Notes under the pieces: generated by a model
What the model saw: the letters and a program-made list of their open reading frames with translations, nothing else
Databases searched by the model: none
What the model was told of the DNA's origin: nothing
Assembly (NCBI GenBank): GCA_963669175.1
Contig: OY769902.1
Location: 3,840,001-3,904,000 of the forward strand
Source of the DNA: a bacterium
Lineage (GTDB): Bacteria; Electryoneota; Electryoneia; Electryoneales; Electryoneaceae
Length of the DNA stretch: 64,000 bases
Direction: 5' to 3'
Part shown: positions 1-64,000 of the stretch, in pieces
Layout: every line of letters begins with the position of its first letter
Position numbering within the stretch: the first letter of the stretch is position 1
Position numbers and translations under genes: made by a program

Positions 1-2
1 AG

Positions 3-953
3 CCGATGAACTGCCCGGGCGGTACCCGTGTCTACAAGGCCGGTTACTATTCCTATCGTGATCTGCCGATTCGTATGGCGGAATTCGGTAAGGTACATCG
101 TCACGAGAAATCCGGTGTATTGCACGGCCTGTTCCGTGTACGGAATTTCGTACAGGACGATGCGCATCACTACTGCACCCCGGACCAGGCTGTCGGTGAG
201 GTTACACACTGCCTGCAGATCATCAAGGAAGTGTACGAAGCGGTGGGCTTCGAAGATTATTACTTCGAACTGTCCACTCGTCCGGAGAAATCCATCGGCA
301 CCGATGAACAATGGGCGATGGCGACGGATGTGCTGGAGAAAGCGCTCGCAGCCAACGAGATCAAGTATAAACTGAATCCCGGTGACGGCGCGTTTTACGG
401 TCCCAAGATTGACGTGCATGTCAAGGACGCGATCAAGCGTACCTGGCAGTGTGGCACGGTCCAGATCGACTTTTCCATGCCGCAGCGTTTCGACATGAGC
501 TACATCGATGAGAACGGCGAGAAAGCGCGGCCGGTCATGCTGCACCGTGCGATCATGGGCAGTATCGAACGTTTCCTCGGAATCCTGATCGAGCATTACG
601 CCGGAAAGTTCCCGTCATGGTTGGCTCCGGTTCAGGCTGTGGTCATCCCGATCAGCACCGACAAGTTCGGCGACTACGCTGAAGAGGTGGTTCGTTCGCT
701 GCGTCGTCTTGGCCTGCGGGTAAAAGCGGACATGCGTAACGAGAGCCTGAACAAGCGCATCCGTGACAACCAGAAACTGTATACACCGTATATGCTGGTT
801 GTCGGCGAACGTGAGATGGAAGAAGGCACCGTAAGCATCCGCCGCCGTGACAACAAGCAGCTCAGGACACCGTTGCAGATCACCGATTTCGGGGATCGCC
901 TGATGGAAGAAGTCGCGTGTCGTGACCTGGAACTTACCATCGAGGATGAGTAA
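3..953 (+). CDS. thrS: Threonine--tRNA ligase, C-terminal part (5' end outside window)
   Basis: PMNCP, HRHEKSGVLHGLFRVR, GDGAFYGPKID, WQCGTVQ.DF, HRAIMGSIERF motifs and anticodon-binding domain. Confidence 0.98.
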   Translation, partial: PMNCPGGTRVYKAGYYSYRDLPIRMAEFGKVHRHEKSGVLHGLFRVRNFVQDDAHHYCTPDQAVGEVTHCLQIIKEVYEAVGFEDYYFELSTRPEKSIGTDEQWAMATDVLEKALAANEIKYKLNPGDGAFYGPKIDVHVKDAIKRTWQCGTVQIDFSMPQRFDMSYIDENGEKARPVMLHRAIMGSIERFLGILIEHYAGKFPSWLAPVQAVVIPISTDKFGDYAEEVVRSLRRLGLRVKADMRNESLNKRIRDNQKLYTPYMLVVGEREMEEGTVSIRRRDNKQLRTPLQITDFGDRLMEEVACRDLELTIEDE

Positions 954-1013
954 TCCTGATTATCGAGTAGCCCGGACATGCTTGTCCGGGACACTTGCGA
1001 CAACAGAGATTTC

Positions 1014-1048
1014 AACGCCAGTCTTGCATTTGCATGACTGGCGTTTTT
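1014..1048 (+). terminator. Intrinsic terminator after thrS
   Basis: AACGCCAGTC...GACTGGCGTT stem followed by T-run. Confidence 0.75.
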
Positions 1049-1052
1049 AGTA

Positions 1053-1244
1053 GAAAAAGGGAACTGTTTCTTTTCCCGCAAGGTTTCATCTGACTTCTTC
1101 GCAAATACAAATTGGGAAAGGTGACTGTCCCCTTTTTTCAGTGATCAGGCCTCATCACACCGAAAAGAGTACAGTTTCCTTTTCCGCAAGCGTTGAAAGA
1201 GTTTCCGAAATATTGTGCAGGGAAAAGGATACCGTCCCCTTTTC
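1053..1244. repeat. Four-hairpin REP-like array (GGAAAAGG-N7-9-CCTTTTCC family), copy 1
   Basis: Four imperfect ~25-bp palindromes with unique spacers; collinear homologue at 30657-30850. Confidence 0.7.
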
Positions 1245-1467
1245 ACAATACCCGATGATAGACAGTCTTTCCATACCGGGTGGCTCGAAATCACTATCAC
1301 AAACTGACCACTTCCAAGTCCACATTAGGCATTGAGTTCGGAGGGTGATTGGCCTCTCACCTTGACCCGTTTCACCCTTCACACTATCTTCTCACGTTCG
1401 TGAAGTTTGGCACATACAGAAAACTTGTTAAACTGGCTCAGTGTACGGAGGGGCAGTGGGAACTACG

Positions 1468-2436
1468 ATGCAGCGAATTCTGGTAACGGGCGCGTTGGGG
1501 CAGATCGGCACCGACCTGACAGCAGCTCTACGTAAGAAGTACGGCGCCGACAATGTGGTAGCTTCAGATGTCCGTCCCGCACCGGAAAATCATTTCACCA
1601 TAGATGGGCCTTTTGTTCAACTTGATGTCACCTCCAGCGACGCCATTGAACGTATCCTTCGCAACCATCAAATCGACAGCGTGTTCCACCTGGCCGCCCT
1701 GCTTTCCGCTGTGGGTGAGAAAAACCCGCAGGCCTGCTGGGATGTGAACATGGGCGGTGTCATGCACATGCTCAACCTTGGGGTTAAGCTTGAGCTGAAC
1801 CGTTTGATCATCCCCTCCTCCATTGCCGTATGGGGACCGGATGCGCCCAAGGACAACACGCCGCAGGAAACCTGTTTGCAGCCGACCAGCATGTACGGCG
1901 TGACCAAGGTATGCGGTGAGCTGGTTTGCGATTATTACGTGAACAAGTTCGGGCTGGATGTGCGCGGCCTGCGTTACCCGGGCATTATCTCCTACGAAAC
2001 CCTGCCCGGTGGCGGGACAACGGATTATGCTGTGGCGATCTATTATGATGCCGTGGATAAAGGCAGCTACAACTGCTTCGTCAAAGAAGACACACGTCTG
2101 CCGATGATGTACATGCCGGATACCATCTCCGGGACGATACAACTCGCAGAAGCGCCGTTTGAAAACCTGAAACATCATTCCAATTTCAACATGGGATCGA
2201 TGAGCTTCACCGCGGGTGAACTGGCGGCCGAAATCAGGAAGCATATGCCTGATTTCACAGTCCGCTATGAACCGGACTACCGTCAGAAAATCGCGGATTC
2301 CTGGCCGGCCTCGATTGATGATGTTTGCGCTCGTGAGGAATGGGGCTGGGAACCGAAATGGGACTTGGCTGCGATGACCAAGGATATGCTGGAAAAACTC
2401 CAGGCTCGCAAAGACGCGGGGACACTCTACAGGTAA
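1468..2436 (+). CDS. tdh: L-threonine 3-dehydrogenase, SDR/NAD-dependent epimerase type
   Basis: GALGQIG, HLAALLSA.GE, YGVTK, PGGGTTDYA, LPMMYMPD, IADSWP motifs; adjacent to kbl. Confidence 0.9.
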   Translation: MQRILVTGALGQIGTDLTAALRKKYGADNVVASDVRPAPENHFTIDGPFVQLDVTSSDAIERILRNHQIDSVFHLAALLSAVGEKNPQACWDVNMGGVMHMLNLGVKLELNRLIIPSSIAVWGPDAPKDNTPQETCLQPTSMYGVTKVCGELVCDYYVNKFGLDVRGLRYPGIISYETLPGGGTTDYAVAIYYDAVDKGSYNCFVKEDTRLPMMYMPDTISGTIQLAEAPFENLKHHSNFNMGSMSFTAGELAAEIRKHMPDFTVRYEPDYRQKIADSWPASIDDVCAREEWGWEPKWDLAAMTKDMLEKLQARKDAGTLYR

Positions 2437-2451
2437 ACACCGAACAAACAT

Positions 2452-2867
2452 GTCTCACGCAAAGACGCAAAGGCGCAAAGAAAAGATTAAAAGAAAAGAA
2501 AAAGAAAACATTAGGGTAAAACATTTTTAATGATTACTTATTAATATTATTGTTGATCTAGCTATACATTGTATAAGCACAACCTACACAATACAATACA
2601 ATACAATATAATATAATATAATGTAATGTAATGTAATAAATATATTTAATTTATCTATAGTATTTTTTCTGTTCACATGAAATTATTGTATATTTTATTT
2701 ATTGTATTTTTAGTTTCCTGTAATAGTATTTTATTTCAACAACAAAACTTACATATTATAATTATAAAGTAATAGTTTTTAGGGTTTTTCCTTAAAGGGT
2801 TCTCCCTTAAAATATGTTTTCTTTTCTTTTAATCTTTTCTTTGCGCCTTTGCGTCTTTGCGTGAGAC
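2452..2867. repeat. 51-bp perfect inverted repeats enclosing a very AT-rich ~315-bp loop with a 5-mer microsatellite
   Basis: 2452-2502 is the exact reverse complement of 2817-2867; interior about 17% GC by hand count (2521-2780). Confidence 0.9.
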
Positions 2868-2931
2868 TTGTTTTTATCTTTGCGTGAAACATTTTCAGAT
2901 ATACGTGACGAAACAGATACAAGAGGTGAGT

Positions 2932-4173
2932 ATGTACGGAAAGCTCCAGGAACATTTGCAGCAGGAACTTGCTGAGGTCCGTGAGGCGGGCCTGTACAAG
3001 GAAGAACGGTTTATTCACAGTCCCCAGGCGGCGGACATCAAGGTCGAGTACCCGACAGACGCCCCAACAGAAGAAGTCATCAACTTCTGCGCGAACAACT
3101 ACCTGGGCCTTTCCAGCCATCCGGACGTGCTGCAAGCGGCGCATGACGGTCTGGCCGAACGTGGTTACGGTATGTCCTCCGTCCGCTTCATCTGCGGCAC
3201 GCAGGACATCCACCGTGAACTGGAAGAAAAGATCAGCCGTTTCCTCGGCACTGATGACACCATCCTGTACTCGAGCTGCTTCGACGCCAACGGCGGCCTG
3301 TTCGAAGTATTCCTGAAGCAGGAAGACGCAATCATCACCGACGCCCTGAACCACGCTTCCATTATTGACGGAATCCGTCTTTGCAAGGCTCAGCGCTTTA
3401 TCTACAAGAATGACGACATGGCGGACCTGGAAGAGAAATTGAAGGAAGCTTCAGGCGCCCGGTTCAAGATGGTCTTCACCGATGGCGCCTTTTCCATGGA
3501 CGGCACTGTCGCCCAGTTGGACAAGATCTGTGATCTGGCGGAAAAATATGGCGCTCTGGTCGGCGTGGATGACAGCCATTGCACCGGCTTTATCGGCAAA
3601 ACCGGACGTGGCACACATGAGCTGAACAACGTGATGGGCCGTGTTGATATCATTACCTCCACCCTGGGCAAGGCCATGGGCGGCGCGTCCGGTGGTTTCA
3701 CTTCCGGGCGCAAGGAAATGATCGAGATGCTGCGCCAGCGTTCACGCCCCTACCTGTTCTCCAACAGCCTCGCACCGGTCGTGGTTAATGCAGCGATCAA
3801 GGTAGTGGATGTGTTGATGGAGTCCACGGCGCTGCGTGACAAGCTGGAAGAGAACACGATGTATTTCCGTGAGAAGATGACGGAAATCGGCTATGACATC
3901 AAGCCGGGCATCCACCCCATCGTCCCGATCATGCTGTATAACGCCAAGCTGTCACAGGACATCGCCCGTGACATGTACTACAAGGGCATCTACGTGATCG
4001 GCTTCTTCTACCCGGTCGTCGGTAAGGGACTGGCGCGTATCCGTGTGCAGCTTTCCGCTGGCCATGAACGGGAACATCTGGATAAAGCCATCGCCGCATT
4101 TAAGGAAGTCGGCGAGAAATACGGCATCCTCGGCAAGAGCCGTGATGAGATTATCGAGATGTACGGCGAGTAA
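2932..4173 (+). CDS. kbl: Glycine C-acetyltransferase (2-amino-3-ketobutyrate CoA ligase)
   Basis: [47 protein letters not shown]; SD GAGGTG before ATG 2932. Confidence 0.97.
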
Positions 4174-4196
4174 TCGCTTTCCTGCTGGATTCTATC

Positions 4197-4229
4197 GAGA
4201 GGGCTTGCGTTTGCAGGCCCTTTCGTTTT
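4197..4229 (+). terminator. Probable intrinsic terminator after kbl
   Basis: AGGGCTTGC/GCAGGCCCT stem with T-rich tail. Confidence 0.6.
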
Positions 4230-4270
4230 ACTTGGGGTATCGTGACATGGATTAGTGAGAAGGAAGCCAC

Positions 4271-5134
4271 ATGTATAAAGTGTTGTTGCAGTTGTTGCCG
4301 GAAAATGTTCTACTGTATAACTGGATAGAGCACGAGCTACCGGCGATTGTCGGTCCGTTTCGTTTCCTGGAACATGTCCCGATCCCGGTAGCGCCGGAAT
4401 CGAATGAGATCATGCATGTGAACTGGTTCAACACTCCGTTTAAAGAGCGTGGTCCTCTTCCTTCGTTGCCGGATGAAAGCTTGAACGTGATTGATGCGGA
4501 GCCGTTTCTGCTCAAGCTTCTGAACGGCAGCCTGGATCCCGCTTCCGAGGACGGCATCGCGCTGATTGACCAGGTTGGGCGCAATTTGCTGTTTTTTATT
4601 TTGCTGGCCCAGGATCACCCCCGGTACAACGCTGTTCGTGAAGTGTTCGAACGAATGGATTCGGCCTCATTGTGTTTTGATAACCTGGTGCGTCTGGCCA
4701 AACATTACGCCAATGAAGGCATTGCCTGTTCTGAGAACAACCAGCCGTCCGAAGCGCTTCAGAACATGTTGTTCTCCCTTGTCTTCTACAGTGGCGCTCA
4801 TACCCTGTCGCCCACGACGCCGGGTGTACAGTACGAGATGGGTGTTTTGTGCTATGACATGGCGGAACGCTTCAGCCTGCCGGGCAGCGATGACCTGGAG
4901 TGGGAAAACAGCCTTTACAATGAGTCGCGCCATTATTTGCAGCTTGCGCTGGCCGATCCGCAGTTACGTGACCAATCGCCGGGATTTTACATCCTGGGCG
5001 TCTGCCGTGCAGCCCTGGGCGACAAAGATGGAGCGATCAGCGCTTTCAAGCTGTTTATCGGCAGTAAAGCGGCAGAACGCTTCGTTCCGTTTGTAGAAGA
5101 CGCGAAAATGCGGCTTGCCGAATTGCAGGGATAG
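4271..5134 (+). CDS. Hypothetical protein with TPR-like helical C-terminus
   Basis: 287-aa ORF, SD AAGGA; GFYILGVCRAALGDKDGAISAFKLFI resembles a TPR. Confidence 0.7.
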   Translation: MYKVLLQLLPENVLLYNWIEHELPAIVGPFRFLEHVPIPVAPESNEIMHVNWFNTPFKERGPLPSLPDESLNVIDAEPFLLKLLNGSLDPASEDGIALIDQVGRNLLFFILLAQDHPRYNAVREVFERMDSASLCFDNLVRLAKHYANEGIACSENNQPSEALQNMLFSLVFYSGAHTLSPTTPGVQYEMGVLCYDMAERFSLPGSDDLEWENSLYNESRHYLQLALADPQLRDQSPGFYILGVCRAALGDKDGAISAFKLFIGSKAAERFVPFVEDAKMRLAELQG

Positions 5135-5149
5135 TGCTAACTACTTGTT

Positions 5150-5396
5150 CCGTCAGGTCTTGGCGTGATGCTTATTCCCATTTCACAAGACCCAAAACAG
5201 ATTGATTATTGAGTATTCAATAATAACAGCAAAGAAATTGAACATCACGTTGTGACCTGACGGGCAATGAGCTTTTTGTATCCAATGGCAGGTCACAACG
5301 TGACAACGAGTGAACCGTTTCACTAATCCATACATACAGTTAATCATTCTATTCATGTTTTTTCAGGCGGCATATTGTCACGTCAAGACCTGCCAT
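5150..5396. repeat. Two inverted-repeat pairs of the CAGGTC-N4-CGTGA family
   Basis: Arms 5150-5170/5243-5263 and 5285-5306/5375-5396; third pair at 30458-30580. Confidence 0.8.
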
Positions 5397-5550
5397 AACA
5401 TGAGAATGAGGCATGAGCTGTTTCTCATTGAGAAGTGGAGAAAGAGAGCCCGAAACAAGAAAAACCCATGAAAAACCTAATCTTGCCTGCCGGTGTCGCA
5501 AAAATAGAGACAATTGTGCGATATTTTAAACAATCACGGGTCTAAATGCC

Positions 5551-5579
5551 TTGACCTCAGAAGGTTATCATCTTATTTT
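5551..5579 (+). promoter_or_regulatory. Putative sigma70 promoter of the M23 peptidase gene
   Basis: TTGACC-17 nt-TATTTT. Confidence 0.45.
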
Positions 5580-5651
5580 ATCGCCGAGCTTTTTTTGAAA
5601 CAAGACCGCTGGTGAGAACCGCGTAATCGGCGGCAACAGGAGGATTGAGCG

Positions 5652-6581
5652 ATTCTGCGGCGAAAAGGTGGCAAACGCATTACCCTGATCGTCCAGGAAG
5701 ACGGCTCCACGCATCTTCAACACCGGTCATACGACAGCGGTACCATCCGTTTGATTCTTGGTGGTATTGCGTTAGTGATGGCTATACTTGTTCTTATTGG
5801 TGTTGTGGGATTGAGCGAGTGGCGGATTCGAGTCAAGACTGGACATTTGATATCTGAGAACCGGCTCCTTGGCCATCAGCTTGAACGTGTGAACGGCAAG
5901 CTGGTTGAGGTGCGTAACACCTTGGACTCCCTCGCGATGGAAGAGGAAGCTATACGTGTACGCGTTGACCTCCCGCCTTTGAGCGAGGATGTTCGTCAGG
6001 CCGGTATCGGTTCCATGCTGCCGTTGGAAGAAGAAGTCATCGGTGACGAACGTGTTGAGAAGCTTCTCGGCGCGTTGGACCAGATTGAACGCGAGCTTGC
6101 AGTTCAGCAGCAGTCGTTCCATGAAATTCAGACCCAGGTCGTTGCCAATGAAGAGCAACTGAAACATATCCCATCCATTATCCCGGTTCAGGGCGCACGG
6201 CTGTCGGATGGTTTCGGTTATCGTCGTGATCCATTCACTCGTGCGCGTCGTATGCACTACGGTGCAGATTTCGCAGCGCCGCGTGGCACACCGGTTTACG
6301 CGACAGCCAACGGTACCGTCACCCAGGTAAAGCGTGTTTCCGGGTACGGCAAGCTGGTTGAGATTGATCACGGATACGGCTATGTGACCATTTACGCACA
6401 CTTGAACAACCAGTTTGTGCGTCGCGGACAGAAAGTCCAGCGTGGTGATCAGATTGGCGCTGTGGGCAACACCGGACGCAGTACCGGACCACACCTGCAC
6501 TACGAGGTTCAGGTGGATGGTGAACCAGTCGATCCGCTGGATTTCTTCTACGAAGGCTACGATTTAGCCAAGGGAAGATAA
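5652..6581 (+). CDS. M23-family peptidoglycan DD-metalloendopeptidase with N-terminal TM helix and coiled coil; start possibly non-canonical (ORF track start 5751)
   Basis: HYGADF, YAHL, GNTGRSTGPHLHYEV; frame open upstream to 5649, SD AGGAGGA at 5638-5644. Confidence 0.92.
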   Translation: MLRRKGGKRITLIVQEDGSTHLQHRSYDSGTIRLILGGIALVMAILVLIGVVGLSEWRIRVKTGHLISENRLLGHQLERVNGKLVEVRNTLDSLAMEEEAIRVRVDLPPLSEDVRQAGIGSMLPLEEEVIGDERVEKLLGALDQIERELAVQQQSFHEIQTQVVANEEQLKHIPSIIPVQGARLSDGFGYRRDPFTRARRMHYGADFAAPRGTPVYATANGTVTQVKRVSGYGKLVEIDHGYGYVTIYAHLNNQFVRRGQKVQRGDQIGAVGNTGRSTGPHLHYEVQVDGEPVDPLDFFYEGYDLAKGR

Positions 6582-6604
6582 GCTGCTCCTTGTCAGAGAT
6601 TTCC

Positions 6605-6630
6605 AAGACGCCGACTCAGGCGTCTTTTTT
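6605..6630 (+). terminator. Intrinsic terminator
   Basis: AAGACGCC-GACTCA-GGCGTCTT-TTTT. Confidence 0.8.
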
Positions 6631-6747
6631 GTTGATGAAAAGCAGAAAACAGTGACGCTCGTGTTCACTGCAGCATTCTGTCACACCCAGCGCACCTTAG
6701 CGAAGCGAAGCTTGCGGAGTGCGAAGCATAGACGTAAACAAAGCAGT

Positions 6748-6960
6748 GTGTATCGGAATAAAACCACTCTCATCCCAGCGAAGCAGACTGTATCAGAAGA
6801 GAAACCACTCTCATCCCAGCGAAGGCTGGGATCCAGGCAAGTATCGACACAATAATAAGTTGGATACTTAAACAGCCCTCAATGTACTGTGTTTCTCGAG
6901 AATTCTTAATCTCTTGTAATATCGCAACATGACTGGATTCCTTCCTTCGAAGGAATGAGA
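6748..6960. repeat. dRS3/REP-like paired palindromes (TCATYCC-N-CGAAGG-N-GGRATCCAG) with a short direct duplication
   Basis: 6809-6836 and 6933-6960 are inverted copies, each a GAAG-loop hairpin; ~36-bp direct duplication at ~6748-6783/6789-6824. Confidence 0.65.
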
Positions 6961-7042
6961 CTGTCGGACATTCTGCGACAGTCTGGAAGGCGGGGATCTA
7001 CTCCCTTTGAGACACAGACATATTCAAAAGTATTCTTAGCAC

Positions 7043-7072
7043 TGGAACTGCGTGATCTTCAGTTCGTATAAT
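7043..7072 (+). promoter_or_regulatory. Putative ssrA promoter
   Basis: Perfect TATAAT at 7067-7072, 35 nt before the mature tmRNA 5' end; -35 element weak. Confidence 0.5.
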
Positions 7073-7107
7073 GTGTAGAGACAGGCGAGTATCGCCACAG
7101 TGTTTCC

Positions 7108-7467
7108 GGGGACGTATGGATTCGACGGGACGCTGGGTGGCGTCACCTGCGCGTCGGGGGTGTCAGCAACCCCGTACCCTTGTTGGCAAACCAAAATTGC
7201 CGATGATTACGGCTACGCTCTCGCGGCCTAATTAGTGCCGCGTCGTTCCTGTCAAGCCCGGGTCGTTCGGCTTGGCTGAGGACGTCGCTAAGAACGACCT
7301 GCTCATGCTGCCACACCTGGGGGTAGCGTGCAAAGATTCACCAGGCTGGACGGAACCTGCCCGTCGATCGGCTCAAGGGATCCGTCGAGACTTCAATAGG
7401 TCGGCTACACGCGTAGACGGTGCCGTGGCCCCGTCGCCGGACCCGGGTTCGATTCCCGGCGTCTCCA
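7108..7467 (+). ncRNA. ssrA: tmRNA; tag peptide (A)ADDYGYALAA* at 7199-7231
   Basis: 5' GGGGACG...GGATTCGAC; 3' CCGGGTTCGATTCCCGG T-arm and CGTCTCC-A acceptor strand with G3:U pair; tag ends ALAA-TAA. Confidence 0.97.
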
Positions 7468-7471
7468 CTTC

Positions 7472-7497
7472 AACCCGCTTCGGCGGGTTTTTTCTTT
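7472..7497 (+). terminator. Intrinsic terminator after ssrA
   Basis: AACCCGC-TTCG-GCGGGTT followed by T-run. Confidence 0.9.
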
Positions 7498-7788
7498 GGT
7501 GGTAGTACTGTGATTTGCCTAGTTGCGAAACATCTGATTTCTGTTCAAAGCTGAACAGTGATTGTCCATATTCGTTCACTCGTTCCCTGTAATCCCGGAC
7601 ATCCGATTGAGATTTTTCTACCAATCGAGTTCTCCGATCTGCTGTCTGTTGCTCTATACAATTGCATGACGTAGCGCCATTGAACAAACCTGGGATACGA
7701 CATATACCGAAACAAAACCATTGCGAACTGGATGTTTGGAATGAAAATTGCCTTTCTTGATACATGGGCTTTTAACGAAAGGATGCCA

Positions 7789-10236
7789 GTGTTTCGGACT
7801 TCCCTGTTAATTGCATGGCGGCGACTGGTCAAGCACAGACAGTACACCCTGTTGAATATTGCCGGGTTAGCGCTGGGTCTTGCCTGTAGTACCATCATCA
7901 TCCTGTATGTTTACCAGGAACTCAGTTACGACACCTTCCACCCTGCCGCTGATCGTACCTTTAGGATGGGATCGCATTCCATCAAATGGATTGGTGAGCA
8001 TTATTACTCCAGAACACCTGCCTGGATGGCGCCTCAACTAAAAGAGAAGTATCCGCAACTTGAAAATGTTGCCCGGATCATTCCCCCTTTTGAAAATGCT
8101 GATCACGTGCTGGTGGAACGTGGCGATAACCGTTTTTTCGAGAAGCGAGTATACTTCGTCGATCCGGAACTGCTTGACATGTTCCACATCCCTTTGGCGC
8201 ATGGACAGGCAAATCTACAAGATCCCTGGAAGATCCTCATAACTCAGTCTATGGCGGAGAAATATTTCGGTGACGCTGATCCTATCGGAAAGCCCCTGGT
8301 GCTTGAGCTGGATTATGATTACTGGGCACCGGTAGAGAAACGTGAGTTTACGGTGGAAGGTGTACTCGAAGACAGTCCGAAGAACAGCCATTGGCACTAT
8401 GACATCCTCGTGTCCATGGCGACAATGCGTTCTGTTCTACCAACCTTTGAAAGCACACTGGATGACTATCATTTCAAGTATACCTATATCACACTTCCTT
8501 CTGACTTGACCACCAGTGATTTCATCAAACAGTTGGAACCCTTCAGACAAAAAGAATTAGATAAGTATACACAACGGTCCGGCCGTGAGATGGAGCTATT
8601 CGAATATATACTCACTCCGGTTACCGACCTCCACCTGCACTCTCCCTGTCAATACGAACTCGAACCGGTTGGTGATGCCCGCTACTTGTATATCTATGGC
8701 GGCATTGCCTTGTTAACCCTGTTGATCGGTTGCCTGAACTACATTACCCTCTCCGCAGCTCTTGCTGCCATGCGGGTGAAAGAAGTCGGATTCCGCAAGA
8801 TTATCGGCGCTCGGAAAATCCATATCGTGTTCGCCCAGTTGATTGAAGCGTTTATCCTAACCCTGGTTGCTTTTGCAGTAGCGTTTATTATCGCTGAACT
8901 CATGCTACCATCATTCAACCGACTAGCCGACACCCAGTTGGAGCTGACAATTCTCCTGCAACCAGGCACCTTGCTTGCCCTTGGTTTTCTGCTGATCCTT
9001 ACGGCTATTGGATCGGGAACACTGCCTGCCATGATCCTCAGCGAAACCCGGCCACTGGCTGTTCTACAAGGACGGTTTGCTCCTACCAATCGAGGTGCGA
9101 CGGTACAGAAAGCGCTTGTGTTCGGTCAGTTTGTCATATCCCTGTTCCTTGTTCTGAGCACCATTACCGTCTATCGTCAACTGGAACATATGCGCAGTGG
9201 AGCTATAGGATTCGATTCCGAGCATAAATTGATTTTGCCAATCAAAACCAACCTTGAGACGTTACGTAGAAACCCGGAAGCCATTAAACAGGCTTTCCTT
9301 GAGAAACCTGGAATTCAGGCGGCAACAGTTTCTTCCGGCGTCCCCGGACAGCTCAATGGCGGGTACTATCTGCGTAAAAGCGGCGAAGATGAAGCGGAAC
9401 CACACTGGCACAATGTGCTGACTGTGGATTATGACTTTCTGGATGTAATGGACATTAGCATGATCGCAGGTCGTGCCTTCAGAAAAAACTCGGAACATGA
9501 CCGTGAACACGCATTTCTGTTGAATGAAGCAGCACTGGCAGAACTTGGTTTTTCCACTCCGGAAGAGGCGTTGGGACAACAATTCTGGGCTCATTATCAT
9601 GGTAAAACCAAGGAAATCATAGGTGTCGTGCGTGACTTTCATTACGAAGGTATGCAACATCAAGTCGAACCGATGCTGCTTGATATCGAAAGCTCCCTCT
9701 ATTCGACAATCACACTTTCACTCGACAATCACGACCTTGTGAATACCATGCAGACAGTAAAAGAAACCTGGGACGAAGTATTTCCCGATGTTCCCTTCGA
9801 ATACCAGTTCCTGAACGACATTGTCGATAAGCAGTATCGTTATGAACTGCAGGCTTCGAAACTTCTTGCAACGGTTACCGGCCTTGGATTGCTGGTGTCC
9901 TGCCTGGGACTGTTCGGGTTGACGGCATTTGTCTTGCAATGTCGTCAACGTGAAATCAGCATCCGTCGCGTAATGGGCGCTAATCTTACCCAGATTATCC
10001 AGTTGCTTTCAGGAAGATTTATCCTGCTGATCATTCTGGCGAGTTGTGTTGCTGTACCCCTGGTCTGGTGGGTCAGTGAACGCTGGCTTTCACACTACGC
10101 TTACCGTGTTGATACCTCTTGGCCGATTTCCCTGGAAATACTCAGTGTGTTTATCCTGATCGTGGTGGGAGTTGTCAGCCTGCAGGCTTACCGTACCACG
10201 CAACAGAATCCCGCAGATACCTTGCGACAGGAATAG
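7789..10236 (+). CDS. MacB/FtsX-like duplicated ABC transporter permease
   Basis: MFRTSLLIAWRRL, LNIAGLALGLAC, RVKEVGFRKIIGA, QFVISL, REISIRRVMGA, NPADTLRQE; GTG 7789 follows SD AAAGGA. Confidence 0.9.
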   Translation: MFRTSLLIAWRRLVKHRQYTLLNIAGLALGLACSTIIILYVYQELSYDTFHPAADRTFRMGSHSIKWIGEHYYSRTPAWMAPQLKEKYPQLENVARIIPPFENADHVLVERGDNRFFEKRVYFVDPELLDMFHIPLAHGQANLQDPWKILITQSMAEKYFGDADPIGKPLVLELDYDYWAPVEKREFTVEGVLEDSPKNSHWHYDILVSMATMRSVLPTFESTLDDYHFKYTYITLPSDLTTSDFIKQLEPFRQKELDKYTQRSGREMELFEYILTPVTDLHLHSPCQYELEPVGDARYLYIYGGIALLTLLIGCLNYITLSAALAAMRVKEVGFRKIIGARKIHIVFAQLIEAFILTLVAFAVAFIIAELMLPSFNRLADTQLELTILLQPGTLLALGFLLILTAIGSGTLPAMILSETRPLAVLQGRFAPTNRGATVQKALVFGQFVISLFLVLSTITVYRQLEHMRSGAIGFDSEHKLILPIKTNLETLRRNPEAIKQAFLEKPGIQAATVSSGVPGQLNGGYYLRKSGEDEAEPHWHNVLTVDYDFLDVMDISMIAGRAFRKNSEHDREHAFLLNEAALAELGFSTPEEALGQQFWAHYHGKTKEIIGVVRDFHYEGMQHQVEPMLLDIESSLYSTITLSLDNHDLVNTMQTVKETWDEVFPDVPFEYQFLNDIVDKQYRYELQASKLLATVTGLGLLVSCLGLFGLTAFVLQCRQREISIRRVMGANLTQIIQLLSGRFILLIILASCVAVPLVWWVSERWLSHYAYRVDTSWPISLEILSVFILIVVGVVSLQAYRTTQQNPADTLRQE

Positions 10237-10268
10237 CATCTGAACGGGTTGTCTATTTTTTTCAGTAT

Positions 10269-11669
10269 TTATTCACGTCTGTTCACTGCAATGATAATCG
10301 GATTTTCCCATTGATAGAAATTATCTCTATTCCATTGAATGTATTCCTTCCCATTGACGGGTGTGCTTTCCCACACTCCCCATTGTTCTATAAATTCTTC
10401 CCCTATTGCGGCAGAGATATTGGCAGGTGGTCCACCATCAAGGTTCAAGGCATATTCGAGGGAAAGATGTTCATCTTGAGAAAGAAATCCTGCCAGCCGT
10501 TGCAAGGAGAAAAAGCCGCTCTGTGTGTTCCCAATAATGACATTGCCATCTTTATCAATCCCAATGAAAGATCTATTCGCACGCTTCATGGGATTCTCTT
10601 TTGTACGAACGAGTCCCGCACCATCACCGACCAGCGTTGGATACGAGACTGTACCTTCTGTATACCCTTCGTTTTCGATATCAGCAATTCGTGGGGGATT
10701 ATAGTTCACATAAGATACTAAGGGCTTTGTAGAATCTTCTGGTTCGAACAGTATTGCGCCATGCCTTGATTTATAGTTTTCAGGTCCGGCACGTTTCCCG
10801 CCAAGTAGCATAGGAACAGCGGGTTCACCATAAGCGGTTTCTTCAGATTCGTCTGTATAGAAACTTCCGTTTACAACAGCTACAGCAGTCAAATCCTCCA
10901 TCCACTCGTAAATATATTTCATGTCAGGCGAAGGAGAACAGTGTACGCTGAAACGAAAATACTCTGGATCGATTCGTAATAAAAGGATTCTGTCAACAAG
11001 AGTATGCGCAAAGAAAATATCCTCATAACCAATTTCAAAGCCTTCTTCCACAGTATACCAGTTCATCATTATACCTTGCGGAAGCAAATCTGGATGTTGA
11101 ATGGCAAGGTCATTTTCACTAATTCCCGGAACTTCATTTCCTTCAGACTTTAAATACCAGTCTATTTGGACTAATATGTTTGTAATATATTTTATTCGAC
11201 CTGGCGGATATGCCAATTCCTCATTTGTTGCATATGTAAATCTATCATGTTCTAGCCATTCTCCATTATCTAGTTTATAGATAGTAAGATTAAATATATC
11301 ATAAGATTCTTTTGTATTTTCATCATCTATAAATGAATATTCATATTTGGTATAATTATTTATTGTCATGGTATAATCAACCATACCATATTTTATTGCA
11401 GTATTTTGAAATATATAATTCATTACAGTCTCTATTCTAAATATTTTTAGTCCATTTGACATTTGCTCATTTTGATATAATAATATATCACTAATTTTAC
11501 ATTTTTTTATTATTTTTTCATCTGTCAATATAGTATATTTAGCATTCTTTTTTATTGACATAATAATATTATCTTTTACTACATAAAGTAAAAATCCTAT
11601 CATTGCAAAATAAAGAATCCCCATCACAACTACTTTCCGTTTATGTGAGAACTTAAAATCACTCGCCAT
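10269..11669 (-). CDS. Membrane-anchored protein with C-terminal phosphodiester glycosidase (NAGPA/DUF2233-like) domain and very AT-rich N-terminal region
   Basis: VVNGSFY, RSFIGIDKDG, ALNLDGG motifs; N-terminal TM helix; SD GGAGGTG. Confidence 0.72.
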   Translation of the reverse strand: MASDFKFSHKRKVVVMGILYFAMIGFLLYVVKDNIIMSIKKNAKYTILTDEKIIKKCKISDILLYQNEQMSNGLKIFRIETVMNYIFQNTAIKYGMVDYTMTINNYTKYEYSFIDDENTKESYDIFNLTIYKLDNGEWLEHDRFTYATNEELAYPPGRIKYITNILVQIDWYLKSEGNEVPGISENDLAIQHPDLLPQGIMMNWYTVEEGFEIGYEDIFFAHTLVDRILLLRIDPEYFRFSVHCSPSPDMKYIYEWMEDLTAVAVVNGSFYTDESEETAYGEPAVPMLLGGKRAGPENYKSRHGAILFEPEDSTKPLVSYVNYNPPRIADIENEGYTEGTVSYPTLVGDGAGLVRTKENPMKRANRSFIGIDKDGNVIIGNTQSGFFSLQRLAGFLSQDEHLSLEYALNLDGGPPANISAAIGEEFIEQWGVWESTPVNGKEYIQWNRDNFYQWENPIIIAVNRRE

Positions 11670-11841
11670 GGAATTCACCTCCATTTAAAGTCCAGGTACG
11701 TCCCTAATGATGCTGCTTTTAAAAGTCGCAGTTCGTAGGGAAACATACATTTGAACGCTATATATCTGTCTTTGCCAACGACATTACCGTTGTTTGTGCG
11801 ATCCTGGCCAGCAACCATCTGTAGTCGCACAGTTTACCGGG

Positions 11842-12633
11842 CTACTCCTCTTTCACCAGTCGGAACCCGGTGAAGTTGGCGCATCCGGGCGGCATGAAGT
11901 GATCACGTGTTTCTGAACTGCATTCATGGGCGCGTGAATCAAAGGAACCGCCCCTGAGCACACGTTCAAAGCCACGTTCCGGGCCGGTGGGATTTACAGT
12001 CGGACTGACGCCGTACCAGGATTTGTCATGCCAGTCATTACACCATTCCGCCACGTTCCCCAAGATATCATAAAGGCCCCAGGGATTCGCCATTTTCTGT
12101 CCGACAGGACGTGTCAATCCCTGGCTGTTTTCAGCATACCAGGCATACAGGCCAAGCACATCCATTTCCGTTCCCCACCAATAGGACGAACCGCTTTTCC
12201 CAGCACGGCAGGCGTATTCCCACTCTGCCTCGGTAGGTAAACGCCACCCCTCTCCCAGGTTGGGAAGAAACCTTTTTTGGATACTTGTCCAAGAGACTTG
12301 GTCAGCGGGACAGAAGGGACAGTTCTGATGGTAGAAAATCCATTCCCCGACAACAGCTTGCCATTGCTCCTGCGTAACTTCATACTTGCCCAGCCAGAAG
12401 CCCTGGGTAATGATGACCACATGCTGGGGAAATTCATCTTCCAGCCCTGCTTCACTGCTGGCGCCCATGAGGAAGGTTCCGGCGGGTATCCAGACCATTG
12501 TGATCATCAGCCCTGAATCACCAAGAAAGAAGTCTTTCTCATCGCCAGGCTGATGCTCGGTCTGTTCGGCAAAAGCTGTGGGAATTCCCAGGATGCCTAC
12601 TATCATAATAGCTATCATTGCTATTTGCTTCAT
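11842..12633 (-). CDS. Secreted FGE-sulfatase (SUMF1/EgtB/PvdO-like) domain protein
   Basis: GTFLMG, YEVTQEQW, RLPTEAEWEYACRAG, NPWGLYDILGNVAEW, RVLRGGS, GFRLV; signal-peptide-like MKQIAMIAIM..AFA. Confidence 0.9.
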   Translation of the reverse strand: MKQIAMIAIMIVGILGIPTAFAEQTEHQPGDEKDFFLGDSGLMITMVWIPAGTFLMGASSEAGLEDEFPQHVVIITQGFWLGKYEVTQEQWQAVVGEWIFYHQNCPFCPADQVSWTSIQKRFLPNLGEGWRLPTEAEWEYACRAGKSGSSYWWGTEMDVLGLYAWYAENSQGLTRPVGQKMANPWGLYDILGNVAEWCNDWHDKSWYGVSPTVNPTGPERGFERVLRGGSFDSRAHECSSETRDHFMPPGCANFTGFRLVKEE

Positions 12634-12671
12634 TCTTCCAGATTGAGAAAAACGATATCCCGTTAGCACAT

Positions 12672-12684
12672 CCCCCCCCCCCCC
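12672..12684. repeat. C13/G13 homopolymer upstream of the FGE-domain gene
   Basis: 13 consecutive C on the + strand. Confidence 0.85.
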
Positions 12685-12877
12685 TGTTCATATCCTGGTG
12701 AAGCGATTCATCGTTATCGGCCCACAAACATCTTAAAACAAGTTTGTTAATATAAACTGCCTGCGAATGAAAGGAAAATGATACAAGTCTTTTTCAAAAA
12801 ATGTAGCGATTCCCAAAACCAAACCGTCATCTCATCATTCAATGAAAGATCCACTGTCTGGTTGGAAGAAAGGTTAT

Positions 12878-12938
12878 GGAAAAAGGAGACTGCCCCCTTT
12901 CCTGACAATCTCTATTTTGACGGAACACAATCGAGAAC
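12878..12938. repeat. Single-hairpin member of the GGAAAAGG/CCTTTCC family with conserved 3' tail
   Basis: GGAAAAAGGAGACTGCCCCCTTTCC followed by ..TGACGGAA..AATCGAGAACA, also seen after 30850. Confidence 0.6.
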
Positions 12939-13264
12939 AACTTTAGCAAGCAGAATCTTTAACATTGGATGAAACGGCTCACCAGCTCCTTTCCTGTTCA
13001 CATTCGCATCATTATCCCAGTAATATTTTTCGCAACAAAGTCTAAAGTAATTGCTCAGTGTTGTCGATTAGTATATTTATAGAGCCATACCTCTACAAAT
13101 TAGTTATATCTCTGGTTAGTGGATTCTCTTCGACAATAGCTCCTTGAAACTAAGTTCTACCACACGGTCAGGTTTTGCAGTTTTGATGCGCATTTGAAAC
13201 TACTGTGAAAGCCGAGATCGATTCAAGTTTTCAAACAAATATCGTCTTTTCGGGAGGGATCACG

Positions 13265-14002
13265 ATGTCTGTTCACGGAAAAACTCTGATCTTTTTACAC
13301 ATCACGAAGACTGCCGGGACAACCATGCAGAAAATCCTTCGTACCATCTATGATAAGGATGAAATTCTACTGATCAAGAGTAATCCAAAGAATAACGGCA
13401 TACACTACCAAGATTTTATCCGGCTGCCCTCGTCGGAACGAAGCAGGTTTCGAGTTCTGATGGGCCATATGCCGTGGGGGCTTCACAGGTACTGCCCGAA
13501 TGGAGCGGAATATTTCACCTTCCTGCGTGATCCCTTGAAACGTGGCATTTCGACCTACTTCCACTGCTTCAACAAACCCAAACACCACCACCACGAAATC
13601 GCCAGGCAGATATCCATACAGGAATACCTGAACAGGTACTACTATCCTTACATCTCCTCTTTTCTGGACGATATAGACAACCCGGTTTCCATGCAGAATC
13701 CTATTAAAGATCCTGTTCTTGTGACATCCCGGATTGAAAGATATTTCCCCATCATCGGCATCTCGGAACGATTCAATGAATCCCTGGAACTCCTTCAACA
13801 TCGTTACGCCTGGAATATCCCGAAGTTCGAGAACCATAATATCGGCAAATACTCACGTCGTGATATCTCGTTTAATGCGGATGCCATAAACGAATTCCAC
13901 CGAACCCATCAGGATGATTACAGGCTGTACCTGTTCGCCAGGCGCCGTTTCATTCAGCAATGGAAAAGGCATGTAGCTGAAAGACAGGCTGTTCCGGCAT
14001 AG
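13265..14002 (+). CDS. Sulfotransferase family 2-like protein
   Basis: FLHITKTAGTT (5'-PSB loop), GH, TFLRDPLKR.IS.Y (3'-PB), GISERFNES, DYRLY; SD GGGAGG. Confidence 0.85.
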   Translation: MSVHGKTLIFLHITKTAGTTMQKILRTIYDKDEILLIKSNPKNNGIHYQDFIRLPSSERSRFRVLMGHMPWGLHRYCPNGAEYFTFLRDPLKRGISTYFHCFNKPKHHHHEIARQISIQEYLNRYYYPYISSFLDDIDNPVSMQNPIKDPVLVTSRIERYFPIIGISERFNESLELLQHRYAWNIPKFENHNIGKYSRRDISFNADAINEFHRTHQDDYRLYLFARRRFIQQWKRHVAERQAVPA

Positions 14003-14072
14003 GGAGTGCCATGAACCACTCTTCCCTTTTTCGCCTTCACATTCGTAGGAGAAACTCTCCTCAACCCAAAGG

Positions 14073-14099
14073 AAAACCCGGCAAGAAAACCTTGCCGGG
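14073..14099 (-). terminator. Terminator after etfA
   Basis: CCCGGCAAG/CTTGCCGGG stem with a short T-run on the minus strand. Confidence 0.6.
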
Positions 14100-14126
14100 C
14101 TGAAAATCTCATGCGAAAACAGGATC

Positions 14127-15080
14127 TTACTTTTTCAGCGCCTGGGTAATGGCAGGCAGCACTTCCAGCGCATCCCCTACGATTCCATAGTCAGCGATCT
14201 TGAAAATCGGCGCATCTGCATCCTTGTTGATCGCGACAATCGTTTTGGACGTACGCATGCCGGCGATATGTTGAATCGCACCGCTGATCCCGGCTGCAAA
14301 GTACAGGGTCGGGCCAACGGTCTTGCCGGTCTGGCCGACCTGTTCACTATGCGGACGCCAGCCGCTATCCACGACCGGACGGCTCGCGCCAACCGCCGCG
14401 CCAAGGGCATCTGCCAGTTCTTCTACCAGTTTGAAATGCTCTTCGTCTTTCAGACCACGTCCCCCGGCGACGATCACATCCGCTTCCGCGACATCGGGAC
14501 GATCTGCTGAGGCCATCCGGGTCTCAACGATTGTTGTCTTCGCATCGAAAGGTGCGTCAATCGCAACTACTTCACCGGCGCCATCCGCTTCTTCCACGGC
14601 AAACACATTCGGACGAGTGGTCATTACCACCGGGAACATGTGCGCTTTGATATTGAGAAGTACCTTGCCCGCGTATACAGGACGCTTCGCAATAATATCG
14701 CTGCCTTCAGCATTCAGCCCGATAACGTCGGGAAGGAACATGACGTTCATGGATGCAGCCACTCGAGGCGCCAAGTCACGTCCTACAGTAGTCGCTGCGA
14801 TCAGGATCGCTTCAGCGCCAAACTCTTCCGCAGCTTTCTTCACCGCAGCCGTGTGACCCTCGCTCTGATAATCTTTAACCGCGTCGTTATCCACGGTGAA
14901 AATCTTTGCCGGACCGATCTTCTTTACCTGTTCTACTACGGCGTCCAAACCGCAGCCTACAACCACGGCTGCCACATCACCACCGCGTACCGTGGCGAGA
15001 CGCTTCGCTTCACTCAACGCTTCCAAGCTGGCCTTTTTTACCTGTCCCTGCAAGCTCTCGATGTATGTCAATACTGCCAT
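14127..15080 (-). CDS. etfA: Electron transfer flavoprotein alpha subunit
   Basis: RPVYAG, VAGGRG, GASRPVVD, QVGQTGK, GISGAIQH, INKD..APIF. Confidence 0.96.
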   Translation of the reverse strand: MAVLTYIESLQGQVKKASLEALSEAKRLATVRGGDVAAVVVGCGLDAVVEQVKKIGPAKIFTVDNDAVKDYQSEGHTAAVKKAAEEFGAEAILIAATTVGRDLAPRVAASMNVMFLPDVIGLNAEGSDIIAKRPVYAGKVLLNIKAHMFPVVMTTRPNVFAVEEADGAGEVVAIDAPFDAKTTIVETRMASADRPDVAEADVIVAGGRGLKDEEHFKLVEELADALGAAVGASRPVVDSGWRPHSEQVGQTGKTVGPTLYFAAGISGAIQHIAGMRTSKTIVAINKDADAPIFKIADYGIVGDALEVLPAITQALKK

Positions 15081-15093
15081 TGTATCCCCCTTT

Positions 15094-15846
15094 CTACTCG
15101 ATAACCTTGGCTTCTTCGCGGAGCAAACGTACCAGCTCCGGCACCGCCTCGACACCTTCGCCGACTATCTTGCCCGCGGCGCGTTCGGGAGGATACACAA
15201 ATCCGACCAGATCAACACGTGATTCTGTCACATCAACCACGACCTGGTCAACCGGCTTCTTCTTCGCCATCATGATGCCCTTCAGGCTGGGATAGCGTGG
15301 ATCATTCAATCCCTTCTGTGCAGTGATCACACAGGGCAGTCCCGCTTCTATAACAACACTGCCGCCCTCGATATCCTTCTCCGCCTTCACCTTACCATCA
15401 GCCACTTCCAGCTTGCTGACTTCTGTGATGCAGGGAATATCCAACAAGGTGGCCAGCATTGGCCCGACTGCAGGACAATCATCATCGGTAGACTTGAACC
15501 CGGTAAAGATTAAATCATACCCTTCATCCTTCATGGCATTCTTGTAAGCGTTGGCTGTGCCCAACAGATCCAGCGCACCAGCCTTCTGGACATGGACGGC
15601 CTTGTGCGCACCCATCGCCAGTGCTTTACGCAGACCTTCAACTACCTGATCGGTGCCATAGCTGTATACAGTAACCTCGCCGCTATTCGCTTCGGCGAGC
15701 TTGAGCGCTTCTTCCACGGCATATTCATCGTATGGATTCAGTACCCAACTCAGGTCCCGTTCATCAATCCAGCTCTTGTCATCGTTGAGCTTGATCTGGG
15801 ACGCCGTATCTGGTACCAGTTTCACCAACACGGCAATCTTCATCAT
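15094..15846 (-). CDS. etfB: Electron transfer flavoprotein beta subunit
   Basis: K.VPD, LNPYDEYAVEEAL, ALAMGA, PRYPSLKGIMMAKKKP. Confidence 0.96.
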   Translation of the reverse strand: MMKIAVLVKLVPDTASQIKLNDDKSWIDERDLSWVLNPYDEYAVEEALKLAEANSGEVTVYSYGTDQVVEGLRKALAMGAHKAVHVQKAGALDLLGTANAYKNAMKDEGYDLIFTGFKSTDDDCPAVGPMLATLLDIPCITEVSKLEVADGKVKAEKDIEGGSVVIEAGLPCVITAQKGLNDPRYPSLKGIMMAKKKPVDQVVVDVTESRVDLVGFVYPPERAAGKIVGEGVEAVPELVRLLREEAKVIE

Positions 15847-16077
15847 GCCTCCTGTTTTGTATGGTTATGGGTTAAATGCCTTCTTCAGGAATAAGAATTA
15901 ACACACGCGAAAAGCGAGATGCAAGTGCCCCCATCCGCTGAGAGCGGATTATCATCATCAAATCGCTCTTCCGTTCAACGAGACTTCTCGCTGGATGTTC
16001 CCTGCCGCGATTCCCTGTGATCACGACATCATGGCGCTTCTGCGGCTTGTATCAACTGGGTTTTCCGACAAATGGGG

Positions 16078-19000
16078 TTACTTCAACAGGAGAAGCTTGC
16101 GTGTTTCCTGTAGCGGACCGGCCTGAAAATGGAGGAAGTACATACCTGAAGCGAGATTGGAGCCATCAAAGGCAACCTGATGGTGACCGGATGGGCGAAT
16201 TTCATCAATTACAGTCGCAACTTCACGTCCAAGAATATCATACAAAGTCGCATGTACCGGGCTGTTTTGTTTCAGTGAAAACGCAATCGTAGTCGTGGGA
16301 TTAAATGGATTTGGATATACACCGGAAAATTCCCATTCCACAGGTTGAGCTGCTACAGTTATTGCCTGCGTTACGGTATCCGGCGCCACGATAGTGAAAT
16401 AAGCCCAGTTATTATGCGCTGAACAGGCGTTATGTTTAAAATAGGTGTAGAATCGATAAACCCCCTGGTTCAACAGGCTTCCATCTACATTAAAGAGCAG
16501 GATTGAAGCAGTTCCCGGAATGACGACACCATTGGCCTGTTCTATCGTGAAGAATGGGAGATTATCACTTAGCGTCCAAACCTGCAATCCATCTTCCTCA
16601 CCACAATCAATGATGGTAGCGATAACCCACACCAGGGGATTCCATTGTCCAGAAATATCAATTCCTGAAGGATGAACATTCCCGGCCGGGGCAATGAAGC
16701 TGTAAATCTCAACCGCATCACCGTTTTCGGGATTCATCTTGACAATGCTGGTTTGATTGGATCCATTTGCCTGACAGATAAAATACAGGTTGAAGCCATC
16801 AGGATCTTCAGCAAACCAGGAAGCGCCGCGTGGGAAGAAATCCTGGGGATATTGAGCAATAATGCTGCCTTGCCGATTGACAGCATAAATATCAATACCA
16901 TAATCCCCCATCCAGAACAGATCAGAATCAGGGTCATAAGCCAGGTAACGCGCAGGATTAACTGGCGTTTCAAATGAATCAATCGCAGCAATACTGCCTA
17001 CCTGCCAATTGCCTTCTTCCAGCTCCCATTTCTTATCAATACGATACAACCAGCCACCGTCAACGCCATAAAGGAAATCGCCATCTGAAGTCAGCCCGTA
17101 TATGCCGGGATCACTACGCATATTCTCGCCGACAGGTTGGTCAAATGATCTGATAAACGCACCATAACGATCATACTGGTATAGCTGGTTCGGGACATTG
17201 ACATCCAGCCCGTTCGAACCGGTCACCCAGAAAAAACGTCCATCAAATACAAGTCCCCTGTTCCTTGTCTCCTGTTCCGAGAGCGAGAATGAATAAGCCC
17301 AATCCCAGGGCGAAGCCATGTCATCCAGATCATTATCATCTGTTGGCAACTCTTCAACTATTCTCTGGAATTGCATGCCCTCATTTTCACCCTGGAAGCG
17401 GATTCCGGCATCATATTCCAGTAACCCATCCCCGGGATTATACAGGTTTATGGACAAAGTATGATCTTCATCAGTATGAATCGTATCAATGACAACAGGC
17501 GGTGTGATCAATAAATCCGGAGAATAAAGTGAGATATTTACTTCAGTGGGTTCATCCATGTCCACCGCAATATTCTCAATGTATTTGCTGTTAAAGCAAT
17601 CATGGAAAACTTCAAGATCCACCCTGCCGGCCACAACTCTTTCAAGACAATAGTAGCCATTGGCATTGGTACAGGCCGACGCCTGACCGTCATCTGTGAC
17701 AACCAGGGCGCCCTCAATGGGCGCTTCATTCAACGTGCTGCTGATAGTTCCCTCAATACTACCCATTATTCTCATCACATTGGTGGTGAACAACACAGCC
17801 CTGCCATTTTCAACCGGCGGCATACCTGGCGTATATGAATTCCAGTAAGCAAGTTGCAAGCCATCATCCTGCGTCTGGTTTTCAATGCCTGTTGTGAAGT
17901 AATACACATCAGCGCCATTGCCTTGGGAATGATTCATCGTCCTGTACTGGAACAGGATATCGTTGTCATTCGTCCAGGTTGAATCCGGTTCGGGTTGCTG
18001 GTAAAGAATCAGTTCAAAGGTACACGGATTGTGCATTGCGGCATCGAGCACACGATACCACTCTACAATGATGCGACCGTTCCAGGCATCGTGGTAATAG
18101 AATATTCCGGATTCATCATCTGTTTTTCTTTCGTCCCAGTATGGCGCTATCATTGCAGATGGGCCTAATGGCGAAGGAATAGTCCAATTCCTTTGTAATG
18201 GCATATCCGCCTGGTTGCCCATTGCAACAAATCCATTTACAGCAATGGTCATTTCTGAATAGGTTTCTCCGTAATAGCGCACCGGGAAAGGAAGCTGGAT
18301 AACAACCGCAGTATCCTGATTATCAACAGTATCCTGAAGGCAAAGATTCTCGCCGAGGAATAAGTGCTCATGCAGGTCCGGGTTTATTTCAATCCAGGTG
18401 AAGTCAGGTGCGTATTCTTCGTAGTATAATGTATCGGTGTTGTCAAAAGCATAATGCCCATATAGATCAGGCCCAATCGGGTCATCAGCATCCACCTCAC
18501 CGATAGTGACATCGAAATACAATGTGTCAAGCATGTTGTTCGTGCTCAACGCAGTCAGATACAGGTTGCCCCTGTGTCCCTTAAATGCCTCAGGATGAAT
18601 GGAGATCTCGAACTGGCTGGTCATGGCTGTCTGACTTGGCGCCAGCGAAGTCATCACTCCGACGTTGTGCCCAATGCTGATAAATGGATCATCACTATGA
18701 AGCACAAGATTAACCGGATCCAACGCACTGCTGTTTCCAACATTTGCGACCAGACATTGTAAAATTCCAGTTTCCCCCGGGCTGATAACATTTCCTGAAT
18801 CGTTCAAAGCTTGCGCCTGAATCAACGCCAGTTTAAACGATTGAATTTCCAGCGGAATGATGTCAGTCGTTTCACTTAAATCCGCATTGATTGTAATCCG
18901 GTAATAGGCATTCCATCCATCCGGTGTTGCCGGGCTCAACTCAACAAGCACCACTCCATTGACAAACGCGCTTGAACGTGGTTGAATACTCTGCAGTGTT

Positions 19001-21177
19001 CCCGTACCCGAAATACCCGCTATATATGGATCATCCGTAGTAACCGAAATCTCAATCTGGTTCTGTTGCATGTCACTTCTGTTTTCCAGTTCAAATAACA
19101 GGCCGATCGTTTCACCTGCTTCTGCAATCCCATTGCTGTTTCCCGTGGTTCCATTCTGCCCATTATCTACTACAACAACATCTGCGAACACGATACTTTG
19201 TGCGACTTCCTGCACGGACACATCCATTTCATAGGGCAAATAGTGTTGTGCCGTAATAAACAACTTCAGTTCATTAGCCACACACCCATTCAAATCAAGC
19301 CAGCACTGACCACCTGCATTTGTCTGATTCTTCGAAACAACAAATACGCTGTCCCCGACTTCACTGGACATGGTTACCCAGGCATTTTCAACCGGTTCAC
19401 TTGACATGGGATCATAGAGGGTAACATGGTAACCATTCTGACCATGTGCAATTGTGCTGTCAGCAAACAGGAGCATGGTCTTGGGGCTTCCTGTCCATAG
19501 ATAGACAGTGGGATCCCCCATGATATTGCACCATGTCGCAAAATTATGGACCATTTCATCCTGATGCCCGCAAAAACTCGTATACATATTGAATTTCGCA
19601 CCAATGCCAGCCTGTCCAACCGAAGGATTTTTTTGCTGGAGAATGCTGAACCAGGCGCCTCCGGCCAACGCATTGTTAAACCTTGTATGAGTCGATCCTT
19701 CATGCATTCCCATTGCAGCTATGGCGCCACGAGGAACACTGGCTGTACCGGCTCGCATCCAGGCTTCACTGATACCATCCCCAAGCCAGTCACCCGTTCT
19801 GCATGTCAAATCAATCACCATAGGTGTCATGAAGTCATTCGCCAGTTCATTAATCTCTTCAGGATTTAACCCTGTATCCTGATATCCACGATGATGATAT
19901 AAACTGACGCCATTATTCAAGTGCATGATATCTTGATGATTAATCCAGAATTGTGTGCCTTGTGTATACCAAGCAGTATCTACCTGTGTATACCCTGCAC
20001 TCAGCATCAGATTTCGAACATACCTTCCGGTATATATTGTCGATATTCCCGAAGCGCTGGATGTTGCAGAAACAGACCCTCTCGTAAACCATTGCTGATT
20101 ATCAAGATAAGGATGCTTCTCGTAGGAAAGCACTTTATTGGTGTATATTACCAGTTCGCTGGCATTTTCAACACTGATCCGTCCTATAGCACAATCCAGC
20201 AGGAAATCGTCCCCGGCTAACAGTCCGTATGCATGGTCGCCAAAACCTGTGCCAGGTGGCACAACGAATGAACCTGTCGCATCACCAACTATCACGATGT
20301 AATCGAAGGGAACTTCCGCAGCATTCCACCGCGCCTGGAGTTCTGTTCGAATATCATTGCTGGTCCATGAAAGAACATCTTCTGGCGTTAAGAAAGCCAG
20401 ATCCCAGCCACGTTGCTTTTTCCAGGTTATCCAGTCTTCCATCAAGGTGAGGGCTTCATTGGTAGAAACCACCTGCACACTGCCGCGAACAACACGATAC
20501 TCGTCCAGCTCAGCGTCATCCCAGTCGGAAAGCTGACGATAAAACGGGAGGAAAGTCTCACTCAATGTCGTTGGCCAGGTAGTCAATTGATTGCGATCAT
20601 CCACCCCATAATAATGAACAGCTATAGTTATATCAGAATATATCCTGACCTCATGCCTGGCCGGATTTACCTGTACTGGTGAAAGGTGAAGTCCTGCAAC
20701 TCGAAAATCGTGCATGATCGCAGGCGATGTAGCGTCTACGATCTCTTCAGGCAACCATCTGTCGGGGCTATCTTCAGCGAAGGACAATGAGAAGTTGACT
20801 TCATTAAAAAAGCTTTCAGTTGTAATATCTGAGTAGGTAGTGTATTCGGCATCCAGAATGTCTATGCTGATTGCAGACTGTGGGGGAATCCGGAACAATC
20901 CTGAAACAATCGGAAGAACCGGTTCTTCCGGATAATCATCGGGGAGAATGTCCTGAAGGACAAACCTGGAAATCTCATCAGGGTATTCAGGCGATTCAAC
21001 AATATCAACAGCCGGCAGGCGAATAATACAGTTAAAACCATCCGAGGTTGTACAGACTTGTTCGAACTTTACCAGGGGGACAGATGTGGCGCAGGAATCA
21101 GGGGCTTGCGTAGCATACACTGGTGACAGAGCGATCACCAGCAGTATCTGTACGAATACCACACCCCTTCCACGCAT
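16078..21177 (-). CDS. Secreted C25 (gingipain-like, clan CD) peptidase-family protein: propeptide, C25 domain, Ig-like domains, propeller-like region, C-terminal T9SS-type sorting domain
   Basis: WKKQRG, YIVIVGD, DHAY, IGRIS, KVLSYE, DLTCRTG, SEAWMR, GAIA, NIMGDP; C-terminal YPNPFNP...GMYF...KLLLLK. Confidence 0.88.
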   Translation of the reverse strand: MRGRGVVFVQILLVIALSPVYATQAPDSCATSVPLVKFEQVCTTSDGFNCIIRLPAVDIVESPEYPDEISRFVLQDILPDDYPEEPVLPIVSGLFRIPPQSAISIDILDAEYTTYSDITTESFFNEVNFSLSFAEDSPDRWLPEEIVDATSPAIMHDFRVAGLHLSPVQVNPARHEVRIYSDITIAVHYYGVDDRNQLTTWPTTLSETFLPFYRQLSDWDDAELDEYRVVRGSVQVVSTNEALTLMEDWITWKKQRGWDLAFLTPEDVLSWTSNDIRTELQARWNAAEVPFDYIVIVGDATGSFVVPPGTGFGDHAYGLLAGDDFLLDCAIGRISVENASELVIYTNKVLSYEKHPYLDNQQWFTRGSVSATSSASGISTIYTGRYVRNLMLSAGYTQVDTAWYTQGTQFWINHQDIMHLNNGVSLYHHRGYQDTGLNPEEINELANDFMTPMVIDLTCRTGDWLGDGISEAWMRAGTASVPRGAIAAMGMHEGSTHTRFNNALAGGAWFSILQQKNPSVGQAGIGAKFNMYTSFCGHQDEMVHNFATWCNIMGDPTVYLWTGSPKTMLLFADSTIAHGQNGYHVTLYDPMSSEPVENAWVTMSSEVGDSVFVVSKNQTNAGGQCWLDLNGCVANELKLFITAQHYLPYEMDVSVQEVAQSIVFADVVVVDNGQNGTTGNSNGIAEAGETIGLLFELENRSDMQQNQIEISVTTDDPYIAGISGTGTLQSIQPRSSAFVNGVVLVELSPATPDGWNAYYRITINADLSETTDIIPLEIQSFKLALIQAQALNDSGNVISPGETGILQCLVANVGNSSALDPVNLVLHSDDPFISIGHNVGVMTSLAPSQTAMTSQFEISIHPEAFKGHRGNLYLTALSTNNMLDTLYFDVTIGEVDADDPIGPDLYGHYAFDNTDTLYYEEYAPDFTWIEINPDLHEHLFLGENLCLQDTVDNQDTAVVIQLPFPVRYYGETYSEMTIAVNGFVAMGNQADMPLQRNWTIPSPLGPSAMIAPYWDERKTDDESGIFYYHDAWNGRIIVEWYRVLDAAMHNPCTFELILYQQPEPDSTWTNDNDILFQYRTMNHSQGNGADVYYFTTGIENQTQDDGLQLAYWNSYTPGMPPVENGRAVLFTTNVMRIMGSIEGTISSTLNEAPIEGALVVTDDGQASACTNANGYYCLERVVAGRVDLEVFHDCFNSKYIENIAVDMDEPTEVNISLYSPDLLITPPVVIDTIHTDEDHTLSINLYNPGDGLLEYDAGIRFQGENEGMQFQRIVEELPTDDNDLDDMASPWDWAYSFSLSEQETRNRGLVFDGRFFWVTGSNGLDVNVPNQLYQYDRYGAFIRSFDQPVGENMRSDPGIYGLTSDGDFLYGVDGGWLYRIDKKWELEEGNWQVGSIAAIDSFETPVNPARYLAYDPDSDLFWMGDYGIDIYAVNRQGSIIAQYPQDFFPRGASWFAEDPDGFNLYFICQANGSNQTSIVKMNPENGDAVEIYSFIAPAGNVHPSGIDISGQWNPLVWVIATIIDCGEEDGLQVWTLSDNLPFFTIEQANGVVIPGTASILLFNVDGSLLNQGVYRFYTYFKHNACSAHNNWAYFTIVAPDTVTQAITVAAQPVEWEFSGVYPNPFNPTTTIAFSLKQNSPVHATLYDILGREVATVIDEIRPSGHHQVAFDGSNLASGMYFLHFQAGPLQETRKLLLLK

Positions 21178-21360
21178 GGAACTCTCCGAATAGAGTCATC
21201 TACAGATATTTCGTTATGTCATGCAGGCTTTATAGTCATCCACGATAAGCTGATTATCCTTCAAGTACATCAAGGTAAGAAGTCAAGTACAGCTATGTAT
21301 CAATAAGAAGAAGGAAAATGAAACATTTTCGGAGGTATCACTGCCTCTCCGAGCCGTATC

Positions 21361-21855
21361 CTACAACGAGTCCAACGCAGCTTTCAACTGATCGTAACAC
21401 TCCCACATATCTTGACTTATCACTTTCGTCTCCCCCAGAACCGGCATAAAATTAGTATCCCCTTTCCAGCGGGGTACAATATGCAGGTGGATATGCTCCT
21501 CCAACCCTGCCCCGGCAATGGTTCCCATGTTCCAACCGAGATTAAACCCATGCGGATGCAATGTTCTCTCCATCGCTTCCATGCACACCTGCGTCAATTC
21601 ACCGGTAGCTTCCCATTCATACGGTTCCATCTGACGTAAATCATGCAAGTGCCTGTTGGGGCAAACCATCAGGTGACCATTGGAATACGGGTACCGATTC
21701 ATGATTACAAAAGCATTTTCACGACGAATCAGAATGAGGTTCTCACGGTCGTTTTCAATCCCCTCCTTCAGGGCATCACAAAGAAAACAATCCGTAACCC
21801 CATTTGCGGATTCTTTGATCCATTTGAACCGCCAGGGCGCGTACATCTTTTCCAT
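21361..21855 (-). CDS. HIT-family protein (Ap4A hydrolase/phosphorylase type)
   Basis: APWR, CFLC, NRYPYSNGH, HIHLHIVPRW.GDTNFM. Confidence 0.92.
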   Translation of the reverse strand: MEKMYAPWRFKWIKESANGVTDCFLCDALKEGIENDRENLILIRRENAFVIMNRYPYSNGHLMVCPNRHLHDLRQMEPYEWEATGELTQVCMEAMERTLHPHGFNLGWNMGTIAGAGLEEHIHLHIVPRWKGDTNFMPVLGETKVISQDMWECYDQLKAALDSL

Positions 21856-21872
21856 CTTCTTCCCCGTTCACG

Positions 21873-21902
21873 AAAAAAGGCGGCGGCCAAATTGCCGCCG
21901 CC
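21873..21902 (-). terminator. Terminator after the EF-G paralogue
   Basis: GGCGGCGGC/GCCGCCGCC stem with T6 on the minus strand. Confidence 0.8.
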
Positions 21903-21925
21903 CAGATATGGCTTACAAAACTTTA

Positions 21926-24004
21926 TCAGTTACCTTCAGCCTTCTTCGCTTCGTATTCTTCCACGAGCTTGGCCTGGATATCGCCCGGCACTTCCTCGTA
22001 ATGGGAGAACTTGCGACGATGTGTTCCACGACCGGAAGTCATTGAACGAAGAGTGTTGGCGTACTTGTACAGCTCTGCCAGCGGCACCTTGGCATGAATG
22101 ATCTGCCATTTGCCCTGGACTTCCATGCTGGCGACCTTGCCACGACGGCTGGAAATGTCACCCATGACATCACCCATGTTCTCCTGCGGAACCTTGATAT
22201 CCACATCATAAATCGGTTCCAGGATTACCGGCTTTGCAGCCTTACAGGCTTCACGGAAACCAAGCGATCCCGCCATCTTGAAGCTGAATTCATCCGAATC
22301 GACCGGATGGTACTTGCCGAAGTATACGGTGGCCTTTACATCGATGACCTGGTTGCCGGCGATAATACCACGGCCGGTGCCTTCCTGGCAGCCCTTGTCA
22401 ACGGCAGGAATGAACTGACGCGGAATAACACCACCAACAATCGCGTCGACAAATTCATAACCTTCGCCACGTGGTTGGGGTTCTACACGAATATTGGCAA
22501 TACCGAACTGGCCACGTCCACCGGACTGCTTCTTATGTTTACCTTCAGCCTCAGCAGTTTTACGGATAGTTTCACGATACGGGATCTTCGGTTCCACCAA
22601 TTCAGCATCGACACCAAAACGATCTTTCAAACGGCTGAGAACGACTGCCAACTGCGCATCGCCCTGGCCAGCAAGAATCGTCTGGGAAAGTTCCGGATCG
22701 AAAGTCACGACGAAGGTCGGGTCGGCCTTCTGAAGAATATTCAGACCTTCCGAAATCTTGTCCTCTTCCCCGCTGGTCTTGGGGACCACTGAACCACGAA
22801 TGCTGGGTTCCGGGAATTTCGGCGGCGCAAGAATTACCGGGAAGTCAGAAACGGCGAGAGTATCACCGGTTTTGGTGCTCTTCAGTTTCACCAGCACGCC
22901 CATATCACCGGCGTTAAGCTGATCGACAGTCTTGCGTTCCTTGCCCAGGGAAATCGCAACCTGGCTGATCTTTTCAGAACCATTCCCGGAATTGTTGGTC
23001 AGTTCTACACCGGCAGTCAATGCTCCTGAGAACACCCGGAAGTAGCTCATTTCGCCAACATGCGCTTCAGTCGTCGTCTTGTATATCAACAGGCTGATCT
23101 TGCCAGCAGGATCACAGACAACCTCAACCTCTTCACCTGTTTTCTTATCCTGGGCCTTTTCAACCGGACGATCCAACGGGGTAGGTCCGAATGTTTCAAA
23201 GAAGGCTGTAAGCTTGTCAATACCGACCTGAGAAGTCGCTGCACCGCAAAGTACCGGGAAAATCGCTCCAGCCTTAATCCCCGTCTTCATGCCCTTGACC
23301 ATCTCTTCGTCTGTCAGGGAACCTTCCTCGAAGAACTTCTCCATCAGTTCATCGTCAGCTTCCGCAACACGTTCGATCAGCTTTTCACGAAGCTCATCGG
23401 CCTTGTCTTGCAGGTTGCCCGGAATATCACTGGCTGAAGCTTTACCATTTTCGTAGGTGTAAAGCTTCATGGAAAGCAGATCGATGATCTGGTTAAAGCC
23501 GGGACCACAGTTCACTGCATACTGCATCGGCGCTGCATTGGGATACGCTTCCTCGAGCTGGCCGAGAACCTTCTCGAAATCAGCGTTTTCCTTGTCCAGC
23601 AGGTTGACAAAGAAAGCACGCGGTAATTCGGCTTCCTCTGCACGTTCCCAAACCTGTTCAGTCACGACTTCAATACCGGCCACACCATGAATGGTAACCA
23701 GCGCCATGTCACTGACACGCAATGCGCCGTTTACTTCACCCAGAAAATCACTGAATCCGGGAGTGTCAATCAGATTGAATCGAACTTCCTTGGTCGACGC
23801 GGTCAGCAAACTCGCAGAAATTGAATGCTTCCTGCTGATTTCGTCCTTGGTGAAGTCACTGTGAGAAGTGCCTTCATCTACCGAGCCCATCCGGTCGATC
23901 GCTTTGAGCGAATACAACACAGATTCACAGAGGCTGGTCTTACCGGATTGTCCATGCCCGATGAGGCATACGTTCCGAATAGCAGCCGGTTGGTAATCCT
24001 TCAC
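21926..24004 (-). CDS. fusA: Elongation factor G paralogue (EF-G2/FusA2 type)
   Basis: Five-domain EF-G layout, KKQSGGRGQ, GKYHPVDS; divergent G-domain (RKHSI, DTPGF, NLLD); not in a str operon. Confidence 0.93.
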   Translation of the reverse strand: MKDYQPAAIRNVCLIGHGQSGKTSLCESVLYSLKAIDRMGSVDEGTSHSDFTKDEISRKHSISASLLTASTKEVRFNLIDTPGFSDFLGEVNGALRVSDMALVTIHGVAGIEVVTEQVWERAEEAELPRAFFVNLLDKENADFEKVLGQLEEAYPNAAPMQYAVNCGPGFNQIIDLLSMKLYTYENGKASASDIPGNLQDKADELREKLIERVAEADDELMEKFFEEGSLTDEEMVKGMKTGIKAGAIFPVLCGAATSQVGIDKLTAFFETFGPTPLDRPVEKAQDKKTGEEVEVVCDPAGKISLLIYKTTTEAHVGEMSYFRVFSGALTAGVELTNNSGNGSEKISQVAISLGKERKTVDQLNAGDMGVLVKLKSTKTGDTLAVSDFPVILAPPKFPEPSIRGSVVPKTSGEEDKISEGLNILQKADPTFVVTFDPELSQTILAGQGDAQLAVVLSRLKDRFGVDAELVEPKIPYRETIRKTAEAEGKHKKQSGGRGQFGIANIRVEPQPRGEGYEFVDAIVGGVIPRQFIPAVDKGCQEGTGRGIIAGNQVIDVKATVYFGKYHPVDSDEFSFKMAGSLGFREACKAAKPVILEPIYDVDIKVPQENMGDVMGDISSRRGKVASMEVQGKWQIIHAKVPLAELYKYANTLRSMTSGRGTHRRKFSHYEEVPGDIQAKLVEEYEAKKAEGN

Positions 24005-24306
24005 GTCTGGTTCCTCCTATCCCTGCTAACAGGGATCTCCTGTATCATGCTTCCAATTTTTTTTGCACGTAATGCGCCGAAAAAGGCATCTTGGAAGATA
24101 CGTGTCACTCCCCGATTGATCAAGCCCGACTCTCCGAATCTCCTCATGAAGACAGGGATTCGAGTTAGGGCATTTTATCCTGCGATACCAGCAGGGTAAC
24201 ATGGTTCCTGGACAGGCACTCCCAACCTGTTATCAGCGAAAATCAAGATAGCTCCTTTCCCCTGTCTACCCTATATTATCTGGCGCAGGCAACCCGTGTT
24301 ATCAAA

Positions 24307-25283
24307 ATGCTAAACCCATACAGTGCTACTTTTATGGACGTACTTCAAACGACAATCCATGAAGAGCTCGGCATCGGTCTACTGGTGCAGGGAAAACTGT
24401 TTTTCTCCCTCCTGGCTATTCTCACAATCCTGATTATTCGTTTCCTGGTCATAAGAATCATCATTCAGCGCAAACGCAGTTCTGAAATAGTATACCAATG
24501 GCGCAAACACAGCAGCCGTATTTCTTTCATTGTTGCTCTGATTCTACTCGGCGCTATCTGGCTGGAATCCGTGAAAACCCTGGGGACTTTCCTCGGGCTG
24601 TTCACCGCCGGTGTTGCCATCGCGCTGAAAGACCTGCTGACCAACTTCGCCGGATGGATCTTTATCGCCTGGCGAAAACCTTTCCAGGTCAGCGACCGCA
24701 TTCAGATTGGCAATCATTCCGGCGATGTGATTGATATTCGGATTTTCCAGTTCACCATACTTGAAACCGGAAACTGGGTAGACGCAGACCAGAGTACCGG
24801 CAGACTGATGCATATCCCCAACGGACAAATCTTTTCCAATCCGGTCGCAAACTACACCGCTGGATTCAACTACATCTGGAATGAAATCCCCGTCCTGATC
24901 ACTTTCGAGAGCGACTGGAAAAAGGCAACTGACATTCTTCAGACGATTGCAAATGAGCAGTTGGCATCCCTCGCAGAAACAGCGGTTGAAGAGATTCGAA
25001 AGGCATCGTATCAGTACCTGATCACGTACAAAACTCTCACCCCGTTGTCTATACTTCAGTAAAAGACAGCGGAGTTTTGCTTACAATACGCTATCTGTGC
25101 AGACCTCGGACACGAAGAGGAACAGAGGAAACAGTTTGGAAAGCCGTCTTGACCGCCTTTGCTGAACACAGCGATATTGACTTCGCTTACCCAACACTGC
25201 GTTTTTACACGAATGCAACCGAGGGGAAACCCGGAACAAGGCCGGGTGCGTTGTATTCGGAGCCAACGGGAGATTCAGAATGA
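24307..25283 (+). pseudogene. mscS: MscS small-conductance mechanosensitive channel, split by a 1-nt frameshift at 25040-25043 (real or assembly error)
   Basis: GVAIALKD, KPFQVSDRI, QSTGR..HIPN; adding one C restores LTPVVYTSVKDSGVLLTIRYLC...IDFAYPT. Confidence 0.8.
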
Positions 25284-26215
25284 AGCGACCACCGGCAGGA
25301 AAGCGGCTACCCGCTTTGGTCCTTCTCTACCTAACTTGCTTACTGATGGTACAGGCTTACGGATTCAGCCAGCTTCGTACGGATCTGTTCGGCAACCGTG
25401 AATTACAAGGCATGATATCCTCTGACGAGATTGATGAAGCCTCCGGGCTGGCTTCAAGCATTATCAATCCTGGCATTCTCTGGACCCACAACGATTCCGG
25501 TGATCGTAACCGCATTTTCGCCATTGACAATACTGGCCAGTTGGTCGGTGAATACACTCTGGATGGGTGCGACGCTCGTGATTGGGAAGATATCGCTGTT
25601 GGCCCCGGCCCGGAAGAACATACTTCTTATCTCTACGTTGGCAACATCGGCGACAACAGAGCTCATTATAATATCAAATACATCTACAGGGTTAAAGAAC
25701 CGGTAATTCAGCGGCTTCCGGGTGATCATGTCTTCAAAGAGACACTTTCCGGCGCGGACATCCTGGAGTTTTCACTTCCAGATGGCAATCGTGACACGGA
25801 AACCCTGATGATTGATCCTTTAAATCGCGATCTGTACATCATCTCGAAACGGGAAAACCCGGTTCATGTCTACCGTTTGCCTTACCCCCAGAATCCGGAT
25901 ACTCTGCTGATCCCGGAACTGGTCGCGACGATTCCATGCACACTTGCCGTGGCTGGTGATATCAATCCCACAGGAAACGAAGTCCTGATAAAAACCTATG
26001 ATCTCGTGTTCCATTGGACACGTTCGCCGGAACAGTCCATCGCGAATTTGTTGTCTACTCCTCCAGACACTCTCCCCTATTTTCCGCCCGAACCACAAGG
26101 CGAGGGTATCGCATGGGAATTGTACGGAACCGGCTACTACACACTCAGTGAAGAACCGGATGACATCCCGGCCTATCTCTATTTTTATCCGCGAATCGGA
26201 AGGGATGACGATTAG
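25280..26215 (+). CDS. Secreted hypothetical protein, probable beta-propeller
   Basis: Signal peptide; EASGL, WTHNDSG, DWEDIA, IGDN, QGEGI motifs. Confidence 0.75.
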   Translation: MKRPPAGKRLPALVLLYLTCLLMVQAYGFSQLRTDLFGNRELQGMISSDEIDEASGLASSIINPGILWTHNDSGDRNRIFAIDNTGQLVGEYTLDGCDARDWEDIAVGPGPEEHTSYLYVGNIGDNRAHYNIKYIYRVKEPVIQRLPGDHVFKETLSGADILEFSLPDGNRDTETLMIDPLNRDLYIISKRENPVHVYRLPYPQNPDTLLIPELVATIPCTLAVAGDINPTGNEVLIKTYDLVFHWTRSPEQSIANLLSTPPDTLPYFPPEPQGEGIAWELYGTGYYTLSEEPDDIPAYLYFYPRIGRDDD

Positions 26216-26224
26216 CAAAGAGAG

Positions 26225-26251
26225 AAAAAAAACAGCCTCACGGCTGTTTTT
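26225..26251. terminator. Bidirectional terminator between convergent genes
   Basis: A-run-CAGCC-TCAC-GGCTG-T-run. Confidence 0.75.
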
Positions 26252-26282
26252 CGGCTCTTACAATACGATTGCATCCCCTACT

Positions 26283-26621
26283 TCAGGTAGTCGATTTGTC
26301 CTTCTTCGTTTCACTTTTCGCATCACTCTTCTTGCTCTCGGGTTCATGATGCGGGCAGGTCTCGCAATAACCATTGCTGCCATGATCATGATCAGCATGA
26401 TGATGATGACCGTTACCGTTACCATTGATCGCCGGGTTCTTCCCCTTATAATCTGTCTGGTACCAGCCGCTGCCCTTAAAAATCACACCGATCCCGCCAG
26501 AAATCACACGTCGCGCTTCGCCCTGACATTCCGGACAGTGCTTTTCGCTCTCGTCTGTGATGCTGTGAAACAAATCAAAATGTGTACCGCACTTGGTACA
26601 CTCATATGTATAGGTTGGCAT
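26283..26621 (-). CDS. FmdB-family zinc-ribbon protein with His/Cys-rich tail
   Basis: MPTYTYECTKCG, CPECQG, FKGSGWYQTDY. Confidence 0.9.
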   Translation of the reverse strand: MPTYTYECTKCGTHFDLFHSITDESEKHCPECQGEARRVISGGIGVIFKGSGWYQTDYKGKNPAINGNGNGHHHHADHDHGSNGYCETCPHHEPESKKSDAKSETKKDKSTT

Positions 26622-26825
26622 CTCACGTCCTCCATGACAGGCGTTACCTTCTTAACCGGCCAGCTAAGCAATCTTTATGCCTGTCAGTTACTTTACTGAA
26701 GCGGGAAAGATATAGGCTCAACCCGCTGTTTTCAATATAAAAGACAATTCAGAAGGAGCAATATTCCATATGGTCTTCATACCTGCCTGCCAATACACTG
26801 CCGAAACGGCAGAATGACAGCAAAC

Positions 26826-27161
26826 TTAAAAACTCTCCAATGCCTCTTCAACAGAAGCCCGGAAATCGAATACCTGCTCAAGTCGTGTGATCCGGAACAG
26901 GGACATGATTTTTTCCGGTGTGCCAGCCAGTTTCATCACGCCCTTGACGTTCTGAACCGTACTCGTCGCTGCAACCAGGACACCCAACCCGGAAGAATTC
27001 ATCCACTGCAACTCACTCATATTCAGGACCAGCTTCCGAGTACCGTCTTCAACCTGCTGCTTCACTTCATTACGCAACAGTGCGGTATCATCGTTATTCA
27101 TCACTTTGCCGCTGAGATCCAATATGACTACATCACCCTCTTTACGCACTTGCAATTCCAT
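26826..27161 (-). CDS. Anti-sigma factor antagonist (STAS domain)
   Basis: LVLNMSELQWMNSSGLGVL, ITRL..VF, SVEEAL. Confidence 0.9.
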   Translation of the reverse strand: MELQVRKEGDVVILDLSGKVMNNDDTALLRNEVKQQVEDGTRKLVLNMSELQWMNSSGLGVLVAATSTVQNVKGVMKLAGTPEKIMSLFRITRLEQVFDFRASVEEALESF

Positions 27162-27273
27162 GCGTGTCCCCTGCGTGTTTTCCGATGTGTTCTCTTTGGC
27201 TAAAGGTAAGAGACCCTGCTGGAAGGAACAAGATGACAAATCCGCAATAATGGAGTAAATCAGAAGCGGTCCA

Positions 27274-28719
27274 TTATTTTTGCGCCAAACGCACCGGTCC
27301 TTCGATTTCATCCTCGGCATTTTGCGGCACCAGGCTGCAAAATGCGATGTAGCGATCCATTACGTTGTCCACATATTCCACGACATACTTACCACGGAAG
27401 TACCCGTTCCGTGAGCCCTGGTAATACTCCGGCTGATCGAATTGTGCCATGACGTTCCGAACAGTCTTCCAAGAATCACCATCCTGCCCATGATCCTGCG
27501 CCCATCTGCGGGCGTCCTGCACATGCCCCCAGCCGACGTTGTAGGAACCGATGGAGAAAGCCAACCGATCCATCTCGTTTTCCACATCTTCGAACTGGTT
27601 GTACAGAAACTTCATGTATCGAGAACCGCCAAAGATATTCTGAGAAGGATCGTACAGGTTATCCACCCCGAGCTCTTCCCCGGTTGTCGGCATGAGCTGC
27701 ATCAACCCGATAGCGCCGGCCCATGACTTCGCATCCGGATAAAATCCCGATTCGATATACGACACCGCCGCGAGGAATCGCCAGTCAAAACCGTACCGTT
27801 CACCCGCATGCTTAAAGATGTGATCGTACCGGCTGATCTTGCCCTCGGTACGCAATGCGAGCTGGGCGCTGCGATGACGGATAAAGCGTTCCGAATGGTT
27901 GAAGTAACGCCGTTGCAGGATGGCAAAATAGGAGCTCTTCCGGTAACGGCTGAGAAACTCGTCGAGAGTCTCCTGCAATTCAGGAGCGTTGGGACGCACT
28001 GCCCAGGCGATCTGCTGCGACTCCGTAATCGAAATGCCGATTTGCAGGTTCGGGAAAAATGACTGCTCCATCCGTGCGATCACGTTATCGACAATGGTCA
28101 ACTCCGCCAGTCCACGAGCCACCAGCTCCACCGGTTCCTCATCATTTAATGAGTCTATCGGCGACTGGATGATGACGTTGAGACCCTGACGCTGCAATTC
28201 ACGCAAGCGTTCCTCATACGAACTGCCACGACGCACGACAATAGTCCGTCCCTCGAGTTCATCCATCGTCCTGGGTGGAGGATGCTCCTCGGTTCCGACC
28301 AGAACCTGGCGTACTTCCAGGTACGGGTTTGAGAAGTTGATGATCCCGGAACGTTCTTCTGTGCGGGTCAGCATGGCGGCGATGATGTCACCACGTCCTT
28401 CCAACAGGTAGGGAACCATGTCTTCAAAACGGGGCGGTACAACTACCTGGAGATGAATGTTCTGTTCTTCTGCGAACTTCTTGATCAGTTCGTATTCAAA
28501 CCCACGACGCGCACCACGGTACAAGTAGTACATCAACGGGTGATTACGTGTAATCACGCGAAGAGTGTCCCTTGTCAGAATGCTGTCCAAGTCTATCGAG
28601 GCGACCTCAATAGCTTCAGCATCCATCCCGGGATGTTGGCCTGGGCTGAATAACACGGCAAAGAAGATGATTAAAAAACCAACTACTGCCCAGAACACGT
28701 ATTTCGGTGTTCGGTCCAT
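27274..28719 (-). CDS. mltF: MltF-like membrane-bound lytic transglycosylase
   Basis: Periplasmic-binding domain (LRVITRN, GFEYEL, GSSY) plus SLT domain (YIES, GAIGLMQLMP, SYNVG.GHVQDAR). Confidence 0.88.
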   Translation of the reverse strand: MDRTPKYVFWAVVGFLIIFFAVLFSPGQHPGMDAEAIEVASIDLDSILTRDTLRVITRNHPLMYYLYRGARRGFEYELIKKFAEEQNIHLQVVVPPRFEDMVPYLLEGRGDIIAAMLTRTEERSGIINFSNPYLEVRQVLVGTEEHPPPRTMDELEGRTIVVRRGSSYEERLRELQRQGLNVIIQSPIDSLNDEEPVELVARGLAELTIVDNVIARMEQSFFPNLQIGISITESQQIAWAVRPNAPELQETLDEFLSRYRKSSYFAILQRRYFNHSERFIRHRSAQLALRTEGKISRYDHIFKHAGERYGFDWRFLAAVSYIESGFYPDAKSWAGAIGLMQLMPTTGEELGVDNLYDPSQNIFGGSRYMKFLYNQFEDVENEMDRLAFSIGSYNVGWGHVQDARRWAQDHGQDGDSWKTVRNVMAQFDQPEYYQGSRNGYFRGKYVVEYVDNVMDRYIAFCSLVPQNAEDEIEGPVRLAQK

Positions 28720-29021
28720 ACCTATAACCTAGCGGTCCTTTCTCTCCCGGTCAAGCTCAAAATTTTCAAGCACCCTTCTCTTCCTGTATTCATAAATCTT
28801 AAAATGTTACCATCATACGTATTTGTGTAAGTTTAGTTCCTGCCTTGGGATACAAAGAAAAGAATCGCACCGGTTCCTGAACCTCTTTGCCTCTCCAAAC
28901 ATCCTGATTTATCAGGATGTTACACCAAATCCAAAATATCCTGAACAAAAAGCTGTAAATGTACCACGTTTTAAATAGCTGCCTTCGGATGTAGTCAGGT
29001 GATCTACGCGGGTGGGTACGA

Positions 29022-29190
29022 CTACTTGAGCAGTACGACCTTTGTACGCCTGACCTCCTTTCCGGCCGCCATTTCGACGAAGTACACCCCGGAAGCTATC
29101 CCGCTAACTTTGAAAATTCTCCGGTGATATCCCGCCTGCTGCTCTCCCCAGCTCTCCTCCATCAACCGTTGCCCAAGGCGGGTGGCCATA
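29022..29190 (-). pseudogene. Orphan fragment of a T9SS-type C-terminal sorting domain
   Basis: LGQR...AGYHR...SGIASGVYFV....TKVVLLK* with no upstream cargo ORF. Confidence 0.7.
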
Positions 29191-29897
29191 TTCGCACGTG
29201 ATGATTTGACGTCCATAATGTTGATGGATACTGTGTTGAAGCAACAATTCACGACGCAACATGGAGTGAATAGGGACGGAGATTTGCCTGGGGGCCTGTT
29301 TGCAGCTTATGCATTATCCCGATGCTCTCATGAAGATTGGATGCGATAAAGGGTACAGTGGGAGTTTTTCTGCTGAAATGCGAGAAGAAGCTGTATCACT
29401 TGGGCATCAGGCCACCCGTCAATCAAATGAATATGTTATCCGTATCAATAACTACCGTCTATCCCTAGTTTTGTCCTCAATAACTACCGTCTGTCCCTAG
29501 TTTTGAAAATTCTCCGGTGATATCCCGCCTGCTGCTCTCCCCAGCTCTCCTCCATCACCTGTTGCCCAAGGCGGGTGGCCATATTCGCACGTGATGATTT
29601 GACGTCCATAATGTTGATGGATACTGTGTTGAAGCAACAATTCACGACGCAACATGGAGTGAATAGGGACGGAGATTTGCCTGGGGGCCTGTTTGCAGCT
29701 TATGCATTATCCCGATGCTCTCATGAAGATTGGATGCGATAAAGGGTACAGTGGGAGTTTTTCTGCTGAAATGCGAGAAGAAGCTGTATCACTTGGGCAT
29801 CAGGCCACCCGTCAATCAAATGAATATGTTATCCGTATCAATAACTACCGTCTATCCCTAGTTTTGTCCTCAATAACTACCGTCTGTCCCTAGTTTT
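29109..29897. repeat. Tandem duplication of a 393-bp unit, followed by an extra short repeat to ~29940
   Basis: Identical 66-aa ORFs at 29300 and 29693; only two substitutions noticed near 29166/29559. Confidence 0.9.
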
Positions 29898-30005
29898 ATG
29901 AGTTTTGTCCTCAATAACTACCGTCTGTCCCTAGTTTTATGATGCTAGCCCGAATATTTCACCAATGCAATTTCAAATTTGGTATTTGATGGAATGGCCA
30001 GTACA

Positions 30006-30256
30006 AGAACCACGGCAGTGGTTCTCTGTATTAGCCCACCGTCCAGCGCCGTCTGTTTGGCGCTCACGGTGGGAATAGGATGTACGCTACTTGCCAACCC
30101 CGGCAGCGGGTTGCCTGAATATTTCCACTGTATACTTTTGATAATTATCAGGTTACTCCTTCCGGAGTAAATATATGGTGCGCATTATCTCCCCGGGTAG
30201 CCGCCAAACTGACGGCGGCTGCCCGGGGCTAATACAGGTTGCCCCTGCCGGGGCGG
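30006..30256. repeat. Symmetric six-hairpin REP-like element (CGTCTGTTTG-loop family), copy 1
   Basis: Three hairpins, short AT-rich centre, three mirrored hairpins; same loops and linkers as 57996-58297. Confidence 0.7.
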
Positions 30257-30457
30257 TTGCCGATTCTCAGCCTATTTTGCCAGCGAAACAGGGAATAGAC
30301 ACGCAAAGGGATACCGGAGCAAACTGTCCCCTGAAAAATGCTGTATGAATCAGTTGTATTGTGTTGATATGAACTGTGTTAAGATGAATATCCATGTTCC
30401 GTTCATGAAATATTCGGGCTAGTTTTATATCCCTAGTTTTATATCGCACTCTCGCTG

Positions 30458-30580
30458 TCGTCAGGTCACAATGTGATGCCTGATGACGATCTATCATGCG
30501 AAATAGCAGCTGTGAAGTCGGATATGTGTCTGAAATTGCGGAGAAGAACAAGAAAAAGGCATCACGTCAAGACCTGACGA
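30458..30580. repeat. Third CAGGTC-N4-(C/T)GTGA inverted pair
   Basis: TCGTCAGGTCACAATGTGATGCC ... GGCATCACGTCAAGACCTGACGA. Confidence 0.8.
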
Positions 30581-30656
30581 AACATGCTCGTCGATAATAT
30601 GCACAAATTCTTGTGAGCAGCCGAAAGATCAAGGATATAGTTGGAATAAAGGAGAT

Positions 30657-30890
30657 GGAAAAAAGGGGACTGCCTCCTTTCCCTGGGGTAAAGCCGTGCT
30701 GCTGTGAGCATGGACCGGGAAAAGGTGGCTGTACCCTTTTTTGTGAACGCAGGCAGAAATTACACGGAAAAGGGTACAGTTTCCTTTTCCAGGAATACTT
30801 CGGAAATATTCTGCATAAGCGCGAGGAAAAGGATCCCGTCCCCTTTTCCCGGCAATTTCCATTATGACGGAATAAAATCGAGAACAGCAA
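30657..30890. repeat. Four-hairpin REP-like array, copy 2, with 3' tail
   Basis: Same order of four palindrome variants as 1053-1244. Confidence 0.7.
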
Positions 30891-31029
30891 TATTTTATGG
30901 AATTGGCTTCATAATAGAGTCTATTGATCGTGCTCAAATTCCAGATAGTCAATTATTAATTTCTAATCCCTAATTACTAATTTTTCTTCATCCTGCCAAT
31001 CGTTTTTCATCATGTGTATCTTGTGAATC

Positions 31030-31062
31030 AAAAAAACGGGTGGCCGCTCGCACGACCACCCA
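31030..31062 (-). terminator. Probable terminator after the 2292-aa gene
   Basis: GGGTGG/CCACCC stem with T-run on the minus strand. Confidence 0.55.
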
Positions 31063-31110
31063 TCGGGGATGCTGTTCAGCTTCGACGAATTGAAGCGTGT
31101 AAGCAGCAAA

Positions 31111-34100
31111 CTATTTCACCAGGACCATCCGTTTCAGGTCTGTGAACGCTCCGGCTTCGATACGGTAGAAATACATACCACTGGCCAGGTTACGTGCATC
31201 GAAGGAAACCGTATGATACCCGGCTTCCAAGCGTCCGTTCGCCAGTTGCATCACTTCCTGCCCCATCACGTTATAAACCATGAGGTTGACATTCTGCGGA
31301 TCTACCAGGTCAAACCTGATCTGGGTAACCGGGTTGAACGGGTTGGGATAGTTCTGATGCAGAGCGTATGTCGTGGGCATGTCAGCCGTTTCGTCATCAA
31401 TATCATCAACGAATACCACAACCAGATCAACAATCGGCGGTGCACACCAGTAGGGACCGGTCAGTACAATTTCCGCCATCAGTTCATCACCTACCACGAA
31501 GCCCAACTCCTCCGCTTTACCACCTCGAACGTCAACGGTAACCGAGATATCTTGGACTTCTTCCGGTTCCAGTACCCCCTCAGAAGGCTCGAGGTAGAAC
31601 CAGGACATCGGCGCTACGGTACCTTCCCAGATATCGACCCAATCAGTTTCCCCCTGCATGACGGTTGTCACATCGTAACGCGCGCTGTGGTAACCACGTG
31701 TAATCTCCATACCACCAGCCGTACCGACGCCTTCTTCATACAACACCTGGTAGTTGGTGTTCCAGGTGAACTCGGAAGTGCTGAACCTGTGCAACACACC
31801 TCCTTCGCCAGTCTCGTCTGTTGCCAATGCCCACAGGCAATAGCCTTCCTGATCACTCGGGTTGTATGCAAGTCCCATGATGGGGCCGACTTCCGGGTCA
31901 ATCATCATGCCACTCTGGGCGCCGGTATCCAGATCGTACAGCACAAAGCCATCCTGACCATCCGAGGCATACAAATACCCGTCATCGTAATCGATTGCGA
32001 GTGCAACCGGCCACATCCCCAGGTTGCATACCCACTCGTACTCGGTCAGATCCGGTGCAAAACGGAAGACATCGCCGTCAGAGTTCCCGCCGTAAAGCAT
32101 ACCGTCCTTCACATCGTAGGCGAGATCCAGAAGTCCCATCCCGTCAGCGCTGATCATTTCACCCGGATAGGTCCGTGCGGCAATCGGATTGCCTGCATGA
32201 CTGAACTGATACAGGAAATTATCTCCGATATCAGAGTTGGGAATGTAGACTGCACTGACATAGATACCGTCTTCCAGGGTAACAGCGCCATAGATGCCTG
32301 GATTCATTGTCAACGACTGTGCATCAAAGGTCATCAGGTGATCGAACAGATCATCCAGTTCGCCCATCGACTGAATCGGACCGGAGCCTTCTTTGGCAAA
32401 AGCGATACCGTTGCTGAGAATCGACTGGTTGGAAGAACCGGTTGTTTTCCGCATCATACGGCCACTGCGCTGCTGTTGTGGACCGGCATTGATGACTTTC
32501 CCGCCTGTTTCCTCTTCAGCCAACGTGTGTGGTCCATCAACCACCCAGATGTAGCTGTACCAGTCCAATGGTCCTGTCCCCACGCTGCTGATTTGGATGG
32601 AAGTTGTACCAATAGAATCACCCACCAGCTCGTTGAAGTTGACAAAAACTTCAAGCGCCGTTGTGTTCAAGTCGCCATCCGGGTATACCAACGCTCGTCC
32701 GGACGCGTTTGTGAAGTTCACTTCGATGGTATCCCTTTCCAGCAATTCCGTATCATCTGCGCGTGACGGCCAGTAACAGGGATACTCGGTTATGATGTTC
32801 AGCGTATCATCTGCCGGAGAATTAAACAGGAAGTAGTAGCCTGATGCATCCGTATACGCTTCATAGGCCGGGTATTCTTCCACATACACCCGCACACCTT
32901 CCACTGGCTCATCGTCGGAATCCATGACAAATCCATAGATGCTCCCGCGCGGAGTACCTTCTACTCCCCAAAGTTCAAGTTCATCAATAGCAACACCGTA
33001 ATAGCTGTTCCCGCTACCGTCACTACCGAACCTGAACCTGATGAGGAATGAATCGGCATCTGCCACATAGTTGGTCAAGTCGTAGGTTACCTGTGCCCAG
33101 GCGTTGGATGAAGCGGACCATCCTGGTTCAGCATCCAATCCGCTGACACCACCCTCGTAGTTATAGCCATCGATCGGGGAAACGACAGTCCAGGTTCCGC
33201 CATCGTTGGTGGAGACCTGCAGGTTGTACCCATCATAGTAGGACTCAAACTGATACCAGTGATAGTACATCAGCAGGACTGCGCCTTCAGCGGGTATCCA
33301 GGCATGCTCGCTTTCCATGATAGCATCATCGTTGTTGTTGTAGATCCCATCCATATACGTAGCGTAGCAGTAGTCGCCGTCATGCGCTTCACCCGGTCCG
33401 GCAGTAGGAGTGCCCAATGTCCAGATATCGCCATCTTCAAAGGGGATATCCTGTTCCGGTTGCACTCCGGGTTCAAAGCTGCTCCAATAGGGCGCGCTGC
33501 CTATCTGAATCAGGGTCTCACCTTCGTCACCGGTTCCGATGCCAGCAGCGGAATAGTTAGGCACTTCGTCAAACGCTTCCACCTTATAGGAATAGTAACC
33601 GGCCGTTAAGACCTGATCGTTGTATGACCATGCTTCCGGATCATCAAGCGTGGCAATCAACTCATTATCACGATAGATGTTAAATCCAGCCAGATCGACC
33701 AGGTCCGTTCCGTCTTCGTTTTCTGTTGGAACTTCCCAGGTTATAACCGACGTCAACGCATTGTGATCAATGTCGCTGACCGAGACATCGGACGGTGCAT
33801 CCGGCGGCATCCAGAACCAGGTTTCCACATCATCTGTCGGATCAGATTCAATGATCTCACCTTCGACAGTATTCTGGGCAGTGACATAGTAGTAGACGTG
33901 GTTGCCTTCTTCGCCTTCTTCGTCACTTTCCCAGTCGCTACCGTATACCAACAGGTAAGGAATCTGGTTTTCCGTAACTGGATCGTCGTTGTACAGTTCG
34001 AATTCTTCACCGTCCGTTGAAACGTAGAAGAAATAACCGTCGAACTCGTCGAGTTCGTTGTTGGCAATAAGCCCTTCACGAACGAATACACCTGGACGAA

Positions 34101-37100
34101 GTGGATTGGGACCATCACAGAAACCGTGTTTATCCGAACTTCCGTGAACAGCCGCATTCAACGGGATAATCGAATCACGATTCGGCACGGATTCCCTTGA
34201 TGGAAGTGTTGGATGTTCGGCCATGAACATGTCATCCTGGAATCCCAGCACCCAGGCCCGTACCATGGGATCACCATTCACATTATGGTTCGTGGCTGTA
34301 TCCCAACCGTTTGTGGTGTAGTACAAATAGCTCTGCGGCTCATTCAGCGAGGCGTCTACACAAATCGCTTCTGATGTATTCTCGGTTGGGGGGACATAGA
34401 AACCGAGCCAGAATACATCCTCTGCCGTCACGCCCGGTTCGAAAATAGCCCACGGTTCATCTGCAGAGGTGGTGATTTCTCCAGAAGTATAGAGCAGCTC
34501 ACCCGGCAGATCGTCGTCCCCATTCGCCCAGCACATGGCAATGATCGGGTCATGCACACCATCCGGCCAGGGAGCGGGTGTCCATTGTTCACTCTCTGAT
34601 GTCAGGCGAATTTCACCTTGTACTACTGTCGCTGTGCCATCAAGGAAGAACGGAACCCCCCAATTGTAGTTTTCACCGTTGGTGTTCAAGTATGTCGCAT
34701 TCCCCGGTGTACCGTCATCATATGTCAGGTAGATCAGATCGCCGACAAACCCGGGAGGCATGACTGTTACATAAACACCGTCATCATGGTACTTGTTATC
34801 ACTTACAAGGACAGGCGGTGTTTCTGGCGACACCCACTCCATCTCCACATTCACCGTAAGCGTATAGACCTCTTCACCGAATTCAAGATCTGTGTGATCG
34901 GTGTTCGGATTGTACTGGTTCGCGATAACTTCCATATCGTAGGTCAAATCCCGATCCAGGATGCGCACAAATTCGTACCAGCCGTTTTCATCCGTTGAAG
35001 TGGAGTATCTCCCATCATCCGAATCCGTCAAAGTGACCTGGGCATTTTCTACGATATTGTCATCAACGTCCGTGATCGTTCCCTCAATGCTGCCCATGGG
35101 CACCAACTCGAGATCCACATCCAGGAAGTATTCAGCCTCAGCAAAGGTCAAGTCTGTCTCTTCTCCGGAAGCATACCCCTCTGCGGAAACAGTGATGGAG
35201 AATGTTTCATCAAGGTTGAATTCGCGTACAAATTCGTAGTAACCATCTTCATCAGTCGTAGTTGTCCAGGTGTCGCCTTCATCGCTTTCAGCGACTACTG
35301 TTGCACCTTCAACAGGATCGTCATCGGAATAATCCAGGATAGAACCGGAGATGGTTCCAGCCGGGAGAAGCGACACGTCAATCGAGATGTCGAAACCTTC
35401 AACAATCGTAATATCTTCTACTGTTCTTGAAGTGTATCCGATCGCCTCGTAGTCAACATCCCACGGACCATCCGCACTGTCCACGAGTACGGAATACCAG
35501 CCGTTCTCATCCGATTCTGCATACCATGTATCACCTTCAGAATCCGTCGCCACGACTTCGCAACCGACAACAGGATCACCGGTGATGGAGTCGCTTACGA
35601 CGCCATTGATACCGGCCCAACTCCAGTCTGGTGGCTGGAATGTAATCGCGAACTCATTTTCAAGTGACTGGTAAGGATAGGTGTACGCAACAGTACCATC
35701 CGAGTTTTCGATACCAACACCGCCACGGATGTAGTAGCTCCAGTCATCTGCCTCTTCATACTGGAATTTTATCGCTCCTGTTTCGCAGTCCAGTACCGCT
35801 TCATAGGAGAAACGGTAGTCCGTGTTACCGCTATAGGGACGGAGGTAGAATTGGATGATAACCTGATCGTTTTCTGTATCCTCCAGGTACCAGATACCTA
35901 TACCATCTCCAGCAGCGCCACCGTGATAATCACCGTTCAAGGGAAGTAAAACTGTGTTTGGCGCGGAAGTCGCAGGAATGTTTACAGTTATGGAAGTGGA
36001 CGTAAAGTCTGTAAAACTGAACCAGCCGTTGGTGCAGGCGCCAAAGGAATCGTACTCATCGCCGAAATAAGGGAAAGTCAGTTCGTCCAATGAAACCTCA
36101 CCGCTGTTCGCATCATCACCTGCATCAACAGCGACAGAACCTTCACCACCATTGTTCGGGTTAATCTCTATCCAGTCATATTGCGATTCTGAGACAATGT
36201 ATGTCGAGGCGACCGGGAGTGGACGACCGTATAGAGGTTCACAGAACACGAGATAATCGTCACCATATCCATAGTCCGCAGCTACTGCCGCACCATACAT
36301 GGTGCCGTTCGCCAGACCGCTGACAGTATAACTCTCGCCATTGATAACATTGTCAAGGATGTCTTCCATGCCATTCGGATAGATCAATTTCACACGATAT
36401 CCCTGGAAATCCATCAGCTCATCCAGCTCCTGCCCGTTTCCCATGGCTCGAATCATATCATCATGGATGTTCTGGAGCATGTGGATACGTTTTTCCACCA
36501 ATGGCAGTTTGGCGATTTCCTGCGGTATGTTGCGGCTCCGAATATCATCGATAGATAGATACAGGTTTTCTATCTCCTCGGCAATCAGCAACACGTCTTC
36601 TTCAGGATGGTTGTCTGGCGCCCCCCAGACAAGGTCAAGTTCAGTATCGCCTATACTCATCGAGAAAGCGGTTGGTGGAAGAACTTCATACACCTCAAAT
36701 TCCAACGGCATTTCATCTTCGCTTACCTCAACGGCAGGCATAAATTTATCATGATAGCCATCCGATCCTGCAGGATCTCCGCTTATAACAAAGGTGTAAT
36801 AACCAACAGCCTGCGAGCCCAGGTTAAAACCGCCATTCTCATCGGTAACGCCACTGACGTTCAGCACTGGAATGGATACGGTTATTCCCTCAACAGGATT
36901 ATCAGGATTATCTGCCGAATAGACTGTCCCGGAGATCTCAGTTTCAATAGCATTGTTGTAATCAAGGATGAAATTGACAACTGTGGTATCGTCAGAAGCA
37001 ATACTTACGCTGTCCTCTGAGGCCAGAAAGTATCCAGGCGCCATTGCTTTTACGATATAATCCATCTCGAAAAGGGTTTCTTCAAGGATATAATCGCCGT

Positions 37101-37989
37101 TTTCATCAGTGTAGACATTTGCTACAAACGACGTGTCTTCCTGAATCCATACTGAAATCTCAGTCCCGGCAACCGGTTCATCATCAATGTCTATCACCGT
37201 TCCCATCAAGGTTCCCCAACGGGGATGATAGATCACGTAGTCAAGAGTATTCGGAAGCAGGTAAGCGCCGACATAATCGTGGCTCCACATGTGCGCATAG
37301 GTCATCGTAGTTGCAATGACATGACCATGACCATATTCGTATTCAATCAACGTGGGCAAAGTGCCATCTGCATTCCGGGAAATGATGACATTGGCATCAT
37401 CCGGATACCCGGTCAGGTAACCGTGGTTACAACTGCTTCCTTCAGGGTTGGGTTCATCCAGGACAATCGGGTGATCTTCATCCTGGATATAGTTGACTGT
37501 GCTGTTATCCGAGTAGATATGGCCGGTGCCATCCCACAATTCCCATCCGGGAGTATGTGTGTTGGTTCCACCGTGATATTCCAGCCAACCACCGTCTTCG
37601 ACATACTCCTGCAGAACACCTATTGCAGCATTCAGGTTAGTATAGAATGTTGCATCCTGGTTGCCTGAAACAACAACAGCGACATATTCCGAAAAATCCG
37701 TATTCTGTACATTGGCGGAATTAATGATGTCATACGTTACATCTTCCATGACATCAAGCACTCCGGTTATATCCCCCCACCAGTTGTCAATGTCCTGAAT
37801 GAGCGCCACATTCAACTCATCCAGTTCGCTGTATCTTGGCGCAACAGGAATCACAGGCATCCCGGTCGTCCAGCTTGGGAGTACTGCCTCCTGATCTGCC
37901 ACCACGCCTTCAAGCTCAGCCTGTGCCAGCACACTGCATAGCGACACAAGCATCAGCCCGACAACCAACAACCAAGTCAATCGTCTCAT
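31111..37989 (-). CDS. 2292-aa secreted acidic multidomain protein (CarboxypepD_reg/FN3-like Ig repeats, beta-sandwich and propeller-like modules) with T9SS-type C-terminal domain
   Basis: Signal peptide; repeated G.I.G.V.D...PVEGA.V...TDENG.Y; HWYQFESYYDG; C-terminal NYPNPFNP...GMYFY...KRMVLVK. Confidence 0.85.
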   Translation of the reverse strand: MRRLTWLLVVGLMLVSLCSVLAQAELEGVVADQEAVLPSWTTGMPVIPVAPRYSELDELNVALIQDIDNWWGDITGVLDVMEDVTYDIINSANVQNTDFSEYVAVVVSGNQDATFYTNLNAAIGVLQEYVEDGGWLEYHGGTNTHTPGWELWDGTGHIYSDNSTVNYIQDEDHPIVLDEPNPEGSSCNHGYLTGYPDDANVIISRNADGTLPTLIEYEYGHGHVIATTMTYAHMWSHDYVGAYLLPNTLDYVIYHPRWGTLMGTVIDIDDEPVAGTEISVWIQEDTSFVANVYTDENGDYILEETLFEMDYIVKAMAPGYFLASEDSVSIASDDTTVVNFILDYNNAIETEISGTVYSADNPDNPVEGITVSIPVLNVSGVTDENGGFNLGSQAVGYYTFVISGDPAGSDGYHDKFMPAVEVSEDEMPLEFEVYEVLPPTAFSMSIGDTELDLVWGAPDNHPEEDVLLIAEEIENLYLSIDDIRSRNIPQEIAKLPLVEKRIHMLQNIHDDMIRAMGNGQELDELMDFQGYRVKLIYPNGMEDILDNVINGESYTVSGLANGTMYGAAVAADYGYGDDYLVFCEPLYGRPLPVASTYIVSESQYDWIEINPNNGGEGSVAVDAGDDANSGEVSLDELTFPYFGDEYDSFGACTNGWFSFTDFTSTSITVNIPATSAPNTVLLPLNGDYHGGAAGDGIGIWYLEDTENDQVIIQFYLRPYSGNTDYRFSYEAVLDCETGAIKFQYEEADDWSYYIRGGVGIENSDGTVAYTYPYQSLENEFAITFQPPDWSWAGINGVVSDSITGDPVVGCEVVATDSEGDTWYAESDENGWYSVLVDSADGPWDVDYEAIGYTSRTVEDITIVEGFDISIDVSLLPAGTISGSILDYSDDDPVEGATVVAESDEGDTWTTTTDEDGYYEFVREFNLDETFSITVSAEGYASGEETDLTFAEAEYFLDVDLELVPMGSIEGTITDVDDNIVENAQVTLTDSDDGRYSTSTDENGWYEFVRILDRDLTYDMEVIANQYNPNTDHTDLEFGEEVYTLTVNVEMEWVSPETPPVLVSDNKYHDDGVYVTVMPPGFVGDLIYLTYDDGTPGNATYLNTNGENYNWGVPFFLDGTATVVQGEIRLTSESEQWTPAPWPDGVHDPIIAMCWANGDDDLPGELLYTSGEITTSADEPWAIFEPGVTAEDVFWLGFYVPPTENTSEAICVDASLNEPQSYLYYTTNGWDTATNHNVNGDPMVRAWVLGFQDDMFMAEHPTLPSRESVPNRDSIIPLNAAVHGSSDKHGFCDGPNPLRPGVFVREGLIANNELDEFDGYFFYVSTDGEEFELYNDDPVTENQIPYLLVYGSDWESDEEGEEGNHVYYYVTAQNTVEGEIIESDPTDDVETWFWMPPDAPSDVSVSDIDHNALTSVITWEVPTENEDGTDLVDLAGFNIYRDNELIATLDDPEAWSYNDQVLTAGYYSYKVEAFDEVPNYSAAGIGTGDEGETLIQIGSAPYWSSFEPGVQPEQDIPFEDGDIWTLGTPTAGPGEAHDGDYCYATYMDGIYNNNDDAIMESEHAWIPAEGAVLLMYYHWYQFESYYDGYNLQVSTNDGGTWTVVSPIDGYNYEGGVSGLDAEPGWSASSNAWAQVTYDLTNYVADADSFLIRFRFGSDGSGNSYYGVAIDELELWGVEGTPRGSIYGFVMDSDDEPVEGVRVYVEEYPAYEAYTDASGYYFLFNSPADDTLNIITEYPCYWPSRADDTELLERDTIEVNFTNASGRALVYPDGDLNTTALEVFVNFNELVGDSIGTTSIQISSVGTGPLDWYSYIWVVDGPHTLAEEETGGKVINAGPQQQRSGRMMRKTTGSSNQSILSNGIAFAKEGSGPIQSMGELDDLFDHLMTFDAQSLTMNPGIYGAVTLEDGIYVSAVYIPNSDIGDNFLYQFSHAGNPIAARTYPGEMISADGMGLLDLAYDVKDGMLYGGNSDGDVFRFAPDLTEYEWVCNLGMWPVALAIDYDDGYLYASDGQDGFVLYDLDTGAQSGMMIDPEVGPIMGLAYNPSDQEGYCLWALATDETGEGGVLHRFSTSEFTWNTNYQVLYEEGVGTAGGMEITRGYHSARYDVTTVMQGETDWVDIWEGTVAPMSWFYLEPSEGVLEPEEVQDISVTVDVRGGKAEELGFVVGDELMAEIVLTGPYWCAPPIVDLVVVFVDDIDDETADMPTTYALHQNYPNPFNPVTQIRFDLVDPQNVNLMVYNVMGQEVMQLANGRLEAGYHTVSFDARNLASGMYFYRIEAGAFTDLKRMVLVK

Positions 37990-38454
37990 GCTAAGGCTCC
38001 CTAGTGAATTAAACGATATGCAAAAAGTCAGCTTTGTGTTAACACCACTTGGGCCGTGGAATAATCAGGCAGGGTCGTGTAGGGGCAAATCCACTGACAC
38101 CATAATACTGAAAGGTTAATGATAGTTATAAACTAAATTGGAAAATCTTGAGCTTTCAAGAAGCAAGCGTCAATTAAATAAAAAACTCTACCTCCACCTA
38201 AACAATTTTCCATCGAGGGGCCTTTGAAAATGTTCTGTCCATTGGAACAGTCCCGCTGCGCCATTGTCGCCATATCTGCATTAAAGTTAGAATCGCCAAA
38301 CTTTAATTCAAGTGTCATGGACCAATCAGTTTTTCTCCCGGTTCCTTTCCTGGTTGTTTTGTTGAAAATCTGGCGTCTGCATATAAACAGGACTGAACTG
38401 ATGCATCTTTCAGATTCGTTGCTTACCTTGCGCGGAACAACCCGGGGCATGCAT

Positions 38455-39093
38455 ATGATGAATTACATCTGGTTCGTTCTTTTTGCGGTCGGCATCCTTG
38501 TGGGGATGTTTACCGGTACGTTGGACGAAGTAACCGCTGCGACTCTCGAAGCCGGTAAAACAGCCGTAACACTGGCGATAGGCCTGATAGGTGTGATGGC
38601 GCTCTGGCTGGGGTTGATGCGTGTTGCCGAAAAGGCCGGACTGGTGAGAATTGTGGCCAGGTTGCTTCAGCCAGTAATGAAAAGAATATTTCCGGAAATC
38701 CCTCCTGATCATCCAGCAATGGGCAGCATGCTGGCTAATATTGCAGCCAACATGCTTGGACTCGGGAATTCTGCTACCGCCCTGGGACTCAAAGCGATGG
38801 AAGATCTTCAATCCATAAACCAGGACAAGGACAGCGCCTCCAATGCCATGGCCACATTTCTGGCGATCAACACATCATCGGTAACAATCATTCCGGCAAC
38901 TGTAATCGCGGTGCGTATATCAGCAGGCGCAACCAATGCAACAGAAATCATTGGTCCGGCGATTATCGCAACCGGTGTCAGTACAACCGTGGGTATCATA
39001 GCGGCTCGATTGTTACAGAAAGCAGTACCGCCTCAAAAAGCATCTTCTCCCGAGAATGGCAATGGTCATGTCGAGGGAGGTGATCATGCCTGA
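38455..39093 (+). CDS. spmA: SpmA-like nucleoside-recognition (Gate) membrane protein
   Basis: MNYIW, LWLGLM..AE.AGL, FPEIP..HPA, ANMLGLGNSAT, INTSS. Confidence 0.9.
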   Translation: MMNYIWFVLFAVGILVGMFTGTLDEVTAATLEAGKTAVTLAIGLIGVMALWLGLMRVAEKAGLVRIVARLLQPVMKRIFPEIPPDHPAMGSMLANIAANMLGLGNSATALGLKAMEDLQSINQDKDSASNAMATFLAINTSSVTIIPATVIAVRISAGATNATEIIGPAIIATGVSTTVGIIAARLLQKAVPPQKASSPENGNGHVEGGDHA

Positions 39094-39628
39094 GTCAATC
39101 CACGGTTTTATCGAAGAACTGAGTAGCTGGGCCATACCGCTTACAATTCTGTTGGTTTTGAGTGTTGGCCTGATTCGAAAAGTCAAGATATATGAAGAAT
39201 TTGTGGATGGTGCGAAGGAAGGATTTCAGGTTGGTGTGCGAATCATTCCATACCTGGTAGCGATCCTGGCGGCAATTGCAGCGTTTCGTGCATCTGGCGC
39301 CCTGGACATGCTGACAAGTATGCTGGCTCCGTTATTCAGCCTGGTAGGATTTCCGCCTGAAGCCCTGCCCATGGCCCTGATTCGCCCCCTGTCCGGAAGT
39401 GGCGCTTTGGGGGTTATGACCGAACTGATCAACACACACGGACCTGAGTCTTTCATCGGACGACTGGCATCTGTGATGATGGGCTCAACCGAGACCACAT
39501 TTTATATTCTGGCTGTTTATCTTGGCGCGGTTGGCATCAGGAATGGACGTCATACTCTGGCAGCATGCCTGATTGCGGATGCTTCAGGACTGATTGCGGC
39601 TTTCCTTGTGTGCAAATGGTTTTTCTAA
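39086..39628 (+). CDS. spmB: SpmB-like membrane protein
   Basis: YEEFVDGAKEG, IRPLSGSG, GSTETTFY; overlaps spmA stop. Confidence 0.92.
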   Translation: MPESIHGFIEELSSWAIPLTILLVLSVGLIRKVKIYEEFVDGAKEGFQVGVRIIPYLVAILAAIAAFRASGALDMLTSMLAPLFSLVGFPPEALPMALIRPLSGSGALGVMTELINTHGPESFIGRLASVMMGSTETTFYILAVYLGAVGIRNGRHTLAACLIADASGLIAAFLVCKWFF

Positions 39629-39649
39629 AAAGTGATTGGTACGTAGTTC

Positions 39650-40330
39650 ATGATTAACCCGTATTCAAACGAGGCAGCCCTGATCATTCTCAACGGTTCC
39701 GATCCGTTTGAGACATTCGATATGGACCAGATTTCTTCCTATTCTTTCAGGCTTGCCGTTGATGGCGCGCTTGATCGCCTGCTAGCACACGGCATTCATC
39801 CTGAAGCCGTAACAGGTGATTTTGACAGCGTTTCCCAATCCGCCTTAGAAGAATACCGCGTCTCTGGTGGTCGGGTGTTGCATGACGCCGACCAGAACTC
39901 GACGGATTATGAAAAAGCATTAAAATTCTGTGTGAACAATGAGATACATAATGTTGATATTATCGGTTATCACGGTAGTCGCCTGGACCAGATGCTCGCT
40001 GTTTTCGGTGTGGCCTTGAAATATGAGAACCGAATTCACCAGCAGTTTTTCGATCCAGTCGCCATGACCCGCGTTCTGCTCGGTGAGGACAGGGGCGGAA
40101 GGCGACTCGAGCTGACCAACCTCGAACACCATGTTTGCAGTATCATTCCTCTGATGCCATGCAAGCGTGTTTCACTGGAAGGCTTCAAGTGGCCCCTGTA
40201 TAAGACAGATATGGCCATGGATGGCATGGTGTCATCCTCTAACGAGGTCGTATATCCCTTCGCTGGAATTCAGGTTGACATGGGCGCGTTGCTTGTAATC
40301 CTGCATCATAAGCCGGGACAGGCGCCGTGA
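39650..40330 (+). CDS. thiN: Thiamine pyrophosphokinase
   Basis: AVDGA, GDFDS, DQNSTDYEKAL, GSRLD, GFKWPL, SSSNE. Confidence 0.88.
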   Translation: MINPYSNEAALIILNGSDPFETFDMDQISSYSFRLAVDGALDRLLAHGIHPEAVTGDFDSVSQSALEEYRVSGGRVLHDADQNSTDYEKALKFCVNNEIHNVDIIGYHGSRLDQMLAVFGVALKYENRIHQQFFDPVAMTRVLLGEDRGGRRLELTNLEHHVCSIIPLMPCKRVSLEGFKWPLYKTDMAMDGMVSSSNEVVYPFAGIQVDMGALLVILHHKPGQAP

Positions 40331-41745
40331 CCGCTTCTTCTGATATCCCCAGGCTTTCCTTGATTGATGGTTCCCTGGTCGTACTCTACCTGGTCATCCT
40401 GTGGGCCGTTGCTTTCTGGGCTTCACGTCGCAAGAATACCGGTGAAGATTATCTCCTGGCGGGAAGAAGCCTGACCCTGCCGGCCTTCGTTGCAACCCTG
40501 GTTTCCACCTGGTACGGTGGTATCCTGGGAGTAGGTGAGTTCGGCTGGCGATACGGCATCAGTACCTGGCTGGTGTTCGGACTCCCCTATTACCTTCATG
40601 CCATTCTGTTTGCGATTTTCATTGCACCACGTGCGCGTCGTGGCTTGTACGTCAACCTTCCGGATCAACTGGAACGCGCGTATGGACGAAAGCCTGCTAT
40701 CGCCGGCGCCGTAATCTTGCTCATCATGATTATCCCGGCGGCTTACCTGTTAATGTTGGCCACTCTTCTTCGCATGCTGCTTCCTGTCCCCCATCTTGTC
40801 GCATTGATCATGGCAGCATTTTTTTCCACCGCCTATCTGTGGTCCGGCGGTTTCAACGCCGTAGTGCGAACGGACAAGCTGCAGTTTTCCCTGATGTTTG
40901 TGGGGTTCATCGTATTGGCATGGTTTTGCATTCGTGAAATGCCTCTACCGGCTCTCTGGTCAACATTATCACGTGAAGCGCCGGATCATCTTTCCTGGCA
41001 TGGCGGCAACACTACCACTTATATCCTCCTCTGGTACGTGGTTGCCGCTCAAACCTATATCGAACCTACTTTCCACCAGCGTTGTTATGCGGCCAGGAGC
41101 GAAAAAGTCGCACGTAATGGCGTCCTGATCAGTGTAGCCGCGTGGCTTGTTTTTGATATGCTTACCACACTCACAGCGATTTATTCCCGCGCCCTGGCGC
41201 CTGAGCTGGCAAATCCGGTGGCTGCTTTTCCTGCACTGGCAGTGAAGGTTCTCCCTGTTGGCCTGCTGGGTATATTCATTACAGCCCTGTTTGCGACTGT
41301 GATGTCTACGTTGGACAGCTACACTTTCCTCGCTGCAGTTACGCTGGGGCGTGATGTGGTGGGACGACTGAAAAACAGGATGAGCGAACCAGTCACCGAC
41401 AGGTGGGTGCGCATCTCTCTGATCGTTGTGGCCCTGGCTTCTATTTCGCTGGCAGCCTGGAAGGATTCGGCAGTCGATCTTTTTGTAGCGCTGGGCTCAA
41501 TTGGAGTGCCCGCCTTACTCATCCCGGTGTTAAGCAGCTTCTGGAAAACCTCCGCCATGTCACCCAAAGGCGCACTGATCGCAATACTCGCTGCTGCCGG
41601 AATATCGCTGTTCTGGACAATAGTACCCTTGGTTTTTGCAAATCTCGCGCTTTTTTCTGAAGTCGAGCCGCTATATCCCGGTCTTTTTGCTTCCTTTTTG
41701 TGTTATTTTCTTGATCGAATCTGGTCACGAAAACATAGAGGTTGA
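40327..41745 (+). CDS. Sodium:solute symporter family protein
   Basis: DYLLAGRSL, STWYGG, GG..AVVRTD.LQ, QRCYAARS, ATVMSTLDS; start overlaps thiN stop. Confidence 0.9.
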   Translation: MTASSDIPRLSLIDGSLVVLYLVILWAVAFWASRRKNTGEDYLLAGRSLTLPAFVATLVSTWYGGILGVGEFGWRYGISTWLVFGLPYYLHAILFAIFIAPRARRGLYVNLPDQLERAYGRKPAIAGAVILLIMIIPAAYLLMLATLLRMLLPVPHLVALIMAAFFSTAYLWSGGFNAVVRTDKLQFSLMFVGFIVLAWFCIREMPLPALWSTLSREAPDHLSWHGGNTTTYILLWYVVAAQTYIEPTFHQRCYAARSEKVARNGVLISVAAWLVFDMLTTLTAIYSRALAPELANPVAAFPALAVKVLPVGLLGIFITALFATVMSTLDSYTFLAAVTLGRDVVGRLKNRMSEPVTDRWVRISLIVVALASISLAAWKDSAVDLFVALGSIGVPALLIPVLSSFWKTSAMSPKGALIAILAAAGISLFWTIVPLVFANLALFSEVEPLYPGLFASFLCYFLDRIWSRKHRG

Positions 41746-41833
41746 TTTTCTCGGAATGCTTGCTTTTTGATGAGAATAATCTGATACTATTACTTTGGTA
41801 TTTTTGTCAGCATCAGGAACCGATGCAGGGGCC

Positions 41834-42934
41834 ATGAGAACACCCATTATCTACATAGCATTTGCTGGGGTTTTCATTTTTCTTTACCTGGCAGCGCCGC
41901 TTCACTCCCAGGAAGCTACCGAGTGGCCTGTGGATGTTTACGCGCAGCTACAGGAAGGGATTTCTCCGAAAGTAACCATTGCCCTTGGGGACGAACGGCG
42001 TGGTCGCATCCGCATCAGTGAGGATTCCTGGTGGATGTTCCTCCTTCATCTTCGCCCTCTCGATGAAGGCGCCCCGTTAAGTTTGCGCACAACCAAAGAC
42101 CTCTTGATCAATTTCTGGAATACAGGCAGTAAGAACGTGCAGTTGACAGATGAAGCCGGTTCTTATGACACTATGGGTAAGAAGGTTTATTATGCGGAAG
42201 CGCTGTTTACACAAGGCACCATTCGAACTCGTTTCCTGGTATGGGATGATCCTGAGCGAAATCGCCGTTATATCGCCGACATGAATATCAACATAGGAAA
42301 AGACACGCCGGATTCACTGCTGTTGGTTACACAACAACTTATCGCCTTATCCGCTCGAGCATACAATACTCCGCCACCGGGCAACCTGCCGGAATGGCTA
42401 TCCAAAGAGGAATCCTTTGAGGATATAAACCTGTCCATCAACATTCCTGAAGACTGCTCTGCTTCTACCTTCCCTGGCTTCAATAGTCTTCGTGGTGAAC
42501 GCCCTGCATCGGAATGGGCCTCCATGTGGGTATTACCCAAGGGCTCAAACTGGCGCATGGACCTGACCTGGGGGCCTCAAGCGGCCGAGTCCCCGGAAGA
42601 ATGGATTAAGGAACAACTGCCGGACTCCCTGGGAAGTGAAGCTATTGTTGAGGTCAAACAGGTCAAGCTTGAAGAGATTGCCCCCGGCCAATGGATAGGA
42701 AACGCTGTAACCACAACCACATTCAACAGGCGTGAAACCGTCGAGTCCTGGCGTCTTGTCGCTGCCGAATGGAAATCCCAGGGCAATACCTACCGCTCGC
42801 TGGTAGCTTGCAATGTTTTCAATGACAAGTGGGGAATCAAGATTGACGGCATGATTGATGATTCACTGCTTCACTCCCGCGCTGCGCGCTGGTTTGCACG
42901 AATTCAAAGCGCTCCTGCATGGCAGGCCAGGTAA
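41834..42934 (+). CDS. Hypothetical exported protein
   Basis: ~366-aa ORF with N-terminal hydrophobic segment. Confidence 0.65.
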   Translation: MRTPIIYIAFAGVFIFLYLAAPLHSQEATEWPVDVYAQLQEGISPKVTIALGDERRGRIRISEDSWWMFLLHLRPLDEGAPLSLRTTKDLLINFWNTGSKNVQLTDEAGSYDTMGKKVYYAEALFTQGTIRTRFLVWDDPERNRRYIADMNINIGKDTPDSLLLVTQQLIALSARAYNTPPPGNLPEWLSKEESFEDINLSINIPEDCSASTFPGFNSLRGERPASEWASMWVLPKGSNWRMDLTWGPQAAESPEEWIKEQLPDSLGSEAIVEVKQVKLEEIAPGQWIGNAVTTTTFNRRETVESWRLVAAEWKSQGNTYRSLVACNVFNDKWGIKIDGMIDDSLLHSRAARWFARIQSAPAWQAR

Positions 42935-43041
42935 CCTCCCCCCATAGAGCAATTGACTTCACCTGAAAACCGTACTACCATTTGGTTTCTCATAAAAGGG
43001 TAATCCTTTTCTAACAGAACTCTGGCAAATCCGGAAAATCC

Positions 43042-43923
43042 ATGTCATTGTGGCAAAAATACAGGCAAACCTTGAAACCCGTTGTTGTAGAAGAATGGGT
43101 GGATCTGCTGCTATACCGTCCACTCGGGTTCGCAGTTGCCTATCCCCTTTCCTTTACGCCTGTTACGCCTAACCAGGTAACCTTATTATCCACTCTCGCA
43201 GGCGTGGCCGGTGGGGTATGCATCTGGCTGGGAAAGCACGACATGATGGTTTGGGGTGCATTGCTTTACCTTTTCTCCAATGTGTTGGATTGCACCGATG
43301 GTCAACTTGCACGGTTAACCCGGAAGTTCTCCCCGTTCGGACGCATTTTCGATGGAGTTGCGGACTACATCGTTGGGCTGGCATTCTTTTCAGCTATCGG
43401 CTTTGCATTACAACCTGCTTCCTATTCGAACTGGCTCTGGTGGTCGCTTGTCCTTGCCGGGGTGGCATTGACTGCGTTCCAGGGAATGTTCCTGAATCAT
43501 GTCCGGGAAGCCTACTTGAACGCGACACGTTTTTCCGCTCGCAGCAAAGAAAAAGATATTGAAACAGAACAGCAGCAATCCTCCAGGAAACGTAAATTCT
43601 TCCTGGCGCCGTTTGTATGGCTTTATTCTTTATATCTATCCATCGAGAATGGCGCACGAAAAAGTGTGAGGATGCCGAAGCATATTTCACCTGCTTCCCC
43701 ACGCGCCCTTGCATTAAAAATCGCTTTGGTTTTGTGGACATTCACCGGCAAGGGAACTCACGTAACATTGCTGGGTATATTCCTATTGATGGGTAAGCCC
43801 GAATACTATTTCTGGTTTATCCTGATTCCGATGAACCTTTGGCTGTTTGTCGCCTGGACAGGCCATCAGCTTGCACTCAAGTCACTGGCCAACAACAAGT
43901 TGCTTTCAAAGAAGAAGGGCTGA
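43042..43923 (+). CDS. CDP-alcohol phosphatidyltransferase family protein
   Basis: TPNQVT and D..DG.LAR......G...DG..D signature. Confidence 0.92.
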   Translation: MSLWQKYRQTLKPVVVEEWVDLLLYRPLGFAVAYPLSFTPVTPNQVTLLSTLAGVAGGVCIWLGKHDMMVWGALLYLFSNVLDCTDGQLARLTRKFSPFGRIFDGVADYIVGLAFFSAIGFALQPASYSNWLWWSLVLAGVALTAFQGMFLNHVREAYLNATRFSARSKEKDIETEQQQSSRKRKFFLAPFVWLYSLYLSIENGARKSVRMPKHISPASPRALALKIALVLWTFTGKGTHVTLLGIFLLMGKPEYYFWFILIPMNLWLFVAWTGHQLALKSLANNKLLSKKKG

Positions 43924-43926
43924 ACC

Positions 43927-44667
43927 ATGACAGGGTTGATTCTTGTTGCCGGAAACTCTCGTCGAATGGGTGAACTGACCGCCTATCGTCATAAAACCAT
44001 GCTGAAGGTTAAAAGCCAGCCCATCCTTCATCACATGCTGACAGCTCTGGTCCATGAAGGGATCAACAAGGTCTGTTTTGTCTGTGGCTACCGGCAGGAA
44101 GAACTGAAACAGTATGTTGCCGATAACTTCAGCGATCTGGAAGTGATATGGATCGAAAACCCTGTTTACGCTGAAACAAACACAGCCTACTCGGTCTGGC
44201 TTACTCGGGACACGCTGGAAAATGCGGGTGATGACGTCCTGCTGATCAACGGTGATGTGGTCCTTGATCATCATGCCATACACACAACCCTGGTCGCAGA
44301 TGGCGATACTGTGCTTGCGGTACGACGCGACCGTGTAGCGGAAGAAGAAGTGAAGGTCCGTCTCGATGATCAGGAACGCATTATTGAGATCGGAAAGCAT
44401 CTGGTTCCTGCTGAATCGGCCGGAGAATCTGTAGGCATTAACCGCTTGAGTACTTCTCTATTACCGAAACTATACGATACTTTCGAAGACCGGATTCAGA
44501 ACGGCAACGGTAAGCGAGAGTTCTACGAAGCTTCATTTGATGCTTTAATTCAAAAGGGTGAAGTATTTACTATAGCAGATGTTACTAACGACCCCGTAAT
44601 GGAAGTAGATACGCCAGAGGATTATGAGGAGGTCTGTAAATCAATCGCGCCACGATTACAAGCCTGA
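43927..44667 (+). CDS. LicC-like phosphocholine cytidylyltransferase / NTP transferase
   Basis: ILVAG..RRM, GYRQE, NPVYAETNT.YS, INGDV, EEEVKV, GESVGI, EVDTPED. Confidence 0.82.
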   Translation: MTGLILVAGNSRRMGELTAYRHKTMLKVKSQPILHHMLTALVHEGINKVCFVCGYRQEELKQYVADNFSDLEVIWIENPVYAETNTAYSVWLTRDTLENAGDDVLLINGDVVLDHHAIHTTLVADGDTVLAVRRDRVAEEEVKVRLDDQERIIEIGKHLVPAESAGESVGINRLSTSLLPKLYDTFEDRIQNGNGKREFYEASFDALIQKGEVFTIADVTNDPVMEVDTPEDYEEVCKSIAPRLQA

Positions 44668-44677
44668 TGCGTGAAGT

Positions 44678-45580
44678 ATGATACTTGCAGGTGAATTTGC
44701 TGCCCTGGGAACAGCTCTCTGCTGGTCCATCGGGCCGGTACTGTTTACGCTCGCCGGGAAACAGATCGGCGCCATGAATGTCAACAGGTTCCGCCTGCTC
44801 CTGGCATTTGTATTCTTCTATCTAACCTACCTGCTGGTATTCCGCAAGCCATTCCCCACGGATCTACCGACACCGGGAATAATGTTTCTTCTTGCAAGCG
44901 GTATTTCAGGCATGGCGATCGGCGATTCCATGATGTACCAGGCGTTCCTTCATTTCGGGCCACGCCGTACCATGCTGATCACCGCGATTGTTCCCCTGAT
45001 CAGCACCCTGGCAGCATGGGGATTTCTGTTTGAGATCCCGTCAATATTGCAGGTATTGGGAATTCTGCTTTCAATCTCCGGTGTGGCATGGGTAGTTATG
45101 GCCCGTAGCGAGCAGGCTTCTGTCGGCAAATCCAACTTGACACGTGGAACACTCCTTGCTTTCGGCGCTGCACTGGGACAGGCAGGCGGCTTGATCCTGG
45201 CCAAACATGCCATGGTGACGTATGATATCAGTCCGCTTCCAACGAACCTGATCAGAAATATTGGAGCGCTCACCGTCTTATGGGGGATCACCGTATTCAG
45301 CGGGAAAGCCGGCGCTACTTTCCGGACGATCAAGAATACCAAGGTCATTCTGATCATGATTGTTGCCAGCCTGATCGGTCCCTTTGCCGGGATAGGCTTG
45401 TCGATGGTGGCAATTAATCTTGCACCGGTCGGGGTTGCATCGGCGATCATGGCTACGAATCCGATTATCATTATTCCGTTTTCTCATTTCATCCTGGGTG
45501 ACCGTGCCGGATGGCGTGGCGCAGGCGGCGCGGTACTGGCTGTTGCTGGCGTGGTTCTGTTGATGCTGGTAAGCTCGTAA
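44678..45580 (+). CDS. DMT/EamA-family transporter
   Basis: About 10 TM helices in two repeats; GEFAALGTA.CW, SG..G.AIGD. Confidence 0.85.
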   Translation: MILAGEFAALGTALCWSIGPVLFTLAGKQIGAMNVNRFRLLLAFVFFYLTYLLVFRKPFPTDLPTPGIMFLLASGISGMAIGDSMMYQAFLHFGPRRTMLITAIVPLISTLAAWGFLFEIPSILQVLGILLSISGVAWVVMARSEQASVGKSNLTRGTLLAFGAALGQAGGLILAKHAMVTYDISPLPTNLIRNIGALTVLWGITVFSGKAGATFRTIKNTKVILIMIVASLIGPFAGIGLSMVAINLAPVGVASAIMATNPIIIIPFSHFILGDRAGWRGAGGAVLAVAGVVLLMLVSS

Positions 45581-45810
45581 CTGATATCATCAGATATCAC
45601 TCTGGAGACGGAGCAGGCCCTTCAATCGCGCTCCCATCGCCACTTTTAGCGTTTTTGACGCTTTGGCTTATACCACTTCTCACACATATCGTTATTTAAC
45701 AATAAATTAACATTTTTTTCAATTGTATATTTTTGGGAATAAAAAGACGGAAAACGTGTTATCATCACGTCTCTCATGCAACAAACAGCACTCAAAGAAA
45801 TGCGCGTTTT

Positions 45811-45840
45811 TTGTTTGAGACCTTGATTCACAAGTATAAT
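45811..45840 (+). promoter_or_regulatory. Putative promoter of hup
   Basis: TTGTTT-18 nt-TATAAT. Confidence 0.45.
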
Positions 45841-45966
45841 GCGCTATATTTCCGCTAGTAAGAAGCACTGGGGTCGGGGGCAATATTGAATCGGAACGCG
45901 CTTCTTGCATTGATTAGGAAGCAGCATACCCAAGGATATGTGATTCCGTAAAACAAGGAGGACGGG

Positions 45967-46239
45967 ATGAACAAGGCCGAATTGGTGGACGCCATCGCCA
46001 AAGAGACGGGCGAAACCAAGCGTAGTGCAGAGAAGTTCCTCAATGCTTTTGTCGACACAGTGATGGGCGCAGTCGCCAAGGGTGAAAAGGTCAGCGTTGT
46101 TGGCTTCGGGAACTTTGAACGGAAAAAGCGTGAAGCCCGCAAGGGCCGCAATCCTCGCACCGGCGAAACAATCAAGATTCCGGCAAAGAAGTATCCGGCA
46201 TTCTCACCCGGCAAGGGCTTCAAGGATCAGGTCGCTTGA
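45967..46239 (+). CDS. hup: DNA-binding protein HU
   Basis: MNKAELVDAIA, GFGNF, ARKGRNPRTGETI.IPA..PAF.PGK. Confidence 0.96.
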   Translation: MNKAELVDAIAKETGETKRSAEKFLNAFVDTVMGAVAKGEKVSVVGFGNFERKKREARKGRNPRTGETIKIPAKKYPAFSPGKGFKDQVA

Positions 46240-46270
46240 GAACTTGACCAGTAAGTTTTCGTTTTTAATT

Positions 46271-46302
46271 GCGCAGTCCCGGATTGGGGGGCTGCGTTTT
46301 TC
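46271..46302 (+). terminator. Terminator after hup
   Basis: GCGCAGTCCC/GGGGCTGCG stem with T-run. Confidence 0.65.
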
Positions 46303-46409
46303 TTTACCTGGAACTCCTCTACTCCCCGGAAAAGTAGTGGCAGAGCGAACCACGCTTGCGTTGGGGCCGCCGTTCCTCTATTTTCGGAGCAGATAACCAG
46401 GGGGTTTGC

Positions 46410-46763
46410 ATGGATTACGATAAGGATAACATCTTCGCCAAAATTCTCCGGAAGGAAATTCCGGCGAACATCGTCTTTGAGAATGATTTTGTGATGGCGT
46501 TTGAGGATGTGCGGCCCCAGGCGCCGGTTCATGTCCTGATCATTCCAAAGGCAGAAGTTCCGTCGGTAAACGAGCTGGAAGATGAGCACAAGATCTATAT
46601 TGGCGAGATGGTGCTGGCAGCGAAAGCTGTAGCAAAGAAGCTGGGAATTGCTGAAAACGGTTACCGGCTTGTTTTTAACACCTATGATGATGGCGGTCAG
46701 GAGATTTACCATATTCATCTGCACCTGCTGGGTGGTCGAAGGATGAAATGGCCTCCCGGGTGA
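46410..46763 (+). CDS. hinT: Histidine triad nucleotide-binding protein (HinT type)
   Basis: IFAKILRKEIPA, PQAPVHVLIIPK, HIHLHLLGGR. Confidence 0.93.
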   Translation: MDYDKDNIFAKILRKEIPANIVFENDFVMAFEDVRPQAPVHVLIIPKAEVPSVNELEDEHKIYIGEMVLAAKAVAKKLGIAENGYRLVFNTYDDGGQEIYHIHLHLLGGRRMKWPPG

Positions 46764-46876
46764 GAGACCGTGCAGTTCTCAAGAGGTAATTGCATATTAC
46801 AGAATCATGGACATATATTCCATGATTCTGTTTTTTTAGGACAATCTTAACTGGCACGCGAAGGAGGTGAGTGCGA

Positions 46877-47083
46877 GTGCCGTACATCAAAGTACGTGAA
46901 AACGAACCGTTTGATAAAGCGTTCCGTCGCTTCACCAAGGCTTGCGAAAAGGCAGGTCTGATGGCAGAAGTACGTAAGCATCAGCGGTACGAGAAGCCGT
47001 CAGAAGCCCGTAAGCGTAAGTCAAATATCGCCCGGCGCAAGATGCGGAAGCTCCAGGCAGCGTTGGATCGCAAGGGTCGTTAA
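46877..47083 (+). CDS. rpsU: 30S ribosomal protein S21
   Basis: [21 protein letters not shown]; SD AAGGAGGTGA before GTG 46877. Confidence 0.96.
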
Positions 47084-47128
47084 TCAGCGCTTTTGCCGAG
47101 TAACACTGAAGCAAGTTCGAGACGCACG

Positions 47129-47569
47129 ATGGAAGCAAAACTGACAGAAGCCATAAAGCATGCCATGAAATCGGGCGACAAGCCACGATTGATGGCGTTG
47201 CGTGCGGTCAAGTCGGCGCTGACCAATGAGCGCACTCGTCATGGTGGACCGTTAAGTGACGATGATGCCGTCAAAGTTGTCGCCTCACATCGCAAGAAGA
47301 TGATGGGCGCACGAGAGCAGTATGTATCCGCGAATCGCCAGGACATGGCGGATCAAGCGGATGTGGAAATCGCAGTCTGCGATGAACTGCTGCCGGCACA
47401 GCTTTCTCCTGAAGATGTAACCCGTAAGGTTGACGAAGCCATTGAAAAGGCTGGCGCGACCAAACCGGCAGACATGGGCAAGGTTATGGGACCGCTCATG
47501 AAGGAGCTGGCTGGACAGGTTGACGGCAACGAAGTGAAACGTCTGGTCATGCAGCGTCTTGGAGGCTAA
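47129..47569 (+). CDS. yqeY: GatB/YqeY domain protein
   Basis: AMKSGDK..L..LR.VK, LPAQLS, DMGKVMG; follows rpsU. Confidence 0.92.
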   Translation: MEAKLTEAIKHAMKSGDKPRLMALRAVKSALTNERTRHGGPLSDDDAVKVVASHRKKMMGAREQYVSANRQDMADQADVEIAVCDELLPAQLSPEDVTRKVDEAIEKAGATKPADMGKVMGPLMKELAGQVDGNEVKRLVMQRLGG

Positions 47570-48451
47570 ATGACAGTCCTTGACTGGACATTGCTGGCCA
47601 TTATCGGTTTTTTTCTTATCCGCGGATTATTTCGCGGATTTTTACTCGAACTGTTCGAAATCATTGTACTGGTTGCCGGCTATATGGCAGCCAGTTTTTT
47701 TGGTCCGCAATTGGGAGCATTTGCTTCCAACCTGACCGGGATGAACCGCTTCCTGTCCGGCGCCCTTTCTTTTGTCATCATTTTCGTGCTTACAGCGGTT
47801 GCCCTGGGCTATTTGGCTATCCTGCTCCGCAAGGCGGTGCGTGCAGCTCAACTTGGCTGGCTGGATCGTAGTGGTGGCGGTTTACTGGCCACGATGAAAG
47901 CGCTCATAGCCATCCTGATTGGCCTCCTGCTGTTCAGTTTCCTCCCGCTCAGCACGAAGACGGAGAACTTCCTGGCAAACGGAGCCGTGTCCGGAAAAGC
48001 ATGGTTTGTCATCAGTATTCTCCATACACGGTTGGGACTATCGCCAGTTTCGCCGGAAACGCTGCCCTCAACGACGCAAATCACTTTGTCGAAGGATTTA
48101 CCCGGAACACTGAACGAAGAGGCTCAGAAGGCGATTCTGACGCTTGTACCGGGCGCATCAACCCAGAGCATGGCCGATGTCATGCGTGCCTGGGGACTGA
48201 ACGACGAAATCGTCCACATTGTCACCGACAACCTGGATCTGATGCGTTCCATCCTGCTGCAGACACCAAAAGACAGTGGCCTGCCGGTCGAAGACATTGC
48301 CAAGGGCGATCCGGCGCTTGATCTTCCTGACAAGTTGGGTATCACAGAACAGCAACAGGAAACGATTGTCGCCATGCTGGAAAATGCCGATCTGAACCCC
48401 GAGGAAAAGGGTAAACAGTTCTGGACGCTTATCACTCCCCCGACCGAGTAA
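47570..48451 (+). CDS. cvpA: CvpA-family membrane protein with C-terminal extension
   Basis: LDW.LL....IRG..RGF..E, LGWLDR.GG. Confidence 0.8.
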   Translation: MTVLDWTLLAIIGFFLIRGLFRGFLLELFEIIVLVAGYMAASFFGPQLGAFASNLTGMNRFLSGALSFVIIFVLTAVALGYLAILLRKAVRAAQLGWLDRSGGGLLATMKALIAILIGLLLFSFLPLSTKTENFLANGAVSGKAWFVISILHTRLGLSPVSPETLPSTTQITLSKDLPGTLNEEAQKAILTLVPGASTQSMADVMRAWGLNDEIVHIVTDNLDLMRSILLQTPKDSGLPVEDIAKGDPALDLPDKLGITEQQQETIVAMLENADLNPEEKGKQFWTLITPPTE

Positions 48452-48457
48452 AGTAGC

Positions 48458-49372
48458 ATGCCTGTCCCGTTGATTCCCATGCAGGAACGCGCTGAAGTGG
48501 CAATGGAACGTCTGCCACATCTCAAACGCCTTATGGCGCGCTGCCGTTTATGCCCCCAACATTGCAACATTCGGAGATATCGTGGCGAACGTGGTGAATG
48601 CGGGATAGACGCCCATCCGTTTGTATCCAGTTCGCATCTCCATCCGGGTGAAGAACCGGTTATCTCGGGGCGGCGTGGATCGGGGACGGTTTTCTTCAGC
48701 GGCTGCAACCTGGCCTGCCTGTTCTGCCAGAATTATCCCATCAGCCAGTTGCAGTCCGGGGAAGCCGAGACGGTTGCTCAGCTTGCAGAGCGTTTTCTCG
48801 AGCTGCAACGTATGGGCGCACATAATATAAACCTGGTCACTCCTACCCCCCAGATTGCAGTGATCGTGGAAGCGTTGATCATCGCCTGGCAAAACGGGCT
48901 TTCTCTTCCCATCGCTTACAACTGCGGCGGGTATGAAAGTGTTGACGTCCTGCGACTGCTTGATGGGCTGATCGACATCTACATGCCCGACATGAAATAC
49001 GGTCAGGATGAGTTGGGAACAGTATCCGGCATAGCCGACTATTCCACCCGTGCCAGGGCAGCACTGAAAGAGATGCATCGCCAGGTGGGTGATCTTGAAG
49101 TTAATGATGACGGTATCGCGGTACGGGGCATGATCGTGCGGCATCTTGTGCTTCCCAACGGTCAGTCAGGAACACCGGACGTGTTGCGGTTTCTGGCGCA
49201 GGAACTGGGAACCTGCCTGTATATCAGCCTGATGTCACAATATTACCCTTCGTACAAAGCTGAAAAATCGCCTCAACTGAATCGGCGCCTGCATGCCAAT
49301 GAATACGAAGAAGTGGAGCAACTGGTTGAGGAATTGGGACTGGTGAATGGATGGGTGCAACCGTTCTGTTGA
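48458..49372 (+). CDS. Radical SAM protein (PflX-like)
   Basis: CRLCP..C, GEEPVISG..GSGTVFF, CNLACLFCQN, YMPDMKY, VRHLVLP. Confidence 0.9.
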   Translation: MPVPLIPMQERAEVAMERLPHLKRLMARCRLCPQHCNIRRYRGERGECGIDAHPFVSSSHLHPGEEPVISGRRGSGTVFFSGCNLACLFCQNYPISQLQSGEAETVAQLAERFLELQRMGAHNINLVTPTPQIAVIVEALIIAWQNGLSLPIAYNCGGYESVDVLRLLDGLIDIYMPDMKYGQDELGTVSGIADYSTRARAALKEMHRQVGDLEVNDDGIAVRGMIVRHLVLPNGQSGTPDVLRFLAQELGTCLYISLMSQYYPSYKAEKSPQLNRRLHANEYEEVEQLVEELGLVNGWVQPFC

Positions 49373-49428
49373 ATTAAGAATTAAGAATTAAAAATTAAAA
49401 ATTAAAAATTAAAAAAATAAGAATATAA

Positions 49429-50891
49429 CTCGGTTTTGCTCATTTTAGCGGATCAAGCGGCTTTGTGAATAAGGAATTTAAGGATATTGCTTTTCTTTTT
49501 TAAGAATCCGCGTGGCTGCTTGCATTCGGGAAAAATCGCCTGCATCCACAATTCAGCACGCAATGCCTGATGCACGTCTGAGAAACTGGGTTCCAGTTTT
49601 GTGTACCACTCTGTTTGCGCAACAGCTTTCTGCTCTGGCTGCTGACTATACCAAACAACCATCAGACTGAACAAGCCAAACAGCAGGGGCACTGTTCTTT
49701 GAATCGATTTTTTTGACCAGTTTTCTGTCGTTTCGATACGCAGATGTTTCCGTGACTCTTCAAACGTGGTTTCCAACGCCCATCGTCGTACATATGAGCT
49801 GACAACCTGGGCCGGGGTTAAGTCTGTTTTGGATGTAGATAAGACAATGTCCTTGTTTTTGCCGTCGGGATCACGCGCCACCACCCAGCGTATCAGGACA
49901 ACATCTTCCCCGGAACGATACCAGCAGCCAACACCGGAAAGCAGCAACAGGTCTTTTGTCTTGTTCCCATACCAGAGGCAAGACGCTTTTTCCCAGGCAG
50001 CATCCGGCTTTTTCGCCTCTTGTCCCGGTGCGGGCAAACGGTCACCGACTTTGCGCGGACGTCCACGTTTCCCGTTCGGTGGAGGCGGCGGATCATGCAG
50101 CACCGTATCCATACGCGAATGCCCGATGATAGCAAGACGGTTCTCTTTCGCCACGAAACGGTGAAGTTCGTGGGCATTCAACGTACCGTCGGCAAGAATC
50201 AGAAAACGGCGGTCCGGAAACCATCGAAGCAGCAGACGCACCCCGAGAATGATCAGGTGTACAGGACTGCGGTACTTCGATTCCGGAACACGCTTTTTGG
50301 CGATCTCCGGAAACACGAATACAGGAAGCGCCCAGATCTGCGAACGATAACGGGTGCGCAAACCAATCGAAATCACCATCCATTGAAGACCGCGAGCATA
50401 AACGACTTTTGTCCCTGCTTTGCCCGAACGGACGGGATCACGGTGAACGGATATCTGGTAAACATGCTTTCCCCAACGACGGATCAGGGTATCATCCACG
50501 ATCAGAAGGATCGGATCACGTTCGGCAATCTGATCAAGTATCAAAGAGCAGAGAATCTTTGCCAGTTTCAGGGCGGACCAGTTGGCAGACGAAAGAAAAT
50601 GGTGATAACAAGACCAACTCTTTTCAACCGGTCCGGGAAATACACGTAATAACTGACAGACTGTCTGACGACCGAAATTCAATACAGCGCCGATAGCCAA
50701 CAGTACAAAATTCTCATAAACAGGTTTCCGAAACACCGGACGAAAACTTGCAAGTAACTCAAAAAATGACGATGTTATGGCAGGCATGGTTATCTCCTTT
50801 ACAACCCTGAAAGACTTGGACATCTTCTTGGTTGTAAAATGAACCATGCCTTTTACTTTTTGCAAGACCTGAGTAATTCAACAAAACCGAG
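49429..50891 (-). mobile_element. IS701-type insertion sequence, 1463 bp, terminal IRs CTCGGTTTTG, flanking direct repeat AATATAA
   Basis: IRs 10/10 and 14/17 identical; AATATAA at 49422-49428 and 50892-50898. Confidence 0.85.
49453..50787 (-). CDS. IS701-family DDE transposase
   Basis: YHHFLSSANW, IVDDT, LADG, Y.RRW.LE..F.E.R.HL; SD AAGGAG before ATG 50787. Confidence 0.9.
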   Translation of the reverse strand: MPAITSSFFELLASFRPVFRKPVYENFVLLAIGAVLNFGRQTVCQLLRVFPGPVEKSWSCYHHFLSSANWSALKLAKILCSLILDQIAERDPILLIVDDTLIRRWGKHVYQISVHRDPVRSGKAGTKVVYARGLQWMVISIGLRTRYRSQIWALPVFVFPEIAKKRVPESKYRSPVHLIILGVRLLLRWFPDRRFLILADGTLNAHELHRFVAKENRLAIIGHSRMDTVLHDPPPPPNGKRGRPRKVGDRLPAPGQEAKKPDAAWEKASCLWYGNKTKDLLLLSGVGCWYRSGEDVVLIRWVVARDPDGKNKDIVLSTSKTDLTPAQVVSSYVRRWALETTFEESRKHLRIETTENWSKKSIQRTVPLLFGLFSLMVVWYSQQPEQKAVAQTEWYTKLEPSFSDVHQALRAELWMQAIFPECKQPRGFLKKKSNILKFLIHKAA

Positions 50892-51163
50892 AATATAAAA
50901 GAATCGTTAATTAGGAATCAGAAATGACAAGTTAGAAATCGACTAATAATTTATGATTTATGTTTTAGTCAAATAGAGCAGTACAACCGCCCGAGTGCAA
51001 GCACTCCGGGCCACGCGAATGTATCAGGCTTTCAGGCTTATCGGTTTCGCGGCAAACATAGGACAATTCTCCCGGCCAGGCATACGCCGGAAAACGTACA
51101 GGTGGCCGGGCTACTTAATACCTTCTTTACTTTTTGTTACTTTTTTTACCTTTTTCACTTCTT

Positions 51164-53764
51164 TCACTGCCCACTTTTTTCACTTATATCGTACAACTTC
51201 CGTCCCAGCGCGCTGATTTTCCGCCAGTGATCTCGAATCCGGTCAGCATCCGATTGCAGAATCCACGCGATCTCGCGTCCGGCCTCCCCTTTCAGGTTCA
51301 GCTCATTGCGGCTACGTTTCCCCGCCAGGATCATCCGCATCTCCCATTCACGCAAAATTCCATACCCTTCCTGCGCATCTCGCCAACCTGCATCACCTGT
51401 AAGATCAGCAAGATGATCAAACCTGTCCGATAGTGATGGTTGCCATAGCTCAAAAGGTATCCCTTGCTTCCAGTAGGCAAAAACAGTGGCGAATTCAAAA
51501 TCCATCATACCACCGCGTCCCTTTTTGATTGCGAGACGATCAGGGTTGGGACGTGCGCTCGCAGCCGCACGTTTCCTCGCATTGTGAATCACCTTCCAGC
51601 CTTCAGCGGCAGGTGGTGTTTCAACAAAAGATGCAAACATCGATGTCGTTTTGTCAGCAAGATCTCGATTCGTCCCGATCACTCGCGCCCGTGACCACGC
51701 CAGCTTTTCCCAGGCAGACGCTCGCGTTTGTATATAGTCTTGCAACCGGTCAATCGTGACAACCATAGGCGATCCCGACCCCTCCGGCCGGAGACGGGGG
51801 TCCATCAGGAGTTTCCCGTTCAACGAGATGGTTTCCATCCAGCGAGCGACAATAGTCTGAAGCTCTGCAAGTTCAGTGGTATCTTTTATGGTTGTAACCG
51901 GGATAACATCCAGATCACCGTAAGGGGCCAGCTCATTCCCGCCCCACTTTCCCAACGCAACCAGCGCCAGGGAATCCAGCGGCAATTCGCGGCTGCTCTT
52001 CATGGCAGACAGGACAGCATGATCAACCTGACCTGTCCATATCCGCGTACACTCCTGCACGTCCACATGACCATTCAAGAAAGCGCCGCCAATGCGGAAC
52101 AGTATCTCGCTGAGCTGACGATCTGTTTCTTTCAGGGAAACACTATCGACCTGTTTCGCTGCCGGTTCTGGCAGGCCATGTCCATAACGTCCCCAGAATC
52201 CCGGGAAATTCTGAGCCTCTTCACACAACAAAGCGCCACGAACGATCAGCCCTGTTATTTCTCTATATAATTTCCTATTACCAACGACTCCTTCAAGCCA
52301 TACTTTAGGTCCGCCAACAGCGGATACAGCACTCTCCAGCCTGGTTATTACTGTTTCCGGCGATGGTGCAGATTCGATCATTGCCATATCAATAAGCTGA
52401 CCGACTTCTCCCCACGGTCCTGACAATCTGCGTGCCAGGGAAGACAGTCGTCCCGATGCGGACGATGCTTCTTTTTCACCTTGCGGATCACTCCAGCCTG
52501 AAGCTATCACCGCCCCCAATACCAACTCCCCGAAAACGATCTGGTTGATTAGTTCTCGCTTATCTGATAGTCTTTGCATCAGCTCTTCTTCGCTGACTCC
52601 CAGTCCCCAGGCCAGTTTGATGGCAGCGGGAGTGCCAAGGGCGGGAAATGTGAATACAGGACGGTCACCATCAGCCTGCAATGCATTTTCAATCGTTCTT
52701 AGCAAACGGTAGCCGTCAGAAAGAACGATCACCTTTTCTTTTTCCAGTATACCTTCATCAGCAAGTATATCAAGCAATTGAAGCACGGTGCCTTTGCGCA
52801 ATCTCTTAATCTGACGTCCGAAAGCCAACTGGAATCCGGCGACAAGGAACTCCACGTCACGAATTCCGCCGGGGGCTCGTTTGATATCTGTTGGAGATGC
52901 GTTCTGATGAATGGCGAACAGCATCCCGGCAGTTTCCTCAAGGCGCTTGTGTGGGTCCGTTCCAGGCGGGAAAAGGAAACTGTTCAACAGGCTTTCAAAC
53001 CAGTCCGGCGCATCACCATGAACCAGGCGAGCTCTCAGGTAAGCGATCCGTTCCCATGGCGCCGCGCGTCGCATCAGGTATTCTTCCAGCTTTGCATAGC
53101 GGAACACCAGTGGACCATTGTCCCCTTCCGGGCGCAGGCGAAGATCGACACGATATACTTCCGGTTCACCAGGCGGGACAAAGCGTTTCAGCCATTCACG
53201 GACAGATTTGTCCGCCTCTTCCGGTTCAAGAGCATCTGTTCGAAATAGTATGGGATCAATATCACTGGAAGCATTCAGCTCGTTGCCTCCCCATTTCCCC
53301 ATAGCCCAGAGCCCCAGTCCTTCCGGGAACGGATCAAACGCTTTCAGGCACACATCATCGGCAAGTTCAGACAAATCCGCCAGTGTGTGTTCCAGCGGTA
53401 CAAGGTTCATACGATCGCGGAGAAGGATTTTCAGCCAGATGTGACGTTTATACCGTCCTATGCGGGGTAACGGCGATGGGTTATCCTGGAACGGCCGGTC
53501 TATCCAGCCTTTTTGAAAAAACGGTGTGGCAAGTTCAGGATAGCGAATAACCTCATCTACAGGCGCTTCACCCAGTCCAAGAAGATGCTTGAGGATATCA
53601 ATACCGAATGGGTCCAGGTACTGAAGCACTCGTGTTACGATAGGAAGCGCCTGACGCAACCGTATAAATCGGGCATCGAGTGTTTCACGGTGTCCGTTCC
53701 GGGCAACCAGATCGTTGAAACGATCCAGTATCAGTATATCCTGGTTTGTATTCAGCACAATCAA
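51164..53764 (-). CDS. glnE: GlnE-like glutamine synthetase adenylyltransferase/deadenylylase
   Basis: Two nucleotidyltransferase repeats: MGKWGGNELN.SSDID...DLRLRPEG..G and LGKWGGNEL...GDLD...DPRLRPEG.G. Confidence 0.85.
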   Translation of the reverse strand: MIVLNTNQDILILDRFNDLVARNGHRETLDARFIRLRQALPIVTRVLQYLDPFGIDILKHLLGLGEAPVDEVIRYPELATPFFQKGWIDRPFQDNPSPLPRIGRYKRHIWLKILLRDRMNLVPLEHTLADLSELADDVCLKAFDPFPEGLGLWAMGKWGGNELNASSDIDPILFRTDALEPEEADKSVREWLKRFVPPGEPEVYRVDLRLRPEGDNGPLVFRYAKLEEYLMRRAAPWERIAYLRARLVHGDAPDWFESLLNSFLFPPGTDPHKRLEETAGMLFAIHQNASPTDIKRAPGGIRDVEFLVAGFQLAFGRQIKRLRKGTVLQLLDILADEGILEKEKVIVLSDGYRLLRTIENALQADGDRPVFTFPALGTPAAIKLAWGLGVSEEELMQRLSDKRELINQIVFGELVLGAVIASGWSDPQGEKEASSASGRLSSLARRLSGPWGEVGQLIDMAMIESAPSPETVITRLESAVSAVGGPKVWLEGVVGNRKLYREITGLIVRGALLCEEAQNFPGFWGRYGHGLPEPAAKQVDSVSLKETDRQLSEILFRIGGAFLNGHVDVQECTRIWTGQVDHAVLSAMKSSRELPLDSLALVALGKWGGNELAPYGDLDVIPVTTIKDTTELAELQTIVARWMETISLNGKLLMDPRLRPEGSGSPMVVTIDRLQDYIQTRASAWEKLAWSRARVIGTNRDLADKTTSMFASFVETPPAAEGWKVIHNARKRAAASARPNPDRLAIKKGRGGMMDFEFATVFAYWKQGIPFELWQPSLSDRFDHLADLTGDAGWRDAQEGYGILREWEMRMILAGKRSRNELNLKGEAGREIAWILQSDADRIRDHWRKISALGRKLYDISEKSGQ

Positions 53765-53889
53765 AAGTAGGGATGGAAAGCGTTAACATCAATAAAAATC
53801 TTTTCACTCATTCGGCGAATCAGTTGAGTTGTTAAAATTCTGTAAGTACATTCGAATCCGTTTAGTGCTTACCGGGGATGGAGGCAAAG

Positions 53890-56568
53890 ATGACACGGAC
53901 AAGAGCAACGCACTTCGCGCTCTTCTTGTTACTACTGGTTACAGGATACTCTGTTTCATTTGCAACACCGCATGTTTCTCCTGAAGAACTTGACCAGCAA
54001 TTACAGGCTCACCCGCGCTCCTTTTCACCTGAACATACTCCGCTGTTCTACACAAACGAACTCAACGAACTGGATGAATACGAATACGTCCTGCGCATGG
54101 TTGAAGCGCTGGATTTCATGGCTTCTCTCCAGGTAACTGACCAGGGCGCTGATTTCGGCGGCATGATGGAGGGTGAACAGGATCTGGATATCATCCAGAC
54201 GGACAACACGCAGGAGGCGTTGCGGGACTGGTCTTATTTCGGACGTTTATCCGGTGACACAACTCGTTATCGTGATAATATTGATGCGGCCTGGGAATAC
54301 ATCCTGAATTTCCCGGCTTATGATGAAGAGGGTGATGTTAATCCGTACTACTATCGTGTACACAACTGCGGCTGGGGTTTGATGGCAACCATGGAATACA
54401 TGGAGACCTATGGTGACTCTACCTACCTTTGGTATGGCGATAGTTGCGCCAGTTATATCGACACCTACCGTCTCCCCATCAACGGCAACGCCATCAATCC
54501 CCTGGCTGCCGGTTATGGCGCCGGTACTCTGTATATCTACGGTGTCTGGCGTCAAAACCAGGATTGGATTGACGCAGCCCAGGAAATCGCTACGGATGTA
54601 CAAGGCTGGATCGAGGCCGACCCTTCGCGTCTGCACAACTATGAAACCTGGGCCATGTCCGCCGGAACAGCCATGTGGGGTGTGGTGACAGCCCTGTATC
54701 GTGATGATCATGAAGCTGGCGCTGAATGGATTCCCCAGTTTGTGGATTCTCTGGATGTCTATTCCGGCGTGGGAAACTGGAACAACTCCTGGACTGTCTG
54801 GTATGGTCACGCCTGGACTGCTATCCACAGCATTCTGGATGATCCTCAGAGTCTCGCCAACGCGCATGAAGTCGTCGATTTCCTGCTGGACCAGGATGAG
54901 CCGGACCGTGATGGCGGTATCCCGGCAACGGAAGGGATTCATCAAAACGATCAGTCCTGGACAACGGCTTACATGGTCTGGTACACCATGGAACCGATCA
55001 TTGCGGAAACCAACCCGCAGTATGATGCGACCCTGCTGAGTCTCGACAACCATGATCCAGACTGGCCCTTGTTCCAGGACGATACTTTCAACTTCGACCT
55101 GACCATCGGCAATTCAGGCCTGTATCCCCTGGACAGCATCATCGTTCAAATGCAGTACGGTCCGTTTACATTCGCAGATACTGTTGATCTTGAGTTTGGG
55201 CAATATGGCACAGTTCACCTTGAACCGGGCTGGATGCCAGACGAAACAAGTGATGTTGAGCTCGAATTTACTCTGATCCATCCTGACGACGGCAATCCGG
55301 CAAACAACACGCTGAATGTCACTTACAATGTGCTTCCCGTTGAAAGAGTAGCAGGAATGATCTATGACCCGGACTCGACCGATGGAGTACTGAGTCGGCT
55401 TGACGCTTACCTGTACTGGAATGAATCGGATTCGCTGTACAGAAGTATCGAAAACGATACGACCGGTGAATTTTCCGGTATGCTGGGCAGGGGTACATAC
55501 AGGCTGGAATTTGTTCCCCTCGCCCCCCCATATACTCCACGGGTTATTGACAGCCTGGAGATCAATGAAGGTGGCGTTGATGATATCGAAATCGAATTGA
55601 CACGTGCACCGCTGTTACTGGTTCTGGAAGATGGTAATGGTGATTATGAACGCTATTATACGGAAGTCCTTGATTCGCTTGACATTGACACCTATATCTG
55701 GAAATCCTACGAATATGGTATCCCGGATGATACGATTAAATATTTCCATTCCGTAATCTGGTCCTGTGGTGACCTGGATGACCATATCCTTGCCATGAGT
55801 AACTGGAGTGAAATCAATTCATTCCTTCAGGAAGGCGGATCTATCCTGCTCACAGGACAGAACATCCAGGATAAGTGGCATGGATTCTCAATCCTGCGCA
55901 ACGGCTTCCGTGTCGATGAAGGCACACTGGGCATTACCGGCGACCCAAGCCTCCGGATTCTCCATGGAGTGGATGGTGATACGGTCGTTTATAATGACAG
56001 CCTGATCATCTTCGGTATCAATGGCGGGGCAAACAACCAGGTAGCTCCTGATGAAGCCGTACCGGCAGATAACGAAGCCATGCCTATCCTGTACTATGGG
56101 CATTCTGATTCTGTCGCTGCTGTCGCTTTCCAACATCCTGAGATTGGATATCATACCGTCTTTTGCGGGTTTGGTGTGGAGGCTATCAATAGTCAACCGC
56201 CGGATGGCTACATCACTCGTGTCGATTTCCTGCGCCGGGTTCTGGCATGGTTTGAATTGATTGACGATACCGTGAATGTTCAAGAGCCAGGGTCTACTCT
56301 TCTCCCCACAGAACTGGCGCTGAAAACATGGCCCAACCCGTTTAACCATGTGCTTCGCCTTGAAGTCGCGCTTCCCATGAAAAGTGAAGTGGAGATCAAA
56401 GTGTTTGATATCCTCGGGCGTGAAGTGGCGGCATGGGAACCGAGAACCATGTCAACCGGATTGCATCGATTTACCTGGAACGCTACAAACCTGGCCAGCG
56501 GAACCTATTTTGTCCGGATTCGCACACAAAACCAGCAACTGGTCAAGAAGGCATTGCTGCTGAAATAG
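53890..56568 (+). CDS. Secreted protein with predicted alpha-helical (toroid-like) N-terminal domain, Ig-like modules and T9SS-type C-terminal domain
   Basis: Signal peptide; Trp/Tyr-rich helical region; WPNPFN...GTYFVR...KKALLLK. Confidence 0.8.
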   Translation: MTRTRATHFALFLLLLVTGYSVSFATPHVSPEELDQQLQAHPRSFSPEHTPLFYTNELNELDEYEYVLRMVEALDFMASLQVTDQGADFGGMMEGEQDLDIIQTDNTQEALRDWSYFGRLSGDTTRYRDNIDAAWEYILNFPAYDEEGDVNPYYYRVHNCGWGLMATMEYMETYGDSTYLWYGDSCASYIDTYRLPINGNAINPLAAGYGAGTLYIYGVWRQNQDWIDAAQEIATDVQGWIEADPSRLHNYETWAMSAGTAMWGVVTALYRDDHEAGAEWIPQFVDSLDVYSGVGNWNNSWTVWYGHAWTAIHSILDDPQSLANAHEVVDFLLDQDEPDRDGGIPATEGIHQNDQSWTTAYMVWYTMEPIIAETNPQYDATLLSLDNHDPDWPLFQDDTFNFDLTIGNSGLYPLDSIIVQMQYGPFTFADTVDLEFGQYGTVHLEPGWMPDETSDVELEFTLIHPDDGNPANNTLNVTYNVLPVERVAGMIYDPDSTDGVLSRLDAYLYWNESDSLYRSIENDTTGEFSGMLGRGTYRLEFVPLAPPYTPRVIDSLEINEGGVDDIEIELTRAPLLLVLEDGNGDYERYYTEVLDSLDIDTYIWKSYEYGIPDDTIKYFHSVIWSCGDLDDHILAMSNWSEINSFLQEGGSILLTGQNIQDKWHGFSILRNGFRVDEGTLGITGDPSLRILHGVDGDTVVYNDSLIIFGINGGANNQVAPDEAVPADNEAMPILYYGHSDSVAAVAFQHPEIGYHTVFCGFGVEAINSQPPDGYITRVDFLRRVLAWFELIDDTVNVQEPGSTLLPTELALKTWPNPFNHVLRLEVALPMKSEVEIKVFDILGREVAAWEPRTMSTGLHRFTWNATNLASGTYFVRIRTQNQQLVKKALLLK

Positions 56569-56623
56569 GAATCCAGGTACAATTCCTGTCTGCCCGGTGA
56601 AGCTCACGATAGATTGAATAGCG

Positions 56624-57592
56624 ATGCAAAAACCGTATTCAGTGCAAAAGATGATGGCCGGGATGATTGATTATACCGGTCCATTCTCACCTGATAAGCT
56701 CACGTTGAAGACGGCGTTGCATACCTTCTCCGCATGCCGGTTTCGACCGGATGTCTGGATGCTTTCCCGGTTTATTGTTCCTGTAGCGATGCTGAACAGA
56801 TTGCCGGAATTCAGAGACGATGTTTTCGCGGCCTTTCCCCCGTTTCCCCTTGGTGTGTCGGGCAAACATGCGGAAGACGAATCGCATTTCGTCCAAACGA
56901 TAGAAGATGATCTCCAGACCATAGAAAAATTGCATAACACTCTGCCGGGATGGGTGCGTGTGGATGTTCTGGAAACAGGCTTGCCCGCTGCACTTTTCAC
57001 TGGGGAACAGAACTACACGGATATCATTGCGGAACTTTCAGCACTGCTTGAAGACAACGGTCCACGGTATTTCTCGCCGTTCCTGGAAATCCCCTGGGCA
57101 GACGGATGGAATGATAATCGGGACACCTTTATCAAAACGCTGGCAAAGCAGAACAGAAGTACAGAGATCACTGTGGGGATCAAGGTCAGTACCGGAGGCG
57201 CCACGCCTGAAGCGTTTCCCGGTACAGATGTTCTGGCGCATATCATCGGTATCTGTCGCGATCACAACATCCCATTGAAAATGACAGGCGGCCTCCTGCA
57301 TCCTTTCCGTCATCATGATGAATCTATGAATACAGACATGCACGGTTTCATCAATGTTATCACGGCTGTCACCCTGGCGAGAACAGCTTTCCTGGAATAT
57401 ACTGACATCGAGACTATCCTGAAGGATCAGAACGCCGACCACTTCATCCTCAATGATGAAGGCATAGCCTATGGCGATTGGTCCGCCAGCACGGATGATA
57501 TTAGCCTGGCACGTCAGCAGGGACTGGTTTCAATCGGGATAGAAGACCTTCATCTCGCAATAGACAGCCTACGTAAATCGAAACTGCTATAA
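56624..57592 (+). CDS. Hypothetical protein (IDY.G.F.P / K.T.GL.HP motifs)
   Basis: GMIDYTGPFSP, GIKV.TGG..PEAFP, KMTGGLLHP, HGFIN. Confidence 0.75.
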   Translation: MQKPYSVQKMMAGMIDYTGPFSPDKLTLKTALHTFSACRFRPDVWMLSRFIVPVAMLNRLPEFRDDVFAAFPPFPLGVSGKHAEDESHFVQTIEDDLQTIEKLHNTLPGWVRVDVLETGLPAALFTGEQNYTDIIAELSALLEDNGPRYFSPFLEIPWADGWNDNRDTFIKTLAKQNRSTEITVGIKVSTGGATPEAFPGTDVLAHIIGICRDHNIPLKMTGGLLHPFRHHDESMNTDMHGFINVITAVTLARTAFLEYTDIETILKDQNADHFILNDEGIAYGDWSASTDDISLARQQGLVSIGIEDLHLAIDSLRKSKLL

Positions 57593-57737
57593 TCTTGACA
57601 TTAGCGAAAGCAAAAGGGAGCACAGTTATGCTAATGGACCGATTCACAAGAAGTTCCTGAAAGTCATTGCCGTTTCAGGTTGACGGTAGATTCATTCTGG
57701 CGCTGACCATCTGTCTTGTCTAGAGTACGCTTCTTCT

Positions 57738-57880
57738 TGGCTGACCGCTTTCGGAAACATATTTATCGATTCTTTCTGGCGGACCACTTTCGGAAACATA
57801 TTTATCGATTCTTTCTGGCGGACCACTTTCGGAAACATATTTATCGATTCTTTCTGGCGGACCACTTTCGGAAACATATT
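57738..57880. repeat. 39-bp tandem repeat, ~3.7 copies
   Basis: TCGGAAACAT recurs at 57751, 57790, 57829, 57868. Confidence 0.92.
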
Positions 57881-57931
57881 CATTTGTTTTAGCAGGCTTT
57901 AGCCTGCTCCTCTTAGCCCCCGGCTTCAGCC

Positions 57932-58327
57932 CTGTCTCTTACCCACATCTTCTGAAAGCTGTATCAGTAAAAGAGTTGTGGACATAGCATTTTTAGAATC
58001 CCGGCGGGATTCCCTATTTTAGCATAGTGTACAGGCCGTCTGTTTGGCCTGTACACTATGTCAGGTATTCTAACGAATAATCAACCCTGGAAGGGTTGCA
58101 TAATACGCGATTCATATTAGTACGTTCAATAAATACAGGAAATAACGCATTTTATATTCTATACAAACCAATTGGGTGTAAATTATACGTTATGCAACCC
58201 TTCCAGGGTTGAGATAAGGTTTGATCTTTTTCGTAGGGTAGACGCTAAACAGATAGCGTCAACCCTACGCTAAAATATACCACCCCCTCTGGGGTGGCAG
58301 AAACACGAAGATGTGAGCAAGAGACAG
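57932..58327. mobile_element. MITE with 19-bp IS50/Tn5-like ends and 10-bp target duplication GGCTTCAGCC
   Basis: Left CTGTCTCTTACCCACATCT; right (rc) CTGTCTCTTGCTCACATCT; GGCTTCAGCC at 57922-57931 and 58328-58337; no transposase ORF. Confidence 0.85.
57996..58297. repeat. Six-hairpin element (CGTCTGTTTG-loop family), copy 2, inside the MITE
   Basis: Same architecture as 30006-30256; 23-bp inner IR TCAACCCTGGAAGGGTTGCATAA. Confidence 0.75.
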
Positions 58328-58529
58328 GGCTTCAGCCGGGGGGGACTGGGGCACAACGATATCGAGCGCCCTTCAGGGTGCTTTCCTGATTTGAAATAGT
58401 TTTATCACGAGAAAGCACGCTAAAGCGCGCTCATCGTTTTTGTTAAATCCATCCACCCGGCTGAAGCCGGGTGCTAAGAGGAGCCTGCTGAAGCAGGCTA
58501 ATTTTTTTCGAATCAGCAAATACTTTCGT

Positions 58530-58753
58530 GGACTACGAGATTCCCCCACTGTCCTTTGATTGTTCTACTAAACAGGGGAACTACGAGATTCCCCCACTGT
58601 CCTTTGGTTGTTTTACTAAACAGGGGGACTACGAGATTCCCCCACTGTCCTTTGGTTGTTCTACTAAACAGGGGAACTACGAGATTCCCCCACTGTCCTT
58701 TGGTTGTTCTACTATACAGGGGGACTACGAGATTCCCCCACTGTCCATTGGTT
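58530..58753. repeat. 48-bp tandem repeat, ~4.6 copies
   Basis: ACTACGAG recurs at 58532, 58580, 58628, 58676, 58724. Confidence 0.92.
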
Positions 58754-58913
58754 ATACCTCTGCACAGAAGGTCTCACAGTGAATTGTAACCACAAGATAT
58801 TCTTACTATTTACAGCCCTCCGGTTCTATATTTCCGCCTCTGCTCCAATATGTTTCTGCATAAAACGGTCGTACCTTTTTCGTCCTGATATAGTCACAGA
58901 AAAGGTGTCATCC

Positions 58914-59582
58914 TTGTCCTCAACCAAAGAAAAGCCCGCCCTGCAATGGCGTCCCCAGAGCCAGGGTGAAGAGATAGCCAACAGCATCACGCATGGCATC
59001 GGCATCGCTATCGGCGTAGCTGCGCTGGTGCTGCTGGTGGTTTTTGCCGCAAGACGTGGCGATGCCTGGGCTGTAACCAGCTTCAGCATCTACGGCGCTT
59101 CCATGATACTGCTATACACGGCCTCAACCCTGTATCACAGTTTCCGTGACGAAAAGATCAAACGCCTGTTCAAACTGTTCGATCACGCCTCCATTTACCT
59201 GCTGATCGCCGGAACCTATACCCCGATTCTGCTCACCATGATGCGTGGCGCCTGGGGCTGGTCGTTGTTCGGTGTGATATGGGGACTGGCAATCTTTGGC
59301 GTGGCTTTCAAAATCATGTTTGTCGGACGGTTCAAAGTGTTATCCGTCCTGATATACCTGGCAATGGGCTGGATGATTGTTGTTGCCTTCAAGCCGATGC
59401 TGGCTGCAGTCCCCACTGGCTTCCTGATCTGGCTGATGATCGGCGGCGCCTGCTATACGCTTGGTGTCATTTTTTACGTCTGGCGCACCTTTCCCTATCA
59501 CCATTCTGTCTGGCATCTGTTCGTGCTAGGCGGAAGCATCTCCCATTTCTTCGGGCTGTTGTTTCACGTGGCCTTGAAGTAG
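58914..59582 (+). CDS. trhA: Hemolysin III / PAQR-family membrane protein
   Basis: EEIANSITHG, STLYH, DHASIYLLIAGTYTP, H..WHLFVLGG...H. Confidence 0.93.
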   Translation: MSSTKEKPALQWRPQSQGEEIANSITHGIGIAIGVAALVLLVVFAARRGDAWAVTSFSIYGASMILLYTASTLYHSFRDEKIKRLFKLFDHASIYLLIAGTYTPILLTMMRGAWGWSLFGVIWGLAIFGVAFKIMFVGRFKVLSVLIYLAMGWMIVVAFKPMLAAVPTGFLIWLMIGGACYTLGVIFYVWRTFPYHHSVWHLFVLGGSISHFFGLLFHVALK

Positions 59583-59651
59583 GGGTATGAATGCGGGAAA
59601 GTCCAACTCAGGCTTTTCCGCAGTTTCCCTGAAAAGGGACAAAATGGACGT

Positions 59652-59679
59652 AAAAAACCCACCTACATCCGGTGGGTTG
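59652..59679 (-). terminator. Terminator after the DtxR-family gene
   Basis: AACCCACC/GGTGGGTT stem with T-run on the minus strand. Confidence 0.65.
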
Positions 59680-59713
59680 AATTTGCTACCTGCTTCCATG
59701 AACACCCAGTATG

Positions 59714-60397
59714 CTACTGGTGAAACCTCATTGTCGGGGCGACCAGGATATGGCTGGCGACATCACGATCCAGGCACATGGTATGATCACCGACGCTTAC
59801 GACCAGTTTTCCGACCATTGGATCATTAAGTCGTGAAATGGGACGACCGGGATGACCTCCGATTTCACTGAGTCCTGCCAGCTCCTTGTGACTCCGATGA
59901 TCGACACGGCTTAAAATCGCACGTCCCCCCTCCTCAAGATCTGTCAGGGGAATCAGGTGCTTTTCCGGCATATTGCCATCCTCGTCCGGGATGGGATCGC
60001 CATACGGGCTGTATGCAGGATGTCCAAGCTTGGTATCAATCCGCTCCAAGAGCTTGTCGCTTACGGTATGTTCCAGGAGACGCACTTCATCATGCACATC
60101 TTCTGTCGTATAGTTCAAAAATTGAACCAGAAAAGTCTCGAGAATACGATGCCTGCGGATCAGGCGAACCGCCAGACGACGTCCCTGTTCGGTTAATTCG
60201 GGCGGACGATAACGTCGATAACGAATCCAGCCACGATAATGCAGCCGCCGTAACATGCCGGTCACAGAAGGCGCCTTAACCCCGAACATCTCAGCCAGTT
60301 TACTGGTGCCAGGACGCTTGCCTTCGTATTCAAAACGAAACAGTGCCAACAGGTATTCTTCCGCTGAATGCGAAATGCGAGGTCTGTAGGCTGTCAT
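59714..60397 (-). CDS. DtxR/MntR-family metal-dependent regulator with FeoA-like C-terminus
   Basis: EEYL, PSVTGM, RRHRILETFL, LEH, SPYGDPIP; SD GGAGG before ATG 60397. Confidence 0.93.
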   Translation of the reverse strand: MTAYRPRISHSAEEYLLALFRFEYEGKRPGTSKLAEMFGVKAPSVTGMLRRLHYRGWIRYRRYRPPELTEQGRRLAVRLIRRHRILETFLVQFLNYTTEDVHDEVRLLEHTVSDKLLERIDTKLGHPAYSPYGDPIPDEDGNMPEKHLIPLTDLEEGGRAILSRVDHRSHKELAGLSEIGGHPGRPISRLNDPMVGKLVVSVGDHTMCLDRDVASHILVAPTMRFHQ

Positions 60398-60412
60398 GTA
60401 TGCCTCCATCAG

Positions 60413-60426
60413 TTAGGGTATCCTAA
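60413..60426. promoter_or_regulatory. Putative DtxR-family operator TTAGG-GTAT-CCTAA
   Basis: Palindrome 15 nt upstream of the regulator start, resembling SirR/DtxR-type boxes. Confidence 0.7.
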
Positions 60427-60566
60427 TATGATCCCCTGCAAGTAAGTCTTTCAACATCGATCCTAACCTTCTCCAGGCGAAGAGAGTCATCCGCAGGATC
60501 CTGCTGTTTTCTTTCTATTCGAAGACAGGCATGTTACCTTACGGGATCGGGTAGACTAACGGTTAG

Positions 60567-61880
60567 ATGATGAATCTGCTAGATCGTTACATCGTAAAAG
60601 AGCACATTGCTCCCTTCTTCATGAGCATCTCCATGATCATGCTCATCTTCATCCTGAATCTGCTTTTCAGGATGTTGAGGCGTATTGTGGGGCAAGGACT
60701 GCCGCTTAATGTAATAGGTGAGTTCTTCTTCCTTAACCTGGCCTGGATTCTTACGTTAGCGATCCCCATGGCAGTACTGATGGCCTGTTTGATCGCATAT
60801 GGACGCATGGCCAGCGACATGGAAATCGTAGCGCTGAAGGCGTCCGGCGTGGGGGTTGTTCGCCTGATGAGACCCATGATTATCGTCGGTCTCCTGATCG
60901 GTGGAGCCACTTTTTATTTCATGGATCAGATACTACCTGACTTCAATTACCGAAATAAACTGCTGACCATATCCATTCGAAGAAAGAAGCCGAATATTGC
61001 AATCAAGGAAGGCATATTTACACGTGAACTCAGCAAACAGACCATACTAGTGCGTGAGATCAATGAAGAAACCGGCATACTGTACTCGGTAAAGATTTTT
61101 GACGATGGGAATCCAGAACAACCTGCGACAGTGGTAGCAGACTCTGGCATGCTGACTTACATCGACACACTGGGGATGTACCAGTTCAGGCTCTACAGCG
61201 GCTCCATACACCAGATGAAACCTTCTGAGCCGGAATCTTATGAAACTCTTGATTTTACGGAATCCATTTTCAGAATAAATTCCCCTGAACAGAATTTGCA
61301 TTTGCGTGAAAGGGGGTATCGCGGCGACCGTGAGCTTGATTTGGAGGGATTAAGCCGACGTATTGAAGAGCTGCGTGGTCGTCCCAATGCGGACCAGTTG
61401 ACCAAACAGATCAACCGTTATCGGGTGGAGTATCATAAAAAATACTCTATCCCGGCTGCGACACTCATCTTTGTCCTGATTGGAGCGCCGTTGGGAATCA
61501 AGCTCAGGAAAGGAGGCGCCGGTACCAGTGTTGTCCTGTCCATCAGCTTCTTTCTGGTTTACTGGATATTCCTGATCGGCGGTGAAGACATCGGCGACCG
61601 TGGCTGGATACATCCCGGTCTCGCTATGTGGGCGCCCAATATTCTGCTGGGCTTGTTCGGTATCTTCCTGATTCATATGGAAACCAGGTCGCACAGCACT
61701 CTACGGATGCCATGGCAGAAAAAGGGTACGGTTGAAGTGGTGGCTTCTGATAACTGGCATCTTTCCAGCGAAGAGATCGAAAAACTGGCTGAAGCGGAAC
61801 TTGCCAAACAGCAAGAGCCGACGCCTTCAGAAGAAACTGGTGATGAGCCCGTTGACGAATCCCGGGAGGATTCGCAATGA
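60567..61880 (+). CDS. lptF: LPS export ABC transporter permease LptF
   Basis: LDRYI, PMAVL, GRMASD.E..ALKASG, EYHKKYSIP, AMWAPN. Confidence 0.9.
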   Translation: MMNLLDRYIVKEHIAPFFMSISMIMLIFILNLLFRMLRRIVGQGLPLNVIGEFFFLNLAWILTLAIPMAVLMACLIAYGRMASDMEIVALKASGVGVVRLMRPMIIVGLLIGGATFYFMDQILPDFNYRNKLLTISIRRKKPNIAIKEGIFTRELSKQTILVREINEETGILYSVKIFDDGNPEQPATVVADSGMLTYIDTLGMYQFRLYSGSIHQMKPSEPESYETLDFTESIFRINSPEQNLHLRERGYRGDRELDLEGLSRRIEELRGRPNADQLTKQINRYRVEYHKKYSIPAATLIFVLIGAPLGIKLRKGGAGTSVVLSISFFLVYWIFLIGGEDIGDRGWIHPGLAMWAPNILLGLFGIFLIHMETRSHSTLRMPWQKKGTVEVVASDNWHLSSEEIEKLAEAELAKQQEPTPSEETGDEPVDESREDSQ

Positions 61881-62950
61881 AGCGCATCGACCGTTATGTT
61901 TCTTCACGTTTCTTCACCTTTTTCTTCCTGTCAATCCTGATCGCACTGGTGATTTACCTGGTAGTAGATCCGATTGAAAATCTGGATAAATTTCTCGACA
62001 AAGGTGTCCCAACCAAGGATATCTTCAAGTATTACGTGCTGTATATCCCCTACATCATGTATTTGACTTACCCTGTTGCCATGTTGCTGGCGACTCTGAT
62101 CAGTATCGGCGGTCTGAATTCAAGCCGTGAACTGCTGGCCATGACGGCATCGGGAATTCCGCTTCACCGTCACCTGCTGAACCTTGGTTTTATTGGGCTG
62201 GTCATGAGTATTCTCGCCTTTTACTGGGGAGAAACTCTTGTCCCCTACACCAACAAGGAACGCATGGCGATCTGGCGTGAACAGGTGAAGAAAAAGGTGG
62301 ACTGGCGGCTCCTTGATCAGGGGCAGGTTTACCTTCAGGTATCCAAAACCGAAATCCTTCACCTGAATCTATATCAACCACGTCATCAGCTCGGTCATGG
62401 TATGGATTTGTTTGTCTTCGAGAACAATCGGATCAAGGAACGGTTCAGCGCGAAGACCTTATCCTGGAATGGCAAACAGTGGATCGCCAACGCGGTCATG
62501 CGCCGTGAATTTACCGATCATGGCGAATACATTGACCGATTGCAGCGTTTGGAGATGAACTTCAAACTTGTTCCGGATGACTTCATCGAGCTTCAGGTTG
62601 AGCCCGAGGAAATGGGCTATGAGGAACTGAAGCGGTTTGTTGAACGCATCCGTATCACCGGCGGGTCCATCGAAAAATGGCAGGTTGACCTGCATTCCAA
62701 GATCGCCATGCCTTTTGCCGGGGTTATTATCATCCTCTTCGGCCTCCCCATCTCCTCCACCTTCAGGCGTAGTGGCATGGTGTTGGGTTTCGGGATGAGT
62801 GTTGCCGTAGCGTTTATATATTTCGGCCTGTTGCAGGTGGGGAAAGTGCTGGGCTACAAGGAAATACTTGATCCATTCTTGGCTGCCTGGCTGGGCAACA
62901 TTGTCTTCCTTGCCATTGGATCGATTCTATACGTTCGTGCACCTAAATAG
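61877..62950 (+). CDS. lptG: LPS export ABC transporter permease LptG
   Basis: IDRYV, P.AMLLA, ELLAMTASGI, KIAMPF, AAWLGN; follows lptF. Confidence 0.9.
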   Translation: MKRIDRYVSSRFFTFFFLSILIALVIYLVVDPIENLDKFLDKGVPTKDIFKYYVLYIPYIMYLTYPVAMLLATLISIGGLNSSRELLAMTASGIPLHRHLLNLGFIGLVMSILAFYWGETLVPYTNKERMAIWREQVKKKVDWRLLDQGQVYLQVSKTEILHLNLYQPRHQLGHGMDLFVFENNRIKERFSAKTLSWNGKQWIANAVMRREFTDHGEYIDRLQRLEMNFKLVPDDFIELQVEPEEMGYEELKRFVERIRITGGSIEKWQVDLHSKIAMPFAGVIIILFGLPISSTFRRSGMVLGFGMSVAVAFIYFGLLQVGKVLGYKEILDPFLAAWLGNIVFLAIGSILYVRAPK

Positions 62951-62961
62951 AGGGTAAAACA

Positions 62962-63510
62962 GTGATATTCCATCAGACATCTATTCCGGGTGTTGTTGAA
63001 ATTGAAGCAAAGATCCTGGGAGATTCTCGCGGCTATTTCATGGAATTTTATCATCAGGACAGGTTTCGCGAAGCCGGGATCGATGTATCATTTGTCCAGG
63101 ACAATATGAGCAGTTCCACTAAAAATGTCCTTCGCGGTTTGCACTACCAGTTGGGCAAACCCCAGGGAAAACTTGTTTCCGTTTTCCGCGGCGAAGTGTT
63201 TGATGTAGCGGTAGACATTCGGAAAGGCAGCCCGACGTTTGGCAAGTGGACCTATACCATCCTGACGGAAGAGAAGCATAACGCCCTGTATATCCCGCCG
63301 GGCTTCGCGCATGGATTCTGTGTGCTCTCCGATTATGCCGAATTCTTTTACAAGTGTTCCGAGCTGTATTATCCCCAGGGCGACCGTTCGATCCGCTGGA
63401 ATGATCCAGAGATTGGTGTGGAATGGCCGGTAAAAGCCCCGTTGCTGTCTGACAAGGACAAGCTTGCCCCATTCATGAAAGACGCCGAGTTGACAACCTA
63501 CAACGGATAG
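62962..63510 (+). CDS. rfbC: dTDP-4-dehydrorhamnose 3,5-epimerase
   Basis: GDSRGYF, FVQDN.S.S, LRGLHYQ, DVAVDIR.GSPTFG.W, GFAHGF. Confidence 0.96.
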   Translation: MIFHQTSIPGVVEIEAKILGDSRGYFMEFYHQDRFREAGIDVSFVQDNMSSSTKNVLRGLHYQLGKPQGKLVSVFRGEVFDVAVDIRKGSPTFGKWTYTILTEEKHNALYIPPGFAHGFCVLSDYAEFFYKCSELYYPQGDRSIRWNDPEIGVEWPVKAPLLSDKDKLAPFMKDAELTTYNG

Positions 63511-63522
63511 AGGGAGGAAAAC

Positions 63523-64000
63523 GTGATTGCCAATGAACCGGTAGTCCCCTTCAAGTGGCAACGACGTTTTATCGAGCTGGCCCGTTTCTGGGCGCAGTTT
63601 ATGACCTGCGACCGTGCCCAGGTCGGCGCGATTATCGTAAAGGGAAAGCGTGTGATCGCCTCCGGGTACGGCGGCGCTCCTTCAGGATCGAAGACCTGTG
63701 ATGAAATCGGCCATGCCATGGTTGGTAATCACTGTGTGCGCACGGTTCACGCGGAAATGAACGCCATCGCCCAGGCGGCGCGGTTCGGGCCATCTGTCGA
63801 TGGTTGTGACATGTATTGTACGGTTATGCCCTGCTGGAATTGCGCGAAAATGATTGCGGCGTGTGGTATCGCTCGAGTGTATTATGTCGAAGAATATCAT
63901 CCGGAAGAATGGGAATTCTACAAAGCGCTCTACGATGGCCTCCAGACGGAATTTATTCACCTGGATCTTAGTAAGGCGACTGAACAGAGCGATGGCGATC
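63523..64000 (+). CDS. dCMP deaminase / ComEB-like zinc deaminase (3' end outside window; absent from ORF track)
   Basis: Hand translation: TCDRAQVGAIIV..HCVRTVHAEMNAI..PCWNCAK; SD GGGAGG. Confidence 0.88.
   Translation, partial: MIANEPVVPFKWQRRFIELARFWAQFMTCDRAQVGAIIVKGKRVIASGYGGAPSGSKTCDEIGHAMVGNHCVRTVHAEMNAIAQAARFGPSVDGCDMYCTVMPCWNCAKMIAACGIARVYYVEEYHPEEWEFYKALYDGLQTEFIHLDLSKATEQSDGD

Follow-up and report, generated by a model that had tools for sequence, protein, structure and literature searches.

A strict ELDE tetrapeptide in type IX cargo of the Candidatus Electryonea family suggests a processing or docking code not described before

What does a short acidic motif do when it recurs in three large secreted proteins encoded within one 64,000-nucleotide window, the whole stretch of DNA analysed here? 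A preliminary description of this window proposed that [ED]LD[ED] words in all three proteins are junctions of an Asp-directed, caspase-like maturation system, possibly served by the C25 protein among them. The seven motifs behind that proposal all lie at the positions given, in proteins named P0001, P0002 and P0003, and a DLDD in P0003 that is probably a chance occurrence adds an eighth. Eight such words compare with 0.84 expected from the three proteins' own composition, which is acidic (D+E 13–18%, K about 1%). Each protein carries a type A C-terminal domain (CTD; Por_Secre_tail/TIGR04183) at its very C-terminus, and a search of the same genome for the type IX machinery proteins SprA and PorU recovered both (SprA, TIGR04189, 799 bits, cut-off 200; PorU, NF033707, 688.8 bits, cut-off 420). 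The genes, CTDs and motifs are as follows.

16078..21177, minus strand: P0001 gene, 1699-aa type IX cargo (ORF and translation, Pfam)
20500..20511, minus strand: ELDE at aa 223–226 of P0001, junction of C25 propeptide and catalytic-type domain (motif scan, alignment, AF2 model)
17320..17331, minus strand: DLDD at aa 1283 of P0001, a degenerate copy before the C-terminal propeller-like region, ELDE in paralogues (motif scan)
16093..16320, minus strand: type A CTD of P0001 (PF18962, TIGR04183)
31111..37989, minus strand: P0002 gene, 2292-aa multidomain cargo (ORF, Pfam)
37816..37827, minus strand: ELDE at aa 55–58 of P0002, end of the disordered N-terminal leader, directly before the first strand (AF2)
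36418..36429, minus strand: ELDE at aa 521–524 of P0002, coil joining a helical hairpin to the beta domain that follows (AF2)
34045..34056, minus strand: ELDE at aa 1312 of P0002, start of an FN3-like module (ELDE-FxGYxxY; motif scan, cluster of seven paralogous sites)
32350..32361, minus strand: ELDD at aa 1877 of P0002, between a Gln/Ser/Gly/Arg-rich linker and the C-terminal propeller-like region (motif scan)
31126..31350, minus strand: type A CTD of P0002 (Pfam, TIGR04183)
53878..56568, plus strand: P0003 gene, 896-aa cargo (ORF)
54067..54078, plus strand: ELDE at aa 64–67 of P0003, after a Pro-rich leader (motif scan)
55771..55782, plus strand: DLDD at aa 632 of P0003, the additional motif (motif scan)
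56329..56553, plus strand: type A CTD of P0003 (Pfam, TIGR04183)

Because the three genes lie among housekeeping genes, they do not form a locus-level system. For a genome-wide count we used 4,704 open reading frames (ORFs) from a crude in-house caller and an HMM built iteratively from the CTDs of the three window proteins, which gave 332 ORFs with the domain no more than ten residues from the C-terminus; a crude hydrophobic-window rule for signal peptides flagged 304 of these 332. The comparison set was the 3,394 ORFs of 100 aa or more that lack a CTD, and expected motif counts were calculated per protein from each protein's own composition. The degenerate motif occurred 235 times in CTD proteins (47.4 expected) and 162 times in the other ORFs (131.2 expected). 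Nearly all of this signal is exact ELDE, with 158 occurrences compared to 8.0 expected (observed/expected (O/E) 19.8–20.0) in 86 CTD proteins, about a quarter of the set; the corresponding figures for non-CTD ORFs were 60 and 36.3, about 1.6-fold (O/E 1.7 with a crude signal peptide and 1.6 without). Other variants in CTD proteins reached approximately twofold: ELDD (26 versus 11.2), DLDE (22 versus 11.2) and DLDD (29 versus 17.0, 1.7-fold). The proposed enrichment in CTD proteins thus survives correction for acidic composition, while the degenerate form of the motif was too loose. Neither DLDD in the window is individually significant, although the DLDD at aa 1283 of P0001 and the ELDD at aa 1877 of P0002 occupy positions where paralogues have ELDE.

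All four positions of the word are strict. The best single substitutions were ELDW (O/E 5.7), EEDE (3.6), ELDS (2.9), ELDD (2.2) and DLDE (1.9), compared with about 20 for ELDE itself, and the remaining 11 orderings of E, L, D and E occurred 4–36 times each and were not enriched. No other enriched 4-mer was spread over more than 55 proteins. The 158 sites are encoded by 27 distinct 12-mers in which every synonymous position varies, and selection is therefore at the protein level. Single-linkage clustering of 80-aa flanks placed the sites in at least 32 unrelated contexts (largest cluster, 54 sites), with variable sequence on either side of the word and no extended flank conservation. ELDE is thus a short linear motif under protein-level selection and specific to type IX cargo.

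This pattern was replicated in a second genus, where 400 kb of genome G009 encoded 29 CTD proteins with six ELDE sites of the same kinds (0.72 expected) and 265 other ORFs with one (2.74 expected). For other genomes, homologues were collected by a profile scan of genome contigs with the six closest alignment rows. In two small genomes (G005 and G011) overall DNA-pattern counts were flat, yet orthologous S8 and P0002-type sites retained ELDE, so such counts are uninformative about absence of the motif. The motif is restricted to one bacterial family, that of Candidatus Electryonea.

Site density was highest 45–90 residues from the ORF start (34 sites; 1.9–2.9 per 1,000 aa); all other bins in the first 1,000 residues had 0.1–0.9 sites per 1,000 aa. 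The distance from the signal peptide to ELDE ranges between about 3 and about 55 residues, and further copies occur deep inside proteins, including giant cargo of up to 11,593 aa with several sites each. Four of the 86 proteins carry a tandem ELDELDELDE and three more an ELDELDE doublet. The view that the sites are junctions between modules does not extend to all of them: by a regular-expression classification, about 28 of the 158 sites, in nine proteins, fall inside a repeated '..YWRV' domain, on one of its interior loops.

The preliminary description also placed each motif between a linker or propeptide-like stretch and an apparent folded segment. AlphaFold models bear this out at two sites in P0002, a protein with six CarboxypepD_reg stretches, a MAM-like domain and a Por_Secre_tail (2214–2288) in Pfam. 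At aa 55, residues 25–56 have pLDDT below 50 and a strand follows at 59–64; at aa 521, helices (464–517) give way to a coil with pLDDT of about 63 and then a strand (530–536). The first of these sites has ELD[ED] in all 13 aligned rows from seven genomes, and the second has exact ELDE in 6 of 21 rows, the others being degenerate (ELDD, EIDD, GLDD, LDEL). At aa 1877, paralogues show ELDE in a cluster of 16 sites. P0003 has no Pfam or NCBIfam family match beyond CTD-type hits, but a paralogue holds ELDE in the same context (aa 84). The site at aa 223 of P0001 falls in a short, confidently modelled helix (221–226, pLDDT about 88–91). Composition did not reveal the expected linker-like upstream flank: polarity of the 12 residues before ELDE was 0.57, compared with 0.56 at random positions in the same proteins. 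The downstream flank was slightly more hydrophobic, a weak effect (p 0.02–0.09 over 32 clusters).

Among peptidases, ELDE occurs at the propeptide/mature junction of three unrelated families: C25, S8 (subtilisin) and C1 (papain). The S8 Pfam domain begins at aa 188, downstream of an ELDE at aa 166; for C1, aa 63 aligns with profile position 14 and the ELDE is at aa 52. Exact ELDE stands two to three residues before a conserved Trp in 17 of 30 fetched S8 loci from 12 genomes, with fully variable sequence upstream; 11 of the 30 lack both ELDE and ELDS, and ten of these 11 keep the CTD. Since subtilisin-type enzymes usually cleave off their own propeptide, no common site acted on in trans is needed there.

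The C25 case can be aligned with gingipain RgpB. P0001 consists of a signal peptide, C25 propeptide, C25-like domain, CarboxypepD_reg domain, propeller-like region and CTD (Pfam: Propeptide_C25 86–189; Peptidase_C25 237–558, 1.5e-35; CarboxypepD_reg 1140–1217; Por_Secre_tail 1620–1695). Its membership in C25 is clear in sequence (PF01364, 123.6 bits, cut-off 23; PF08126, 38.1 bits, cut-off 22) and in the AF2 model (pLDDT 87), which matches RgpB 4ief_B with Z 41.8 (r.m.s.d. 1.9 over 386 aligned residues), 1cvr with Z 41.3 and Kgp 4rbm with Z 38.8. Model residue 232 aligns with RgpB 239, which places RgpB Tyr230 at approximately residue 223, the first E of ELDE; the motif thus coincides with Arg229/Tyr230 within about three residues, and the suggestion that it takes the place of the RgpB maturation site is supported. 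The junction ELD was kept in all 36 homologues from other Electryonea-like metagenome-assembled genomes, 26 of them with exact ELDE. Four further features of P0001 are needed for the comparison.

20758..20832, minus strand: propeptide loop, aa 116–140, counterpart of the RgpB Arg126 inhibitory loop (profile alignment with 4ief_A, E 1.3e-20)
20038..20040, minus strand: Thr380, counterpart of RgpB Asp163 on the floor of the S1 pocket (4ief_B and 1cvr_A alignments)
19888..19890, minus strand: Arg430, at the strand end where clan CD has its catalytic His, R-G for H-G (alignments; model strand 426–430)
19801..19803, minus strand: Cys459, aligned with RgpB catalytic Cys244 (alignments)

According to excerpts of PMC4357240, RgpB is autoprocessed at Arg126 and Arg229, Arg126 forms a salt bridge to Asp163 and contacts both that residue and the catalytic His, and Asp163 binds the P1 Arg. 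The loop of P0001 itself lacks ELDE (pLDDT below 50 at 124–130), but 12 of 41 C25 family members have E[LI]D[EDQ] in it, and the Asp of a loop ELDE lies 7–9 residues after an anchor Ala, with RgpB Arg126 at +8. By alignment, and with the C25 paralogues taken into account, Asp thus takes the place of Arg at both RgpB autoprocessing positions. The pocket has changed as well: the acidic S1 residue for Arg specificity is absent in P0001, and family members have Lys (22/41) or Thr (13/41) at the Asp163 position. We observed the loop motif in 10 of 22 Lys-type and 2 of 13 Thr-type members, a suggestive difference confounded by relatedness. No canonical catalytic His (H-G) was found in P0001 and its 19 paralogues, 20 proteins of the one genome in all, or in 80 fetched homologues. 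The P0001 sequence there is 'LYHHRGY', with Arg430 or Tyr432 aligned to the His depending on the alignment, and R-G is found in 17 of the 20 paralogues and 76 of the 80 homologues. Catalytic Cys was retained in 18 of 20 paralogues and in 44 of 44 Cloacimonadota-like homologues; the Cloacimonadota homologues also have Arg for His, and their junction carries Arg, not Asp.

On the best reading of these data, ELDE serves the type IX cargo of the Candidatus Electryonea family as a lineage-specific motif for processing or recognition. Between cutting and binding, motif placement favours proteolytic maturation sites, with Asp the likely P1, a reading that we rank first and would give about an even chance. 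Following export, N-terminal leaders and propeptides would be removed at ELDE, and the modules of multidomain cargo would be separated or nicked there, probably after the Asp; we infer both the cutting and the bond that is cut. A simple cut site sits uneasily with the confident helix at P0001 residue 223, which is not a loose loop, and cleavage in the interior loop of the '..YWRV' domain would nick a fold.

Which protein would read the motif is a separate matter. The expanded C25-like family, with its pocket Asp changed to Lys or Thr, is a natural candidate reader. The suggestion that P0001 is the protease is doubtful, since its canonical His is absent while the PorU of the same genome keeps 'NYMGHGN' (G-H-G) and Cys intact; any cutting by this family would therefore need a non-canonical mechanism. 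A complex prediction pairing the catalytic-type domain of a Lys-type C25 paralogue with the P0002 ELDE leader returned a score of 0.02 (mark 0.32), which counts neither for nor against binding. PorU itself contains no ELDE, and neither does the CTD junction motif ('VV[ED][ED]...LPxE[FY]AL..NYPNPFNP'). No C13 or C11 peptidases were found in the genome. Two C14 proteins keep His and Cys, lack a CTD and, as we take it, have acidic residues where metacaspases bind a basic P1 (S1). A giant cargo gene that encodes ELDE follows closely downstream of one of the C14 genes.

The strongest alternative, which we consider unlikely, is that ELDE is a docking peptide that is bound and not cut, with C25-like pseudo-gingipains holding the acidic ELD in their former S1 cleft. 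Cargo would be tied together on the cell surface with the giant multi-ELDE proteins as scaffolds, and copies in the C25 propeptide and junction would be self-occupying, autoinhibitory ligands. This would account for a fold that is intact although every member examined lacks the canonical His, for basic or neutral residues in place of both RgpB contacts of Arg126 (Asp163 and His), for the structured helix at the C25 junction and for the interior-loop sites in giants; tandem copies would give multivalency. A precedent has been inferred in Cloacimonadota, where S8 and C25 peptidases that bear dockerins would belong to a cellulosome-like complex (excerpts of PMC8542988). However, the widely retained Cys nucleophile suggests chemistry over mere binding, and Arg-for-His in Cloacimonadota homologues with an Arg junction means that this replacement is not an ELD-specific counter-charge. 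Docking also leaves unexplained why the motif falls exactly on the propeptide/mature boundaries of three peptidase families. In a fuller version, which we find more doubtful, ELDE would be an address code: His-less, basic-pocket receptors of gingipain fold would clamp it on leaders, linkers and loops in roughly one quarter of the type IX secretome, assembling proteases and adhesins on giant multi-ELDE scaffolds at the cell surface. If true, a protease fold would have been re-used as the 'cohesin' of a new cellulosome-like (proteolysome) system based on peptides.

Less probable again is a structural or folding element that has no reader. It might cap a helix or strand, bind metal in a turn or act as a solubility tag where domains begin, and would have been maintained by convergent selection or carried along as modules were shuffled. 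The helix in the C25 model, the mild excess of ELDE even in non-cargo proteins and the many sites in paralogous families (54 in the largest cluster) would be expected of such an element. Against this, a word strict at all four positions turns up in 32 or more unrelated contexts that share no extended flank, two of the three modelled sites lie in low-confidence coil outside the fold, and limitation to CTD cargo and one bacterial family is hard to square with general structural use.

We regard as highly improbable a DNA-level signal in which a 12-nt recombination or microhomology site serves in-frame module shuffling and the peptide is a by-product. Sites do often border modules that recur in different architectures, and codon use inside the motif is shifted to CTG and GAG relative to the same proteins, but the diversity of encoding 12-mers speaks against it, orthologous sites hold the peptide across genera while flanks diverge, and synonymous-site conservation is largely no higher than in the flanks. 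Chance, acidic composition or ORF-calling artefacts are already refuted, despite the acidity of the proteins and the crude ORF caller, by the per-protein expectation (O/E 19.8), by the lack of enrichment of permuted words, by replication in the second genus and by raw DNA pattern counts in G000 (215 versus 32 for the backwards control).

To our knowledge, type IX secretion has been studied almost solely in Bacteroidota, and no peptidase other than PorU is known to act on CTD cargo as a whole. Post-export maturation in Bacteroidota is known for few proteases, with gingipains processed at Arg or Lys. Here, a strict tetrapeptide is carried by 86 of 332 cargo proteins of an uncultured, protein-degrading lineage and sits at gingipain cut positions with the charge reversed, suggesting that a processing or docking code awaits description. 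If ELDE is a cleavage site, it would represent a secretome-wide maturation step of new specificity, predict the mature ends of hundreds of proteins and point to a yet unnamed Asp/Glu-directed protease or a clan CD enzyme lacking the canonical His. A docking code, should ELDE prove to be one, would amount to a new mode of bacterial surface organization. On either reading, one word plus one domain makes a simple, searchable handle. A literature search found no paper with both 'ELDE' and 'type IX secretion', and the terms T9SS, gingipain, C25 and propeptide are all absent from the main text of the Electryoneota description paper, whose supplementary tables could differ.

Among known systems, the RgpB zymogen of Porphyromonas gingivalis (C25), activated by sequential autoprocessing at loop Arg126 and junction Arg229, is the closest to P0001. 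They share the prodomain and catalytic fold (4ief_A, E 1.3e-20; 4ief_B, Z 41.8), use of both loop and junction, and status as CTD-bearing type IX cargo. The differences are Arg at both places rather than Asp within ELDE, pocket Asp163 rather than Lys or Thr, and His rather than R-G; ELDE is additionally found in dozens of unrelated cargo proteins, and autoprocessing here is suggested only by analogy. The RgpA, Kgp and HagA polyproteins, which are cut at Arg or Lys into catalytic and adhesin domains, resemble the present proteins in being large type IX cargo of several domains, with a short site that recurs between modules. Unlike in that single protease–adhesin family, the putative specificity here is acidic, the site is a strict tetrapeptide, its 86 carriers belong to many families and about 28 sites lie inside a repeat domain.

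Caspases (C14, clan CD) are Asp-specific with Glu preferred at P3, and bind the P1 Asp with two Arg and a Gln. The label 'caspase-like' is apt at the level of the distant clan CD fold (caspase-7 Z about 9–10) but not for C14 sequence membership; x-E-L-D would fit P3 Glu and P1 Asp, whereas P0001 is assigned by Pfam to C25 and lacks the catalytic His, and neither of the two C14 proteins encoded in the genome carries a CTD. PorU is the type IX C-terminal signal peptidase/sortase of family C25 and removes the CTD. The ELDE sites differ from its substrates in that the CTD junction holds no ELDE, and P0001 reaches just 18.6 bits with the PorU model NF033707 (cut-off 420), below the threshold for a PorU sortase.

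Two more distant systems offer partial parallels. The cohesin–dockerin system of Cloacimonadota (excerpts of PMC8542988) likewise combines secreted S8 and C25 peptidases, a short shared module and possible giant scaffolds, but a dockerin is a folded module of roughly 70 aa, compared with the four residues of ELDE as a putative ligand. The Q-rule of Bacteroidetes, an N-terminal Gln after signal peptidase I (excerpts of PMC5837995), is similarly a lineage-wide sequence rule on the N-termini of exported proteins; it concerns one residue at the signal-peptide cleavage site, whereas ELDE stands farther in and deep inside proteins.

The source is a single contig of 5.45 Mb with 50% G+C, of which the window takes up positions 3,840,001-3,904,000. 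Three open reading frames (ORFs) named in the preliminary description, of 1699, 2292 and 896 aa, are present, and each ends in a type A sorting domain (CTD; PF18962/TIGR04183) for secretion by the type IX system (T9SS). The seven [ED]LD[ED] motifs reported in them were all correctly placed, and the 896-aa protein holds an eighth that had gone unlisted, DLDD at aa 632; these eight compare with 0.84 expected from each protein's own composition. The three proteins contain 0.7-1.2% Lys and 13-18% Asp+Glu. Their genes form no cluster, and neighbouring or intervening genes encode EF-G, an ETF subunit, GlnE, an MscS-type channel, a lytic transglycosylase and a DDE transposase. The transposase and the smallest cargo gene lie in the window as follows:

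49453-50865, minus strand: 470-aa ORF for a transposase of the DDE_5 superfamily, with housekeeping genes on one side and the 896-aa cargo gene on the other
53878-56568, plus strand: 896-aa cargo protein, with no Pfam or NCBIfam family match except CTD-type hits

The latter protein has one paralogue (908 aa) in the source genome (G000).

Genome-wide enrichment was assessed on a crudely called set of 4,704 ORFs, which together span 91% of the genome. A CTD HMM seeded with the three window CTDs was iterated to convergence (328, 334, 335 and 335 hits), and the 332 ORFs with the domain at most 10 residues from the C-terminus, ~7% of the ORF set, were compared with 3,394 others of 100 aa or more. 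Giant CTD proteins of 5,177, 5,237, 10,354 and 11,593 aa are encoded in this genome. The suspected enrichment of [ED]LD[ED] in cargo held after correction for composition (235 versus 47.4 expected in CTD proteins; 162 versus 131.2 in the others). As a motif it had to be narrowed: nearly the whole signal comes from ELDE (158 versus 8.0; observed/expected (O/E) 19.8), and the other three words are weak (ELDD 26 versus 11.2, DLDE 22 versus 11.2 and DLDD 29 versus 17.0 expected). With the CTD itself excluded, every single substitution of ELDE had an O/E of at most 5.7, and the eleven other orderings of E, L, D and E occurred 4-36 times each. ELDE ranked ninth by z-score among all 4-mers and first by number of proteins (86 versus at most 55), the other top-ranked 4-mers being words from repeat domains. 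In non-CTD ORFs its O/E was 1.7 where a crude signal peptide could be assigned and 1.6 where none could, and the excess is therefore a property of type IX cargo rather than of exported proteins generally.

Raw DNA counts of the pattern GARCTNGAYGAR, with the same pattern read backwards as a control, gave forward/backward values of 215/32 in the source genome and 166/66, 150/28, 99/16 and 84/32 in four other genomes of the phylum (G001, G003, G009 and G006, respectively). Among the phylum's other 74 genomes most were at ~1:1, three Cloacimonadales genomes gave 63/82, 70/71 and 58/100, and the genome with the Electryonea clarkiae locus gave 150/28. When the protein-level test was run independently on a 400-kb part of G009, which belongs to another genus, it found ELDE 6 times versus 0.72 expected in 29 CTD proteins and once versus 2.74 expected in 265 non-CTD ORFs.

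Along the ORFs, ELDE density peaked 45-90 residues from the start (34 sites; 1.9-2.9 per 1000 aa, versus 0.1-0.9 in the remaining bins to residue 1000); N-terminal leaders are unlike one another across families. Other recurrent places were two in C25 proteins, at the boundary between propeptide and catalytic domain ('DWDD-ELDE-YxLYRG') and in a loop within the propeptide; the beginning of FN3-like modules ('ELDE-FxGYxVY'); the linker ahead of a propeller-like region at the C-terminus ('RGPx5-6[GN]-ELDE-LWD'); peptidases of the subtilisin and papain types; and an interior loop of the '..LPDDTTIYWRVRAxD' repeat of giant proteins (~28 sites in 9 proteins, by regular expressions). In an S8 protein ELDE lies at aa 166 and the Pfam domain starts at aa 188; in a C1 protein ELDE lies at aa 52, with position 14 of the Pfam profile at aa 63. 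Judged from these alignments, the sites in both peptidases lie at the expected mature N-termini, and the S8 site presumably matches that of subtilisin BPN' at the residue level.

The preliminary description had each motif follow a linker or propeptide-like stretch and precede an apparently folded segment, which flank composition over 32 clusters bore out weakly. In the AF2 model of residues 1-620 of the 2292-aa protein (pLDDT 82.7), ELDE 55-58 immediately precedes the first strand (59-64) and residues 25-56 have pLDDT <50; ELDE 521-524 is modelled as coil (block pLDDT 63), after helices at 464-517 and before a strand at 530-536. The C25 junction ELDE is modelled within a short helix (221-226, pLDDT ~88-91). 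Linkers of the 'RGP' class (for example, window 32362-32400, minus strand) carry a conserved Arg/Gly-Gly-Pro 8-10 residues upstream of ELDE, and, for a protein so poor in Lys, the 2292-aa one has an unusually high share of Gln, Ser, Arg and Lys in this linker. The stretch preceding the CTD is also patterned genome-wide (for example, window 31351-31400, minus strand), with 'VV[ED][ED]' ~12-15 residues upstream and then 'LPxE[FY]AL..NYPNPFNP'; Pro stands at -6 in 84% of 325 proteins.

We compared the C25 family with gingipain RgpB of Porphyromonas gingivalis. A 41-member family profile matched both the prodomain (4ief_A, E 1.3e-20) and the catalytic domain (4ief_B, 3.8e-44), and the AF2 model (pLDDT 87) of residues 1-643 of P0001, the 1699-aa C25-like protein, could be superposed on 4ief_B over 386 residues (Z 41.8, rmsd 1.9). 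Because model residues 232..643 correspond to RgpB 239..648, the mature N-terminus of RgpB, Tyr230, falls at about residue 223 of P0001, the first E of ELDE. Within the prodomain, RgpB 'VISRAE' aligned with the acidic loop columns that bear ELDE in paralogues; from a conserved Ala anchor, the loop ELDE Asp lies at +7 to +9 and the RgpB Arg at +8. The proRgpB study gives Arg126 and Arg229 as the autoprocessing sites and places Arg126 within the S1 pocket, where it forms a salt bridge with Asp163 and a hydrogen bond with the catalytic His (PMC4357240). The residue aligned with Asp163 is Thr380 in P0001, and family members have Lys (22/41) or Thr (13/41) there.

Among retrieved records, the nearest named relative was a Candidatus Electryonea clarkiae MAG, followed by Cloacimonadota at ~30% identity. 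ELD stands at the C25 junction in all 36 Electryonea-like homologues (fourth residue E in 26, D in 5, Q in 2, R in 2 and G in 1) and in none of 44 Cloacimonadota-like ones. Read from alignment columns, ~40 of the 44 have Arg there, mostly as Tyr-Arg, and their propeptide loop is often acidic ('QQGxxL[DE][ES]PK'). For the 2292-aa protein, ELD[ED] stands at site 55 in all 13 aligned rows, which come from 7 genomes; at site 521, 6/21 rows have exact ELDE and the others degenerate forms. In an S8 clade, exact ELDE is kept at 17 of 30 loci from 12 genomes, behind upstream sequence that is unrelated; 2 more loci carry ELDS, and of the 11 lacking both words 10 still carry a CTD. Flanking residues of ELDE are preferences only (-1: D 0.25, N 0.18, G 0.15, S 0.12; +1: L 0.34, F 0.12, Y 0.09).

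Taken together, its strictness, restriction to cargo, conservation amid variable flanks and limitation to a lineage show that something reads the word ELDE. Proteolytic maturation in which Asp is the likely P1 residue best accounts for its placement, a reading from sequences and models that we hold at about even confidence. This is favoured by where the putative maturation sites would lie: they coincide with the mature ends in three peptidase families and with both positions of gingipain autoprocessing, and they also fall at leader ends and between modules. Counted against it are the location of part of the sites within folds and the fact that no competent protease for ELDE was identified.

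P0001 had been suggested as that protease, which its active site argues against. The catalytic Cys is retained (Cys459; 18/20 paralogues in the source genome), but the His region reads 'LYHHRGY', with Arg430 or Tyr432 at the His position in two HMMER alignments. Clan CD enzymes have His at the end of a strand that in the P0001 model ends in Arg430. R-G replaces H-G in 17/20 paralogues and 76/80 retrieved homologues, and H-G occurs in none of either set; P0001 is thus a C25 homologue failing one defining catalytic feature. The canonical His is absent from all 20 paralogues, which include seven adjacent ORFs of ~1,660-1,700 aa in tandem outside the window (G000:C1:651071-681682), one of which appears to be broken in two (874 aa, lacking a CTD, and 746 aa, with a CTD). 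Arg-Gly likewise replaces His-Gly in the Cloacimonadota-like loci (L051-L094).

The genome also encodes SprA and a true PorU (NF033707, 688.8 bits, cut-off 420) with 'NYMGHGN' and 'ATCSWG'. The PorU gene lies directly downstream of the gene for the 5,177-aa cargo protein (G000:C1:1023382-1043157), which has nine ELDE sites, one a triple tandem ELDELDELDE. A 1,114-aa WD40 and caspase-like (C14) protein (G000:C1:2631069-2650688) keeps His and Cys and lacks a CTD; its gene is just upstream, on the same strand, of that for the ELDE-bearing 5,237-aa cargo protein.

The main rival, which we regard as unlikely, takes ELDE to be a ligand that the C25-like domains, with their basic pocket and no His, bind but do not cleave. 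That its role is purely structural is improbable. A cause at the DNA level is very improbable: the 158 sites are encoded by 27 distinct 12-mers with variation at every synonymous position, which argues for constraint on the peptide. Chance is negligible; clustering of contexts (80 residues each side, single-linkage, BLASTP E<1e-3) left 32 components when linked via either side, 36 via the downstream side and 63 via the upstream side, and contexts with each family counted once are still four times the total expected ELDE count.

In our literature search, ELDE and type IX secretion came up together in no paper, and the words T9SS, gingipain, C25 and propeptide are all absent from the main text of the Electryoneota paper. 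A docking code would be a categorically different reading of ELDE, and quite an unlikely one. As a candidate maturation-site motif of type IX cargo, proposed from sequence, ELDE is closest to gingipain zymogen and polyprotein processing, with which it has the fold, the prodomain, the CTD and the site positions in common. The residue differs (Asp rather than Arg/Lys), and the C25-like domains have a changed pocket and lack the catalytic His. The main difference, however, is that a single strict tetrapeptide recurs across a quarter of the secretome.
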